Below are positions 1 to 64,000 of a DNA stretch of 64,000 nucleotides, one piece after another. How positions within the stretch are numbered: position 1 is the first letter of the stretch; each line of letters begins with the position of its first letter. The notes under the pieces were generated by a model. The model was not told the DNA's origin, searched no databases, and was given only the letters and a program-made list of their open reading frames with translations. The position numbers were made by a program, and so were the translations under genes. Source of the DNA: Tubulanus polymorphus (lineage: Eukaryota; Animalia; Nemertea); assembly GCF_964204645.1 (NCBI RefSeq), contig NC_134026.1:27748150-27812149 (forward strand), in the 5' to 3' direction.

Positions 1-748
1 AGTCATTAGGTCGTTAATATTATGGCACATTGAGACCATAAACTTTGATTAAAGACGTGAAACAAAAGGGATAAAACAAAATTAAGACTAGTCTGGCAGG
101 GAAACCTACACTGTAAAATATAATACATACTACATACATGTATGAGCTATTAAAATGTTTTTATACTGCAACTGGAAAGAGATTCAAGATAAAGAGAGTT
201 TTTTTTGGAAGGTCTTCTAAATCTCTTCAAAATTGGCACTAGAAAACTCATCACCGTCATTTAGTATATTTGTTTAATACCCGGTATTCAACTTCTATAC
301 AAACAATATTTACATTATTTACATATTTCCTTTTTAGAACATGAATGTTAAGGCCTACTATAGAGTACAACCATGTTACATACAATATAAATCATACACT
401 AATATACCTGGTATATCAATTTTAAACCTGCTTATCAATTCCAAGGTAACTCCATGAACGTGTCATGGAACGTCTGCAATATCTATCAAATTTTTAAATC
501 ATTCTTATGATTATTCAATCTTGCAAATAAAACAAATTTTAAGACATTATTTTATGACTACGCAAAAAAGAAAATATAGACCATGGCTATAAATGCATGT
601 CCTTACTTAAAACTAAATTTGTAGCAACTAATGAATGAAGATGTTAACAACACAACACAACTACATGCTGGGGTAAAAAAATGTATGAAATTCAACCGAA
701 TGAAAATGGTCATAAAGCTCCTTGTAATGTCAGGTCATCTAAAGCTTT

Positions 749-3404
749 TCACAAGTGATATTTTAAAAATTCTTTAAGTCTCATTGGCAAATGAATATGA
801 TCAACACTTGGTGTAGGTAGAATACGTCGAACAGCCATACGACATAAATGCTGCAAACTTTCAACTTCCATAGGTGCTGCCCAGAAAGAAACTGCACCAT
901 TACGAGTACTGAAATGGAGGTTATCAGTAGAGTTATAAGTGTTAATTTTGGCTGTTAGAAGATATAATTTCACAATCAGCATTCCTAAAACGTTATCAAA
1001 AGCCCAACAATCACGTTACATTAACCCAGACTATCTAAAGGTCATATAATTGACTAGTTTTTATTTCTTGGTACAGATAAACTTTTTTTGAATGCTTATA
1101 GGTAATAACAAAAAAACATTTAACGATACATACCCAACAGCTAACACAGTACCATCTGGAGAATATGAACAGCATAAAGCATCTGGCACTACAGTTATTT
1201 GTTCAGGAGGACCCTCACCATCTAGAATTCTCCAGAAACGCACATATCTGAAAATTGATATATTCAGTTTAACAGAAACTGACCGAAGTTACGAATAATT
1301 TAACAATTTTCAAACTAAATCTGAATCTTACCGATCATCAGCAACTGAGGCGACATGCATGCCATCGTGTGAGAATGAGACACTACGCACGTATGTATCA
1401 TTAGCACCACCAGCAAATATAAATGTTGGGGGAGGGAATAAATGTCTGAAAATATGCAAGTAATATTCAAGTATAGATACTGTCTGTAAGTCGAAATGCA
1501 GTTGAAATCCATTTCTTTCTGGTTTAGACGCCGATCAAACTGCCATTATTGATATTAGCTTTAAAACAGCACGAATGGGAGTAATTTGTATTGGAGTATA
1601 TATATATATATATATACATATACCTTAATTCCTGAATCTTTTCACCGGTATGAGCATCCCAGATCAGAACTCTCGTATCGTATGAAGCAGTTACGAGTAG
1701 AGCGCCATCTGGTGAAAAATCACAGCTCACAACATCGTGGTAATGTCCTTCTAATTTGTGGATACATTTATAGGTTTTCATGTCCCAAACAATCACCTAA
1801 TAATAGTGATGAGATCATGTTTATAATAACGACCTATGAAAAGCTACCCATGGATTTGCCATACCACAAAAATTAAAAAGCTTACCGATTTCTGGTTTCC
1901 AACACAAGCTAAACGCTTGGCATCGGGTGACCATACACAGGAGTAGACCCATTTAGCATTGCCTCGTAAAGTTTTCTTCATATTGCCATCATCTACAATA
2001 TCCCACACTTTAACTGTACCATCTCGACTTGCTGATACCAACTGCAGCAAACCGTCGGGCGAGAACTTAAGATCGCGTACTACATCTTTATGATCGAGAA
2101 GTTCAAACATTAAACGACCTGAAATTTAATCGCAATACTACACATTCATTGTTAAGGATTGAAAAAGTTTTTACCACATTTCAGACACGATATCTACCTG
2201 AACTGACTTCCCAAACACGGATACGACCACTGTTTAATCCCGTAGCCAGTAACAGATCAGCTGCATGGTTATAATGTCGCATACTGAGATTCACTGAATG
2301 AGGCTGTGTCTCAGCAGATGATGAACCAAACGCGACTGACCATATCAATTCACCCGCATCAATAGTAACCGCATGACGTTTGACGTGACGTCCAAATCCA
2401 ATACCTTCTCGGTTAGTCGTATATCCGCGGATAGCGAAGTGGTCATTTTCCTGTTCATAGTCATTTTCATCTGATGGATCATTTCTAAAATAGAAAGGAT
2501 TATTGTGAAACATCCACGTGGCATATCTTTTATCTATAAAAAGTAAATATACTGTAAAAAAAATTTGATATCAGAGTACACTTCTATTTGCTTAAATCGA
2601 ACTGTCTATGTATGTCATATATATGCTTATAGCTAGTATCATTAATTCCATTCTGTTAAAAACTGACCAACTATGATTATGCTTGCCCATTTGTAAAAAA
2701 GTGAATTCAGCAATTCAAAAAGTAGGTCAGACAGTTGTCTCATAAAAAAACTAAATTAAACTAGTGTATTCGCTCTTATTTAGATTCTAGAAGAAAGACT
2801 CTTTGCAAGAACTTTAAGTTTTACTTAGATTTAACTTACAAATTGACTTCATTCCTAACACGATTCCATGGAATGATCTTGACAATTCTGTTACCACATG
2901 ACCAGGCAAAGCAGGAACTATCAGGGGCCCAAGCCGTCGACCATGTTTCTCCACCAGCTTTCTGCGCAAATGGATTGTTCGTTAGAAGTAACTCGGTGAT
3001 CAGCTCAGCTGGATCTGAATCAAATTTATAATAGCCAAGCATAATTATTGCAGCGCCAGTAATTGAAGACAACTGTATATGAATTAAATCCCTCTTTGTC
3101 AAATGACTGAAGTGGACTGATATACATGTATCAAGAAGGTCTATCTATTCAGCACATGACACTAACTTTAAGCCTTAAAGATTGATGATAAAATGTTGAT
3201 ATGATACAAAATTCAGGTTGATTATGTCGGTCAAAATACTAGTGGTTTTGAAAGTAAGTTTTCAACAAACAAACCAGTAAACAGAGATAACGGTTTAATT
3301 AATATCAAATCTATGAAAGGTAGGCCTCAATAAAAACTCGCTGAATGCTGGCTTATAGTATACTTACCAATATCACTTGCATTAGCATTATAGAAACTTG
3401 CCAT
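749..3404 (-). CDS. WSB1: WD repeat and SOCS box-containing protein (WSB1-like), 8 coding exons, ~430 aa
   Basis: Exons 3404-3368, 3014-2840, 2484-2198, 2118-1886, 1796-1624, 1445-1332, 1247-1134, 908-749 have GT-AG boundaries and sum to 1293 nt (in frame). N-terminus MASFY; ETWSTAWAPDSSCFAWSCG; WD40 repeats (HKDVVRDLKFSPDG, GHYHDVVSCDFSPDG); C-terminal SOCS box SLQHLCRMAVRR...LPMRLKEFL. Confidence 0.93.
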
Positions 3405-3851
3405 ACCAATAACAGCAATCTGACGCTTTGCCTGAGCTAAAGGCCCCAACTCTTCAGCGCTATATTTTTCTCTTTAGACTAAAATAGAAAATTACGAATG
3501 CAACTTACAGTGGTAAAAACTAAATTACATGAGATGGTATCACTAAATTTGCACAATGTGAAAGTAGTTGCTATGGATCTGGATGCCAGTATCTATCAAT
3601 CAGACTGGATAAGACTTGACACATTTACATCAGTGACAGATCTACACTTTTAGGACTAAGCTTTGCGACCCCTCTGCCAACATACATACTGTATAGTAGG
3701 CTAAATAACATTAACAGGAATAATCTTTTCTAAATTTTTCAAGTGGATCACTATTCACTGTTGTCTGTGTACTATGTAATAGATATAGAGGTGTGCTGGA
3801 CAAGTGCCAAAAAGCCCAAAAACCAAACACGGACTAACCCACACGCACACA

Positions 3852-4042
3852 GGGACTTGTCACAATTGATAGTGAATGAATATAACCAGTATCAATGACC
3901 AACCCCAGTATCCCTGTATAGTAAAAAAATACAGGGATGCAGTTTTTTTGTTATACTACAGGGATACTGGGGTTGGTCATTGGATACTGCTGGTTTTATA
4001 TTCTCATTCACGACACTACACTATCAATTGTGACAAGAACCC
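3852..4042. mobile_element. Foldback MITE, possibly PIF/Harbinger-like
   Basis: GGGACTTGTCACAATTGATAGTG at 3852 is inverted at 4019-4042. There is an inner inverted pair (ATGACCAACCCCAGTATCCCTGTA / TACAGGGATACTGGGGTTGGTCAT). ACA flanks both ends (3849-3851, 4043-4045). Confidence 0.7.
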
Positions 4043-4089
4043 ACACCACGTCGACCGACAGAATAAGGACCTTTATCTTCGCTATATTT

Positions 4090-4337
4090 ACCTCAATCTT
4101 CGGTACAATATGGAGAGTCCGATATTTCTACTAAGTCCACAGAATAACCACTTGATTTCCCAGATAAAACGTATCAAATTTCCTACGGTTTATCACGTAG
4201 CGAGAAAGCCTAAAATGACGTCACTATTATGGGAATCCTCTTTTGCGAGTTGATCCAAATTCTCGGAGCCGCCCTTTATCAACCAAGGAGCCATCCTTTC
4301 CTCAGTATATTGAATTGAATTGAATAGAGCAGAAAAT
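4090..4337. promoter_or_regulatory. Putative bidirectional promoter between WSB1 and eIF2D
   Basis: Divergent start codons lie <1 kb apart. CRE palindrome TGACGTCA at 4216-4223; CACGTA at 4194-4199; a minus-strand splice donor (TTACC on +) near 4090 suggests a WSB1 5'UTR exon. Confidence 0.5.
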
Positions 4338-7300
4338 ATGTTTACAAAACCTTTTAAAATCAAGACACAAACTGCCATACGTGGTTCAGACAGGTGAGGA
4401 AAGGATTAAGATTTTGTTATTCTCTAGATCATCCTGGAAAAATTGGCATTTTAGATAAATGGAACCCCCAAAAAATAGAAAATACCCGAAATACCAATCA
4501 ATTCAAATTCAATTTAAGTATATTGTACCTACTAATTGACTTGATTGAAGGAAAAAGTTGCGAAATGATGTGGCGAAGTTTTTCTCTGGAATACCGAGTG
4601 ATATAGTACCAGGAAATAAAGAAGAGATGACCATCATGAAAATCTATACGCATGCAGGGGAAAATGTCACTGTTTATTGCTTACATCGAAATCCAATCTT
4701 TTTTGAAACAAAAGATCACCTTTATCCTACAGGTAGGCCGAGAAGAAACAATGCTTTTTTGAACTATATCTAATTCATCTAGAATTCTGTTTGAAGATTA
4801 TTCTTTTTAGTCTTTTTACTGTGAAATATATTAGCTGAAATCTTTTTAGTTTATACAATGTGGAAATATCCAGGCATTTTACCAGTTTTTACAACTTGGC
4901 CGCCAGTCATAAAGAAGCTACAAGCAGGCGCAGGTAAGAATTATTGATTTAGTTAATTTGATTATTCAGAATGATTTCATTCAATTGAAATGTGATGAAA
5001 TAATTCTGCTTTTGAATTCTATATGTAATGAAGTCAGCTTGTTATGAATATTTTCTTTAATAGATTTAATGTTGCCGGGTGTGATAATAAAAGGAGCCAG
5101 AGATGCTAATTGCTTAGGAAAGATTGACAAAGGACAATTGTATGCTGTAAATTTAGCTGATAATAGGTATGTGTCGTTTAACCAGGTAAATTCCTATGTC
5201 ATGAATTTCTAGCTTTATATAGTTTTCTTCGCTCTTCTCATTATTCAGGGCTCCGATTGGTGTTGGTCTAACTGCCATGTCCAGTGAAGATATGTATATG
5301 TCGGCAATGAAAGGAAAAGGCGTTCTTATGGCGCATGTGTATAAAGATTATTTATGGTAAGATTATTGGAGTACTAAGTTATTCTTTCACTGCTCAAGTA
5401 AAATGATTTGATTTTTTATCTGACAGGGCTTTAGGGGATAAATCAGAACCTCCTGATATGGGAATTAGTGATGTGATAGTTGGCGACCTAAACCTTGAAG
5501 ATGATGACAATTTAGCTGTGGAAACTGTCAATGATCCTCTATCGATGTACGAAAATGGCCAAATACTCACTGACGTAACTGATGATCACTCACAAAATAC
5601 TGATAATATGGTGGGTAATCTGGCTGCTGCAGTTGATGAGATTGAAGTGAAAAATCATTTGTGTGTGAGCGAGCTACAAACTCAGCCAAACGGAGATGGT
5701 AGTTTAGAAAATCTTGAAGATATCACTGCAAGGGAGAATGAGGAAGAAATAAGTATTGATCCACAAGGTCAGAGAAGTTAAAAGGTTAACAAAAAGGTAT
5801 TTGTTAATCTCATCTAGTCATCGTCACATTGTATATTTTCAGTTGAAATGGATAATTTACTGTACCAGTGTTTGCTTCATGCCATCAAAGAGAAAATTAA
5901 TATCAAAAGGGGAGATCTTCCAATTTTGATGAGCACCTTTTCTAGTCAACATATGAAATCTTGCTGGTATGTTTCTATGAGTAATGTTTGACATAAGGAT
6001 CTTAAGAATTATTCACCGTGTTGATTCATGGTTATATTGATTTGTATTTTTAAGTCCAGCAGGAAAAACGCTTGATATAAAGAAATCTAGTTATAAAAAG
6101 GTAAAACAAATTTGACAGACAAACATATTGGAAATGAAATTTATGAAAAATATGACATTTCAAATTGGGAAATATCATATTCAGTGATAATTGGTTGATT
6201 CAATTTCAGTTCTCTAAATTCATGCATGAAATGCAAAAGAAGGATCTAATCCTCGTAAAAGAATTATCAAAAGGTGTAGAAAGTATTATTGATGTCAATA
6301 AGTTACATCCTGAGTAAGTTTGTTCAATGTTTCCATACATCTACCAGTATTGACTATATTTGCAAGTATTATACTGTGGAGTGTTTTTCAGTGTAAGAAG
6401 TTTCGTCATTCCTGATATTCCTGAATCTGTTGAAGAAGAACCAGATGAAGAGTCATATTCTCCACCGGAAATAGTCGAGATGTTTTCCGTCAATGGTGCT
6501 ACTCTTCCTTTCTTTAAAAATATGGGTTTCCAGTAAGTATTAGGGTATGCGTTCATTCTAGTTCATACTGTATAGAAACCTATAAAACTAATGAATGATA
6601 ATATTGTAGGAAAGGTTTGTCATTGTCAGCTAGTGAAATACGAAAAACAGTCACTGATTATGTGAAATCAAATGAGTTACAAGATCAGAATAATCGCAGG
6701 TTGGTTCATCAATGTTTATTGCTGGTTATTTTATCTACGGTAAACTGATTTATACTGAATAAGTATTTTGACCTTTATAGTCAGGTTATTCTTGATGGCG
6801 TTTTATCGGATTTGGTGCTATATAGGGGGGAACAGGTGTCTCATGTGAAATGGGATGATCTCTTTCATAGGTAAGTAACTGTGTTGCAAGTTAATGTAAT
6901 GAAGGTGTTTTAACTTTGCTCGCTACACAGACTCTCTTCTTTCAGACTCTCGTCAAAAATGGGTCCGATGCATTTAATAACCTTCCCTGGACAGAAACCT
7001 CAACTACATAAAGGCAAACCAGAACCTGTTAAAGCGTCGATCTCTCAAAGAGGAGGAAATAAGAAAGTCTCTTTGATAGAAAACTTGGAACCATATGGTA
7101 TCGACCCACAAAAGTTTGCTCATGACATACAGATCAGTTTAGCTTGTAGTACATCCGTGAGTCCATTACCAGGGAAAAATAGAGGTCAACAGGTTCTTAT
7201 ACAAGGAAATCAGTTAGCTCATATCTTACAACTTCTCAAAGGTATTCATCATTCTATTATCAAATGAAATTAAAGGTGAAGTATATGTACGGTATTCATT

Positions 7301-7398
7301 ATATAGAATTTTGAACTTTTTCAGGCAAATATCAACTGAAGGACAAGTATCTCTCTGGGTTTGAAAAAGCAATAAAACCAAAGAAAGGAGCAAGATGA
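4338..7398 (+). CDS. EIF2D: Eukaryotic translation initiation factor 2D (ligatin), multi-exon
   Basis: First exon MFTKPFKIKTQTAIRGSDR then RKKLRND; PUA-region GADLMLPGV; DIKKSSYKK; SWIB-like SEIRKTVTDYVKSNEL; SUI1 domain RGGNKKVSLIENLEPYGID...QVLIQGNQ; last exon ends GFEKAIKPKKGAR-TGA (7396-7398); short GT-AG introns. Confidence 0.93.
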
Positions 7399-7749
7399 TT
7401 TCTTGCACCGTATGGGAAATTTATATAAATAAAATGGTGTTAAGTTTGATTCAATATTGCTTTCATTTGTTATCTATTAGTGTTCCATGAATACATTCAC
7501 CCAACACAAAGATAATTTTTCCTCGGGTACCCTAGTGATTTGGATGAAGTCTCTTTAAAATCACACGTCGTGGTGGTTTGAGGATTTCCTCGGAATCCGG
7601 ACAATACTTTAGTCTACAGTGGCCATTCAAAGACTTTGGCAAGCGATCATGAGCAGTTACTATATCTATCGTGGGCGGCAATCACTATAAAGTGCCACTG
7701 CTTTCTCTGGACTAGATTTCCTGGAAAATGCTTACCTACCACAAACCAT

Positions 7750-7921
7750 GCAGTTGGCCAAAACCTGGTTAAAACGAACATCATGGAGAACAAATGTTTG
7801 TTATAACCGACAGTTCATTATCCAGTATTGAAATTATCCCTTTTGGAACGATATTCTTGGTTTGTAATAAATAACCAATAGATTGTTATACCCGAGGTCG
7901 TTATAACGAGGTTCAGCTGTA
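7750..7921. mobile_element. Degenerate Tc1/mariner (pogo/Tigger-like) MITE remnant
   Basis: Right end GTTATAACGAGGTTCAGCTG-TA (reverse complement TA-CAGCTGAACCTCGTTATAAC). Left end is degraded. Resembles the element at 60335. Confidence 0.45.
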
Positions 7922-8580
7922 CCCAATTTCGATAATGAAAGGAGTGGAAGAATTGCGTTTATCTCATCTTGACAATGGCATCCTCTGAAACGGATCTCAT
8001 CCGGTATCTGTTATTCATGTAGTGAACTGGATCCATAGTTCCACTTTCTCAAGACGTGCGATCATTTACTGGGAATTTCTCATTTGATTCATTGAAAAAT
8101 TAAGAGGTTTCTTTAAATATTTAACTTTTGATTTTATTTTAACAAAATTTACACGCATACAGAATCCTATTAAATTCAAGTGCATCACTTCGCAGTGAGA
8201 AAACCTGACACTCAGTAAGGAATGTATATACCTGTATTTCAACAACTACCGTATCGTCAAACTGACTGTGTAATTGTACATGTACTGCACGTTTGTATAC
8301 ATAGTAAAAACACTATATACCGTTACGTACATTCAGAAAATAATGATTGGTTTATGTTCGAACCTCATAAAAACTTGGTTAGAATTATGAATTATGAGCG
8401 CTACAACAGTTACAGTCTGAACATGAACCATGCTTCGATATAACATAAAACAATTTACAATTTGATTTTTATATAATATTGATTAATTGTAGACCAATAT
8501 GAGTGGATACTTGAGAAAATTGTGGACGCTATTTTTTGAGATACCTAGTGAGAGATTAACTTGAAAAACCGAGAACAAAA

Positions 8581-11034
8581 TCATTTGGAATTCAAACTCC
8601 AGTCATAGTGCAAGTATGAGATTTTGTAATTCTTTTTGTTGATCAGTTCTTGTAATTGTAATTTCTTATCGCCAGTGCTCATATGAAAACATATCCACTC
8701 AAGCATCTGAAAATACAAGTCATATGAACTAGTGATAGTTTTTCGGAAACCGACTCAAATCTTTAACTATCAATTACATTAACTCTATCTACCTCTTCAT
8801 CATTTTGGCCGAAGTCTATCTTATACCAATTGAAAATCTTGGAGAGATTCACCTTGCTTTTAGATATATCTATGCTGACGCCTTCATCTCCTTCAAGAAA
8901 TGCTTCAGTAGCAAGTTGCAACTCATTGTCAACATCCTTGAAATGCCATTAGATATTAGAACAGAATGTATTATTAAACAACTGATCCAGGGCTATTTCA
9001 CAGAAAGACAACATTTTAGTGTTACAGTTTCCTAGTAATGTGAGAAATCCCACTATAACGAAGCCAAGATTGAAAAATTCTATATCAGAATGATTATATT
9101 TGAGGAGCGACGTTTCGGCTAACAACTGTTAGCCATCATCAGGTGTACTGACGCCAGATTTCTCTCGTTATCATCATACACGGATATTGTGTATCTTCTC
9201 GTCTTTTCCTAAGAACGTGTTATCATTACGAATGAAACTTCAAGTTGTACTGAGAATTCGACCTCTGGTAATTATAGCATTTGCACACCGTTTTACTCAC
9301 TTGAGTTGAATAGGTTTTAATAGGAGGACAGCTCTTGGCTCCACAGACAAGTGCAAAGTGTATTTTTGGATCTGCCTTATCAAGAGCTATATTCAAGCGT
9401 GGATCATTTTGACCAAATGGCTTTGAAATCATACCTAAAATAGAAAAACAGTGTCATGAATATTTTGCCAAAAAGGTACATGTAATTTTAAAGCAAGTAA
9501 TGCATTTTTCTATTAGAAAATTGTCTTACCCATTCCTTTACGATTGCCTCTCAGAACACCATTTTCAATAGCCTGTAGTGAATATTCACTGCCACCTATC
9601 ATATACTTCACAGTGTTGAAAAACTATAAAACCAGCATTATAGTATAAATATGTTTCTCTGAAGATGGCAGTTGTTGATAAATTTGAACTGAAAACTGTA
9701 CCTTCCATCTTTGCCAGAGATTTACTGGAGGACCTTTCACCACAGTAGCATGAATTACAAGTGCATTGTAGACATTAATGAAAAATGCCAGTGTTTCCTC
9801 TCGACTCAAACTGTTCATGTTTAATCGCTGTAACTCTTGTGTAAGACGCACATATTTTTGAAATTCGGGACTTTTACCAATTCCTTTATAGTCCACTGTC
9901 TAAAATTGAATACATGTATCATGAAACGTAATAAGTAATACTTAATCGAATTAAGAGTTTTTGTTAAACTTTACCTTGCCATCTTTAGAAAGATGCTTGG
10001 AATAGATTAGCAATATCAACTTCCTCAAATTTTCACTTAATTCACCAGCTGTAGGAAAAGAGCAGAATGCAGAGTTATTATTTCTATTTTGAGCAATCAT
10101 TCAGAGATATAAGGGAGGTTTACCTGAGCTAACCTTGCATTCAGAAACAGAACCAGAGTTAAGAGCCAATGAATCATCATCCTCCATTAGACGATAATAA
10201 ACGTCGCTGTCTTGAAAAATCTCCTCTTTATGAACATTATGACCAAAATGTCTATCAATAAGTTGCTGTCCCATTTCTATTGCTGTTACTCTCTCTACAA
10301 ATAGTAGAAAACAGCAATGATTTCAAAATCTGAAGCTTGAAAAGTGAATCACTGTTTAAGTCTCAAATATGTTACATACCCACATTTTTAGTATTGACAA
10401 CCCAATCAACAAATTTCTTCCCAGAAAATGAATTCTTATGCACAGTTAAAATACCAGACCGGTTATCTTGTATGAGACCACTTTGTTTCAGTTCCGTCAC
10501 AAGTCTTGCATATTCGTCAGGTTCACATATAAAATCACTTGGATCTAAACAAAAATAAGAATCTATTAGTTTAAGAAGCTAATGCTGAAATTATATAAAT
10601 TACATCAATATAATATACCATGAGAGGATACAGCAGTGCTAGGATCTGGTATTTGCGGAGCATCAGGTGGGACAGTATTATTCTTTACATCTTCTACTAA
10701 TTTATCAAAAGCTTTCTTTTCTTTAACCTAAAAAAGGCGTAGTACATAACAAGAACTTAATACATGTGTACTAACAGAATAAAGAATTAAAGGTGTATTA
10801 GGCCCACTATCTTACCAACTTCTGGAGGTCATCATTTCCTCCAATATATTTGGCATTGAAGAATATCTGAGGTACGGTCTTTTTGCCTGTTCTTTCAAGC
10901 ACATACTGTCTACATTGTGGAAAGATATCAAGACTTATATCAGTGTAAGGCAGAATGAATTGTTGAAGTGTATTCTTGGCTGCGATACAGTGAGGACAAC
11001 CAACTATGGAGTAAATCACAATGCGCCCCTTCAT
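8581..11034 (-). CDS. Glutaredoxin-DEP-DUF547 multidomain protein (class IV glutaredoxin architecture), multi-exon
   Basis: Grx domain MKGRIVIYSIVGCPHC...TGKKTVPQIFFNAKYIGGNDDL; DEP-like HKNSFSGKKFVDWVV and HFGHNVHKEEIFQDSDVYYRL; DUF547 LAFFINVYNALVIH, IENGVLRGNR, DPKIHFALVCGAKSCPPI, LSKIFNWY, YDWSLNSK-TGA. Confidence 0.88.
9107..9146 (-). ncRNA. Minimal hammerhead ribozyme motif (Penelope-type), degenerate stem I, in an intron of the Grx gene
   Basis: Minus strand reads CAC-CTGATGA-TGGCTAACAGTTGTTAGCC-GAAAC-GTC-GC: conserved core boxes, perfect stem II (GGCTAAC/GTTAGCC), palindromic ACGT stem III, GUC triplet. Confidence 0.65.
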
Positions 11035-11669
11035 TATCACTTCTGAAAATTAGAAAACAGAATCATATTTTTTCTGGATTAGACATAATTTTGTTTCTAT
11101 TTCAAGCATTAATTATCTCTTCAACGCAACTGAGTGACAACTCTATTGATTGCAGGGTAGGGCAGTTATTCTGTAGTAGTAGTAGACTCTCTCTAGTCTG
11201 GTCTGGCAGGCTGGCAGATCAGATCAGCAGTCAGATTAGTTAGTTACCTAATCGTTGGTGGTAAGCTTTTTATAATCGGATGGGCTTTGAAAATATCCGA
11301 TCGTGAAACTAAACCACAGACAGGTCACTGACTCTACTATTAGTCAGATCAGTTATCCTGCTATAAAAAGTTGCTAAATTCTTATCAATTGTGTTTCTTA
11401 CTTGATTGTAGCACTGGCTAGTTGTAAAACAAATCAATTAACACTGAAATACCTACTCTCAATCTCATAGTTGTGAGCGTCGCTAACAAGTTCTTTTGGG
11501 TCAATAAAAAATAATTGAATTGAAGTGCATCCGTCCGCTAGGGTTGTCATTCTTCCAAGACGAGTTTGTCGATGACGTCATATATAAATAATAACAAACA
11601 CGTGCGTACTCTCCGTACCAGTGTCGGTGATAAAGAGTACAATCGGAGAACGACTGTACATAATCCCTT

Positions 11670-11980
11670 GATTCAGAGTAGTCCTGATGCTGAATATAGG
11701 ATGTACAGGGGTATCCCGGGTTCGAATCCAGTTATTACTGATACTGGTTTAGAGTGGTCCTGACTGAGGCTGAGATGCTGGAACACAGGCCGTGTGTCTC
11801 TGGGGTTTGAACCCGGCCGAGTACTCGTGGTCCTGATGCTAAATAGAGGATGTACAGGGGTGTCCCGGGTGCGAACCCAATAATTACTGAAAGTGGTTCT
11901 GGAATGGCCCTGATGCTGAATAGAGGATATACTTTGGGGTGTCCCGGGTTCGAACCATGTGAATACTGGTTCGAAACCAT
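11670..11980. repeat. Degenerate tandem repeat with GGGTTCGAACC (B-box-like) core; dispersed family
   Basis: Repeated GTCCTGATGCTGAATAGAGGATGTACAGGGGTGTCCCGGGTTCGAACC. Related copies at ~43550-43690 (same orientation) and ~56310-56410 (inverted). Confidence 0.7.
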
Positions 11981-12490
11981 ACATATTTAAACCGTCAAGT
12001 GCTGCCCCTATACATATCGTTGACGGTGAATATATGAACTACCTTATTACTCGCGCGCCGCAGTAGGATAATTGAACTATCAGTTAGTTCACAAATTTAC
12101 CGCTTATGATACACAAGTGGCAGCACCCAACAGTAAATGACCGACTGTATGTACTGAAAAAGAAATGAATAGATTCGTAATCAAAAGTGAGAGCCATCAC
12201 AGGGTTCACTCACTCAATCACACTACCGATCACAATTTGGGGCTGCTCTTATTGGCGTTTCAAATTATACCCTCTGAAATTACATCCTTCATCTGAAATA
12301 TTTCTGTTGGTTTTAAACATGGGTCAGTGGTGCTGTAATGTTTTTTTTCCCTAAATTTATGATCCATTAAATTATTTCATCTTCAAATCAATATCACCGA
12401 GTAGGCCAACCCCTCTTCACAATCTGAAATGTAAAAAAAAGAAAAAGACTTGGGGCAAATTACCAAGTCACGTGAAATAAAAAAGCGAAA

Positions 12491-12560
12491 GCTGAGCAGG
12501 CAGGACTCGAAACTGTGGTCTCCGGTTTACCAGGCGGGAATTTTAACCACTACACTATAG
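12491..12560 (-). pseudogene. tRNA-Asp-derived pseudogene or SINE head
   Basis: Minus strand TAGTGTAGTGGTTAAAATTCCCGCCTGGTAAACCGGAGACCACAGTTTCGAGTCC resembles the eukaryotic tRNA-Asp body (TAGTATAGTGG...CCCGCCTGTCACGCGGGAGACC...GTTCGATTCC), but stems and anticodon are broken. Confidence 0.55.
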
Positions 12561-12812
12561 ATCTGTGGTAATCACTCGGGTGTGCAAGTTTGTCTGGTAT
12601 GTGATTTCGTATGTGTTCAGTTTGCTTAAAATCTATTTTCAGAATGCATCTTAAACAGTTTGTCAAACGGATTAAGTTAAACAGATAACTGGGGTAAACT
12701 GAGGACACATCAGTGTGAATATTTGCGTGGATTTGAACCAAATGGAATTTTTTTGTGGCGTTGATCAGGTTCGAATCCCATCAGAAAATGATTTTCTAAA
12801 CTTGGCGGTAAT

Positions 12813-12914
12813 ATTGGTACTTTTCATTGGTCAGGATCAGTGACGTCACACTGTCAGTATAAAAACTCAGGTCAGCTGATCCCTCTTTCCAGTTCGGCCA
12901 TTTTTCAGGTAAGC
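12813..12914 (+). promoter_or_regulatory. Canonical Pol II core promoter and first non-coding exon inside the giant element
   Basis: ATTGG (inverted CCAAT) at 12813 and 12826, CRE TGACGTCA 12841-12848, TATAAAAA 12858-12865, Inr-like CCAGTT with A at 12891, donor CAG/GTAAGC at 12908/12909. Confidence 0.65.
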
Positions 12915-14445
12915 AAACGTCATCCATTTTATTTATTCATTTCGATCAAATTCATTTTATTAATCTTACTTGTAAATGTTATACATAGACCTTAGGTTTC
13001 GCACACGAGACAATTTCCAAAGTTCCGAAAGTTCGGATTACACTATATAGGTGTTTAATTATGACATTTCCATTGTGACGTTCCTTTTGCTCAAAATTGT
13101 CCAAATTGTGTTTTAAATATTTAGAATTAAATTACAACATTTGATTTTCAATTTAGCTCTCGTAATAATGAAGACGTTATTGTGATTTTATTGAGGAAAT
13201 GGAAATTTATCAAATTTATTTATGAAATTTTCAGTTTTTCTGGTGTTCAAATCTACGCGCTAAAGCGGCTAGTTGACATGCCTAGGTGTAATACACAGAC
13301 AGCTCAGTCTATTCAACCATGACTCGAATCCATAGAATCCTTTCATTCGAAACGTCGTTCAACTTAATTCTGGTGGCTTCTATATCTAATATTTGAAAAT
13401 AATGATGCCCAATAATTTAATGTTAATTATATTATCATTCAATATAAAGAGTTAGCTATTTCTTAGAATCAATAATTTTTGATTTTCTTGATTTTAATAA
13501 CATTTGTTTTACATTGCAGTAACAGCAGCAGTTAATATAACCAGCGACAGCAGCAAGACAACATCACCAATTGAACATTCCAACTACCAAACTACGAATA
13601 CCACAACTACAACTATATTACAACTCAACAGGACACCATGTCAACCAAATCAGACATTTTCTTGGGACTTCTAAAATTGGTGCGCGCCGAGGTCCTGACC
13701 TTGGATGCTGAATCCCTCGGCGCGTTTTTTGATTTGAGTAAGTACAAACTTTACTTCATCAATCTTAATTAGTTCATCTTGAGTATCTCGAATTCTTTTT
13801 TGACAGACATCTCAAATTATTTGATTTCTTATATCTGAAATTATTTGATCTCAAATTCACAATTATTTTATCTCAAATCTCGCATTATTGGATTTCCTAA
13901 ATCTCAAATTGTCTCAATTATTTCGAATATCATCAATTTGAAAATCTAATATCATCTAATGTCAATTTCATTCAATCCTCTTTAATTTTGGAAAACTCAA
14001 TTTATGTCTCACACTGATTTAATTTTGAAAATATCATTTTATGTTTCTAGTCTTTTATTCTATTTCAAATTTCAATTGTTCGAGTATAAATTTTTCGTTT
14101 TGACAAATGTTGCAATTTTGTCACCACTCTTAAACTCGATTGAATTTGTTAACAAATCTAATAGTGAATAAAGTTTGATTTGAATTGAATTGAATAGCGA
14201 GTAGAGGCTCTGGTGGATGAGAATTAACTTGAGGAAGTAACTTCATTTCCTGGTTGGTTTCAAATATCGTCGAAATTTTGAAATATTCCTCATGTTATTC
14301 ATGTGAATGCTGTGTCCAGTCAATAGAGAGTTACAACATAAATAGTTTAGACTGTCTAGGCCTCCAGACCAATGCACTTCATAGAAAATCCTGATTTATG
14401 TTTGATAAAGCAAGTAATTGGACTGCGCAGTTCAGTCCATTTAGT

Positions 14446-15221
14446 CACAGGGGTTTGGCGATGGGCTTGGATTTTATTTCCGGGTTGTTGATAATCTCGC
14501 GAGAATGGCGCTAAATATGAACTGCAAATAAATTCAAAATATCATAGAAATACCTTGTGTTTATATTGTTTATTTATCCGCCATTAAGTTCCGATAAACA
14601 ATTGGTCGTTAAGGATCATTATCAGACGGTCGTCACGCTACTATATAAAATAACAAGGGATGAAACGCAGTTCAATTCATGCCAGCCAGAAAGTTGGGAC
14701 AGTCACGTGACAGTCGCGCTTCTTATTTGAATGAATGCAAACCCGAAGCATCTAAGATGGAAACTATGATACGAAAAATATTTGAGATTAACTTACATTC
14801 AAATGCATTTTTTTTCTATGAATTATATATTTGATCACAATTTATTCTTTATAAATTATTAATTTCATATGAATCATAATCTGACAATTGATACCGGTCT
14901 GTGAATATGTTAACTTTTCATGTTAAAGTTTTAAATGTGATGACATCATCAGAATGTCACGTGACTGTCCCAACTTTCTGGCTGGCACAACTCTGAAGGC
15001 GTTTCATCCCTTGTTCTTTTATATAGTAGCGTGACGACCGTCTGATAATGATTCTTAACGACCAATTGTTTATCGAAACTTTATAGCGGATAAATAAACA
15101 ATATAAACACAAGGTATTTCCGTGATATTTTGAATTTATTCGTAGTTCATATTTAGCGCCATTCTCGCGAGATTATCAACAACCCGGAAATAAAATCCAA
15201 GCCCATCGCCAAACCCCTGTG
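14446..15221. mobile_element. 776-bp MITE with ~267-bp TIRs and 8-bp TSD (P-element- or hAT-like)
   Basis: Arms 14446-14712 and 14955-15221 are near-perfect inverted copies beginning CACAGGGGTTTGGCGATGGGC. CATTTAGT directly flanks both ends (14438-14445, 15222-15229). Confidence 0.9.
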
Positions 15222-15229
15222 CATTTAGT

Positions 15230-15520
15230 CAGTAAGCAGACTTCAGTTTCCCTTACAGTTTAGTCCATATTTTAATCAGTAACTGGACTGGCCGGGTTTA
15301 GTCCATAGTGTATTTAGTCAATAACTGGACTGCGCGGTAGTCCATAGTTAAGTCAATAACTGGATTGCGGTTTAGTCCATATTTTAGTCAATAACTGGAC
15401 TGCTGTGTAGTCCATCGTTTAGTAAATAACTGGACTGCGGTTTAGTCCATAGTTTAGTCAATAACTGGACTGCGGTTTAGTTGATAGTTTAGTCAGGAAC
15501 CGGATGGCTGTTTAGTCCGT
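15230..15520. repeat. ~34-bp minisatellite (TTTAGTCAATAACTGGACTGCGGTTTAGTCCATA)
   Basis: About 8 degenerate tandem copies. One more unit lies left of the MITE at ~14410-14445, so the MITE interrupts the array. Confidence 0.8.
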
Positions 15521-15944
15521 ATCCAGATACCTGTCACAGATACGTTTAAATACCCGTTTAGATACCGCTAAAAAGCACTAATTTTTACGGTACTTTCGTT
15601 TTTCTCTGCGACTCCAGGATCCGAAAACATGTGATTTTTTTTTATTAATCATTCATCAATCGTCAGGAAATTCAGGATCACTATTTTTGATTGATTGGTT
15701 AAACTTTGTTCCTGGTATCTCAAGGTAGTTGCTCAAAACAGTTTGAGATCCCGAGATTATGGCGGGAAGGAGGTATATCTCGCAACTGCTATCATGAGCT
15801 TATCTGCGAACTAGTCTCAAGCCACACCCACTCAATGTTTATACTAGATCTAAACTGATGTTTGTAACGAATGTCGTTCACTAGCTCAGCTCATAGTCTG
15901 AATCTTCATCGTCTTTTTTAGCTGCACCAAAGCATACGGTCCCA

Positions 15945-16125
15945 GTGGTTTAGTCAGTATCTGGACCACAGTTTAGTCAGTATCTGGACCACAGTTTACT
16001 CAGTATCCGGATGACAGTTTAGTCAGTATCCGGATGACAGTTTAGTCAGTATCTGGACCACAGTTTAGTCAGTATCTGGACCACAGTTTAGTCAGTATCC
16101 GGATGACAGTTTAGTCAGTAACTGT
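15945..16125. repeat. 22-bp minisatellite (CAGTTTAGTCAGTATCTGGACCA-type)
   Basis: About 8 tandem copies alternating between CTGGACCAC and CCGGATGAC variants; related to the 34-bp array. Confidence 0.85.
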
Positions 16126-19100
16126 GAGATTTATTTCGTTCTGAGACCAGATTTTATCAAATTTCCTCTAGCTGTTCTTCAGATAGGCCTACCCTTTGAC
16201 TTAATGTTTAATTTTCAGAATTCTATTATTTTCTTAAAGTAAAAAGTATTTCCTCTACCGTTATCCAGGCCTGACATTGATCTAGGTCTATCCTGTTTTA
16301 CACCTTACAAGTTCGACGTGGACATTTCGTATTGTTTTTTCTGTAAACGGCTGCAGCTGTATTTATAGTGAATTATTCCACTGAATGATTCTATACTTGA
16401 AGGGTAAGTAGTGACTTAATTGAAATACTTAATGAATTCATGTGAAATAGGCCTAATTCTAAATATCATTTATTGTTCGCTGTTTAATGATGTATGATTT
16501 TTGATAGATAAAAATCTTATCATTATTTGTAGTGAATGGATTTAATTGTATGAAAGTACAGCAGCGGACAGTATGGTGTGAAATGGTTGTTACCCCTAGT
16601 GGTTGTTTCTGAAAATAAAAGTTGAAGTTTTTTGTTTGATGATGAAAATACAGAAGATATTTGAATGAAATTTTTTGTGTCGTTTTTCTGTTTGTCATGA
16701 AATGAAAATGAATTAAACTTACTTAGCAAAAACCATAGGGAAATGTGCAGTAATCGAAGGAAATATCACAATTTTTGGAACTAAAATTTGGTGAAAATTC
16801 ATTTTAGATAAAAATCTTTTCAAATGTATCGCATTTTATTGGATTTTTTGCCCTTAATGATACTGTAGACTTTGCTTAAACTGGTAGACGGTCTATATCT
16901 GGTATAATTTGTTCAATTCGATGAAATAAAGATATGTTGTTTTTCAACACATATTTCCCGTTTTCTGGTATTGCTCTGTTCGATGATAATAATGATGATA
17001 ATATTATGGGTCTAATATAGACCTAAATCCAGCAGCTGCTCAGGGCGCTTCACATTTTCCCTTTTTTTGCCCCAGCCGATCACTTCAGTTCCGTTTATTC
17101 TCTGCCTAAATCGGTAAACTGTAATGGCTGTTCGCCTATATTATAGAATACGTGTATGTACTATCAACCTTCTATCTCTGTTAGCAAAAATACATAAAAA
17201 CATAAGAACATCTTTACGTATTTTTGCTGTTAGTGATTAGGCCTTGTGTTCTATTAATGCACACGCATGACTCAAACTGGTCATAGTTTCCATTACTCAA
17301 CGAGGACGTCACAAATGGACTGAATCGGAGGAAAATGTTGCGGGATAAAGAAACATGAAATGTCCAGTCTATTGAAGCACTTGTGTCTAGTATATTATCT
17401 CTTTCAGCGCCCATGTGAAATAAGAGAAAAACCCATCATTGTTACCTAAAAAGTAGGAAAATCAGTAGAATCTTTGGAGCTCCGTAGAGTGAAAACTGTA
17501 AGAGCTTTATGGCAATTGAAAAGTTTGTAGGGTATGACCCTTGGAAAATTTTGGTGATAATTTTTCTTACTGGATGTGACGTCCTATGCAAATGAGCTAA
17601 TTTGCATAAATTATAATCGGTGACCTATTTATTTGATAACCCCCCTAAATTTCAGGTATCAAAATGAACAAATCGGGTATCTAGCCTCAGCTAACAGCTG
17701 ACAATATGTAATATTCTATGTCTACAGTCAGAAATATATATTGTATGGGTAAATTGTAATTAGAAAATGAGCTAATGATTAAACGACAGGGCACTGTACG
17801 ACCTGAAATAATCCGTAGACGAAAGTGGACTGTGCTCTGAAAGAGTTATAGAAGGAATTTGGGGATTCACTACATGGTCAGATTGTATAAAATACAAAGA
17901 AATTGATAATTGTGACCGCTTATAGGCTCAATAAATCTTTTTATCAATTGATTTTTGCAATTCTTAAAAACCGGTAACTGCCTAATTAGGTAAAAAATGA
18001 AGGTGCCAAACTGTAGCGGATTTTAGGCGGAGTCTACTGCATAATGAATACCAGTTGAAATGGCTGTGCATGGAATTTTGTTGATCTGAATAAATCAATG
18101 GCTGGTGTAAGATTATACATTCTAGGTAAGTTATATAATGAATATGTGGAGTACCGATAGGCCTATTGCTGACAATGAATATTCTATTGGGAATAATGAA
18201 TTACAGCCATTTGTGGTGATAGTTAAATATTGTTCTTCAAAATGAATGTTTTTTATTTGTAGTGAGTGTTGTTTCTGAAGGTGCAGTAGCGGGCAGTTTT
18301 GTGTGAAATGGTTTTTACTGGTTTTAGATTCAGGGAAGTGAAATTATTTATGTCGTTTTTCTGTTTTAATTCATGCTGTAAATAGTTTAAACAATAAAAT
18401 ATAAAAAAATCAGTCATAATTTTATCTTCATTTTTGAGAAAATATAATGTTCACACTTGCCTCATGTTCAGAGGAAATAAAATGCAAATTCTCCCACTTA
18501 CCGTGGATGGAGTGTGGCCCTGTATGCAATAAAAAAGTGTTCTACAAAATAATTGAATAGATTTCTGAAGTGTGGACACATTTTTCACACATCCAATCGA
18601 AAAGTAATTACTGAATAAAAGGAATTATCGATTAATTTTTTGTTGATACAGCGCGACATCTGTTTTAAATGAGATCTTTTATCGTTGCAAAGTTTTCGTT
18701 TCAATTGGTTGATAAATGATACATAAATGAAAAGTTATCATGCGTGTCATTCCAAAGAGTTCCCAGATTTTGAAACAATGGTCATGGGTTAACAATTCCA
18801 TTGATTATTCATTATAATGTATAGTTTTTGTCACTTGGAACGTCATCACCCCGAGACAAAAAATCAAGTGTATTTTTGATTCATGATTTGCTACCAAAAT
18901 TGATTGTCAAGGTTGTAGGATGTAATTTATTACAATCAGTAGTTCCAGTAATGAATTAACAAAAGTGTAAGTCGCCAGCAACTTGCAAAGTACCCGTCCA
19001 CGTACAGGGTTGGTTCTGAAATATATAAGTATATAAGACATAAAAATACCATTATAAAATGTGTATTGAAAGATTCAATTATCAGCCTCACTGATGATAT

Positions 19101-20724
19101 ACTGTCGACTTATCGTTATTATGTAATGGATGATGCAAATCATGAGAGCGGTAAAAAGTGTAGTTACAACAGAGTAAGTTGTACAACCGTATCGTGCAAC
19201 CAGTGATATGATCACTTCTCACAAAATAAGCTTACGATCACTTCCAAACGTACAAATGACCCTTCTTACCCAACTTTCTTCTTTGTTGCCATCACGTCAC
19301 ATTCACCTATTGGATAACTGCATCATTTTATAGGTTAATATCTACAAATACGATAATTATATGCGAACATGTCATTATGTCATTTATGTGCAATATGCAT
19401 GATCCTTAATGTTTTTTTTTTTCATTCCAGATTTAGACATCATTCAAAATATAAAAAAAGACCAGTCTGAAGCAGCCCGCAGAGCCCTTCCAGGATTGGA
19501 AGACCATTTCAAAAGGTGCGTAACATCTATCTGCGGGCCTAAGGAACCAACTCTTCCTGAAATAATACCACCTTTTGAGTTGGTTCCTGTGCAGGAGGTG
19601 GACCCTGCTTCTCCTGTAAATGTGGAGCAGGAGGTCACCCCTCAAGTGGTGACCCCGGCAGAGGCGCCACAGCTTCAGACGCCTTCACTGCATCGGTCGC
19701 CCCGTCGAAATACAAAAGAGATAGATTATACAGAAGGTACAGGGCGTCCGAAATCCAAAAAAAAGGCAAACGTGCAGCTCGTCCTCCCCCACTTCCGCAA
19801 CCAAATTTTGAGGAGGAGAGCAGTGATGAGGAGGAATTCGCCACTCCTGGAGCGCCACCACCAGGGCCCGCAACACCATCACCTCGCGATGATGATATTA
19901 CTCCACCACGACCACCACGACAACCACCTACAACTACTACTAATTCTACTACTACTACCACTACTACCACTACTAAGAAAAGACGACCACGACCACCTAC
20001 TTCAACTCCTACTAATACTACTACAACTCCGACAACTAGATCAAATAATACAAGAAATAGAAAAAGAAGACTTGAAGATGAAGAAAGTGATGATGATTAC
20101 GAAAATAATAATCGGCATCGACAGCCCAGGCATCGACATCGGGCGCTCCAAAGGGGCCACCACCTTCCCCCGCTGTCGAGCTCATCGCGCGCGGCCCTGG
20201 TTGGTCACGAAACATCGAATATAAAGATCCTATTTAAATGCTCCGTGACGTTGAAGGGGCCTTTAAAGGCAAATATGAATTAGTTAAACGCAGGCGAACA
20301 CATTAATATAATATAGCCCCTTCACTCGCCATTACCCGGGCAACAACATCAGCCCCTGCACGTCTGCAGATCGGCACTTCTTGAAACTCAGTTTTCCCTT
20401 CCTCCTTCGTCGATCTGCAGGTTGCGCAGTGTTAAATATCTGTCAACACTCCTTGAACCAGTGGGCGTGCAGTCCTTCCTTATTTTTATTTGAAAAAAAA
20501 TATGAAAAAATAAAAACCAGCCTTGTAAATATGGATTTTATGGAGTTTTACGGTTAATCTCCAAAAAAATTTAAAAAGATAAAAATTTAAAAAAATTCAT
20601 AATCATTTCATCAATTTATTTATTTTTTGGATAAAAGGAAATTTTTATCCATCATCTCATTCATATACATTTTATATCATTTATTTATTTCTTTTTTTTG
20701 ACTGTACGTCCCACTGTGTTCCAC

Positions 20725-21092
20725 ACCATTTTTGTTCCGACCCATATTCATTAAACAGCTCCTAGTAGCGTAGATTTAACTCCATTCAGTATTAGGAAAA
20801 AATGGAGACAAAGTCAGGAAGTCGTGAGACAATTCTGGCATCAGTGGATTAAGGAGACATGACCTCAACTCAGTGTACGCAGAAAATGGTATTCTACAAG
20901 TCAAAACGTCAGCGTTGGAGAGGTAGTCTTAGTTATCGACAAGGATACTCCTAGACGTCAATGGAAGTTAGCAACTAATGCGCAGGTTTATCCAGGAAAG
21001 GACAATCTCATTTGAGTTGTAGACTTTAAAACCGAGAAGAAAGTCTACAAACGTTCGATCGGAAGCGTGTGTCTACTTGAGTTGAACTGTTT
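20725..21092 (+). pseudogene. Decayed BEL/Pao retrotransposon C-terminal (post-integrase, DUF5641-like) fragment
   Basis: Translates as RKKWRQSQEVVRQFWHQWIKET*PQLSVRRKW...VGEVVLVIDKDTPRRQWKLA...YPGKDNLI*VVDFKTEKKVYKRSIGSVCLLE, the same motif order as the C-terminus of the intact element at 46643. Confidence 0.8.
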
Positions 21093-21164
21093 AAAGAACT
21101 AAAGGGATTATGAAATGATCGATTCGAGGAAACGGATATGCGTTAAGATTCATTGTGCTTCTCA

Positions 21165-21500
21165 CAGTGCTGAAGCATTTACCATCTTTGCTTCTACTTT
21201 GCAGTAGTAACCATCCATACCACCTGATTGTGGAAGTAGCCTTCTTAGGAGTCATCTATCCTAATCCTATGGTCAGCCTTTTCAAATGTCTTTCGGGATA
21301 TAGACCATCCTTACTACTACTTCTATTACAACACCTTATTATTAAGGTTCATTTTGCTTCTCATGATGCTGAAGCATTTACCATCCTTGCTACTACTTTG
21401 CAGCAGTAACCATCCATACAACCTGATTGTGGCAGTAGCCTTCTTAGGAGTCATCTATTCTAATGCTATGGTCGGCCGTTGTAAATCTCTTTCGAGATAT
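21165..21500. repeat. Direct duplication of a ~135-bp segment (period ~197 bp)
   Basis: TGCTGAAGCATTTACCATC...CCATCCATAC.ACCTGATTGTGG.AGTAGCCTTCTTAGGAGTCATCTAT occurs at ~21168 and ~21367. Confidence 0.75.
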
Positions 21501-21564
21501 GCAGGGAATCAATTCCTACAATAACTCCCATGGAGTTTGAAAAAAGTGGATTTTTCAAATCAAA

Positions 21565-21735
21565 AGGAACAGCTATGATTCACATAATGTGATTCTTTAT
21601 CGAACTTTATCGGAACATGGAGAAGGAATAGCTATGTTTCACACATAATGTGTTTCCTTATGAAGCTGAAAATAACATGGAGAAGGAACAGCTATGTTTC
21701 ACATAATGCGATTCCTTAGGAAACTACATTGAAAC
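21565..21735. repeat. ~59-bp tandem repeat, 3 copies
   Basis: AAGGAACAGCTATGTTTCACATAATGTGATTC recurs at ~21564, 21623, 21683. Confidence 0.75.
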
Positions 21736-22369
21736 ATATTGTTCAATGTTCCATGTTGCCCCTCCCCCCAAATACTATGACGTTTATACGTCAATGTAAA
21801 ACCATTATATCGTTATTAACATACTTGTTTTTCTAATTACAGAATTAAAGATTAATTTAATATGACATGAAAACTTGAATGATTGAAATGTTAATATCTA
21901 ATGCTCAATGACGGAGGTAAATCCTTCACATGTGATCGGAGGGATTTAAAATGTTTACTCATAAGGAAAAGGAATATATATTTATATACGTGAGATTGCC
22001 TGGATTAAAAATTGCGCAAGAAAGGAAACCACAGCAAAGACTACGGTAATCAATTTCATTACATTTCTAAGATGTGAAACCATCACCATCTGGATCGGTG
22101 GTCAATGCATGAATTTATGAGTTCATAATTGAACATAGGATATAATGCTAAGATCTGCAAAAATGCAATGATTAAGAATCTCTGATAAAGAAAGTATAAA
22201 ATAAAGATCTTGGATTGGAAAGTTTGTTGTTATCAATCACATTAGTGATTGGCTTTTATTGATTGATATTGATCTCAACTGATTCTAACGATCACCAGGA
22301 TCAAGGGTTGAGTTCAAAATTCTTGTTAATAATTAGTCTTAATTAATCTCTTGTTGAAATCAATAAGGC

Positions 22370-22530
22370 ATATGAGAGAGGAGGTTCAGGGAGGTATGAG
22401 AGAGGAGGTTCAGGGAATATGAGAGAGGAGTTTATGGAGATATGATAGAGGAGTTTATGGAGATATGATAGAGGAGTTTAGAGAGATATGAGAGAGAGAG
22501 AGAGGAGTTTAGAGAGATATGATAGAGGAG
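22370..22530. repeat. GA-rich minisatellite (TATGAGAGAGGAGGTTCAGGG / TATGATAGAGGAGTTTATGGAGA)
   Basis: About 7 tandem 22-24-bp units. Confidence 0.8.
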
Positions 22531-23464
22531 ATAGTCTAAAAGGAAAATTGTTAAGTTCATAACAATCGATCAACTCAGTAATAGACACCGCTCTGATATA
22601 GTAACTCCTGGTCCTTGATTAGGGTCTAAATTGCAGGAATTGCGTTTAGCCATTGAAATATGGTTGATAGAGCGTGGAATTGTTTCCATTTAGGCAAGCA
22701 ATGCATAAAACACATGTCAGATTAAGGCTGTTGAGAGTGAATTATCAATAGATTTAAGAAATCGAGGATGAAGTTGTTTTCAAGAGGTCGATCATTCATA
22801 TGGTTGTTAATCAGATCAGGTTCTCAGGTGCTTCCTTCGTCCCCAAAAACTGCATAAGTTGTATCAAAGTATGTGATATAACCTACTAATTGATTATATG
22901 AAAAATGGCTATTTTTAGTTTCTCAGCCACTTTGCAATTATTGTTGTGAAGAGGTCACAAAATCCAAACTTAAACCAGCATCATCAATAGATTTCTACTG
23001 ACTGAGACCCGGTCATACTGCACATGTTGAACAGTTTGTTGTATTTTTGTGGTACCAGTTTCTCACGTTCCAAGATAGAACAAAGTTCCTAAATTTTGAG
23101 TCCTTCAGTGCTGAAATTCCAATTTACTACAAACTTCCTAATCTTAACTTTCCAAAAGTTTAAATTTTTCCTAATATATCTCTTGTTGAAGATTTCATTC
23201 CAGTTCTCAAAATTAATTACGGTTTTTGAATATCTGCGAAATATCATTAATTATTTTCCTGGTTTCATTTTTACTATTGCCCAAAAGCATATTTTATGTG
23301 AATTATTATCGCTATTATTGGATTCTTTCAATGATGTTTTGGTTTGATATTATGATTGATCAAGGTGATCCATCTAAATCTATTACATTGGTATGAATTA
23401 TGAAATATTCATATCTGCAAACATTTCATTGATACTTCTAAACTAGTAATTCTGAAAACACTCT

Positions 23465-23865
23465 AAAAACTATTTTACCCGTATTTTTAGGACAATTGTA
23501 GAAAGTATTTTAAATTATCTCAATTTTAAAGTATCTATAATATGTAAAACTATTTTATTTCAATTTTAAAAAGATGGAAGAGACTATTTTATATCTGAAT
23601 TTTAAAACACCTGTGATATCTAAAAACTATTTTATCTGAATTTTAATCTATTAAAGAAACTATTTTATATCTGAATTTTAAAATACCTGTGATATCTAAA
23701 AACTATTTTATCTGAATTTTATACTATTTCATTTGTATGTATTTTATCTCAAAGTATCTTTTTAAACTATTTTATTTGTATACATTTAAAAAACTATTTT
23801 TTTTGTTTATATTTAAAAACTATTTTATTTTTTATATTAAAAAACTATTTTGTTTGTATACATTC
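23465..23865. repeat. Degenerate AT-rich tandem repeat (AAAAACTATTTTAT core)
   Basis: Core recurs about 10 times with variable spacing. Confidence 0.65.
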
Positions 23866-24249
23866 CTTTTAGAACAATGATTTATTTGTATTTCAATACT
23901 AACTAAAAGATCAATTTAATGAAATATTTTATATTTGACTATCACTGTGTATATTCGAAGCCCAGTGATTTCATGAGAATGGAATAACTGAAGGTCCAGG
24001 TTTTATCACCGAATACTCTTTGACACAATTACGTGGTCCACAACACAGATATAAATAGTGGTTATATAAAAGGCCCATGTTGTATATAGTGCACGCATAA
24101 AGAGCTTTTACTCGCAGTTGATATAGGCTTAGTAAATATGAAATGTGATTGAGAACGTTTTCTCATACTTTCTTTACCTTTGTAGTTTTTTTCAATTTTT
24201 ATTAATTCAGTGAATTATCTACTCATTTTCAGTTGGTGTTTCACTATCA

Positions 24250-24418
24250 TGGAATGCGATGAATAAAAAACAGTCCGAGTGTATTTTTCATATGATATTT
24301 TCAGCGTCCCGTCGTATGAAATTTTGAATTTTTAATTTGATGTCATCTCAAGAAAATATATGACTGAAAACATCATATGAAAAATACACTCAGATTGTTT
24401 TTCATTTATCTCGTTCCA
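24250..24418. mobile_element. Small foldback element
   Basis: GAGTGTATTTTTCATATGATATTTTCAG (~24277) is inverted as CTGAAAACATCATATGAAAAATACACTC (~24364); imperfect pairing extends to TGGAA...TTCCA ends. Confidence 0.6.
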
Positions 24419-24889
24419 TACAATACAGGACTCAGTTCCACAGTTTGATTTGGATACAAGAATTTAGATACATATTTGTTGCATAACTGTGGAACTGGGT
24501 GTTGTTAAATTGTGAGCATGATGTTTATGATTAATCACTAGTGCGTTTTGAACTAGATATTAAAACTTTGGTTTCAAGTTAACCTTAGTTTAGATTAGTT
24601 GGTTTTTGTTTAGTTATTTTAGTAATTTTCGCTGTTTATGAATTTAATTCGTTGCAGTTGATTTAAGTCTAATTTAGTTAAAGTTTTAGTTCATTTAGGT
24701 CAAGTTGATTAAGTTTTAACTATAGCTGTTAACTTAATTAAAGTGTAAACCTCTGATAAACTGAGGGTCAATTCATCTTATGATAAGTTACACTCGGGTA
24801 TATTAATCAATAATCCCGTTTAAGATCTCCTTTTTTTATGTGGTTCGGAGATTTTCACTGAATAAAATAGTAACATCTTAGAATGTGAT

Positions 24890-26170
24890 GAACTGAGGGT
24901 AAATTCATCATTGTTGAAATCACTCTCAGGATCATCATTAAAACAATGAATGAACTGAGGGTAAATTCATCATTGTTGAAATCACTCTCAGGATCATCAT
25001 TAAAACAATGAATGAACTAAGGGGAAATTCATCATTGTTGAAATTACTCTCAGGATCATCATTAAAACAATGAATGAACTGAGGGTAAATTCATCATTGT
25101 TGAAATCACTCTCAGGATCATCATTAAAACAATGAATGAACTGAGGGTAAATTCATCATTATTGAAATTACTCTCAGGATCATCATTAAAACAATGAATG
25201 AACTGAGGGTAAATTCATCATTGTTGAAATCACTCTCAGGATCATCATTAAAACAATGAATGAACTGAGGGTAAATTCATCATTGTTGAAATTACTCTCA
25301 GGATCATCATTAAAACAATGAATGAACTGAGGGTAAATTCATCATTGTTGAAATAAGTCTCAGGATCATCATTAAAACAATGAATGAACTGAGGGTAAAT
25401 TCATCATTGTTGAAATTACTCTCAGGATCATCATTAAAACAATGAATGAACTGAGGGTAAATTCATCATTGTTGAAATTACTCTCAGGATCATCATCAAA
25501 ACAATGAATGAACTGAGGGTAAATTCATCATTGTTGAAATCACTCTCAGGATCATCATTAAAACAATGAATATACTGAGGGTAAATTCATCATTGTTGAA
25601 ATTACTCTCAGGATCATCATTAAAACAATGAATGAACTGAGGGTAAATTCATCATTGTTGAAATAAGTCTCAGGATCATCATTAAAACAATGAATGAACT
25701 GAGGGTAAATTCATCATTGTTGAAATTACTCTCAGGATCATCATTAAAACAATGAATGAACTGAGGGTAAATTCATCATTGTTGAAATCACTCTCAGGAT
25801 CATCATTAAAACAATGAATGAACTGAGGGTAAATTCATCATTGTTAAAATTACTCTCAGGATCATCATTAAAACAATGAATGAACTGAGGGTAAATTCAT
25901 CATTGTTGAAATAAGTCTCAGGATCATCATTAAAACAATGAATGAACTGAAGGTAAATTCATCATTGTTGAAATCACTCTCAGGATCATCATTAAAACAA
26001 TGAATGAACTGAGGGTAAATTCATCATTGTTGAAATCGCTCTCAGGATCATCATCAAAACAATGGATGAACTGAGGGTAAATTCATCATTGTTGAAATCA
26101 CTCTCAGGATCATCATTAAAACAATGAATGAACTGAGGGTAAATTCATCATTGTTGAAATTACTCTCAGT
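24890..26170. repeat. Homogeneous 62-bp tandem satellite, ~20.5 copies
   Basis: Unit GAACTGAGGGTAAATTCATCATTGTTGAAATCACTCTCAGGATCATCATTAAAACAATGAAT; period 62 (24891, 24953, 25015...). Very few variants (ATCACT/ATTACT/ATAAGT). Confidence 0.97.
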
Positions 26171-27091
26171 TCATTGAGGATATTTTAGCGTTAACACCAG
26201 TTTTAATTACCCCACTGTTTTCTTGTTATTGAAAGTAACATCACTAGTTATAAAATATAGATGATTAGGTTTTTTATTGTTCGATGAACTTGCAGTTAAT
26301 TAGATTGATTAATAATACAATACTCTCAGGTCATTGAAACATAATCTTTAATGTTATCTTAATTTTAGGGATCTAGGGTTTTACGCTGAAATAGATTATA
26401 AATGAATGAAACAATGGAATTTTAAATCAGTATTTTTTCGTTACTGTTAGAGAACTTTTATTTAGTTTTTAGGCTTTTCACTTTTTGGTGTCTCTAGATT
26501 CTAGTTATTTTCTAAAATATTGTTGAAATTTTGTTGTGTTTTTTTTAATCGATTTTAAGCTTAAGTCCTAGCAGGCTAGTGTATTCGCTTTTTATCCGTT
26601 GTTCGACTGGCAGAATAGAATCAAGATGGCGGACTGGTAGCCATTCTTGTTCGGCACTTTTACACAGTTTTTAAGGGAGGTTTCAAAGATTTCTCCAACA
26701 TTTGATGTTTGATACCGATATTTATCCCCCATCATTATTAGAAATATTGGGTTGCTTTAACTTACAGTCATGATGTTTGATAATTGTTAGCATTGTCATA
26801 GGACACCATTTACATGGAATCAGTCTTACCCCATTTTCTATTCTTCCCATCAGGGGTATTGAATTCATACAATTTTTCCATTAGTTTTGGTATTTATGCA
26901 TATAACCGTAATCAATTGCATATTTGTAGCATTGGTTTTTGTTATTTTTACCGGGGGGCATTAAATATCTTAATTGTCAGATTGTCAAGCATTTCACCGA
27001 GTGGGCATGGTGTCCCTGCACCTCTAGTTTATATCTTTTTTCACTGTTTTCAAGGTTCTCGTACACATTTCATATTTACATGCAGCTTTTT

Positions 27092-27478
27092 CATTCAATA
27101 TATATCAATGCCATCCTCGCTTGCCAGGTTTTAATTGTCGTCTGCCGAAGCTCATGCCAAGACAAACCCCGGTCGCAAACTCTTCATTGGTCTATTACGT
27201 TGTTCAAGATTGCTTGGGTAGTCAGGTTGCCACTGAGAGGCCACCAGTCTATATATCTAGCCAATCAGATACGTTGTTTTTCGCCGGCAGATTTGCTACA
27301 CATCTGATTGACTAGATGTAAAGACTAGTGGCCGCTTAGCATCAACCCGTCAACCGAAGATATCTTGGACAACGTAAAATACCAATTAAGGGTTTGCCAC
27401 CAGGGTTTGTTTAAGTGTGAAATTCGGTGGGCGACAATAAAACCCTGGTGATTGAGGATGTATCGATATACATATGAA
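27092..27478. repeat. Old diverged palindrome (decayed foldback element)
   Basis: Left and right arms (~180 bp) are inverted homologues: plus-strand KPRSQTLHWSITLFKI...LRGH mirrors minus-strand KPWWQTLNWYFTLSKI...LSGH. Inner pair ATCTAGCCAATCAGAT / ATCTGATTGACTAGAT. Confidence 0.65.
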
Positions 27479-28357
27479 CACACAAGAAGCCAAACATTAT
27501 AGGCGGCATTATTATTGGGAGGTGCACCTGGCCTAATATATCGCGCGGTAAAAACCACTCTTTCTGTGGTTGTGTAGTACCAGTAATTGATGATCATCGA
27601 GTGAGTGATTGGCCTGGCCCAGTTATTCCATTCTGAAATCACTTGGGTTCCGATTATGATTGACAAATAATATAAAATATTTCATCAAATTGATCGACAC
27701 ATTTTATCCGTACTTGTACATGTTGTAAATTTATAAATAGCTTTTTATTTGTATATATTATATTTCTTTTTAGATTTTTTTTTATTGATTTTGATTTCTA
27801 CTTGTAAATATTTTTAGATATCTTTAACTTAAGATTTTAATGATTATTTAAACATTTCAAATATAATCTTAAATTTTTAATTTTCTAAACTTCATAATAT
27901 CTATACATCAAATCTATTTTAGTGCAAATTTTGATAAAGATTTAATTGATAATTAATATTTTTAATTCTATTGAATAATTTTAATATTCAAAACAACAGA
28001 ATGAATGCATTCGATCTTAGTTTGATACTGATATCACTTGTTGCATCTATTGTTTTAACGAGATTTTAACCTATAAGTTTGGAGCATTGATATTATTTCA
28101 TTGCATTAGTCCCGCCTCCTCATTTATGGCTGATGGTTGATTTCAGATTTTCAGCTTCTGATAACATTAATAATAATTCAATGCTATGTTATGTTTTGTT
28201 GTTTTATTTCTTACGAACGTTTTCAAAGATGACTTTTTGTCGAATTGATATTTGGTAGTGTAGAGGTTGAGATAATTATACAATTTTATAGAATTGTCTA
28301 AAATACTGTACCTAGTAACATATAAGTAGTATTGCTAGTGTACCTCTATTTTCAAGT

Positions 28358-28565
28358 TGTCCTGTTGTACGACGTTAAACTGCCTCATTTCAACAATACG
28401 TTTTATCCATACATTTTATCAGTGATTTTTATCTGTTTGTCCTGTGGTATGACGTTAAACTGCCTCTTTTTACAAAATGTTTTATCCATACATTTTATCA
28501 GTGATTTTTATCTATTTGTCCTGTGGTATGACGTTAAACTGCCTCTTTTTAACCATTTTTATCCA
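28358..28565. repeat. ~80-bp tandem repeat, 3 copies
   Basis: TGTCCTGTGGTATGACGTTAAACTGCCTCTTTT...TTTTATCCATACATTTTATCAGTGATTTTTATCT repeated. Confidence 0.8.
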
Positions 28566-28619
28566 TATGTTTTATTGTTTTTACCCATATGTTTTATCGT
28601 TTTTATCACCCCTTCTTTT

Positions 28620-28911
28620 TCTACCTTTCTCTATCCTTTCCCTCTCTGTCTCTATCCTTTCCCTCTCTGTCTCTATCCTATCCCTCTCTGTCTCTATCCT
28701 ATCCCTTTCTGTATCTATCCTTTCCCTCTCTCTCTAACCCACTAACTCTCTCTTCCTCTTTCTCTAACCCACTAACTCTCTCCCTCTTTCTCTAACCTAC
28801 TAACTCTCTCTTCCTCTTTCTTTAACCCACTAACTCTCTCCTCTCTCTCCTTTCTTCCTCTCACCCCTCTCCTTCATCCTTCCTCCTCTCTCCCTCCTCT
28901 CTCTCTCCTCA

Positions 28912-28953
<42 letters not shown>

Positions 28954-29145
28954 GCTCTCTTTCTCTCTATCTTGTAAATATTGTAAATTTGTAAATAGTA
29001 GTTTTTATTTCTCTTGTAAATATTGTAAATTTGTAAATAGTCGTTTTTATTTCTCTTGTAAATATTGTAAATTTGTAAATAGTCGTTTTTATTTCTCTTT
29101 TTAATTTTCTTGTAGATATTGTAAATTTGTAGATAGTAGTTTGTT
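28620..29145. repeat. CT-rich micro/minisatellite followed by a 42-bp AT-rich tandem repeat
   Basis: (CT)n, CTCTATCCTTTCCCTCTCTGT and CTAACCCACTAACTCTCT units, then CTTGTAAATATTGTAAATTTGTAAATAGTCGTTTTTATTTCT x4. Confidence 0.9.
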
Positions 29146-29559
29146 TTTCCTTTTTTCATAATTTTCATCGGATCTCACTTTATTCAATACAACAGAATGA
29201 ATGCATTCAATCTTGGTTTCAAACTATTACTTTTCACTTTTCACATACATTCGTAGCATTGATACCATTACGTTAGATTAGTCCCTCCTCCTTTTGAATT
29301 AATATTTGAAAGAAGATTCTAGTTAAACATATAGTAGGCTAATAAGCGTATTACATCGAAGACATTTTGTCACAGGCTGAAGAGTATTTTATATCATATG
29401 TCAAGAAATAAGGATTGGAGTGACGTTGCTTCCTGTGATCTCTGATCTGTTAGCTTGCAAGTGTATTTAACCATCACTTGTTTGTAAATGATTGAGTGTA
29501 CTTTACCATTACTGGTTTGCAATATGCTTTAGCATCATTGGTTGCAGTTATGAAAAATC

Positions 29560-30330
29560 ATCTCATTGTTTGTGCATACCTCCCCCTCACTGGTTGCAGT
29601 TCACTCCATTGGTTGCAGCTATGAACAATCATCTCAATGATTGAGCTAAATTCCCCTCACTGGTTTGAAATATAATTTCCCCTCACTGGTTGCAGTTCTC
29701 TCCATTGGTTGCAGCTATGAACAATCATCTCATTGATTGTGCATACTTTCCCCTCACTGGTTGCAGTTCACTCCATTGGTAACAACTGTGAACAATCATC
29801 TCATTGATTGTGCATACTTTCCTCTCACTGGTTGCAATTCACTTGACTGGTTGCAGCTATGAACAATCATCTCAATGATTGAGCATACTTCCCCTCACTT
29901 GTTGCAGTTCACTTGAATGGTTGCAGCTATGAACAATCATCTCATTGATTGAGCAAACTTTCCCCTCACTGGTTGCAGTTCACTCCATTGGTTGCAACTA
30001 TGAACAATCATCTCATTGATTGTGCATACTTTCCTCTCACTGGTTGCAGTTCACTTGACTGGTTGCAGCTATGAACAATCATCTCAATGATTGAGCATAC
30101 TTCCCCTCACTTGTTGCAGTTCACTCCATTGGTTGCAGCTATGAACAATCATCTCATCGATTGTGCATACTTCTCCCTCACTGGTTGCAGTTCACTTGAT
30201 TGGTTGCTGCTATGAACAATCATCTCATCGATTGTGCATACTTCCCCTCACTGGTTGCAGTTCACTCCATTGGTTGCAGCTATGAACAATCATCTCATCG
30301 ATTGTGCATACTTCTCCTCACTGGTTTGCA
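29560..30330. repeat. 70-71-bp tandem satellite, ~10 copies
   Basis: Unit CCCCTCACTGGTTGCAGTTCACTCCATTGGTTGCAGCTATGAACAATCATCTCATTGATTGTGCATACTT; period 70-71 (29753, 29824, 29894, 29965). Confidence 0.93.
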
Positions 30331-31394
30331 GTTTTCAGCTTTGGTTTGATGTTGATAAATGCTGGTTTTATCATTGGCTCTACGCGAACAGTTATCAAAA
30401 TGTATGAAGCCTTTGCCAGACGTTTTGTGGGTTCGATCTCTCTAAGAAAAAGCAAAAAGAGATAAGGGTTTCAATTTGGAATACAGTTTGTCTCCTCCAG
30501 CAACAAACGTCCATGGTCTAGAATAAACTGATTTGCATTTGTAAAAAAGCTTTGATAGGTGTATCGCTACATTTCCTACTAGACTCCTCTCTCTCATCAC
30601 GAAATATGAATTACTGCTAAATCAATTAATGGTAATGAAAGTAAAGTGTTACAAAACACTGCAAGTGGGTGTCTTGAAACAATGATACATGTAATGAAAC
30701 ATTGAAAGATGTACTGATCTTGTGGTTTGTTCTACCTCCTTCCTCTGCTACGAGGTGATATATCGTGCCATTTTTATATACAATATCAAAATTATAGACA
30801 ATTAAAATCTTGTGGTGGCATGGCTTCTCCTTTTGTTCTCTATAACCCCCGGTAATGGCCTTACTATGACATCAAACGAGTATCAAATACAGAAGATACT
30901 CCATTCTTCTCCTTAAAAATGGCAAATACTGCTGTTTCCTACTACGGCAAATACTGTTGTTTGCTACTGCATGTTGCTCATTCCACTCTGTTCTAGGGGT
31001 GATATTGAGTTTTGGAGTCTCTTCTCCTTCCCTTGCCTTCTTGAATTGTCAAATAGATGCGATTTACAATACTGATTACTTCCTTATTTGAAAACTTCAT
31101 GTTGCTGATGCTTGCTATCATTCAACTCTTGTTTTGGTTGTGATATTGAGTTTTAAACGTTGTGTTAGGTGTACATGCCTCCTCTCCTCTCTCTCCTCTC
31201 TCATCAACAATTAAATAAGACACTCCTTGTATATATACATTTAGTTTTTTGCTGTGGTTTCCTGAATAGAAAAGTTTGAAATTGCTCATTGATTGCAGCG
31301 CATTTCAAACTATGGATCAATTACTGCTAAATCAATTGATGGTGATGAAAGTTAAGTGTTACAAAACACTGTGGGTAAATTACTGCTAAATCAT

Positions 31395-34300
31395 AACTGA
31401 TGACCACCTTTAATACTGCTGCTTGGTGCTGGGTGTTAATTGATACACTCTGTTTTGGAGTGATAATGAGTTCAGGAGTCTCCTCCTTCCTTCTTCAACT
31501 GTCATGTAGAAACGTGACAAACAAACTGAATTGTCAGTGTGTTACAACACTGATGGCCTCCTTTAATACTGCTGCTTGCTGCTGGGTGTTAATTCTTACC
31601 TTCTTCCCTGAACTTCTTGAATTATTACATTAAACATTATTACAATAAGAATTATTACATTAAACATTATAACATCATGAATCATCCTCCTTAAATACTG
31701 CTGCTTGCTGCTGGGTGTTAATTCTTACCTCCTTCCCTGAACGTCTTGAATTATTACATTAAATATAATTACAATAAAAAATTTTACATTAAACATTAAA
31801 ACATCATGAATCATCCTTAAATACTGCTGCTTGCTGCTGGCTCTGTTTTTGGGTGATATTGAGTTCAGGAGTTTCCTCCTTCCTTCTTCAACTGTCATGG
31901 AGAAACGTGACAAACAAACTGAATTGTCAGTGTGTTACAAGACTGATGACCTCCCTAAATACTGCTGCTTGGTGCTGGGTGTTCATTGATACACTCTGTT
32001 TTGGGGTGATATTGAGTGCAGGAGTCTCCTCCTTCCTTCTTCAATTGTCATGTAGAAACGTGACAAACAAACTGAATTGTCAGTGTGTTACAACACTGAT
32101 GACCTCCTTAAATACTGGTGTTTGCTGCTGCGTGTTAATTAATACACTCTGTTTTGGGGTGATATTGAGTTCAGGAGTCTCCTCCTTCCATCTTCAATTG
32201 TCATGTAGAAACGTGACAAACAAACTGAATTGTCAGTGTGTTACAACACTGATGACCTCCTTAAATACGGCTGCTTGCTGTTGCGTGTTAATTAATACAC
32301 TCTGTTATGGGGTGATATTGAGTTTTGGCGAGTTTTGCTCCCTGATCATCCTTATTGCGACTTAACGTTTTAAATGTATAAATATTCAAAACAGCTATCC
32401 ATCGATAGCTTTGTGGTGGTTGAATCTTTGAAATGTCGCTGGTGTTGGTACATTGTATATATTGTAATATATGTCGGGTGAAATGGGATTGATCATGTTT
32501 CCTGATCGTCCTTATTGCGACTTGACGTTTTAAATGTATAAATATTTAAAACAGCTATCCATCGGTAGCTTTGTGGTGGTTGAATCATTAAAATAATGCT
32601 GGTGTTGGTTCTGTGTATATATATTGTAATATATGTCGGTGAAATGGGATTGATCATGTTTCCTGATCGTCCTTATTGCGACTTTACGTTTTAAATGTAT
32701 AAATATTCAAAACAGCTATCCATCGATAGCTTTGTGGTGGTTGAATCTTTGAAATGTCGCTGGTGTTGGTACATTGTATAGATTGTAATATATGTCGGTG
32801 AAATGGGATTGATCATGTTTCGTGATCATACTTATTGCGACTTAACGTTTTAAATGTATAAATATTCAAAGCAGCTATCCATCGATAGCTTTGTGGTGGT
32901 TGAATCATTGAAATGTCACTGGTGTTGGTACATTGTATATATCGTAATATATTTCAGTGAATTGGGATTGATTATGTTTCCTGGTCATCCTTATTGCGAC
33001 TTTACATTTTAAATATATGAATATTCAAAACAGCTATCCATCGATAGCTTTTGTGGTGGTTGAATCATTGAAATGTTACTGGTGTTGGTACATTGTATAT
33101 ATTGTAATATATGTTGGTGAAATGGGATTGATCATGTTTCCTGATCATCCTTATTGCGACTTTACGTTTTAAATGTATAAATATTCAAAACAGCTATCCA
33201 TCGATAGCTTTGTGGTGGTTGAATCATTGAAATGTCGCTGGTGTTGGTACATTGTATATATTGTAATATATGTCGGTGAAATGGGATTGATCATGTTTCC
33301 TGATCGTCCTCATTATGACTTAACGTTTTAAATGTATAAATATTCAAAACAGCTATCCATCGATAGCTTTGTGGTGGTTCAATCATTGAAATAATGCTGG
33401 TGTTGGTTCTCTGTGTATACTGTATCAGCAAATATTATCACATTACGCATTTTAAAAGTGTTATACTCAAAGATGCTATTGTTTGATTGCTTCACTTTGG
33501 TTCCTTGCACCTGAAGGTTGTTAACTGTCATATAGAAACGTGACAAACAAACTGATTTGTCAGTGTGTTACAAGACTGATGACCTCCTTTAATACTGCTT
33601 CTTGCTGCTGCGTGTTAATTAATACACTCTGTTTTGGGGTGAAATTGAGTTCAAGAGTCTCCTCTTTCCTTTTTCAACTGTCATGTAGAAACGTGACAAA
33701 CGAACTGAATTGTCAGTGCGTTACAACACTGATGGCCTTCTTTAATATTGCTGCTTGCTGCTGGCTCCGTTTTGGGGTGATATTGATTGCAGGAGTCTTC
33801 TCCTTCCTTCTTCAACTGTCATGTAGAAACGTGACAAACGAACTGAATTGTCAGTGCGTTACAACACTGATGGCCTCCTTTAATACTGCTGCTTGCTGGT
33901 GGTGTTAATTCTTACCACCTTCCATGAACTTCTTGAATTATTACATTAAACATTATTACAATAAGAATTATTACATTAAACATTATAACATCATGAATCA
34001 TCCTCCTTAAATACTGCTGCTTGCTGCTGGCTCTGTTTTGGGGTGATATTGATCGCAGGAGTCTTCTCCTTCCTTCTTCAACTGTCATGTAGAAACGTGA
34101 CAAACGAACTGAATTGTCAGTGCATTACAACACTGATGACCTCCTTTAATACTGCTGCGTGCTGCTGGCTCTGTTTTGGGGTGATATTGATCGCAGGAGT
34201 CTTCTCCTTCCTTCTTCAACTGTCATGTAGAAACATGACAAACGAACTGAATTGTCAGTGCGTTACAACACTGATGACCTCCCTTAATACTGCTGCTTGG

Positions 34301-37300
34301 TGCTGGGTGTTAATTAATACACTTTGTTTTGGGGTGATATTGAGTTCAGGAGTCTCCTCCTTCCTTCTTCAACTGTCATGTAGAAACGTGACTAACAAAC
34401 TGAATTGTCAGTGTGTTACAGCACTGATGACCTCCCTTAATACTGCTGCTTGCTGCAGCGTGTTAATAAATACACTCTGTTCAGGGGTGATATTGAGTGC
34501 AGGAGTCTCCTCCTTCCTTCTTCAACTGTCATGTAGAAACGTGACAAACAAACTGAATTTTCAGTGTGGTACAACACTGATGACCTCCTTAAATACTGCT
34601 GCTTGCTGTTGCGTGTTAATTACTACACTCTGTTATGGGGTGATATTGAGTTTTGGCGAGTTTTGCTCCCTGATCATCTTTATTGCGACTTTACGTTTTA
34701 AATGTATAAATATTCAAAGCAGCTATCCATCGATAGCTTTTGTGGTGGTTGAATCATTGAAATGTTACTGGTGTTGGTACATTGTATATATTGTAATATA
34801 TGTTGGTGAAATGGGATTGATCATGTTTCCTGATCATCCTTATTGCGACTTTACGTTTTAAATGTATAAATATTCAAAACAGCTATCCATCGATAGCTTT
34901 GTGGTGGTTGAATCATTGAAATGTTACTGGTGTTGGTACATTGTATATATTGTAATATATGTCAGTGAAATGGAATTGATCATGTTTCCTGATCATCCTT
35001 ATTGCGACTTTACGTTTTAAGTGTATAAATATTCAAAACAGCTATCCATCGGTAGCTTTGTGGTGGTTGAATCATTGAAATAATGCTGGTGTTGGTTCTG
35101 TGTATATATATTGTAATATATGTCGGTGAAATGGGATTGATCATGTTTCCTGATCGTCCTTATTGCGACTTTACGTTTTAAATGTAAATATATTCAAAGC
35201 AGCTATCCATCGATAGCTTTGTGGTGGTTCAATCATTGAAACGTCACTGGTGATGGTACATTGTATATATTGTAATATATGTCGGTGAAATGGGATTAAT
35301 CATGTTTTGTGATCATCCTTATTGCGACTTAAAGTTTTAAATGTATAAATATTCAAAACAGCTATCCATCGGTAGCTTTGTGGTGGTTGAATCATTGAAA
35401 CGTCACTGGTGATGGTACATTGTATATATTGTAATATATGTCGGTGAAATGGGATTGATCATGTTTTGTGAGTTTTAAATGTATAAATATTCAAAACAGC
35501 TATCCATCGATAGCTTTGTGGTGGTTGAATCATTGAAATGTCGCTGGTGTTGGTACATTGTATATATTGTAATATATGTCGGTGAATTGGGATTGATCAT
35601 GTTTCCTGATCGTCCTCATTATGACTTAACGTTTTAAATGTATAAATATTCAAAACAGCTATCCATCGGTAGCTTTGTGGTGGTTGAATCATTGAAACGT
35701 CACTGGTGATGGTACATTGTATATATTGTAATAAATGTCGGTGAAATGGGATTGATCATGTTTTGTGATCATCCTTATTGCGACTTAGCGTTTTAAATGT
35801 ATAAATATTCAAAACAGCTATCGATCGATAGCTTTGTGGTGGTTGAATCTTTGAAATGTCGCTGGTGTTGGTACATTGTATAGGTTGTAATATATGTCGG
35901 TGAAATGGGATTGATCATGTTTCGTGATCATACTTATTGCGACTTAACGTTTTAAATGTATAAATATTCAAAACAGCTATGCATCGATAGCTTTGTGGTG
36001 GTTGAATCATTGAAATGTCACTGGTGTTGGTACATTGTATATATCGTAATATATGTCAGTGAATTGGGATTGATTATGTTTCCTGGTCATCCTTATTGCG
36101 ACTTTACATTTTAAATATATGAATATTCAAAACAGCTTTCCATCGATAGCTTTGTGGTGGTTGAATCATTGAGATGTCGCTGGTGTTGGTACATTGTATA
36201 TATTGTAATATATGTCGGTGAAATGGGATTGATCATGTTTCCTGATCGTCCTCATTATGACTTAACGTTTTAAATGTATAAATATTCAAAACAGCTATCC
36301 ATCGATAGCTTTGTGGTGGTTCAATCATTGAAATAATGCTGGTGTTGGTTCTCTGTGTATACTGTATCAGCAAATATTATCACATTACGCATTTTAAAAG
36401 TGTTATACTCAAAGATGCAATTGTTTGATTGCTTCACTTTGGTTCCTTGCACCTGAAGGTTGTTAACTGTCATATAGAAACGTGACAAACAAACTGATTT
36501 GTCAGTGTGTTACAAGACTGATGACCTCCTTTAATACTGCTTCTTGCTGCTGGGTGTTAATTAATACACTCTGTTTTGGGGTGATATTGAGATCAAGATC
36601 TCCTCTTTCCTTCTTCAACTGTCATGTAGAAACGTGACAAACGAACTGAATTGTCAGTGCGTTACAACACTGATGGCCTCCTTTAATACTGCTGCTTGCT
36701 GCTGGGTGTTAATTGATACACTCTGTTTTGGGGTGATATTGAGTTCAAGAGTCTTCTCCTTCCTTCTTCAACTGTCATGTAGAAACGTGACAAACGAACT
36801 GAATTGTCAGTGCGTTACAACACTGATGGCCTCCTTTAATACTGCTGCTTGCTGATGGTGTTAATTCTTACCACCTTCCATGAACTTCTTGAATTATTAC
36901 ATTAAACATTATTACAATAAGAATTATTACATTAAACATTATAACATCATGAATCATCCTCCTTAAATACTGCTGCTTGCTGCTGGCTCTGTTTTGGGGT
37001 GATATTGATCGCAGGAGTCTTCTCCTTCCTTCTTCAACTGTCATGTAGAAACGTGACAAACGAACTGAATTGTCAGTGCGTTACAACACTGATGACCTCC
37101 TTTAATACTGCTGCGTGCTGCTGGCTCTGTTTTGGGGTGATATTGATCGCAGGAGTCTTCTCCTTCCTTCTTCAACTGTCATGTAGAAACGTGACAACGA
37201 ACTGAATTGTCAGTGTGTTACCACACTGATGACCTCCTTTAATACTGCTGCTTGCTGCTGGGTGTAAATTCTTACCACCTTCCATGAACTTCTTGAATTA

Positions 37301-38690
37301 TTACATTAAACATTATTACAATAAGAATTATTACATTAAACATTATAACATCATGAATCATCCTCCTTAAATACTGCTGCTTGCTGCTGGCTCTGTTTTG
37401 GGGTGATATTGATTTCAGGAGTCTCCTCCTTCCTTCTTCAACTGTCATGTAGAAACATGACAAACGAACTGAATTGTCAGTGCGTTACAACACTGATGAC
37501 CTCCTTTAATACTGCTGCTTGGTGCTGGGTGTTAATTAATAGACTCTGTTTTGGGGTGATATTGAGTTCAGGAGTCTCCTCCTTCCTTCTTCAACTGTCA
37601 TGTAGAAACGTGACAAACAAACTGAATTTTCAGTGTGGTACAACACTGATGACCTCCTTAAATACTGCTGCTTGCTGTTGCGTGTTAATTAATACACTGT
37701 TTTGGGGTGATATTTAGTTTTGGCGAGTTTTGCTCCCTGATCATCTTTATTGCGACTTGACGTTTTAAATGTATAAATATTCAAAGCAGCTATCCATTGA
37801 TAGCTTTGTGGTGGTTGAATCATTGAAATGTTACTGGTGTTGGTACATTGTATATATTGTAATATATGTCGGTGAAATGGGATTGATCATGTTTCCTGAT
37901 CGTCCTTATTGCGACTTTACGTTTTAAATGTATAAATATTCAAAACAGCTATCCATCGGTAGCTTTGTTGTGGTTGAATCATTGAAATAATGCTGGTGTT
38001 GGTTCTGTGTATATATATTGTAATATATGTCGGTGAAATGGGATTGATCATGTTTCCTGATCGTCCTTATTGCGACTTTACGTTTTAAATGTATAAATAT
38101 TCAAAACAGCTATCCATCGGTAGCTTTGTGGTGGTTGAATCATTGAAATAATGCTGGTGTTGGTTCTGTGTATATATATTGTAATATATGTCGGTGAAAT
38201 GGGATTGATCATGTTTCCTGATCGTCCTTATTGCGACTTTACGTTTTAAATGTATAAATATTAAAAGCAGCTATCCATCGGTAGCTTTGTGGTGGTTCAA
38301 TCATTGAAACGTCACTGGTGATGGTACATTGTATATATTGTAATATATGTCGGTGAAATGGGATTGATCATGTTTCCTGATCGTCCTTATTGCGACTTTA
38401 CGTTTTAAATGTATAAATATTCAAAACAGCTATATATCGATAGCTTTGTGGTGGTTGAATCTTTGAAATGTCGCTGGTGTTGGTACATTGTATATATTGT
38501 GATAAATGTCGGTGAATTGGGATTGATTATGTTTCCTGATCGTCCTTATTGCGACTTTACGTTTTAAATATATAAATATTTAATGCCGATAGCTTTATGG
38601 TGGTTGAATCATTGAAATGTCGATGGTGTTGGTTCTGTGTATATATTGTAATATATGCCGGTGAATTGGGATTGATTATGTTTCCTATAG
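31395..38690. repeat. Compound higher-order satellite: alternating blocks of unit A (153/135 bp plus an AT-rich insert) and unit B (~159 bp)
   Basis: A blocks ~31395-32340, 33520-34670, 36460-37735; B blocks ~32340-33420, 34670-36360, 37735-38690; near-identical ~100-bp linkers at ~33420 and ~36361. A period 153 (31861 to 32014); B period 159-161. Confidence 0.95.
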
Positions 38691-39181
38691 ATGCTGGCAA
38701 ATTGTGACTTCAGGCCAGGCTGATATTGAGTCTTGGAGTGTTCTCCTTCCCTTACCTTCTTCAAATGTCAAGACGACATTCGATATTGACTGAATTGTCA
38801 GCGACTTACAACATCGATTGCTGCTTTATTCAAATACTGCTCCTTGCTGCTGCGTGTTAACTATTACACTGTGTCTTAGGGGTGATAATGAGAATTGTAT
38901 TTCTGTCCCGTGCCTTCTTCCATTATTACATTAAAACATTATTACATCATGAATTATAACATTATTACATTATCAAAATACACATTATGAACATCTAAAA
39001 AACTCGCAAGTTCCTTCTCCATGTTTACTCATTGCACTCTGTTTAGGGGTGATATTGAATGAGTTGATGTAGTTCTTTTGCTGTGGTTTCCAGAATAGGA
39101 TTGATTGAAATTTCTCGTTTAATGTTCAAAAACCCTGAAAGTGGGAAAATAACTGTTGAATCAATATTTTCTCTTACCTCC

Positions 39182-39515
39182 TTCAAATGTCAATACGAAC
39201 TGTAACATTGACTGAATAATCAGCGACTTCAGGCCAGGCTGATATTAAGTGTTGGAGTGTTCTCCTTTCCTTACCTTCTTCAAATGTCAAAACGACATGC
39301 GATATTGATTGAATTGTCAGTGACTTCAGGCCAAGCTGATATTGAGTCTTGGAGTGTTCTCCTTCCCTTACCTTCTTCAAATGTCAAGACAACATGTGAT
39401 ATTGACTGAATTGTCAGTGACTCCAGGCCAAGCTGATATTGAGTCTTGGAGTGTTCTCCTTCCCTTACCTTCTTCAAATGTCAAGACGACATGCAGTATT
39501 GACTGAATTGTCTTG
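39182..39515. repeat. 97-bp tandem repeat related to satellite unit A
   Basis: Period 97 (39182, 39279, 39376, 39473). Shares GATATTGAGT...GGAGT..TCTCCTTCC..CTTCTTCAA.TGTCA...ACTGAATTGTCAGTG with unit A; further copies at ~38710 and ~30995. Confidence 0.88.
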
Positions 39516-39629
39516 GAGTTCCTCCTACCCTTATCTTCCTCAAAATGTCAAAAAGAAGTGTGACATGGACTGAATTGTCAGTGACTTACATCACTGATTG
39601 CTGCTGACACTCTAAGCCTATTGATTGTG

Positions 39630-40215
39630 GTGATATTCACGTTCAAGATTGCTGACTGGCAGCAATATTGAATTGTAACACTGTTTGTGTCATACAGGGT
39701 ACAATTTTTCATAGAGTATTCGTTTTCTCATCCACGTAACCTGTATGATATATTTTTCAAGAAGCTTATTGTTTTTGGTTCAAGATTGCTGATAGGCAGC
39801 CATATTGGATCCAAAAATTCACCATTCCCATTCTACAGGCTGCAACTTAAAAGTAAAGTATTCAATTTCACGTATTACATGTTTGGTGTATAGCTCCAGA
39901 ACCCTATTGATTTTGGTGGTATTCGCAGGCAAGATTGCTGACTGGTGGCCATATTGAATTGCAATGCTGCTTCTCTCATACATGGTAAAATTTGTAGTAG
40001 ATTATTCATTTTCACTTATAATGTCTTTGTTATATAGCTCGATGAGTCTATTTATTTTGGTGGTATTTTGGGTCAAGATTGCTGACTGGTGGCCATATTA
40101 GATTGTAACGCTGTTTCTGCCGGTTAGATTTGTGAAGTAGATTTTCACATACTGGGTATATAGTTTGAGAATCAATTAATTTTGGTGATATACGTGTTGA
40201 AGATTGCTCCTTAGA
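39630..40215. repeat. Degenerate repeats with CAAGATTGCTGACTGGTGGCCATATTG core (non-autonomous transposon remnant)
   Basis: Core recurs at ~39644, 39781, 39930, 40074, 40199; a related CAAGATGGCGGACTGGTAGCCAT is at ~26622. Confidence 0.6.
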
Positions 40216-40859
40216 TTGTCAAGTACAATTGTGGCATAAAAAACAATGAATGTTCAGTGACTTACAGCACTAGCACTGATTATTACTCCACGTTAGTGAG
40301 TGATAAAAATATCAGGGTCTAAAACTTTGATAAGGTAAATAAGTTTGACAGTGTAAAAAACCGTTAGCATTCTTATTGCTTTAAACATCTCAGAAAGATG
40401 GTTAATCATCATAAACACTTGCAAAAACAATTGACGTCTCACTTTGCACTTGATGTCCCACTTTGCACTCGACGTCCCGCTTTGCACTTGCACCGTTGCA
40501 TCACTTGCACAAAACAGCACTGGCACACCCGCGGATCCATGCGCATGGTAAACAAATTGATCAGCATGCAGCATGCCATCTTTGTGTGTGGAAATAATTT
40601 ACAAACAGCTGTGAGTTTAAAATTAAAGAAGGTATTTTTGTGTCATTTCTTGTACAATATCCAACAACGATGATGTAAAGAAAAACATAATGTCAATTTT
40701 ATTAAGTTGAAAAAATGAAAAGTGTTGCATAGTTAAATATTAATGAGTAAAATGAGAGAAAAGAGGAAGAAGAAAGTCCCAGAAAGAGAAGCGTTGAACT
40801 GGTGTCTGTTGTCAGCAGAGATCGTAGGAAATCTCCACCCCTCAAACAGAAAGTTCAAG

Positions 40860-41720
40860 ATGATACCGAAAGTGTGTGAGGTTCTGAGAAATTTCGCTAA
40901 GTCAAGACTATAAATCAGGTAAAATATATATTGCTATAAATTGTTTTGTAGATAATAATGTTTCAACTAGGACGGTAAGTTAGTTATAACATGTAATTGC
41001 ATGTTATCTTATTGTAGTGTGTATTGATTTGGTCGTCAAGTACAAAATACCAAAGGATTGATGGGAACCGCCATTCGGGATTGTTCCAGTTGTGCAGAGC
41101 AGTATTTAAGGTGCCATGAGTCTGAATTGACTATAAATCAGGTAAAATTGAAATTTCTTTTTTTAAGAATTATTCAATTTTTGTGTACATTGTAGTTTTG
41201 AGCTTGTGGTTGGCTGTACAATATCAGATGACAGGAAGATCAATGAAGCTGGTTACTTTTATTCTATGTATTTCTGTTGTAGCCAGTGGTTTGTCTGTTC
41301 GTTGGTTGTTGGTAGAGAGGAAAGGAACACATCGGAGTTCACGAAGCGTTCAGCAAATTTCTCAAGGTCCAAGTCATGAGTCTGATTTGACTATAAATCA
41401 GGTATAATTAAACCCGATATGAATTTCATGGTAGGAACAGCAGACTCAATGAAGCTGGTTACTTTTATTTCATGTATTTCTGTTGTAGCCAGTGGTCTGT
41501 CTGTTTGTTGTGGTCGTTGTTGGTAAAGACATGTAATACTAGAGGAAAGGGAAACATCAAAGTTCTGGAAGTGTTGAGTGAATTTCTCCAGGTCGATGTC
41601 GTGACTCTGAATTGACTATTAATCAGGTATAGTTGAAAATTATCTTTGGAGAAGAGTCTTAAAAATGATATCATTATTCATATTTTGTGTTTTGTCATTG
41701 TAGTATTGAGCTTGTGGAAA
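40860..41720 (+). other. Series of duplicated exon-like modules (candidate multi-exon lncRNA)
   Basis: Four modules end GACTATAAATCAG/GTA (donors at 40919, 41142, 41402, 41627), with TTGTAG acceptors giving exons 41018-41141, 41283-41401, 41489-41626, 41704-. Introns are 77-141 bp. No coherent long ORF. Confidence 0.45.
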
Positions 41721-41730
41721 AGATCAGATT

Positions 41731-42105
41731 AGAGATGCCAACCAATTTCTCCGTCAATTCGGGACTTTTAGTGATTGTTACCCACGGGTTAGCGCAGTTC
41801 CGTAGATGCCGACCAATTTCTCCATCAATTCGGGATTTCAGTGATTGTTACCACGAGTGAGCGCAGTTCCGTAGATGCCGACCAATTTCTCTGTCAAATT
41901 GGGACTTTCAGTGTTTGTTACCGCTAGTTAGCGTAGTTCCAGAGATGCCAACCAATTTCTCCGTCAAATTGGGACTTTCAGTGTTTGTTACCGCGAGTTA
42001 TCATAGTTCCAGAAATGCCGAACAATTTCTCCGTCAAATCAGGACTTTCAGTTTTTGTTACTGCGAGTTAGCCTAGTTCCAGAGATGCCAACCAATTTCT
42101 CCGAG
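41731..42105. repeat. 70-bp tandem repeat, ~5.3 copies
   Basis: Unit AGAGATGCCAACCAATTTCTCCGTCAAATTGGGACTTTCAGTGTTTGTTACCGCGAGTTAGCGTAGTTCC; period 69-71. Confidence 0.92.
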
Positions 42106-42682
42106 GCTGATAGCTTCAAGTATAGGTTGAATATAAATACACATTGTACATCTATTGGAAAATAGATATGAACTGATGGTTTGATTGGCTGGTTTGTTGT
42201 TGAATCTGATTGTGGGTTATTTATTACTGATTTGCTGCGACTTAACGTTTTAATTGCATACATTTCAAAGGGCTTCTCTTGTTTTTGTTGTGCTGGTTAA
42301 ATTATTTTGTAAATGATAATTGAGGATGTCAAACTTTGGTTTAGCGTTTTGTTACAGTGAATGCACTGTATATGTGGAGAGTATGTACATGTGACTTTGC
42401 GTTTGTTTTTGTAAATACATTTATTTCTTTAAAATGATTGTTTTTGTGTTGCATCTCATTCTGAGGATGTTAAACTCTTAAGTCAAGATACTCAGTTTGC
42501 TCATGACTTGTTTGATTATTATATTGATGAATACATTGATTTTATGGTGTTTGATTATCTGTTGAACTATTGTTTATCAATACCATTTGAACTACTAACC
42601 ACTAGTTGTTTTAACATCAGTATCATTAGTGGTCAGTTGTTCCCTACAAATCGTATGTGTTATTTTTTCTTTATATAATGTA

Positions 42683-42860
42683 CGGTGGACTCTGTTAACT
42701 AGAATCACTTCAAGTCCAGTCACTTTATCTTGGAGTAATGATTCTCCAAGCTTACATCAACTTGGACATAAAGACATTGAACTATTGCATTGAAATTCTT
42801 TTATCTGCAGGCGACAGTTATCACCTTGTCTTAATTGATTCGAGTTAGTCAAGTCTATTG
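42683..42860. mobile_element. Degenerate Tc1/mariner-type MITE
   Basis: TA-CGGTGGACTCTGTTAACTAGAATCA at left versus the right-end reverse complement TA-CAATAGACTTGACTAACTCGAATCA; TA on both flanks. Confidence 0.5.
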
Positions 42861-43120
42861 TACATGGATTCTTTTTTCTCTGGAAGTGAATTAAATGAAA
42901 CGAGACGACAGTTGAACCTCATTAATACGATTGTGTTTAGGACGAAAACCGTTTATTACGATCAGATTTCCAGCATGTCCCGGTTAATTTACATCGATCC
43001 ATATTTTGATAATACGACAATTTCACTTTCAACCATAAGATTTGTATTTAACTAAGGATCCAATGTAAAATGAGGACTTCAAACCATTCTGATGTGGAGA
43101 CTTTCTTTTATTAAAGTTAT

Positions 43121-43388
43121 CAGTCTGATTACTCATAAATTATGCATGTATCAATCTGCCGCAGCTTGGCACTACCCTATCTGCTGAGGATACTCCAGTA
43201 CCCACCCATACCCTTCAGATACTCGTTTAGACTTTAGACCTTCTACATAATCTGAAGTACTGGCTCTTCCAAAACACAGCTTGAACCCTCCACTCACCCC
43301 CTTTCAGATAGAATGTCTGGGGTCCAGGCAACAGATCGACACCTTTCTCTTGGCTTTGAGTAATCAGACTGATCTTGTCTGATTACTC
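43121..43388. mobile_element. Small element with CAGTCTGATTACTCA inverted ends plus an adjacent 12-bp hairpin
   Basis: CAGTCTGATTACTCA at 43121; TGAGTAATCAGACTG at 43357-43371; a third copy GTCTGATTACTC at 43377-43388 forms a perfect hairpin with the second. Confidence 0.45.
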
Positions 43389-43916
43389 TTAAGGTCTCAG
43401 AGACTTTCATTTATTTGACTATTTATGCAGCTATCAACCGGCATTTTGGACACTGATTCCCTGCCATTAATGGAATAATTAATTTAACTGAAAAATAACT
43501 GTGTCAGATACGAACTCCATCGATAGTTGCTCGAGCTGTTTCTGATAGGCCCTGATGCTGAAATAGACGATCAGCCGGGGTGTCCCAGTATTTATTTAGA
43601 GTGGTCCTGATGCAGACAAAAAGGACATGTAAGAGTGTTCTGGGTTCGAACGTAGATACCACTTATACTGGGAATGGTCCTAATGTTGATTTGAAGTTAA
43701 ATAGGACTGTACGATACAATTACATGTATACATATAACTATTATCGCCACCTATTGGAATTTCGATAAACTATCAAATAGCTAGAATTAACCGTTGTAAA
43801 TATTTGTGGTGTACCACATTTCACAAGCGCCATCTATCGGAATATGGAATAAAATGTCTACAAACGTAGTGGAGTGGCGGGTTCGAACCCATTGCATTGA
43901 TTCGGAGGGCCGAATC

Positions 43917-44188
43917 CAGCGACGGATCCAGGGGGGCACCCCCTAAAGTCCTCCCTAATTTTTTATGGACTGACGGCATGTGAAAAATCCCTGAAAATGC
44001 GTAAACTTATGTCTTCGTTTACCAGCGCTTTTTTACGGCAGTCCTACGTCGTTCATGTTGTTTCATACTCTGATTGTGCCCAGAACGCGTCTACGCGCGT
44101 CTAATTTTGAAAAATTCTCTGGGGGAGGACCCCCCAGATCCCTATTTGAATTTGTGCACCCCTCCATGAAATCCTGGATCCGCCGCTG
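43917..44188. mobile_element. MITE with CAGCG(A/G)CGGATCCAGG TIRs inserted in a tRNA-Arg-derived sequence
   Basis: TIRs CAGCGACGGATCCAGG / CCTGGATCCGCCGCTG. Flanks GAATC / GACTC. Removing the MITE restores minus-strand GATAAGAGTCGGCCCTCCGAATCAATGCAATGGGTTCGAACCC (tRNA-Arg(CCG)-like). Confidence 0.75.
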
Positions 44189-45040
44189 GACTCTTATCAT
44201 CACAGCCGGATTGATATCTAAATAATCCGGGAATTTGATCAGACGGTGGCCTAGCTAAGTCAGTTTTGGTGGAACGAACATACCTGATAAAAGTCTTATT
44301 AGAACCAGAAAGCACAGGCAGTTGAACAAAACATCGTTTTTTAATCCATTCTTCCCTTTATTGCAAAAGACGGTGCGGGTGAGCTGAATCAAACTCTATG
44401 TAATAATAAGGCTTCAAGAAGAAAAATAAAAAATGTTTTGTTTCGTGTTTTATGTTTTATTTTTCTGAAATCTCTAATGATAAGTTATCAGTTGGTTCAT
44501 GATACTGAAATAGGACAGGGTCTTGAATTTTCTTAAGCAGATTTGAAGCTAGAGTTTCACGTATCATAGTAAATTGAAGACGAATTGAAGAACTGATCTA
44601 TTTTATGGAGTTCAACTGTGTTAAACTGGCATCTAATAACACGTCTTTTTTCATCCTTCAGTTTGATGACTGGATCCCAGGCTCCATATAATTAGATTAC
44701 ATAGCCTACTAGTTGTATTCATCATTATAAGTCTTGCAAGAAAATAAACATTTTCTTCGTAAGTAAATAATTCATTTTGTTTATTTACATACCAAAATAA
44801 TTAATTTAGTGGATATTCCTTGTTGAATAATGTTGAACAAAGAATCATCAAAAGATGATAACGGAGGTAAAGATTGCGTCAATTTATTTATGATTATGCA
44901 ATTTGGCGCACAGAATTGGTTAAATAAAGTCTTTGTATTTGAATTTGTTCCCCTCATCATGCACGCACGTGGTTATGTTATTATTTATGTATGACGTCAT
45001 CGACAAACTCGTCTTGGAACTAATGACAACCGTCCGCTAG

Positions 45041-45575
45041 CGCCATCTCATTGGGCATCGGGACCGGACCAAGTTGTGCGGACAATTTGGACTAGGGGCG
45101 TGGCTAGCGGCCGGGGCGCGGGGACAAACGAAGCCCGTGGGTGCTGTTTCGAAATCCGTATTGCGCCGTCATCACATTCGAGATGATATTATATCCTCTT
45201 CTCGAATTGCTCTCGACCAGTATTGCGTAATAGCTCTCTAGGTTCACCGACCCCCCACCCGCGTGGGACACCGCGACTGGGCCCTGGCGATGGCGGGCCC
45301 ACCGCGCCGGGAGCCTCACCTTCATCGATCCCTGGCACGAGTCAGCATCCTGGAGTAGTGTCACTATCCCCTCCCTAGGCATAGCACACAAATTCAGGCG
45401 TGGCGGCCCGGCCCCCCAGTGTTGCTGGAGACTCGGGCGCCGCATATACTCTCCGTTCCGGACGGGTCTTTTGATATTTTCTGCTGATTAAAATCACACA
45501 TTTTTCTGTGAAAGACACGCCTTTATAGCCAAAGAATAGTACCCCAGTCGAGCCCGGTGGCTCCTCGACTAGTTG
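45041..45575. other. GC-rich, hairpin-dense island of unknown identity
   Basis: Sharp GC rise in AT-rich context; stems CCAAGTTGT-GCGG-ACAATTTGG, TTCGAGA...TCTCGAA, CCCAC-CCGC-GTGGG, TGGGCCC...GGGCCCA, AGTCGAG...CTCGACT. Confidence 0.4.
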
Positions 45576-45654
45576 AGTGGCAGAAGCCATATTCGCTTCT
45601 CCGGGCAGGTCGATAACTGCAGAAGATTAAATTCGCCAAGGGCAGGTCGCTATT

Positions 45655-46121
45655 CAGGGGCGGATCTAGGGTTTAATTAAGGAGGGGGAGCAGGTAAAGT
45701 TAGGGCAAAATTTGATGGGCACTTTATGAGCGTCACACCGGAGGTCTGGACACATACCGCACCGCAGGTGCGAAGCCCTTGCCGGGTGTCTGGGGGACTC
45801 TCCCCCAGAAAATTTTCTAAATTTGATGCAATTTTAGAGCTATCTGGGCTTTTCTGGTGGCACCTGGGAGCCTTTGCGAATCCTGTATCCTAGACATAAA
45901 TAGCCAAAGATAAGAGTCGAAAACGGGAAGAGTGGTCTAGCCCCAGCCCTCCATGAAAGTCACCGGAAAACATCAACTATATTTTTGAAACAGCCAATTA
46001 CGGATGGTTTAGTTTTATAACAAATTTTACTTCAATAAAAAAAAATTATGAAAATTTTTTTAGGGGACCTTGAAATTTTGAGGGGGGAGCGCTCCCCCTG
46101 TTCCCCTTGAATCCGCCCCTG
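45655..46121. mobile_element. MITE with CAGGGGCGGAT TIRs interrupting a ~38-bp tandem repeat
   Basis: CAGGGGCGGATCTAGGG ... CCCTTGAATCCGCCCCTG; flanks CTATT / CTATC. The host repeat GCAGAAGCTAAATTCGCC...GGTCGCTAT continues on both sides. Confidence 0.8.
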
Positions 46122-46269
46122 CTATCTGCAGAAGCTAAATTCGCCTCTCAGGGAGGTCGCTATTTGCAGAAGCTAAATTAGCCTAAATGAGAAGTTAAAG
46201 CGAATTACTCTCAATAGAAAACTGTGCGTCAAATTTCAGAGAATTGATTTTCACTTATGTCTCTTAGGG

Positions 46270-49200
46270 TGTCGTGAAAGGTTCGATTCGACCAGAGGGG
46301 ACAGATCCGAGAGAAAGAAGCAACACGTCTGGTTACTACGAAACCTTGGAAGTGACTGATTTTATTTCACATAGATGGAGAATAAACATAAACAAGATGT
46401 CATCCACAGTAAATATATAAACACAAACCAGATGAGCGGCTTAGTAACCGAACTTTCGAAACACTCCCGGCGGCGGGAAGAAAAAATAGGATGTATAATG
46501 CCTATGTGCTATTAGGAATACCTATGAGGTTAATAAGCCTACGTAAAAAATGAGAAATTAATCAATTTCCAATTTCATATCAGAATCACTAAATCTTCGA
46601 TACATTAAGTTTGCATTACTCTGATTAGGCTGAACCTGTGCATTAGTCGACCAGTTTGTCACACCAGTTTTTTATTTTATTTCTAGCGTTCAATGCTGCA
46701 TTTCGTTTTATTTTCATTGGGGGTTGAATATTACTAATTAGTGGCGATGATTCATCATTCATTTTCTCACCACTATCAGAATTGATTTCTAAGGGGTATA
46801 ATTTCTTAAGAGGTCTATTCGTAATTCCGTTTTTAGTACGAATTACCGCGGATCTCACAAGACCGTCGTTGCCCTTGTTCAGACCTTCAATGATAGCGAG
46901 TTGCCAAAAGATTCTCTTTTTTGAGTCATCATGAACGATCACTATATCGCCTATTTTGACATGATTTTCCGTAATTCCACCCCGCTTTAGCGTCTGACAG
47001 TGGTTTTCCCTTAAGGTTGGCAAATATTCATTTCGCCACCGTATCCAGTAATCTTGGAAAAGACTGTCTAAGTATTTCATGCGTTTGTTCGCGTCGGAGA
47101 AACCGATGGGCGGTAAGTTAAAATTCGGATCAATTAGTTCGTTTTCTTCAACTACCGGTTGAGGTAACAGAGTAATCATTCTCCCACAAATTAAATGTGA
47201 TGGAGTTAAGGGAATGATCTCATCGTCATCATTTGTCATGTACGTTAAGGGACGATCGTCTATTGTAGCCTCTATTTCAATAATTAGAGTCGACAATTCG
47301 TCCAAGGTAATACACGCTCGACCAACTACTTTTTTCAAAGTGTATTTCGTTATACCGACTAATCTTTCATAAAATCCGCCAAACCATGGCGCGCGTTTCG
47401 GTATAAATGTCCAAGTGACAAGTTTGTTAGACAGAAAGTTTCTGACTTTTGTTGATTTGAATATTTCTTTGATATCGTTTTCTGCAGACAAAAATGTTGA
47501 ACCATTATCAGAGATCAATTGACTTGGCAACGACCTCCTGCTGGCAAATCTGCGAAATGCTCTCATAAAGGAAGCAGGCGTCAGATCAGTGACTATTTCC
47601 AGATGTATTGCCCTGGAAACGGCGCATGTAAATAGACATATGTATGCCTTGTTCTGTTTTGAGTGTTTCGTGCGATAATATAAATGGCCAGTGAAATCAA
47701 CGCCTGTGATGGTAAAGGGTGGAGCTTCTTTTAGTCTACAGGCAGGTAACGGAGGCGTGATTGGCGCACGATATGATTTACCATCATGTCTAATGCAAAC
47801 TGAGCATTTTCTAATAATTGGGCTAACTATTTTCCTAATTCTTGGTATCCAATATGATTGACGTATGTAACACAAAGTTGATTGTAACCCACTGTGTAGA
47901 ACCATTTTATGGGCGTCACTAATTACTAATTTTGTGTATGGGTGCTTCGATGGCAATAATATTGGGTACTTAGCGTTGTAGTTAAGATTCGCGTTTTGAA
48001 AACGACCGCCACATCTAATTAAACCCTCTTTATCAGTGAATAGGTTTAATTGTTTAGTCAATTGGGTACTTCGTCCCCCTTTCTGAATACATTTAATTTC
48101 ATTTGAAAATTCGTCATCTTGCAAAGAGCGAACCCACGTAGTACGAGCCAAACGTATTTCTGGCACGGTAATATGATTATGTCTAGGTTGACATGTCTTC
48201 TTCATAATAGAAATAAAGCGTAGTACACATGCTGTGACTCGAAGTAATTTATTCAGCGAATTGAATTGCTCGACATCTATTACTTTTTGTATTCCAGACG
48301 GTTCTGATGGAGTTGCGGTGGTTGATAGAACTGAGATAGAATTAGTACTAGCTAATTCTGCACACTGTTGAGAGTGCGATTCAGAATTATTTACTGAACA
48401 AAATAGTACAGTTGAATTATTCAATCGATCAATTGGCCAATCGCCATTAGGCAGCCAAGTTGGTCCAAACCACCATAATCTACTATTATCCAAGTCTTGG
48501 GTATTGATGCCCCGAGTCAAGAGATCAGCAGGGTTGTCCTTTGTAGGACAATAATTGATTATGTCAAATTTGACAGACCGAATTTCACGGACTCTGTTTT
48601 CGACGAATGTGGGTAATTTCTTCTCACTCCGAATCCAATGTATTGTGATCTGACTATCGGACCAAAGAACACATTTTGTTAAACTTAAATTTGACTTGTC
48701 GAATGCATCACGGATAAATTTCGCGAGCCGTGCAGCGATCAGTGCTGCCAATAATTCAAGTCTAGGGATAGTAACCTCTTTTAATGGTTTAACCCGTGAT
48801 TTTGCCATGATGATTGAAGTCGATTTGTCAGTTTTCAGATAAGCTACAGCCCCATAAGCATTGGGACTGGCATCAGCAAAAATGTGTAGTTCACATTCAC
48901 TAGTCGGTTGACCAAAATATGGTCTTTGTATAGCTGTATGTTGACAGGCGTATAACTGCTGATGTATTTCAAACCAGAGTGATGATAATTCATCAGATAA
49001 GGGTTCATCCCAAGTTTGTTTAGATTGCCACAATTTCTGGATAAACATTTTAGCTTGAATATGCACAGGCGAGAGGAGACCAAGGGGGTCAAATAGTGAC
49101 GCTGTTACGCTCACAACTTCCCGCTTAGATACCACAGACTGAGTGCACATAGCTGGGTCTTTTATGGCCTTTGAAAACTGAAGAGTATCACTAATCGTAT

Positions 49201-52183
49201 CCCATTGTAACCCTACGACATTGACGATTTCATTATTCTCACCCATTGCCTGTTGTTTTATCAACGATCTTAGTTCTGGGTCGTTTGTAGCCCATGATCT
49301 CAAAATAAATCCACCCCTGCTCATAGTATTCGTGGCTTCTTCAAAATATTCAATTGCTTTTTTAGCGTTATGAGAGCCACTGAGAACGTTATCAACGTAT
49401 ATGTTTGATTGCATATCGATTGAGATTTCTGTATTTTCGGACTGTAGATGCGTTTTCACTACAGAATTTAAGATGAATGGTGAGCTAGTGGACCCGAAAA
49501 GTACTGATTTGAAACGATAGACCTTGAAGGGACTATCGGGATCCGTAGGATCTGATAGCCATAGAAATTTTGTGAAATTTCTATCGTTTTCACCGAGTTT
49601 TACATTTAAAAATGCCTTTTCAATATCACTTGTAAATGCGACGTTATTCGTGCGAAAGCGGATTAATATCTGCACAAGATCATTTATTAATGAAGGACCG
49701 CTTTCGAGACAGTCGTTCAAACTAGGATTATCCCCTTGTTTACAACTACAATCATAAACAATTCTAATCGGTGTTGTGATTGATTCCTTTTTAACCGAGT
49801 GGTGGGGTATGTAATGGCCCTGGCTCTTGTCATCATTTTCTACTATCTCAATAAATTCGCGTGAAAGTTGCTCTGCTATTATCGCATTATATTTCTGCCT
49901 CAGTTCTGGAGACAAGCGTTTAACCATAGATCTAGTTCTAGCGGTACAAATATCAAAATTGGTAGGGAGCGGTGGATAATCTTCTTTCCAAGGTAAATTC
50001 GCTATATATTTACCACTGGTATCGCGTTTAAGGTAATTGTCTCGATACGTTTCAAAATTCATTGTTTCAGATTTAATCGTTTCCTTGATGCCAATTACTT
50101 CAAGATCCCAGTAGTTAGATAATTTTGAGAATTCATCGTTTGAATGTATAGTATTCAAAAGACAGGTAGTATGGAGTACCGATGTATTCGCATTCAAATT
50201 GATGGGTCCTGATAGAAGGAACCCGAGTTTGGAACTGACAGCTGTCGGGCCAGCTCCTCTAACCACTTCATTCTCTACGATCGACCAGTAATAATCAGCA
50301 CCGATTAATAGATTAATTTCACAATTGCTGGTGTTGACGTACGGTGCTAATGGTAAATTTCGAAGGTACGGGTGATTTGTCACAGCAAGTTTTACATTGT
50401 TCTGAATTGGTGGACATATTTCCGGTACAACTAATGCACGTAAACCAATTTCGCCTTTACGCGTACGAAGTTTTAAATCTATACTCCGTAGAGTACGTGC
50501 CCCAGGCGAATTGTCACCAAAGGTGGAAATACTTACATCTTGCTTTTCAAATTTGTCCAATCGGACACCTAATTCATTTACCGACTTTTTAGTGATGAAT
50601 GAGCACTGCGCTCCTTCGTCAAACAAGATATTTACCGTGGTCGAATTCGAACCATAATTTATTTGACCAATAGCCGATTTCAAGAGAACAGGACTTGAAG
50701 TTGGAGCTATATTGACATGAATATTTTTTGATTCAATATGCGTATCAGTATTTCGATCTATATGAATAGCAGTGTGGTGTTTGCCTTTGCAAACCTTACA
50801 ACGATATTTCGATTGGCAAGCTGTTACCATGTGATTGCCAAAACAGTTATAACACTTACGATTTGCCTTTATGATGTCTTGTCGCTTTTTTGGGTTAACG
50901 ATTATATCGCATGAGAACGCCGTATGTGGACCCTTGCAGAACGCGCAACTGTTGTTTTTCGAGGCCGGATTTTTCCTCGTTTTAGTGCTTATATGAAGAG
51001 CGGATAATTTTTCATTATCGAAGTTGACGCAGCTCGCTCCTGCCTGTGTAGCTTGTATTTCCTTTCGGATCGCGTCGCGTAGTTCTTTAAGTGTCCAGGC
51101 GCGGTCTCCGTGCTCCCGTGAAATTTGTGTTTTGACGGGACTCGGTAGCTTATCGAAGACTACCGGAACGAGTATGTCACCGAACGCATCTTCCGATTTC
51201 CCGAGCGCGCGCAATCCTCGAATATATGTTTCCAAAGAATCGTAAAATTCGCGTAGACTCTCGTGATCCTGCGGTGGCTGCAAATCTAATAAAGCTCTGA
51301 TGTACGCGTTCACGATCTTGTGAGGTTGACCGTATCTTTCTACTAAGATCGTCAGAGCTTCTTTGTAGTTAGCGCTAGTTATTTGCAGACCTTCTATGGT
51401 ACGCGCTGCTTCGTCAGTGAGTTGTGCGACCAAATATTGAAACTTCTGGATATCGTCCAAATGCGGATCGCTATCGACGGCTGAGATGAAATTATCGTAG
51501 AAAGTAGACCATTTCAAAATGTCACCATCGAAATTTGGGAGAGCCAATTTTGGTAGATTGACTTTTTTACTGCCGGTTGAGGTAGTACTGCTTCGATTGA
51601 TGGTACTTACAGATTCGTTTAGCGATTGTGGTTTTGGTATCTTCGCTAGTAGATTATCCAAGTTCAGTTTGAATCGACCGAGTTTGATTTGTATCTCAGT
51701 GAGATAATCATCTGATTCAACTATAGTGTTAGTTAACTCGGTTTCATCAGCGATTTCATCCATTAATTGTTGGTCTAATTGTCGTAAATATTCGAATTTT
51801 GTGAACAGCGCGTCGATTAAAGTGGAGAACGGTTGAACAGTTTCCAGAGTTCTTGAACTTTCATCGACGAGTAGAATCTCTGCTAGTTTTTCTTCCGTTT
51901 TTCCGAAAATCTTCGTCATTTGGCCCCGTTGGGCCCTTCTGATTGCCGTTAGCCTTCCTTCTGACCCCATCCTGGTCACGGCACCAAAATGTCGTGAAAG
52001 GTTCGATTCGACCAGAGGGGACAGATCCGAGAGAAAGAAGCAACACGTCTGGTTACTACGAAACCTTGGAAGTGACTGATTTTATTTCACATAGATGGAG
52101 AATAAACATAAACAAGATGTCATCCACAGTAAATATATAAACACAAACCAGATGAGCGGCTTAGTAACCGAACTTTCGAAACA
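46270..52183 (-). mobile_element. Full-length BEL/Pao LTR retrotransposon (5914 bp)
   Basis: 194-bp LTRs TG...CA at 46270-46463 and 51990-52183, identical by eye; 5-bp TSD TAGGG (46265-46269, 52184-52188); PBS TGGTGCCGTGACCAGGAT complementary to tRNA-His (51969-51986); PPT-like GCCGCCGGGAG next to the 3' LTR. Confidence 0.97.
46643..51970 (-). CDS. BEL/Pao Gag-Pol polyprotein, ~1775 aa, uninterrupted
   Basis: DUF1759-like gag (LPKLALPNFDGDILKW), three Cys/His knuckles, aspartic protease LFDEGAQ, RT (SDIEKAF, LFG, YVDN), RNase H (HIFADAS, WSDS), integrase (H..H..C..C, GVDF, SDNG, YERL), DUF5641-like tail. First ATG at 51970. Confidence 0.95.
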   Translation of the reverse strand: MGSEGRLTAIRRAQRGQMTKIFGKTEEKLAEILLVDESSRTLETVQPFSTLIDALFTKFEYLRQLDQQLMDEIADETELTNTIVESDDYLTEIQIKLGRFKLNLDNLLAKIPKPQSLNESVSTINRSSTTSTGSKKVNLPKLALPNFDGDILKWSTFYDNFISAVDSDPHLDDIQKFQYLVAQLTDEAARTIEGLQITSANYKEALTILVERYGQPHKIVNAYIRALLDLQPPQDHESLREFYDSLETYIRGLRALGKSEDAFGDILVPVVFDKLPSPVKTQISREHGDRAWTLKELRDAIRKEIQATQAGASCVNFDNEKLSALHISTKTRKNPASKNNSCAFCKGPHTAFSCDIIVNPKKRQDIIKANRKCYNCFGNHMVTACQSKYRCKVCKGKHHTAIHIDRNTDTHIESKNIHVNIAPTSSPVLLKSAIGQINYGSNSTTVNILFDEGAQCSFITKKSVNELGVRLDKFEKQDVSISTFGDNSPGARTLRSIDLKLRTRKGEIGLRALVVPEICPPIQNNVKLAVTNHPYLRNLPLAPYVNTSNCEINLLIGADYYWSIVENEVVRGAGPTAVSSKLGFLLSGPINLNANTSVLHTTCLLNTIHSNDEFSKLSNYWDLEVIGIKETIKSETMNFETYRDNYLKRDTSGKYIANLPWKEDYPPLPTNFDICTARTRSMVKRLSPELRQKYNAIIAEQLSREFIEIVENDDKSQGHYIPHHSVKKESITTPIRIVYDCSCKQGDNPSLNDCLESGPSLINDLVQILIRFRTNNVAFTSDIEKAFLNVKLGENDRNFTKFLWLSDPTDPDSPFKVYRFKSVLFGSTSSPFILNSVVKTHLQSENTEISIDMQSNIYVDNVLSGSHNAKKAIEYFEEATNTMSRGGFILRSWATNDPELRSLIKQQAMGENNEIVNVVGLQWDTISDTLQFSKAIKDPAMCTQSVVSKREVVSVTASLFDPLGLLSPVHIQAKMFIQKLWQSKQTWDEPLSDELSSLWFEIHQQLYACQHTAIQRPYFGQPTSECELHIFADASPNAYGAVAYLKTDKSTSIIMAKSRVKPLKEVTIPRLELLAALIAARLAKFIRDAFDKSNLSLTKCVLWSDSQITIHWIRSEKKLPTFVENRVREIRSVKFDIINYCPTKDNPADLLTRGINTQDLDNSRLWWFGPTWLPNGDWPIDRLNNSTVLFCSVNNSESHSQQCAELASTNSISVLSTTATPSEPSGIQKVIDVEQFNSLNKLLRVTACVLRFISIMKKTCQPRHNHITVPEIRLARTTWVRSLQDDEFSNEIKCIQKGGRSTQLTKQLNLFTDKEGLIRCGGRFQNANLNYNAKYPILLPSKHPYTKLVISDAHKMVLHSGLQSTLCYIRQSYWIPRIRKIVSPIIRKCSVCIRHDGKSYRAPITPPLPACRLKEAPPFTITGVDFTGHLYYRTKHSKQNKAYICLFTCAVSRAIHLEIVTDLTPASFMRAFRRFASRRSLPSQLISDNGSTFLSAENDIKEIFKSTKVRNFLSNKLVTWTFIPKRAPWFGGFYERLVGITKYTLKKVVGRACITLDELSTLIIEIEATIDDRPLTYMTNDDDEIIPLTPSHLICGRMITLLPQPVVEENELIDPNFNLPPIGFSDANKRMKYLDSLFQDYWIRWRNEYLPTLRENHCQTLKRGGITENHVKIGDIVIVHDDSKKRIFWQLAIIEGLNKGNDGLVRSAVIRTKNGITNRPLKKLYPLEINSDSGEKMNDESSPLISNIQPPMKIKRNAALNARNKIKNWCDKLVD

Positions 52184-52284
52184 TAGGGCTTTAAACCGAG
52201 TATAATTATGTAGAGATCTAAATTTAGTGAAATTATTTTCCATTCGGAGTAATTGGATATGCGCTCCTGCAGTTAACTCGAATA

Positions 52285-52950
52285 ATGAATTTTACTCAGA
52301 TGCAAGTTGCGAGATCTTACAGCAATTACTGTACTGATGTCTGTTGAAAATAGGTCTGGAATCTCTCGTACTGTATCATTGGTCATTCTGGCTGTCTTTC
52401 TCCTGTCAGGAGCCTTCGGAAATTCAGCTACTTTCCTGATAATGATAAGTCGCAAATTCCGCAGTTTATCTTACGCTAACTATCTGATCGTTTTGTCTTT
52501 CAGTGATTTGATGGTTTGTTTCGATTTTACGCTGATGCCCGTTTTACAGTTTGTTCTCTTGCATCGAAACACCAGGCCAGTATACATGATGAATTCACTG
52601 ATCAGTTGTCGATGGTATAAATCTCTAATGGATTGTATGGGAGCTTGCAGCGCTTGGTTAATAGTAGCGATCTCTCTAGAACGAGCAGCAGTTGTTCTCT
52701 TTCCGTTCACATCTCGTTTGATATGTACACCGAGATTTGCCCGCTACACCATTGGGATTATTTTTGTAATGAATGCATTGATAATTGGTATTTACCCATC
52801 AGTAATTATGAAGTTTTCTTCGCACTTACTCGGTTGTTACTATGAAATATATCAACAATTCATATTTTTTATGTCTTATGTAACACACGTTTATATTATA
52901 CCGTTATCTTTTATCATAACATCAAATTTTGTTATAATAATTCAGTTATT
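52285..52950 (+). pseudogene. Truncated, frameshifted paralogue of the adjacent class A GPCR
   Basis: ATG at 52285 aligns with the paralogue N-terminus (MNFTQMQVARSYSNY vs MNYSTQIQIARSYANY) but loses frame at ~52330. Homology ends after TM5 (VIIIQL, ~52950), so TM6-TM7 are missing. Confidence 0.8.
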
Positions 52951-53382
52951 AATAAATTTTTGTATCTTTTTATTTGTACTTGAATTTTTGAGGGCAACGA
53001 GCCTCCAATTCGAGTAAACCCTCGAATGTACTGAATGGCTCACTTGTAATTTATAATTCATAAAAACTGTTCGTTTTAAAGGAGATAAATTAAGAAATAT
53101 TATACTAACTATTACATTCTACGTCCAGTGTATATATCTATATTTAGTTTTTCAAAACAATCAAATCTGATTTAATACAAACCGAAGCGTCTGTTATGAT
53201 TAGAATTTAATGATCGCCACCAAACAACCGAATTAGCTTAATAGGTAACAATGACGTCATGGTATGATGACCATGGCTTGAGTCCTAGAGTCAGAAGATT
53301 GCTATATCAGAAAATTGCAAAAGTTTATTTTTGATGTGACCAGCATTCAATATTGTGTATGAATTACACAATTTATAAAGAA

Positions 53383-53520
53383 CGTTGTAATTTCCTGTAT
53401 TTTTGCGGATTTCAGAAAATAGAATAAAACAAACGTACTCTGTATTAATGCACGATACAGAGTACCTTAGTTTTTATTTTCTGAAATCCTCAACAAGCAA
53501 AAATACAGGAAATTACAACG
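53383..53520. mobile_element. 138-bp foldback/MITE
   Basis: CGTTGTAATTTCCTGTATTTTTGC ... GCAAAAATACAGGAAATTACAACG, with inner arms GGATTTCAGAAAATA/TATTTTCTGAAATCC and GTACTCTGTAT/ATACAGAGTAC. Confidence 0.8.
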
Positions 53521-53884
53521 AGGCTCATAGATGAAGTTTTGTGGAAGCTTAGATCCTACAATATCCCAGCAATATACTTTGAAAATGCAGTAATATTTCT
53601 ATCAAAGGGTGGATTCATAGTCATGTTTTCGCACATCAATTTGGTGACTACAAAACTCTTATAGAGTCGTGGAATGATCTGCTTAATGAATGTATGATAC
53701 ACAATGTGTCAAATTTCAGAGAATTGATTTTCATTTTCGTCTTTCATTTCTGAAAACCTTAGAAATCTAAATCGAATGAAATTATTTTCTGTACCACACA
53801 GATTAATTGGAGGCACGCGTGTCTCCAGTTTAACTCGACACTGAGATTAGTGATAGATACTCGAGGATCGTTTCTCCTGGAACT

Positions 53885-54838
53885 ATGAATTATTCTACTC
53901 AGATACAAATTGCGAGATCTTACGCCAATTACATCGTTCTATTATCAGTCGCAAACAGGTCTGGAATCTACCGTACTGCATCACTGATCATTCTACCGGT
54001 CGCTTTCCTGTTAGGAACCTTTGGAAACGCGGCTACAACCATGATAATGCTAAGTCGTAGATTTCGCAGTTTATCTTACGCTAACTATCTGATCGTTTTG
54101 TCAGTCAGTGATTTTATGGCTTGTTTCGGTTTATCACTGATGCCTGTTTTACAGTTTGTTCTCTTGAATCTAAAAACTGGACCGATATACCTGATGACTT
54201 CACTGTTCGGTTGTAAACTCTATGAATCTCTGATGGATTGTATGGCTTCAAGCAGCGCCTGGTTCATAGTGGCGATATCTCTAGAACGTGCGGCAGTTGT
54301 GCTCTTCCCGTTCACATCTCGTTTGATATGTACACCGAGATTCGCTCGATGTGTCATTGTTTTCATTTTCACGATGAATTCACTAGTTGTCGGTATTTAC
54401 CCAGCTATAATAATGAAGTTTTCTGACGAGGTCTTCGGATGTTACTATGCCCTCTTTCAGCAATTCATATTTTTTATGTCATATACTATACATGTTTATA
54501 TCATACCCTTATCGTTGATAATTTCATCAAATGTTGTCATAATAATTCAGTTATTTAGAGGTTCAAAAATGGTTTCGTCCGATAAGAAAACAACAAAAGC
54601 AAAACGTACAACAATAATGCTTGTCACAGTTTCACTAGCATTCGCGATGTTTACACTGCCAAACGCTATTACAATACTGATCCCTCTACCCGCCGACAAA
54701 AATGAATTTATTTTAGATATATCCGCCCTCTTTCTTATGTGTAATTACTCAATAAATTTTTACATATATCTTCTGCTTGGACGAGAAATTCGTGAATATT
54801 TTTTCGCAAAATTTTACTGTAGAAATTCACTGAAATAA
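53885..54838 (+). CDS. Intronless rhodopsin-like (class A) GPCR, peptide-receptor-like, 317 aa
   Basis: Seven hydrophobic segments; GN in TM1, LSVSD in TM2, C at the TM3 start, SLERAAVVLFP (DRY equivalent), FTLP in TM6, NYSINFYIY (NPxxY equivalent). Confidence 0.9.
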   Translation: MNYSTQIQIARSYANYIVLLSVANRSGIYRTASLIILPVAFLLGTFGNAATTMIMLSRRFRSLSYANYLIVLSVSDFMACFGLSLMPVLQFVLLNLKTGPIYLMTSLFGCKLYESLMDCMASSSAWFIVAISLERAAVVLFPFTSRLICTPRFARCVIVFIFTMNSLVVGIYPAIIMKFSDEVFGCYYALFQQFIFFMSYTIHVYIIPLSLIISSNVVIIIQLFRGSKMVSSDKKTTKAKRTTIMLVTVSLAFAMFTLPNAITILIPLPADKNEFILDISALFLMCNYSINFYIYLLLGREIREYFFAKFYCRNSLK

Positions 54839-54916
54839 CCGTTGATTTCTAGTTTCATTCAATCATACGAGTTCCAAACTGGTTTCACACAGAAACCCTC
54901 AGATTTTACGTCCAGT

Positions 54917-55058
54917 TGTCGTCGAATGAAAAACTCTAATCCGTGCATATTGTAGTTTAATTAAAGAAATCCCACAATTCAAATTTTATATGAGATAATT
55001 TATTAGAATGAAACCACAACGTTTCGGCTGTTGACTAACACAGCCATCATCAGGTGGG
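54917..55058 (-). mobile_element. 142-bp Penelope-like insertion carrying a minimal type I hammerhead ribozyme, flanked by a 12-bp direct repeat
   Basis: TTTACGTCCAGT at 54905-54916 and 55059-55070. Minus strand CCAC-CTGATGA-TGGCTGTGTTAGTCAACAGCC-GAAAC-GTT-GTGG (55057-55014), followed by AATAAA. Confidence 0.75.
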
Positions 55059-57380
55059 TTTACGTCCAGTGAAAATACAACTTAGGCTAGAATATTTAGT
55101 TTTTTTTCAAGAATATGAAGTCTGTGTACGATTCTATTGTCGCTACAGTGGTTTTATTAGGTTTGAGATGAATTCTAGCAGTATTATAAATCACACAAAC
55201 ACATTTTATCACATCACAAATCACGAAACGATTTAACGCTAATCAATTAATCATTAATTTATATAACTCAAATTCAATGATGTTTCTAACTCGCGCAGTT
55301 TCTGTCAGAACTTACTCGTAATGAATCAACATTATTATTGTTAGTTTTTAAATGATGTTACTGTAAATATGACTCTATTTCCTATTCTTGATGTGGATAT
55401 TTTATATCATATATTGTTACAAAACGGAGAGTATCAATGGTTACGGTTTGCCGGTCTTCCAAAGTATTTATTTTATGGTAATAATTCATTTATATACATT
55501 TTGTACATAGGCATTTCAGAAATACGAGTACACTTTGGTAGATTTAATTGATTTCCATTTTAGTGGTCAAAGATAATTTCACTCAGGTGCGACGACACTG
55601 TGTTAATTTTTACAGACAATTATACTACTAAGCGGAACGAAGATACATGTTTGGGTCGCTCGAACCACGTTTAGAGTCCATGATACGACTTATAAAACCT
55701 GAATGAGATAATATCATTCTAGTATTGCAATGGGTAATGAATTTCTACTCTATCTTAACGTATTGTCTAAATATATCGACAGTACCGGTGCTTTCACTGA
55801 ATTTACAGATGCATGTATTCTCCAGTTCTCCCTCAGGAGGTCATCGGCTACATTTACCGAAAGCATGAAGAAAATAAAAACAATGATTTTTACAAGAGAA
55901 ACAATCTCATGTAATTAATCATGAAATGTTAACACCAAAAGAAGGAAAATAAACTTTCGGACCAAAAAGTGCTATCACAGGATACTGGGTGCCACTTTTA
56001 AAGGCAAAGTTTACTATTCCAGGACTCTGCTTCTGCATATAAAAATCAAACCGATCATCAGTGGAAATATCAAATTAGCGGGGGATGAAATATACATACC
56101 GTCAAAAAATATTGCCGAGGAATTTCGAAGGGCACTTAAAATTTTAAACCGTATTGGGCAATACGGTCTGGATCCACCCCTGATGGATATAGTGACGATC
56201 AAAAAGATCGCTAATTTCGTAATTACTCTTCGGCAGCTCAACACTCGCTTCTAACCGGTCAACAAGTGTCAGTACTCCTGAGGTACTCAACGTTAAATGA
56301 ATTTACCACTCTGAATCAGTATCAGTAATTACCGGGTTCGAACCCGGGACACCCCTGTACATCCTGTATTCAGTGTCAGGAACCCCTGAATCAGTACCAA
56401 TAATTACAGGGTCAAAGAGAAATACAGCTGTGGGATCGATGGATAGAGGGGTTAGGATGGAAGGAATGTGTTTGCTTCTAGTTTACGTAGCAAATCCTGA
56501 ATAATTGAAGAAATAACAAAGGAAAACTTTCTATGGATCTATATCATCACTTTTAATTCATTGATCTATCGTAAAAGATGTTTACCCCTAATTTTCCTGC
56601 ACGGAACAGCTTTAAATCTAATCACAAACAGCAGTTTTTATCATATCCAGAATTAGATTTGCATTATTTTTCTGTTTAAATTTGTTTGCGTTTTAATGAC
56701 TTCAGTAGAAAATGCTCAATTCTAGTTATGTCAATCCTGGCTCCAGGAAAAGTTGTCCCAGCCGCACGAATTAAGGTGACCAAAAGAGCACTGTCCATTC
56801 CACCAATAATTCGGTCAATGAACTAAATGTAATTTTGTCAAACAGGAGTTCCAAACTCCTTGAGATCGGCGCCCCCGGGACCGGGACAAAGGACTCCCTG
56901 AGCCTTTTGCCCAGAGACCGACGGCTCTACTTTTTTATTTATTTACCAGCCCGCTTATAAAGTTGATTTTCAAAACTCGCCTAGGCCGGGGAAATTAAGT
57001 TAAAAAATCGCGTATCCCGCCGCAAACTAAACGAAACCTCCTTTCAAAATTTTCCAACAGACCTGAAGGGACCGGGAACACTTGCAGTAAATCAGAATTT
57101 TTCAAACTTGTTTTGTAGAACTGGTTATGCGTTATTTTTAGATACACGCATTTGAAGAATAACCATACTGACATCGGGCTGGTGACATAGGTGAGCCGTA
57201 ATTTTGCATGTGCTCTTAGCTTTAACTTCATTTATACTGTGATAAGGAACGTCCATGTACAGTGTAAGACCTGAAACTAATTCCATAACGTCCAGTAATT
57301 AGAAATGTCATACACACACTCGTGATCGTAGTTTTAGAATTATCGCTATCGATATGCTAGATGGTACAAACATTTACCCC

Positions 57381-57394
57381 GTCGCCATAGCGAC
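57381..57394. promoter_or_regulatory. RFX X-box-like palindrome
   Basis: GTCGCCATAGCGAC fits the GTYRCCATRGYRAC palindrome; it lies ~85 bp before a strong donor (G/GTGAGT at 57479) upstream of the next gene. Confidence 0.5.
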
Positions 57395-57941
57395 CTAAAA
57401 CAACCAAGACCTAACTCGTAACCTTCTAACATCATCCATAGTGCAACATTCTTACAAGTGACACCGCAAGTGAACATGGTGAGTCTTCTTACTAAATTAC
57501 CAGACAACGAATGGAATATTTTTACAGTGCTGGTTTTAATTCTAATCGTTGTCTCCAGTAGAACTTCATTCGTTGGAAGGTCCCAAGTTCATGGACACAT
57601 TTTTCAGGAACGCTGTAATTCTTTGCATTACCGTTTAATTCGTGTATTCATTTAATGCAGGAATGCATGAATCATTTCTATAATGATTACTGAGTGAACA
57701 AAAGAATAGTATATTCGCATATTCTACTTAATATGATTAATAAAAGGTCGTCGTTTGCTAAGTATTGGAAATTACGTTGCACAGCGTGACTCGAACCATT
57801 TGTTGTCGATATTTGTGTTGACAAGTGCAATACTGAACATTGTCCAGGCTTTATTGCGTTGTGTCCACTGCTGAAAGTTTCAACACGCGTGCCTATGAAA
57901 ACCTGGCATTTTTAAGATTCGGTACGAATTCACCAGATACA

Positions 57942-59105
57942 ATGCGATCAACGAATTACAACCGTTTATTAATTACACCAATACCACAGAGTGCTGGAAC
58001 TGTCGGCACAACATCTAGAAATTCGTCATGTAAAAGCAATCGGGCTTCGAACTCAAACAATTCTTGTTTTCTTTCACAGCCGGTGGAAAAATGGCCTCTA
58101 GATGATTTCCCAATGGATGTCGATATGACGAAGTGTTTACAAACTACGAATGGTTGTCAGGAGTGGAGGAGGGGTAAGATGATCGAATGTGAAAAGGCGC
58201 AGAATCTTAGCGACAACTTGTTGAAATATGGAAAAAGACTTTTTGATAACGCGCTCGATAGACCGAAATCACTGGATAGAGATGCATTAGTTTATCTGCC
58301 ACAAACTGCTGAAAATGCCAGAGCTGTGAGAACACTGAGGACTTCATCTGGACCAACACTCATCGGTAGTCCGATTCATAACGATAAGATCCAGTTGATG
58401 AACCGCATAAGACAAAGACCAGCCACCATGCCTGAAATAAAGCCACTATTCGTGAAAGATCGAACCCGTTTTCCGGCACTCAACCAGCGCATGGAGCTGT
58501 CCAATCAGTATTTGAAAGTACGATATGTCGGCGAAACTAACGAAAAAACATCAACGATGAGTCATCCAGAATTAATGTTACTGGTGGTCGATGAGAATCA
58601 AATGTATACTGGCGGACCAGATGAAGAGGTCGAAGTAGTGGACAACGAGGAAACTGTGCAAGAAATAACTCCACAAGAGCCAGATGCAGTTATACCCCGA
58701 AAATCGGCTTCAAAATCAAAAAGGTAAACGATAAAATATCCATTACCGATTTCTTTTTATGTTTAGATTGACGAAAACATTTGATTCAATTATAAATTAT
58801 TGATTTTTAGGAGGAAAAAGCATTGGGTCGATATGTTAACAGTATCGAGTGTAAAAAGCCAAAATCGTGAGGATTCGACCGTAAAATTAAAAGAAACGGT
58901 GGCATCGCTAGACGATGGGCAACGAAATGGTGAAAATGTGGATTGCGGTTATCTCAATTTAGAGGATTTACAAAACAGAAACTTAAGTTTGCCAGAGTTT
59001 GTTTGTCCCAGTTCTGAGGATAAATCCCGGGAATACGCCGTCAAACAATGGCTTACAAATACAAAATTCAAAAAGTGCCCGAATCACGTTCCCGCCGCGT
59101 TCTGA
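57942..59105 (+). CDS. Uncharacterised hydrophilic protein, 2 coding exons, ~358 aa
   Basis: Exons 57942-58723 and 58811-59105 (GT-AG, sum 1077 nt, in frame); ORF-track segments 57840-58727 and 58800-59105; AATAAA at ~59152. No family recognised. Confidence 0.7.
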
Positions 59106-60094
59106 GTGATAGAAACAGACAAATCGTTGAGGCCGTCCCGTCGTGAGGTTGAATAAACAATCCATTAGACTATTGGAGGGAAACCAAGATCCGAACGACG
59201 TAAAGCAACACTTAAACTGTTTAAGTCTAAAAAAAAAACAAATGCTCTAGAAACGAATTAGAACGCAAAATGTAAATTGGCGCATTATCAGGCGTTAGTT
59301 ACTGTTTCATTGTTATAGATCAATAGGAATTCGATAGAGTAGTACTGATGATTGTTAGTATGAAAAATGGCTTTGTTCGCAATAAAAATATGTATGTATG
59401 TATATGCCCGGTACATAAAGTGAATTTCGAGTTTTGTTTTGTAATGCATGGCCGCCAATTCGCAAACAAATCTACGAACAACGTATTTACCTTATACATT
59501 CAACACAAATGAAATGCCAAACAAAAAACATCATAGAGTTGTTAACATCAAAGTTTATTTTTTAGAGTTACCGGGTAAAAATTTACATAACACATACTAA
59601 CATCTCAAAATCACCATTATTAATTGGCAGATCACATGATTTACTATCATCCGAAAAAGCAACAAATGAACATTTCTGGTCCTGTATTACAATAGATTCC
59701 TCAGCTCAGTACACATGTAGTGGATGATTAAATTGCAAATTTATCCAGATTCATTATTTGAGCAAGTCGGTGGAATTTTATCAGATCCAACCTACAGTTA
59801 GAGTAAACACTAACATAGAGATAAAAACATATAAATGCGAGAGAACACAATATCATTTGCAATTCAAAAATACGAAGGGATCTACGAATTTGCAAGTCAT
59901 ATGTACGACAAAAATTAACACTGGTAGAATGAATTCATCATGTGTTATGTCTTGAAGTGTTTAATTATTTCCTAAGGCCCGTTTCAAGATAAAACATTTC
60001 GGAGTATATACGGTTGGTGTAAGATTTAAGTCGCTTGAAAGAAACCCCCAAACCTGAGATAAAGATAAATATTGTATTAAAAATGAAGACAGGA

Positions 60095-60202
60095 ATCTGA
60101 GACTAACAAGCGTTTAGCCCGGAGTCAAGTATCTGAGACTAACAAGCGTTTAGCCCGGAGTCAAGTATCTGAGACTAACAAGCGTTTAGCCCGGAGTCAA
60201 GT
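60095..60202. repeat. 36-bp perfect tandem repeat, 3 copies
   Basis: ATCTGAGACTAACAAGCGTTTAGCCCGGAGTCAAGT at 60095, 60131, 60167 with no spacers. Confidence 0.95.
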
Positions 60203-60334
60203 GCCTCAGATAATCGCAGGCCACGGATAATATATTACAAATTTCCTTACTCCATTTCACCGTGATAATAACCCGTCCCTGCTCCGGCTGTCTCGGAATT
60301 CATGTGCCTTAGAGAGAATCTATTGTTCCCACTA

Positions 60335-60465
60335 CAGTGACAATGGAACCTCCTTACAACAACTTCAGGGGACCAGAAAATATGTTCATTATAACAATAG
60401 TTCGTTATATCAAAATGAAATTATCAACATTTTCCTGTTTCTTGGTTTGTAAGGAGGTTCCGCTG
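60335..60465. mobile_element. Tc1/mariner (pogo/Tigger-like) MITE in the Kelch gene 3' region
   Basis: GGAACCTCCTTACAA / TTGTAAGGAGGTTCC inverted pair; CAG...CTG ends flanked by TA on both sides. Confidence 0.7.
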
Positions 60466-60518
60466 TAGCTCAGAGGCGAACAGGGTCCGCTGTCTGTAAT
60501 ACATTGAAGCATTTGATA

Positions 60519-62488
60519 TTACGTATATTGTACAGCAACAAGCGATGACAAATATTTGCAATTGGAGGATATAGGCAGAGATACAGAACGTTCCATTTTT
60601 GATGAGAGTAAATTATAAACTTGAACATCTGAGGAGATATCGTTATCAGGTTGTGATGTATCATCCATTTCACTGTTTATTAGATAGAAGCGACTGCTTT
60701 TGATACAACCAACTCCGGGATGTGGAAATCGCACGAGCTCCTCAATTGTATGCGTTGCCGGATTGTATCGCCACAAAATTGCACTGTATTGTCCGAGCAA
60801 ATAAATATGGTTATTGAAGGTTGTAGCCGATTGTAATCCACTATCGAACGTAACCGGGGATGGTTTCATTGTCCATTCGTTGTTACAAGTATCAAAACAT
60901 TGGAAATGAGTTTTCACAACGAATATAGTGTCATCAGAAACTGCTGCCACAGCCGAAAATACACACTCTTTCAAATCTGGTAGATTTTCCCAAATACCTT
61001 AAAAGAAATGAATTTTCAACAATCAATACTTAGTTTGTCTTGTGATTTTGAGTTTTTGATTGAAATCATTGGAACGACAGTTTACCTGTTTTGATGTTAA
61101 ATCTTTCTGCTGAATCTAGAATGAGCCGATGGCGCCCGAAACCTCCAATCAAATACAGGTAGTCTCCGTGAGAACAAATAGTGTGATTGCGTCGAGGTTG
61201 AGTCAGCTGAAACATATATCACAAGAATATTCACGTATTCTCAAAATTGGTATCAAAAATACATTAAGAGGACATCTTTAGGTATTTTGCTGGTATTGAT
61301 AACAGGGAAAAATAAGAAACAGTTCTTACTTTCGTAACAACTTTCCACGTCATGAAAATAAGATCATAACACCAAACATCCATCATCCAACCATTTTTGC
61401 CAAGTTTTCTCTCTCCACCAGTAAGGTAAAGATATTTACCTGAAAAAGTTGTTAATTTCTATATACCCTAGTTTGGACTTGGTTAACGCTTGGAGTAATC
61501 TACTCCAAGGTTAAATGTCTACACAAATGAAATGGAAAGGAACACACTTAGTTCTTACCTATTATATATGCTTTCATCCCTAAACAATAAACAAAATCTG
61601 AAGGTAACTGCTCCAATCGCTTTACTTTTCCAGAATCTAAATTTGCAAACTTCAGGCTAAGGTCAGACACATCTTCAATAACTAAAAGTAAAGTCTCTGG
61701 TACTTGCCTTTTCTAAAAAACAAAATGAGCATAAATTTTGATGTTCATCATAGAACAGTAACTAAAGTATAACTACTGTATTCAAGTACCTGATGACTGT
61801 TTGTTTTCTGTTGGATGCAATAGTCCATGAGGTTTTGTTTCAAGCTATTGTCTTTCAAATTACGGTGAAGAAGTACTTTCTCTTGGAACTCGGCGTTTGG
61901 AATTAAATTGAAACGTATGCAAGATTTAAGCTCACATAAATCATTTTTGCGTTTTTCAAAATTAAATGATATCCAATTCATCAAGGCTTCAAATACATCG
62001 TACTCGGAATTTACATTCAATTCATCACTACTCAGATACCATTTCAAAGTTGCCTTTGGTAACATCATGAACTCATCCGTATTCAAAATTTCGTGAAAAT
62101 GCCAGAAAATGAAAGCTTTGGCTTTTTCATACATTTCACTTAAGCAGAATTTATCACAAATATAAAATACAGAAAAACAGTTTGAGTAAGAGATAGACCT
62201 CAACATGTAATCACAACTGTATGTTTTCAGTTGCGTGAATTGAAGCATGCACACGACAGGAACAATAATGAACACATTTGAATTCGTTAAATTCAAATTG
62301 CCAGTTGAAATATAATCGAGAATGAGTTTAAATCCATCTGCTGATACGTCATTCAATGTGATTTCTGTTGCATTTCTTTCCAGCATATTACTACTAAACA
62401 TAGCGCGGAAATATTCACTGTTTTCAGAAAGCGCATTTTTAGAACATTCGAACTTCTTTCCTTCGATATTCAAAGTTACTTCATCCAT
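60519..62488 (-). CDS. BTB-BACK-Kelch (kelch-like) protein, 5 coding exons, ~520 aa
   Basis: Exons 62488-61790, 61712-61559, 61439-61330, 61206-61086, 60997-60519 sum to 1563 nt (in frame). BTB: DEVTLNIEG...LSENSEYFRAMF; BACK: LSSDELNVNSEYDVFEALMNWI; kelch: YLYLTGG, YLYLIGG, IYLLG. Confidence 0.9.
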
Positions 62489-62532
62489 ATTGCCGGATCT
62501 GATGACTAGAGCAGCACTGCAGCTATAACAGA

Positions 62533-62721
62533 TTAATCTATATGTCCAGCATCTTGAAGTGCATAACGCCGCGATAGATAAATCGTGCCGATAATAGAAA
62601 TGACAACCACACAGAATGCAAAGATATAAAATGTTTCCTCATCAAATATATCAGTGAATCCAGGGATATACTGAGATGCGTGTTTGACAATTTTCCTCTG
62701 GGGCGAATTCTTTGGTAACAT
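62533..62721 (-). CDS. 62-aa single-pass membrane microprotein upstream of the Kelch ORF
   Basis: ATG in AAAGATG context 22 nt after a splice acceptor (exon edge 62743); basic N-terminus, IPGFTDIFDEETFYIFAFCVVVISIIGTIYLSRR with one clean TM helix. The stop is 44 nt before the Kelch ATG. Confidence 0.6.
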   Translation of the reverse strand: MLPKNSPQRKIVKHASQYIPGFTDIFDEETFYIFAFCVVVISIIGTIYLSRRYALQDAGHID

Positions 62722-64000
62722 CTTTTATGGGTTTAATTTTTCTCTGCAAAAAATAATAACATGTTAATGAAAAAAAAAGAATAAATAAGTAAACTGGAGC
62801 TTAAGATCTTATGCTATAGATCTAATATGAATATAACGATTTGTGTTGCTAATTAGTGCGATTGAAAATGCAGAAAATGAACTTTAATTAATCTAATTCC
62901 ATTTACAAATAGCTAACACTGAGGGCTACATTGAGTTGATCTAAATATGAAGAATCTGATATAGAGTCATACATCACATACCAAAGTTTCAATTTGTATT
63001 TGAGGATTTTTCAAGTAGTTCCATGAAATTCTAGAATATCCCCGAAAGTGGTCCAAAATAACAAACTTGTTTTATCGTAGCTGTATCAAATATGCAAATA
63101 AGCCATACTCGACTGCCAGAGATCCAATTCAAATAAATAATAATTTTATTCACAAAGTGTGATAATCAACATCACTTACCAATTCTCATTTCTATTCCTT
63201 ATGTTTTCCTTTTTACTGATGCTTTGCCCTCACAGAAAACTACTTTTTTCTCTCTTTTTAGAATTGCGCTTGTTGAAGAAATAGTACATTTTATTGTTTT
63301 TTTCTCCAATCTCTGTAAATCGCCTGTACTAAGGCTTTCCGTGAAACACATTTTGACTTGAATATGGTCATCTCAATCAAATCATCTTTACTTTAATGAC
63401 CGATAGTACAAATCATCGCTCGCCTGAGAATTAAATTCTCGCTTCATGGATTCTTCATATACCGTAGTACAAATAAACCGTCAGCCTAAGACAGGTTAAC
63501 AGAAAATTTACCTAAGCAAAAAACCAAATAATTGAACCATCATACAATAAGCCACACAAATATTTCTCATGGGATGTAATAGCATTTATTTTGCAATTAA
63601 CACCAATGAAGCCAATATCATATTCATACCATGGCATACATATTTTTTGATGACAATGATTTCAAGCTTTTATTTTTATTAACAATACATATTACATACA
63701 TACTTACCTGCGGGTGAAACAATGTAGATCAAAACAAAACAACATTCGTTGTGGTTTTATTTCACTGAATGAATTCATAAGCATTAAAATGAAATTAATT
63801 TGCACATAAAACTTGATGAAACACCATCATCGGAACATAATTCAAATTGGTACATAAGGTGCGCGAGCAATCATATGGCTTTTGATCACTAAGATATATC
63901 TGACCCACAATTTGAATATAAATGCATTCACAACTTTTCAAGCGACGCAGATAATTCTATGAATTGTCATTTTTAATTGTTCATAGTAACACAGCTACCG

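Follow-up and report, generated by a model that had tools for sequence, protein, structure and literature searches.

A 33.5-kb segment of the Tubulanus polymorphus genome probably belongs to a dispersed family of cut-and-paste DNA transposons of great length

Introduction

The length that a cut-and-paste DNA transposon can reach has been treated in a review that sees a limit of a few kb for eukaryotic elements unless they have fused with a virus, and states that transposition efficiency drops as length grows (PMC6431247). The Pack-MULEs cited there measure up to 7 kb, larger elements are listed as virus-related, and CACTA families of 16–20 kb are described from a red alga (PMC6431247). Complete arthropod MULEs range from 1.4 to 10.0 kb (PMC13359780). 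MULEs have target site duplications (TSDs) of 8–11 bp and terminal inverted repeats (TIRs) of 14–500 bp (PMC6446971), and Merlin elements have TIRs of 24–462 bp that begin with 5′-GG, TSDs of 8–9 bp and, in some copies, tandem repeats (PMC8101967). Multicopy Pack-TIRs amounted to 4 cases (1.4%) when 100 animal genomes were surveyed (PMC8277862).

Here we describe a segment of 33,490 bp (33.5 kb; 11542–45031) that lies between 9-bp duplications in a 64-kb stretch of nemertean DNA, the whole of which we call the window. The size of this element is far above what is usual for its end type, and a literature search, whose coverage lay largely outside subscription journals and did not extend to Repbase, returned no animal family of 30-kb elements with short TIRs and 9-bp TSDs.

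Results

The element is bounded by a left TIR of 66 bp that starts with GG (11542–11607, plus strand) and a right TIR of 69 bp that ends in CC (44963–45031, minus strand). Self-BLAST aligned the left TIR with the right one, read from 45031 to 44963, at 63 of 69 identical columns (91%, E 1e-18), and both TIRs open with the letters GGTTGTCATT. Flush with each of them is the same 9-mer, GTCCGCTAG, at 11533–11541 on the left and 45032–45040 on the right (plus strand), which occurs exactly twice in the window. When direct repeats of 2–15 bp were compared at both junctions, the only match was at 9 bp, and the chance of a 9/9 junction match, computed at the composition of the window, is 7.5e-6. A preceding sequence-only reading of this DNA had proposed the TIR pair with its exact 9-bp TSD and had derived an empty site by removing the element; the pair and the duplication are confirmed, and the arithmetic behind the predicted empty site is correct. 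The 69-bp terminal match was the only end-to-end match in the self-comparison, with no long inverted arms of the foldback type. A scan for the TIR pattern also yielded seven metagenome loci, which we rejected as chance matches (7/7 diverge past the pattern, with no BLAST match to the window), and the same pattern gave no matches in viral contigs.

The left neighbours of the element are genes with short introns, including one with a SUI1 domain. The minus strand carries a gene with a glutaredoxin domain (E 1.4e-15), whose start codon (about 11034) is separated from the left TSD by about 500 bp. To the right the element is followed by a GC-rich stretch (61% over 45032–45460), and further neighbours on that side are an intact BEL/Pao retrotransposon, rhodopsin-type G-protein-coupled receptor genes and a BTB-Kelch gene.

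We assessed copy number from ten sequencing runs filed under one species label, four of which were aligned to positions 9400–20500 at 88% likeness, so that read coverage was examined for the left 8,959 of the 33,490 bp of the element (27%). For run X6, the data were 1,934 million letters of raw whole-genome reads; the depth of run X5 was too low to be of use. In X6, four bins of the left flank were 2.0, 3.3, 4.3 and 7.0 deep, whereas all 23 interior bins over 11997–20500 were at least 59.6 deep, with a median of 141.5. The lowest and the median interior bin exceed the flank mean 14-fold and 34-fold, the deepest flank bin 8.6-fold and 20-fold, and the depth of 10 at position 11509, if this is taken as single copy, 6-fold and 14-fold. 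The interior from 12.0 to 20.5 kb is therefore a repeated family backbone of roughly 10–35 copies rather than unique host DNA, where depth at 88% likeness adds up fragments and whole copies; that the interior might be unique to this locus, which the sequence-only reading had named as grounds against movement as a giant unit, is ruled out for this part. Contigs from a different study (X1 and X2) rise across the same bins, with X1 at about 35 in the flank and at least 446 in the interior; contig depth is not a copy number and serves here as agreement only.

Three bins at 10884–11996 were excluded, being dominated by two very high-copy short repeats, one outside the element (11237–11333) and one inside it (11669–11990). 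The inner one forms short arrays of a dispersed repeat with an X6 bin depth of about 2200; its kin were seen by eye at about 43550–43700, and beyond the element at 56305–56393. Single-position depths in X6 were 10 at 11509, which is 24 bases outside the TSD, 78 at 11957 and 41 at 12118. Depth therefore steps up within 450 bp that include the TIR, an interval rather than a point pinned to the TIR itself. Among the strongest X6 read signals listed there were no loose read ends at the TIR, nor a second TSD, an empty allele or a link from TIR to interior for other copies.

Reads that join distant positions revealed copies of different make-up. A joint from 14443 to 15223, present in 18 reads of X6 and in a single contig of X1, skips a 776-bp MITE, and joints from 14447 to 15256 (27 reads) and from 15502 to 16133 (12 reads) mark further insert variants. 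As these joints keep the neighbouring sequence and skip the inserts, other copies exist that lack these nested inserts. At several positions the base in the window is in the minority, the alternative being found in 157/158 X6 reads at 16279, 115/115 at 19176 and 102/111 at 12938; such near-fixed differences are the pattern expected for one diverged family member, to which errors in the window could contribute. X6 probably comes from an individual other than the source of the window, because at two positions in the flank every read (5/5 and 10/10) disagrees with the window. Together, the mismatches between the TIRs and the private changes of this copy suggest that its insertion is not very recent.

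Within the multicopy interior we predict, from sequence, a spliced gene on the plus strand. The model consists of a TATA box (12858) and a short non-coding first exon with a CAG/GTAAG donor at 12908 (12858–12908), a second exon (13520–13737) whose ATG at 13638 opens 100 coding bases ahead of a phase-1 donor, and an orphan third exon (19431–20283) in phase with the second. Its canonical GT-AG sites and compatible phase agree with the spliced gene noted earlier as a predicted model. Exon 3 contains a change of frame near an A-run at about 19760, followed by a low-complexity tail rich in proline, threonine and acidic residues that extends to 20283. With X6 depths of 60 and 161 in its exon bins, the predicted gene belongs to the multicopy family. 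None of 39 candidates proved to be a homologue of the N-terminal part of exon 3, and exon 3 had no homologue among 1.84 billion representative proteins, no usable Atlas match and no Pfam hit; these searches took exon 3 alone and could miss a domain at the N terminus that the intron interrupts. By eye, the predicted spliced product may resemble the helix pattern of a death domain. We identified no captured host gene within the element, and the predicted orphan gene is likely to be accessory to the element and not a fresh capture from the host. The earlier description of the interior as cargo in the Pack-MULE sense, that is, as a captured host gene, finds no support in these searches, in which the gene model had no homologue, and the model is itself multicopy.

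Tandem arrays account for 12,845 bp of the element and nested elements, with boundaries as we called them, for 5,142 bp, their union being 16,705 bp. Subtracting them leaves 16,785 bp, of which 7,226 bp lie in the read-covered part and 9.6 kb to the right of 20.5 kb. The nested pieces comprise the 776-bp MITE (14446–15221), which has long TIRs and an 8-bp TSD, CATTTAGT, and is missing from some other copies by the reads; a decayed BEL/Pao retrotransposon fragment (20791–21090, plus strand) recognized by its DUF5641 match (Pfam, E 1.9e-24); and a probable 3.8-kb element (23913–27691) with imperfect inverted ends of about 80–140 bp and GATC on both sides. Inside the last of these is a 62-bp satellite of 20.7 copies with 96% matches (24888–26169). 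Further arrays are a 71-bp minisatellite of 9.4 copies (29583–30333), alternating arrays of 153-bp and 159-bp satellites in about three higher-order blocks that are 88–90% alike (31396–38686), and a 70-bp minisatellite of 5.3 copies (41731–42103) located 2.9 kb from the right TIR. A small palindromic insert without a clear TSD lies near 43915–44188.

Tandem-repeat analysis thus bears out the satellites of the sequence-only reading. The 'exon arrays' that it placed in the element did not survive analysis: across 20 units of 153 bp and 24 units of 159 bp from 31.4–38.7 kb, no frame had an excess of synonymous changes, and the sole stop-free frame had 14 synonymous, 56 non-synonymous and 2 to-stop changes. 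We therefore rejected a coding role for these arrays and regard them as satellites. Over the window, Rfam gave no match at the gathering threshold and two weak chance hits at the right flank, and a tRNA search found none.

Among 115 interior open reading frames (ORFs) of at least 52 amino acids searched against Pfam, no interior match, to a transposase or otherwise, reached a curated cut-off, and six-frame translations read through stops over 11542–14450, 16150–19450, 26600–27750 and 39600–44960 matched no family. In the remaining stretches (14450–16150, 19450–20790, 21600–26600 and 27750–39600) the Pfam search was confined to ORFs of at least 52 amino acids outside the main satellites; of 157 ORFs, 42 within satellites were left out of the scan, and 2 of these were put back. 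Within the limits of these scans, which could miss a heavily spliced transposase or one of a novel type, the element is without a visible transposase, as had been remarked from the sequence. The scanned ORFs and frames contained no MULE DDE transposase, as expected of a non-autonomous copy, and no DDE_Tnp_IS1595 domain of the Merlin type, and the Pfam scans contained no PHD-finger transposase of the Rehavkus type. Genes for a polymerase, capsid, integrase or piggyBac protein were likewise not found in the interior, the longest non-repeat ORFs of which (273 and 234 amino acids) had no Pfam hit at threshold; a 118-amino-acid ORF at 27328–27681 had no homologue among 85 candidates. Teratorn and Polinton/Maverick elements have TSDs of TTAA and of 6 bp, respectively.

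The ends of the element fall within the ranges described for two superfamilies. The 9-bp TSD (8–11 bp in MULEs), the TIRs of 66 and 69 bp (14–500 bp) and the GG…CC termini agree with MULEs, and the 5′-GG TIRs (24–462 bp in Merlin) and 9-bp TSD (8–9 bp) agree with Merlin. We grant membership to neither because no transposase was found. Judged by end structure, our own estimate is that the enzyme would probably be of MULE type, rather doubtfully of Merlin type, or else of another type.

Discussion

By its ends, its TSD and its multicopy left quarter, the element is real. We consider it reasonably likely that the segment, decayed and non-autonomous, is one member of a dispersed family of very long cut-and-paste DNA transposons of MULE or Merlin type. 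This reading is supported by TIRs that agree at 63 of 69 columns, an exact and unique TSD, a multicopy left interior against a low-copy flank, and copy-specific inserts. It is weakened because the right 24.5 kb and the right junction lie beyond read coverage and 16.7 of the 33.5 kb are tandem or nested, as well as by the missing transposase, by published complete animal MULEs of at most 10 kb (PMC13359780) and by the reported fall of efficiency with length (PMC6431247).

The single pair of TIRs and TSDs suggests that the full 33.5 kb could have been mobile as one unit. Following established DDE chemistry, a DDE transposase supplied in trans by another copy or a related element would bind both TIRs, pair them and excise the unit. 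This would then insert through a staggered cut of 9 bases, located upstream of the glutaredoxin-domain gene at about 500 bp from its start codon; repair of this cut would leave the target duplication. The family backbone may measure some 17 kb or more and would carry its own spliced orphan gene, with satellites and nested elements supplying the other half of the length, before or after the insertion.

How much of that length was present on arrival bears on an alternative that we regard as unlikely, in which the family is real but has ordinary members of about 10–15 kb and this copy grew to 33.5 kb after landing, as satellites expanded and other elements inserted within the right two thirds. 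The 12.8 kb of arrays and 5.1 kb of nested elements (union 16.7 kb) do lie mainly to the right of 20.5 kb, and read joints show that one MITE is missing from other copies. With these taken away, 16.8 kb is still left, including 9.6 kb to the right of 20.5 kb, and the higher-order satellite blocks (88–90% alike) have a divergence like that of the TIR pair and therefore need not postdate the insertion. The sequence-only reading had offered two options, a giant unit or a small element inflated in place, and read depth favours the first of these from 12.0 to 20.5 kb, where the interior is multicopy; yet half of the length consists of arrays and nested elements, so that each option is true in part.

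The multicopy signal would belong to a second element if a long repeat of unrelated origin, such as a Helitron-like or other large element, had inserted into a small MITE-like TIR element and split it a few hundred bases in from the left end. This we judge improbable: family-level depth begins within about 400 bp of the TIR, and the self-comparison contains no further pair of long repeats, terminal or inverted, around the backbone, although none of the reads or contigs listed connects TIR and backbone in a further copy and the bins over 11255–11996 are swamped by two very high-copy repeats. It is highly improbable that the arrangement of TIRs and TSD arose by chance or through an assembly join between repeat copies. 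There is a single assembly, with no junction-spanning contig among those listed, but an exact and unique 9-mer flush on both sides would not be expected from a join of different loci, and the window contains no undetermined bases (N).

Beyond the preferred reading of a dispersed family of very long transposons, we tentatively raise a bolder picture, about which we remain rather doubtful. The family may comprise tens of non-viral cut-and-paste transposons of 20–35 kb that have short TIRs, 9-bp TSDs and a spliced accessory gene of their own. These would transpose as whole units, at three times the length of the largest reported complete animal MULE, and would take satellites and nested elements along to other loci. 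If so, a dispersed family of such length would reveal a natural DDE transposase that moves tens of kb, a route by which satellite arrays spread between loci, and a transposase candidate for tests of large-cargo delivery. For genome annotation, repeat finders would break an element of this kind into unrelated fragments and label its gene a host orphan. Such a family would contrast with the rarity of multicopy cargo-bearing TIR elements in the survey of 100 animal genomes (PMC8277862).

Among described systems, the element resembles non-autonomous MULEs and Pack-MULEs in its 9-bp TSD, TIR size, G/C ends, lack of a transposase of its own and a position close to a gene's 5′ end (PMC6446971, PMC6431247). 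It differs from them in its 33.5 kb, compared with at most 7 kb for the Pack-MULEs cited and 10 kb for complete arthropod MULEs, and in that no captured host gene was identified (PMC6431247, PMC13359780). Merlin elements share the 5′-GG TIRs, the 8–9-bp TSD and, in some copies, internal tandem repeats, whereas the element described here is without a DDE_Tnp_IS1595 domain and far above the length of a single-transposase element (PMC8101967). Like animal Pack-TIRs, it is a TIR element with a non-transposase interior in an animal, but the example described for that class has a cargo of 291 bp with a known parent, in contrast to at least 8.5 kb of multicopy interior here, for which a parent was not identified (PMC8277862). 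Tens of kb between short TIRs in many copies recall Teratorn and Polinton/Maverick, from which the element is set apart in that no polymerase, capsid, integrase or piggyBac gene was found (PMC6431247). Finally, although no PHD-finger transposase was found and the closest minisatellite, with its end at 42103, stops 2.9 kb short of the right TIR, the element is like Rehavkus in its 9-bp TSD, a TIR within 26–400 bp, a minisatellite in its 3′ part and an invertebrate host (PMC6446971).

Repeats and genes within and around the 33.5-kb element

Inside the 33,490-bp putative DNA transposon (11542–45031), a probable nested element at 23913–27691 is bordered on each side by GATC, which as a 4-bp target is unusual. 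It contains a near-palindromic 62-bp satellite together with 1.1 kb of more complex sequence, for which Pfam and homologue searches returned no match. Closer to the right end, a splice-donor-like motif occurs four times within 40906–41630 (at 40906, 41129, 41389 and 41614), with acceptor-like stretches separating the copies, and this arrangement of motifs may represent a non-coding multi-exon unit.

To the left of the element, the upstream region of the minus-strand glutaredoxin-domain gene includes a repeat of about 97 bp (11237–11333), which was found to have a very high copy number in raw whole-genome reads, with loose ends numbering in the thousands at each edge. On the right, two intronless rhodopsin-type GPCR genes lie in tandem at 52289–54838 with 79% likeness to one another, the first having the shorter open reading frame. 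A single, unextended 10-base match to the tip of the terminal inverted repeats at 62599, within the 64-kb window, is likely due to chance.

The element inserted into the edge of a GC-rich stretch (61%; 45041–45650) that is interrupted by a MITE (approximately 45655–46120) and a BEL/Pao retrotransposon. Searches of Rfam and Pfam with this stretch gave no match, and it may represent either a promoter island or a further repeat. The BEL/Pao retrotransposon (46270–52183) is intact, with an open reading frame of 1,812 amino acids, 194-bp terminal repeats that are 100% identical and a 5-bp target-site duplication (TAGGG); it is a very recent insertion.

Follow-up and report, generated by a model that had tools for sequence, protein, structure and literature searches.

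An orphan gene lies about 1.3 kb inside a 33,490-bp mobile element (11542-45031) in the window, the 64,000-nucleotide stretch of DNA analysed here; the gene is probably real and probably decayed in this copy. The gene layout itself is very probably genuine. A fuller reading, according to which the gene resides in a multi-copy element moved in trans, the window copy has decayed and intact copies encode a nuclear accessory protein, stands at about even chances.

The element, which the sequence-only reading had called giant, is bounded by 69-bp terminal inverted repeats (TIRs) flanked by an exact 9-bp target duplication, and the claim is thereby confirmed. The left duplication (11533-11541, forward strand) is identical to the 9-mer at 45032-45040, and these are the only two forward-strand occurrences of this 9-mer in the whole window. 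The left TIR (11542-11607, forward strand) has GG as its first letters and a CRE palindrome at 11573, and matches the reverse complement of 44963-45031 at 91% over 69 columns; the right TIR and right duplication occupy 44963-45040 on the reverse strand. No tandem substructure was seen in the TIRs, the ends of which flank non-transposon sequence on both sides, and a TIR 22-mer was not found in metagenomes. No transposase was matched in 150 of the 217 stop-free stretches of at least 48 aa, a search from which the other 67, all inside satellites, were excluded and which small exons would escape; Rfam and tRNA scans gave no matches.

The element likely belongs to a multi-copy family that depends for its mobility on a Mutator- or Merlin-type transposase supplied in trans. 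Animal Mutator-like elements, such as Muta1 of Aedes aegypti (PMC5225508), have target duplications of 8-10 bp and non-autonomous derivatives with heterogeneous interiors, as here. However, their TIRs mostly exceed 100 bp (2 of 14 families are below 60 bp) and they measure about 3 kb, while the present element is ten times longer and yielded no transposase. Merlin elements, as described in PMC8101967, possess TIRs of 24-462 bp with terminal GG and target duplications of 8-9 bp, all of which are found here, and internal tandem repeats are also reported for them; the element differs in that no IS1595-type DDE transposase was matched in the stretches searched.

The gene is encoded on the forward strand and begins with a Pol II promoter layout (12813-12891), comprising two ATTGG motifs at 12813 and 12826, which are CCAAT boxes in reverse orientation spaced by just 13 bp, a CRE (TGACGTCA) at 12841, TATAAAA at 12858 and an Inr-like CCAGTTC with its A at 12891, 33 nt past TATA. 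One variant contig, from DNA run X2, carries a changed distal ATTGG. Exon 1 (12891-12908), non-coding and 18 nt long if transcription starts at the Inr-like motif, ends with the donor CAG-GTAAGC, which ranks first of 771 GT sites in the region 11600-24880 by a small host-trained matrix. Of 100 shuffled versions of the window, 6 showed the CRE and TATA pattern; with the donor added, the pattern appeared in none of 100 shuffles and in none of 300 Markov-simulated elements, these patterns having been defined post hoc, after inspection of the sequence.

Exon 2 (13520-13737) is bordered by the acceptor TTGCAG and the donor TGA-GTAAGT, and consists of 118 nt of leader and 100 coding nt from the ATG at 13638, which has the context ACACC-ATG-T and is preceded in the predicted mRNA by a 136-nt leader without an upstream ATG. 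Its host codon score is +9.0 in frame versus -11.4 and -12.4 out of frame. Within intron 2 (13738-19430; 5693 nt) are two short tandem arrays and, at 14446-15221, an inverted repeat resembling a MITE; all ten candidate internal exons in this intron have a stop in the incoming frame. Exon 3 begins at 19431 after the acceptor T11-CATTCCAG. By the same matrix the exon 2 donor ranks 23 of 771, and the acceptors of exons 2 and 3 rank 27 and 31 of 704 AG sites. The G+C content rises from 0.29-0.34 in the introns to 0.43-0.50 in the coding parts. The AATAAA signal (20509-20514), which gives a promoter-to-polyA length of 7.7 kb, is retained in one X3 variant contig whose sequence diverges immediately downstream. 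Thus, the promoter motifs, exon 2 with its ATG, the repeat-filled 5.7-kb intron, a phase-compatible exon 3 (the junction yields a 297-aa open reading frame) and the AATAAA near 20509 proposed in the sequence-only reading were all found, and together with the element ends they support its view that a spliced gene sits within a large mobile element.

The DNA runs contain hundreds of variants, 90-99% alike, across the promoter, exons and introns, so the gene cassette is probably multi-copy. Contigs matched to the region numbered 1072, 632 and 497 in runs X1, X2 and X3 (382, 245 and 192 of them under 95% alike) and fell in all 30 bins, contig depth being no measure of copy number. That the gene is common to many copies of the element is held with fair confidence. 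Many of the listed substitutions appear in every contig covering the position, showing that the window copy has private changes.

Searches for homologues were blank throughout. Residues 1-112 of exon 3 frame A gave 40 candidates among proteins of 144-461 aa, none at E<=1; frame B gave 2671 candidates among proteins of 128-410 aa, none at E<=0.001; and phmmer with a 110-aa piece against 1.84 billion representatives returned none at E<=0.001. Of the pattern matches, 0 of 240 in metagenome contigs and 0 of 10 in viral contigs were confirmed. The ESM Atlas gave no usable match (best 0.77), the PDB none apart from one at E 0.51 in a disordered part, and Pfam and PHROGs only sub-threshold noise for the gene. 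No paper on the element or gene was found in the literature covered, which leaves out most subscription journals. With no homologue found, including in any annotation of the species that the collections contain, the gene may be unexpressed. A fourth run, X4, guessed to be RNA, had 0 contigs matched to the region, which speaks neither for nor against expression. The proposal that the gene belongs to no recognisable family is in line with these searches, and together with the variants they make a single-copy housekeeping gene improbable, as had also been suggested. The proposed viral derivation is not supported, since viral contigs, PHROGs and the stop-free stretches of the element revealed no viral hallmark genes or homologues.

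The coding capacity of exon 3 is distributed over three successive frames, called by a host-trained codon score. Frame A (19431-19764) encodes two predicted helices followed by a disordered stretch rich in Pro, Glu and Thr, and closes with an A8 run (19757-19764); frame B (19765-20110) encodes acidic, Pro/Thr-rich and basic (KKRRPR, RNRKRR) tracts; and frame C (20112-20237) provides 41 open codons to TAA. The best frame scores 7.6 (frame A) against -33.3 and -27.7 over 19433-19594, 13.1 (frame B) against -4.2 and -46.8 over 19765-19905, 12.9 (frame B) against 3.8 and -77.2 over 19982-20110, and 6.8 (frame C) against -11.4 and -6.9 over 20112-20234. Splicing of exon 2 to 19431 yields 297 aa without KKRRPR, RNRKRR, EEESSDEEE or any acidic or Thr-rich tract, the three motifs being located in a different frame (19579-20283), and the earlier attribution of these tracts to the spliced product fails.

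Codon usage, the continuity of Ser/Thr-Pro motifs and the variant contigs of the DNA runs all suggest a single protein of some 300 aa, split over three frames in the window copy. Before the A8 run, frame A has five Ser/Thr-Pro motifs in 54 aa and frame B none; past it, frame B has six in 152 aa and frame A two, with I, L, M, V and F making up 59 of the 152 residues of the frame A tail. This tail is open in 42% of codon shuffles and 13% of synonymous resamplings, so its openness requires no selection. The seven variant positions in 19711-19741 leave 2 of 6 codons synonymous when read in frame A and none of 5 when read in frame B; past the run, one of two variants (19855) is synonymous under frame A but not under frame B. 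Over 19982-20245, the deepest contig among those listed for X2 and X3 has 262 letters against 264 in the window, a net loss of 2 nt that includes eight gap letters and may fall anywhere in the interval; such a length change would carry frame B into frame C, which is the probable C-terminus in other copies. The window copy is thus likely frameshifted, having decayed through two small frameshifts in exon 3. Two other links between frames A and B were set aside: none of the seven GT-AG pairs in the right phase for a short intron has both sites good, and a joint from 19642 to 19798 in X2 and X3 is of a kind that arises by chance in one joint of three.

Intact copies would be transcribed from the CRE/TATA promoter, and their product of about 300 aa would combine an N-terminal module of four helices with a long disordered tail that has Ser/Thr-Pro sites, patches of acidic residues and two basic clusters. 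Single-sequence AlphaFold2, run on two pieces folded separately rather than on the spliced N-terminus, predicts two helices in exon 2 and two in exon 3 frame A, in agreement with the helical N-terminus suggested earlier. This anatomy of module and tail suggests a phosphorylated nuclear protein that contacts chromatin. Acidic and basic tracts of low complexity occur in many proteins, which weakens the functional reading. The likeliest role would be that of an accessory factor favouring expression or spread of the element, a tentative assignment, somewhat short of even probability, made by analogy with VANC of the Arabidopsis VANDAL elements. VANC is a spliced, fast-evolving accessory gene of a tandem-repeat-rich DNA transposon (PMC5735166); however, the likeness is one of functional logic without homology, as the host here is an animal and no exon piece has a Pfam match to DUF1985 or DUF287. 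It is quite unlikely that this is a family of cut-and-paste elements of more than 30 kb whose own orphan gene is expressed, under selection and encodes a nuclear factor with a new helical domain that acts on the satellite-rich interior, which would make it the animal equivalent of the anti-silencing genes of plant transposons.

Alternatively, a host gene could have been captured in a Pack-TIR-like manner and amplified solely by movement of the element, without serving it, which is a rather less probable account. The ordinary host-type promoter and introns of the gene would fit such an origin, and the frameshifts indicate relaxed selection on at least the window copy. The source might be a gene specific to the host lineage, and its N-terminus might be of death-fold type; judged by eye, hydrophobic residues on either side of the junction between exons 2 and 3 are spaced in a way reminiscent of death-fold helices 1-3. 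However, the parental protein was not found in protein searches, and neither Pfam nor PDB gave a death-fold match for the separate exon pieces, though the pattern spans their junction. Death folds are six-helix bundles; the pieces folded separately give four helices in total. Animal TIR elements do capture host sequence, and PMC8277862 describes Pack-TIRs and Pack-MULEs as likewise non-autonomous TIR elements with target duplications and gene-like interiors, among them multi-copy families and one protein-coding family (Ssk-FB4). The captured pieces in that account are short (median 224 bp) and can be traced to a host parent, unlike a whole 7.7-kb promoter-to-polyA gene in a 33.5-kb element.

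The window copy would be intact if exon 2 were joined to frame B at an alternative acceptor (19594-19595), 19431-19594 then being intron or part of a minor form. This site ranks 3 of 704 AG sites and gives, with no slip, an open 262-aa protein that includes both basic motifs; over 19595-19757 the codon scores tie (3.0 against 2.4), and only about 1% of frame A shuffles or resamplings leave frame B open there, which favours this explanation. It is nevertheless improbable: 19433-19594 scores as frame A coding and folds as two helices, every variant at 19711-19741 makes a radical amino-acid change when read in frame B and none is synonymous, the Gly/Cys-rich look of frame B at 19595-19757, which lacks Ser/Thr-Pro, is typical of off-frame reading, and the evidence for frame C is left unexplained.

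It is very unlikely that the locus is an intact gene whose frame breaks reflect errors in the assembly consensus or, less likely still, a programmed -1 slip at A-AAA-AAG. Both switch points, near the A8 run and near 20110, are in simple repeats (the homopolymer and a short AAT repeat), and A-AAA-AAG has a slippery form with a drawable 3' hairpin of -16 kcal/mol, a value without shuffle control. However, two independent errors would be needed within one exon, the window copy has private changes, many listed substitutions being present in all contigs that cover the position, and A-AAA-AAG is a weak slip site in eukaryotes. A chance assembly of motifs in repeat DNA, with no gene, is hardly credible: the lack of homologues and the ranks of the exon 2 donor and the two acceptors would allow it, but the empty promoter-donor controls, the rise in G+C, the phase compatibility and the in-frame codon bias argue against it.

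Natural eukaryotic cut-and-paste cargo is usually a few kb, according to a giant transposon review (PMC6431247). By moving a complete orphan gene from promoter to polyA, a 33.5-kb element would provide a route by which new genes spread. Should selection act on the gene in other copies, it would be a candidate animal transposon accessory factor; if all copies are decaying, the element would be an ordinary, though large, cargo-carrying non-autonomous element. The host eIF2D exon is identical to a protein labelled as that of the nemertean (ribbon worm) Tubulanus polymorphus.

The giant element in which the candidate gene had been placed is observed in the window, and both of its ends are fixed exactly. 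Terminal inverted repeats (TIRs) at 11542-11607 and 44963-45031, which both start with GG and are 91% alike over 69 columns, are bordered by an exact 9-bp duplication whose only two occurrences on the plus strand are at those places, and together they define an element of 33,490 bp. A perfect CRE palindrome stands beside a TA-rich box in both TIRs (11573 and 44992), and the element accounts for three of the five CRE sites found in the window. No transposase or viral gene was identified by Pfam in 150 of its 217 stop-free stretches of at least 48 aa (the 67 inside satellites were omitted), a search that a transposase made of small exons would escape; the sole match over the curated cut-off in the stretches scanned was a retrotransposon remnant. 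The element would be non-autonomous, mobilised by a transposase of a superfamily producing 9-bp duplications. According to the part of PMC8101967 available, Merlin elements have GG ends, TIRs of 24-462 bp and target duplications of 8-9 bp, and the ends of the element fit this description at least as well as that of Mutator, for which the available part of PMC5225508 gives duplications of 8-10 bp, in agreement with the element, but TIRs mostly longer than those observed here. Assignment to either superfamily would require its transposase.

The promoter, splice and polyadenylation motifs described in the sequence-only reading were all found, and the gene layout inside the element is real: a promoter (12813-12891), exon 1 (12891-12908), exon 2 (13520-13737, with ATG at 13638), and exon 3 from 19431, with AATAAA at 20509. 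The CCAAT boxes are reverse-orientation ATTGG motifs 13 bp apart, the distal one being altered in one variant contig. CRE and TATA occurred together in 6 of 100 shuffles, while the combination of CRE, TATA and donor, a pattern fitted to this case, occurred in none of 100 shuffles and none of 300 further controls. Scored with matrices trained on host splice sites (13 donors, 12 acceptors), the donor of exon 1 comes first of 771 and the exon 2 donor, whose 9-mer is identical to a real host donor at 6314, ranks 23rd; the acceptors of exons 2 and 3 rank 27th and 31st of 704. The G+C content is higher in the coding parts than in the introns, and the coding score of exon 2 is positive solely in the ATG frame.

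Intron 2 contains a MITE-like inverted repeat (14446-15221) with 270-bp arms that are 93-94% alike, over which the summed contig depth rises to about ten times the level seen in the remainder of the gene. Downstream of strong donors at 16404 and 18126 lie two related blocks of 70 bp, one per donor (16523-16593 and 18253-18318, 76% alike), and the candidate exons at these donors all contain stops. Directly downstream of the gene is a decayed BEL/Pao 3' remnant on the plus strand (20797-21087, DUF5641, E 5e-11). A variant contig from one of the DNA runs, X2, no longer matches the window from 20489, and other copies may therefore differ beyond that point.

The protein had been described incorrectly: the 13737/19431 splice continues into the first of three successive reading frames of exon 3 (A, B and C) and gives a 297-aa product with a Leu/His-rich tail, while the KKRRPR, RNRKRR and acidic tracts belong to frame B. 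An open tail in frame A is nothing unusual, being found in 42% and 13% of two control sets. Host codon usage favours frame A to 19594, is tied between A and B over 19595-19760, and favours B over 19765-20110 and C over 20112-20234. Five Ser/Thr-Pro motifs in 54 aa of frame A are followed by six in 152 aa of frame B, the series crossing between the frames over an A8 run (19757-19764). The DNA-run variants agree in part with a passage from A to B; those at 19711-19741 give synonymous codons in two of six cases in frame A and none of five in frame B, and beyond the A8 run the two variants are split, one for A and one for B. Over 19982-20245 the deepest contig among those listed (from X2 and X3, two of the DNA runs) falls 2 nt short of the window's length, with eight gap letters somewhere within this span, a length change by which frame B would run into frame C. 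The window copy is most likely a twice-frameshifted version of a roughly 300-aa protein, and it is probably decayed. Two findings count against this reading and support a rival, in which exon 2 is joined through an alternative acceptor at 19594 to yield an unbroken 262-aa frame B protein: this acceptor ranks third of 704, and only about 1% of controls keep frame B open across 19595-19757.

Three DNA runs, from two samples of one study and with all 30 bins covered, gave 1072, 632 and 497 contigs, of which 382, 245 and 192 are under 95% alike to the window. Up to 10 contigs were present per place, and at many places among those listed (40 of 626 substitutions, 12 of 162 indels and 24 of 2267 pieces) every contig differs from the window. 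Since this variety exceeds two haplotypes over promoter, exons and introns alike, the gene cassette is probably multi-copy, depth itself not being copy number.

When the exon pieces were folded separately by AlphaFold2, exon 2 gave helices at residues 3-21 and 24-32 (pLDDT 91), and exon 3 gave helices at 2-18 and 20-34 followed by disorder (mean pLDDT 64). The hydrophobic spacing of the spliced N-terminus, judged by eye, may recall death-fold helices. In keeping with the earlier failure to recognise a family, searches of protein, contig, Atlas, PDB and family databases with the separate exon pieces returned no relatives, and a domain spanning the junction could escape such queries. The product of intact copies is predicted to be a nuclear protein in which a small helical module is joined to an acidic/basic tail open to phosphorylation. 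The role favoured, though only tentatively, is that of an accessory factor serving the element. The analogy is with VANC, the anti-silencing proteins of plant VANDAL elements, which according to PMC5735166 bind tandem repeats within the transposons that encode them and lift silencing; the likeness concerns the proposed role only, homology being absent. The main rival is that the gene is a captured passenger of the Pack-TIR type, as described in the portion of PMC8277862 available. Cargo-bearing TIR elements are already known, natural cut-and-paste cargo being a few kb in the accessible part of a 2019 review (PMC6431247), and the literature searched listed no case of a 33.5-kb element carrying a complete spliced orphan gene.

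Large satellite arrays at 24888-26169, 29583-30333 and 31400-39600 (62, 71, 153/159 and 97-bp units) occupy a good part of the right half of the element. A second spliced-looking unit on the plus strand (40820-42140) has four near-identical AATCAG|GTA donors and TTGTAG acceptors; when joined it is without a long ORF (longest 83 aa), and it is possibly a non-coding RNA. YY1-like and CCAAT motifs seen by eye at 26620-26640 and 27255-27330 suggest a possible further promoter. A short repeat built around a GGTTCGAA core, dispersed and SINE-like by eye, occurs within and outside the element (11676-11968, 43560-43680 and 56305-56393).

The window is animal DNA, and the surrounding host genes include eIF2D (4338-7398). 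One of its exons matches a protein labelled Tubulanus polymorphus, a nemertean, with 100% identity across 85% of the query, and that protein maps to the locus in 14 exons with 13 short introns. A genome of about 313-358 Mb is reported in PMC8468679. The element lies directly upstream of a spliced gene on the minus strand that ends near 8000 and by eye has a DEP/glutaredoxin-domain look. Two tandem rhodopsin-type GPCR frames, the first shorter, and a BTB-BACK gene are found at 52289-54838 and 60519-62638. An intact and very young BEL/Pao LTR retrotransposon on the minus strand (46270-52183) has identical 194-bp LTRs, a 5-bp target duplication, and a single frame of 1812 aa, free of stops, that matches Pao peptidase, RT and integrase.
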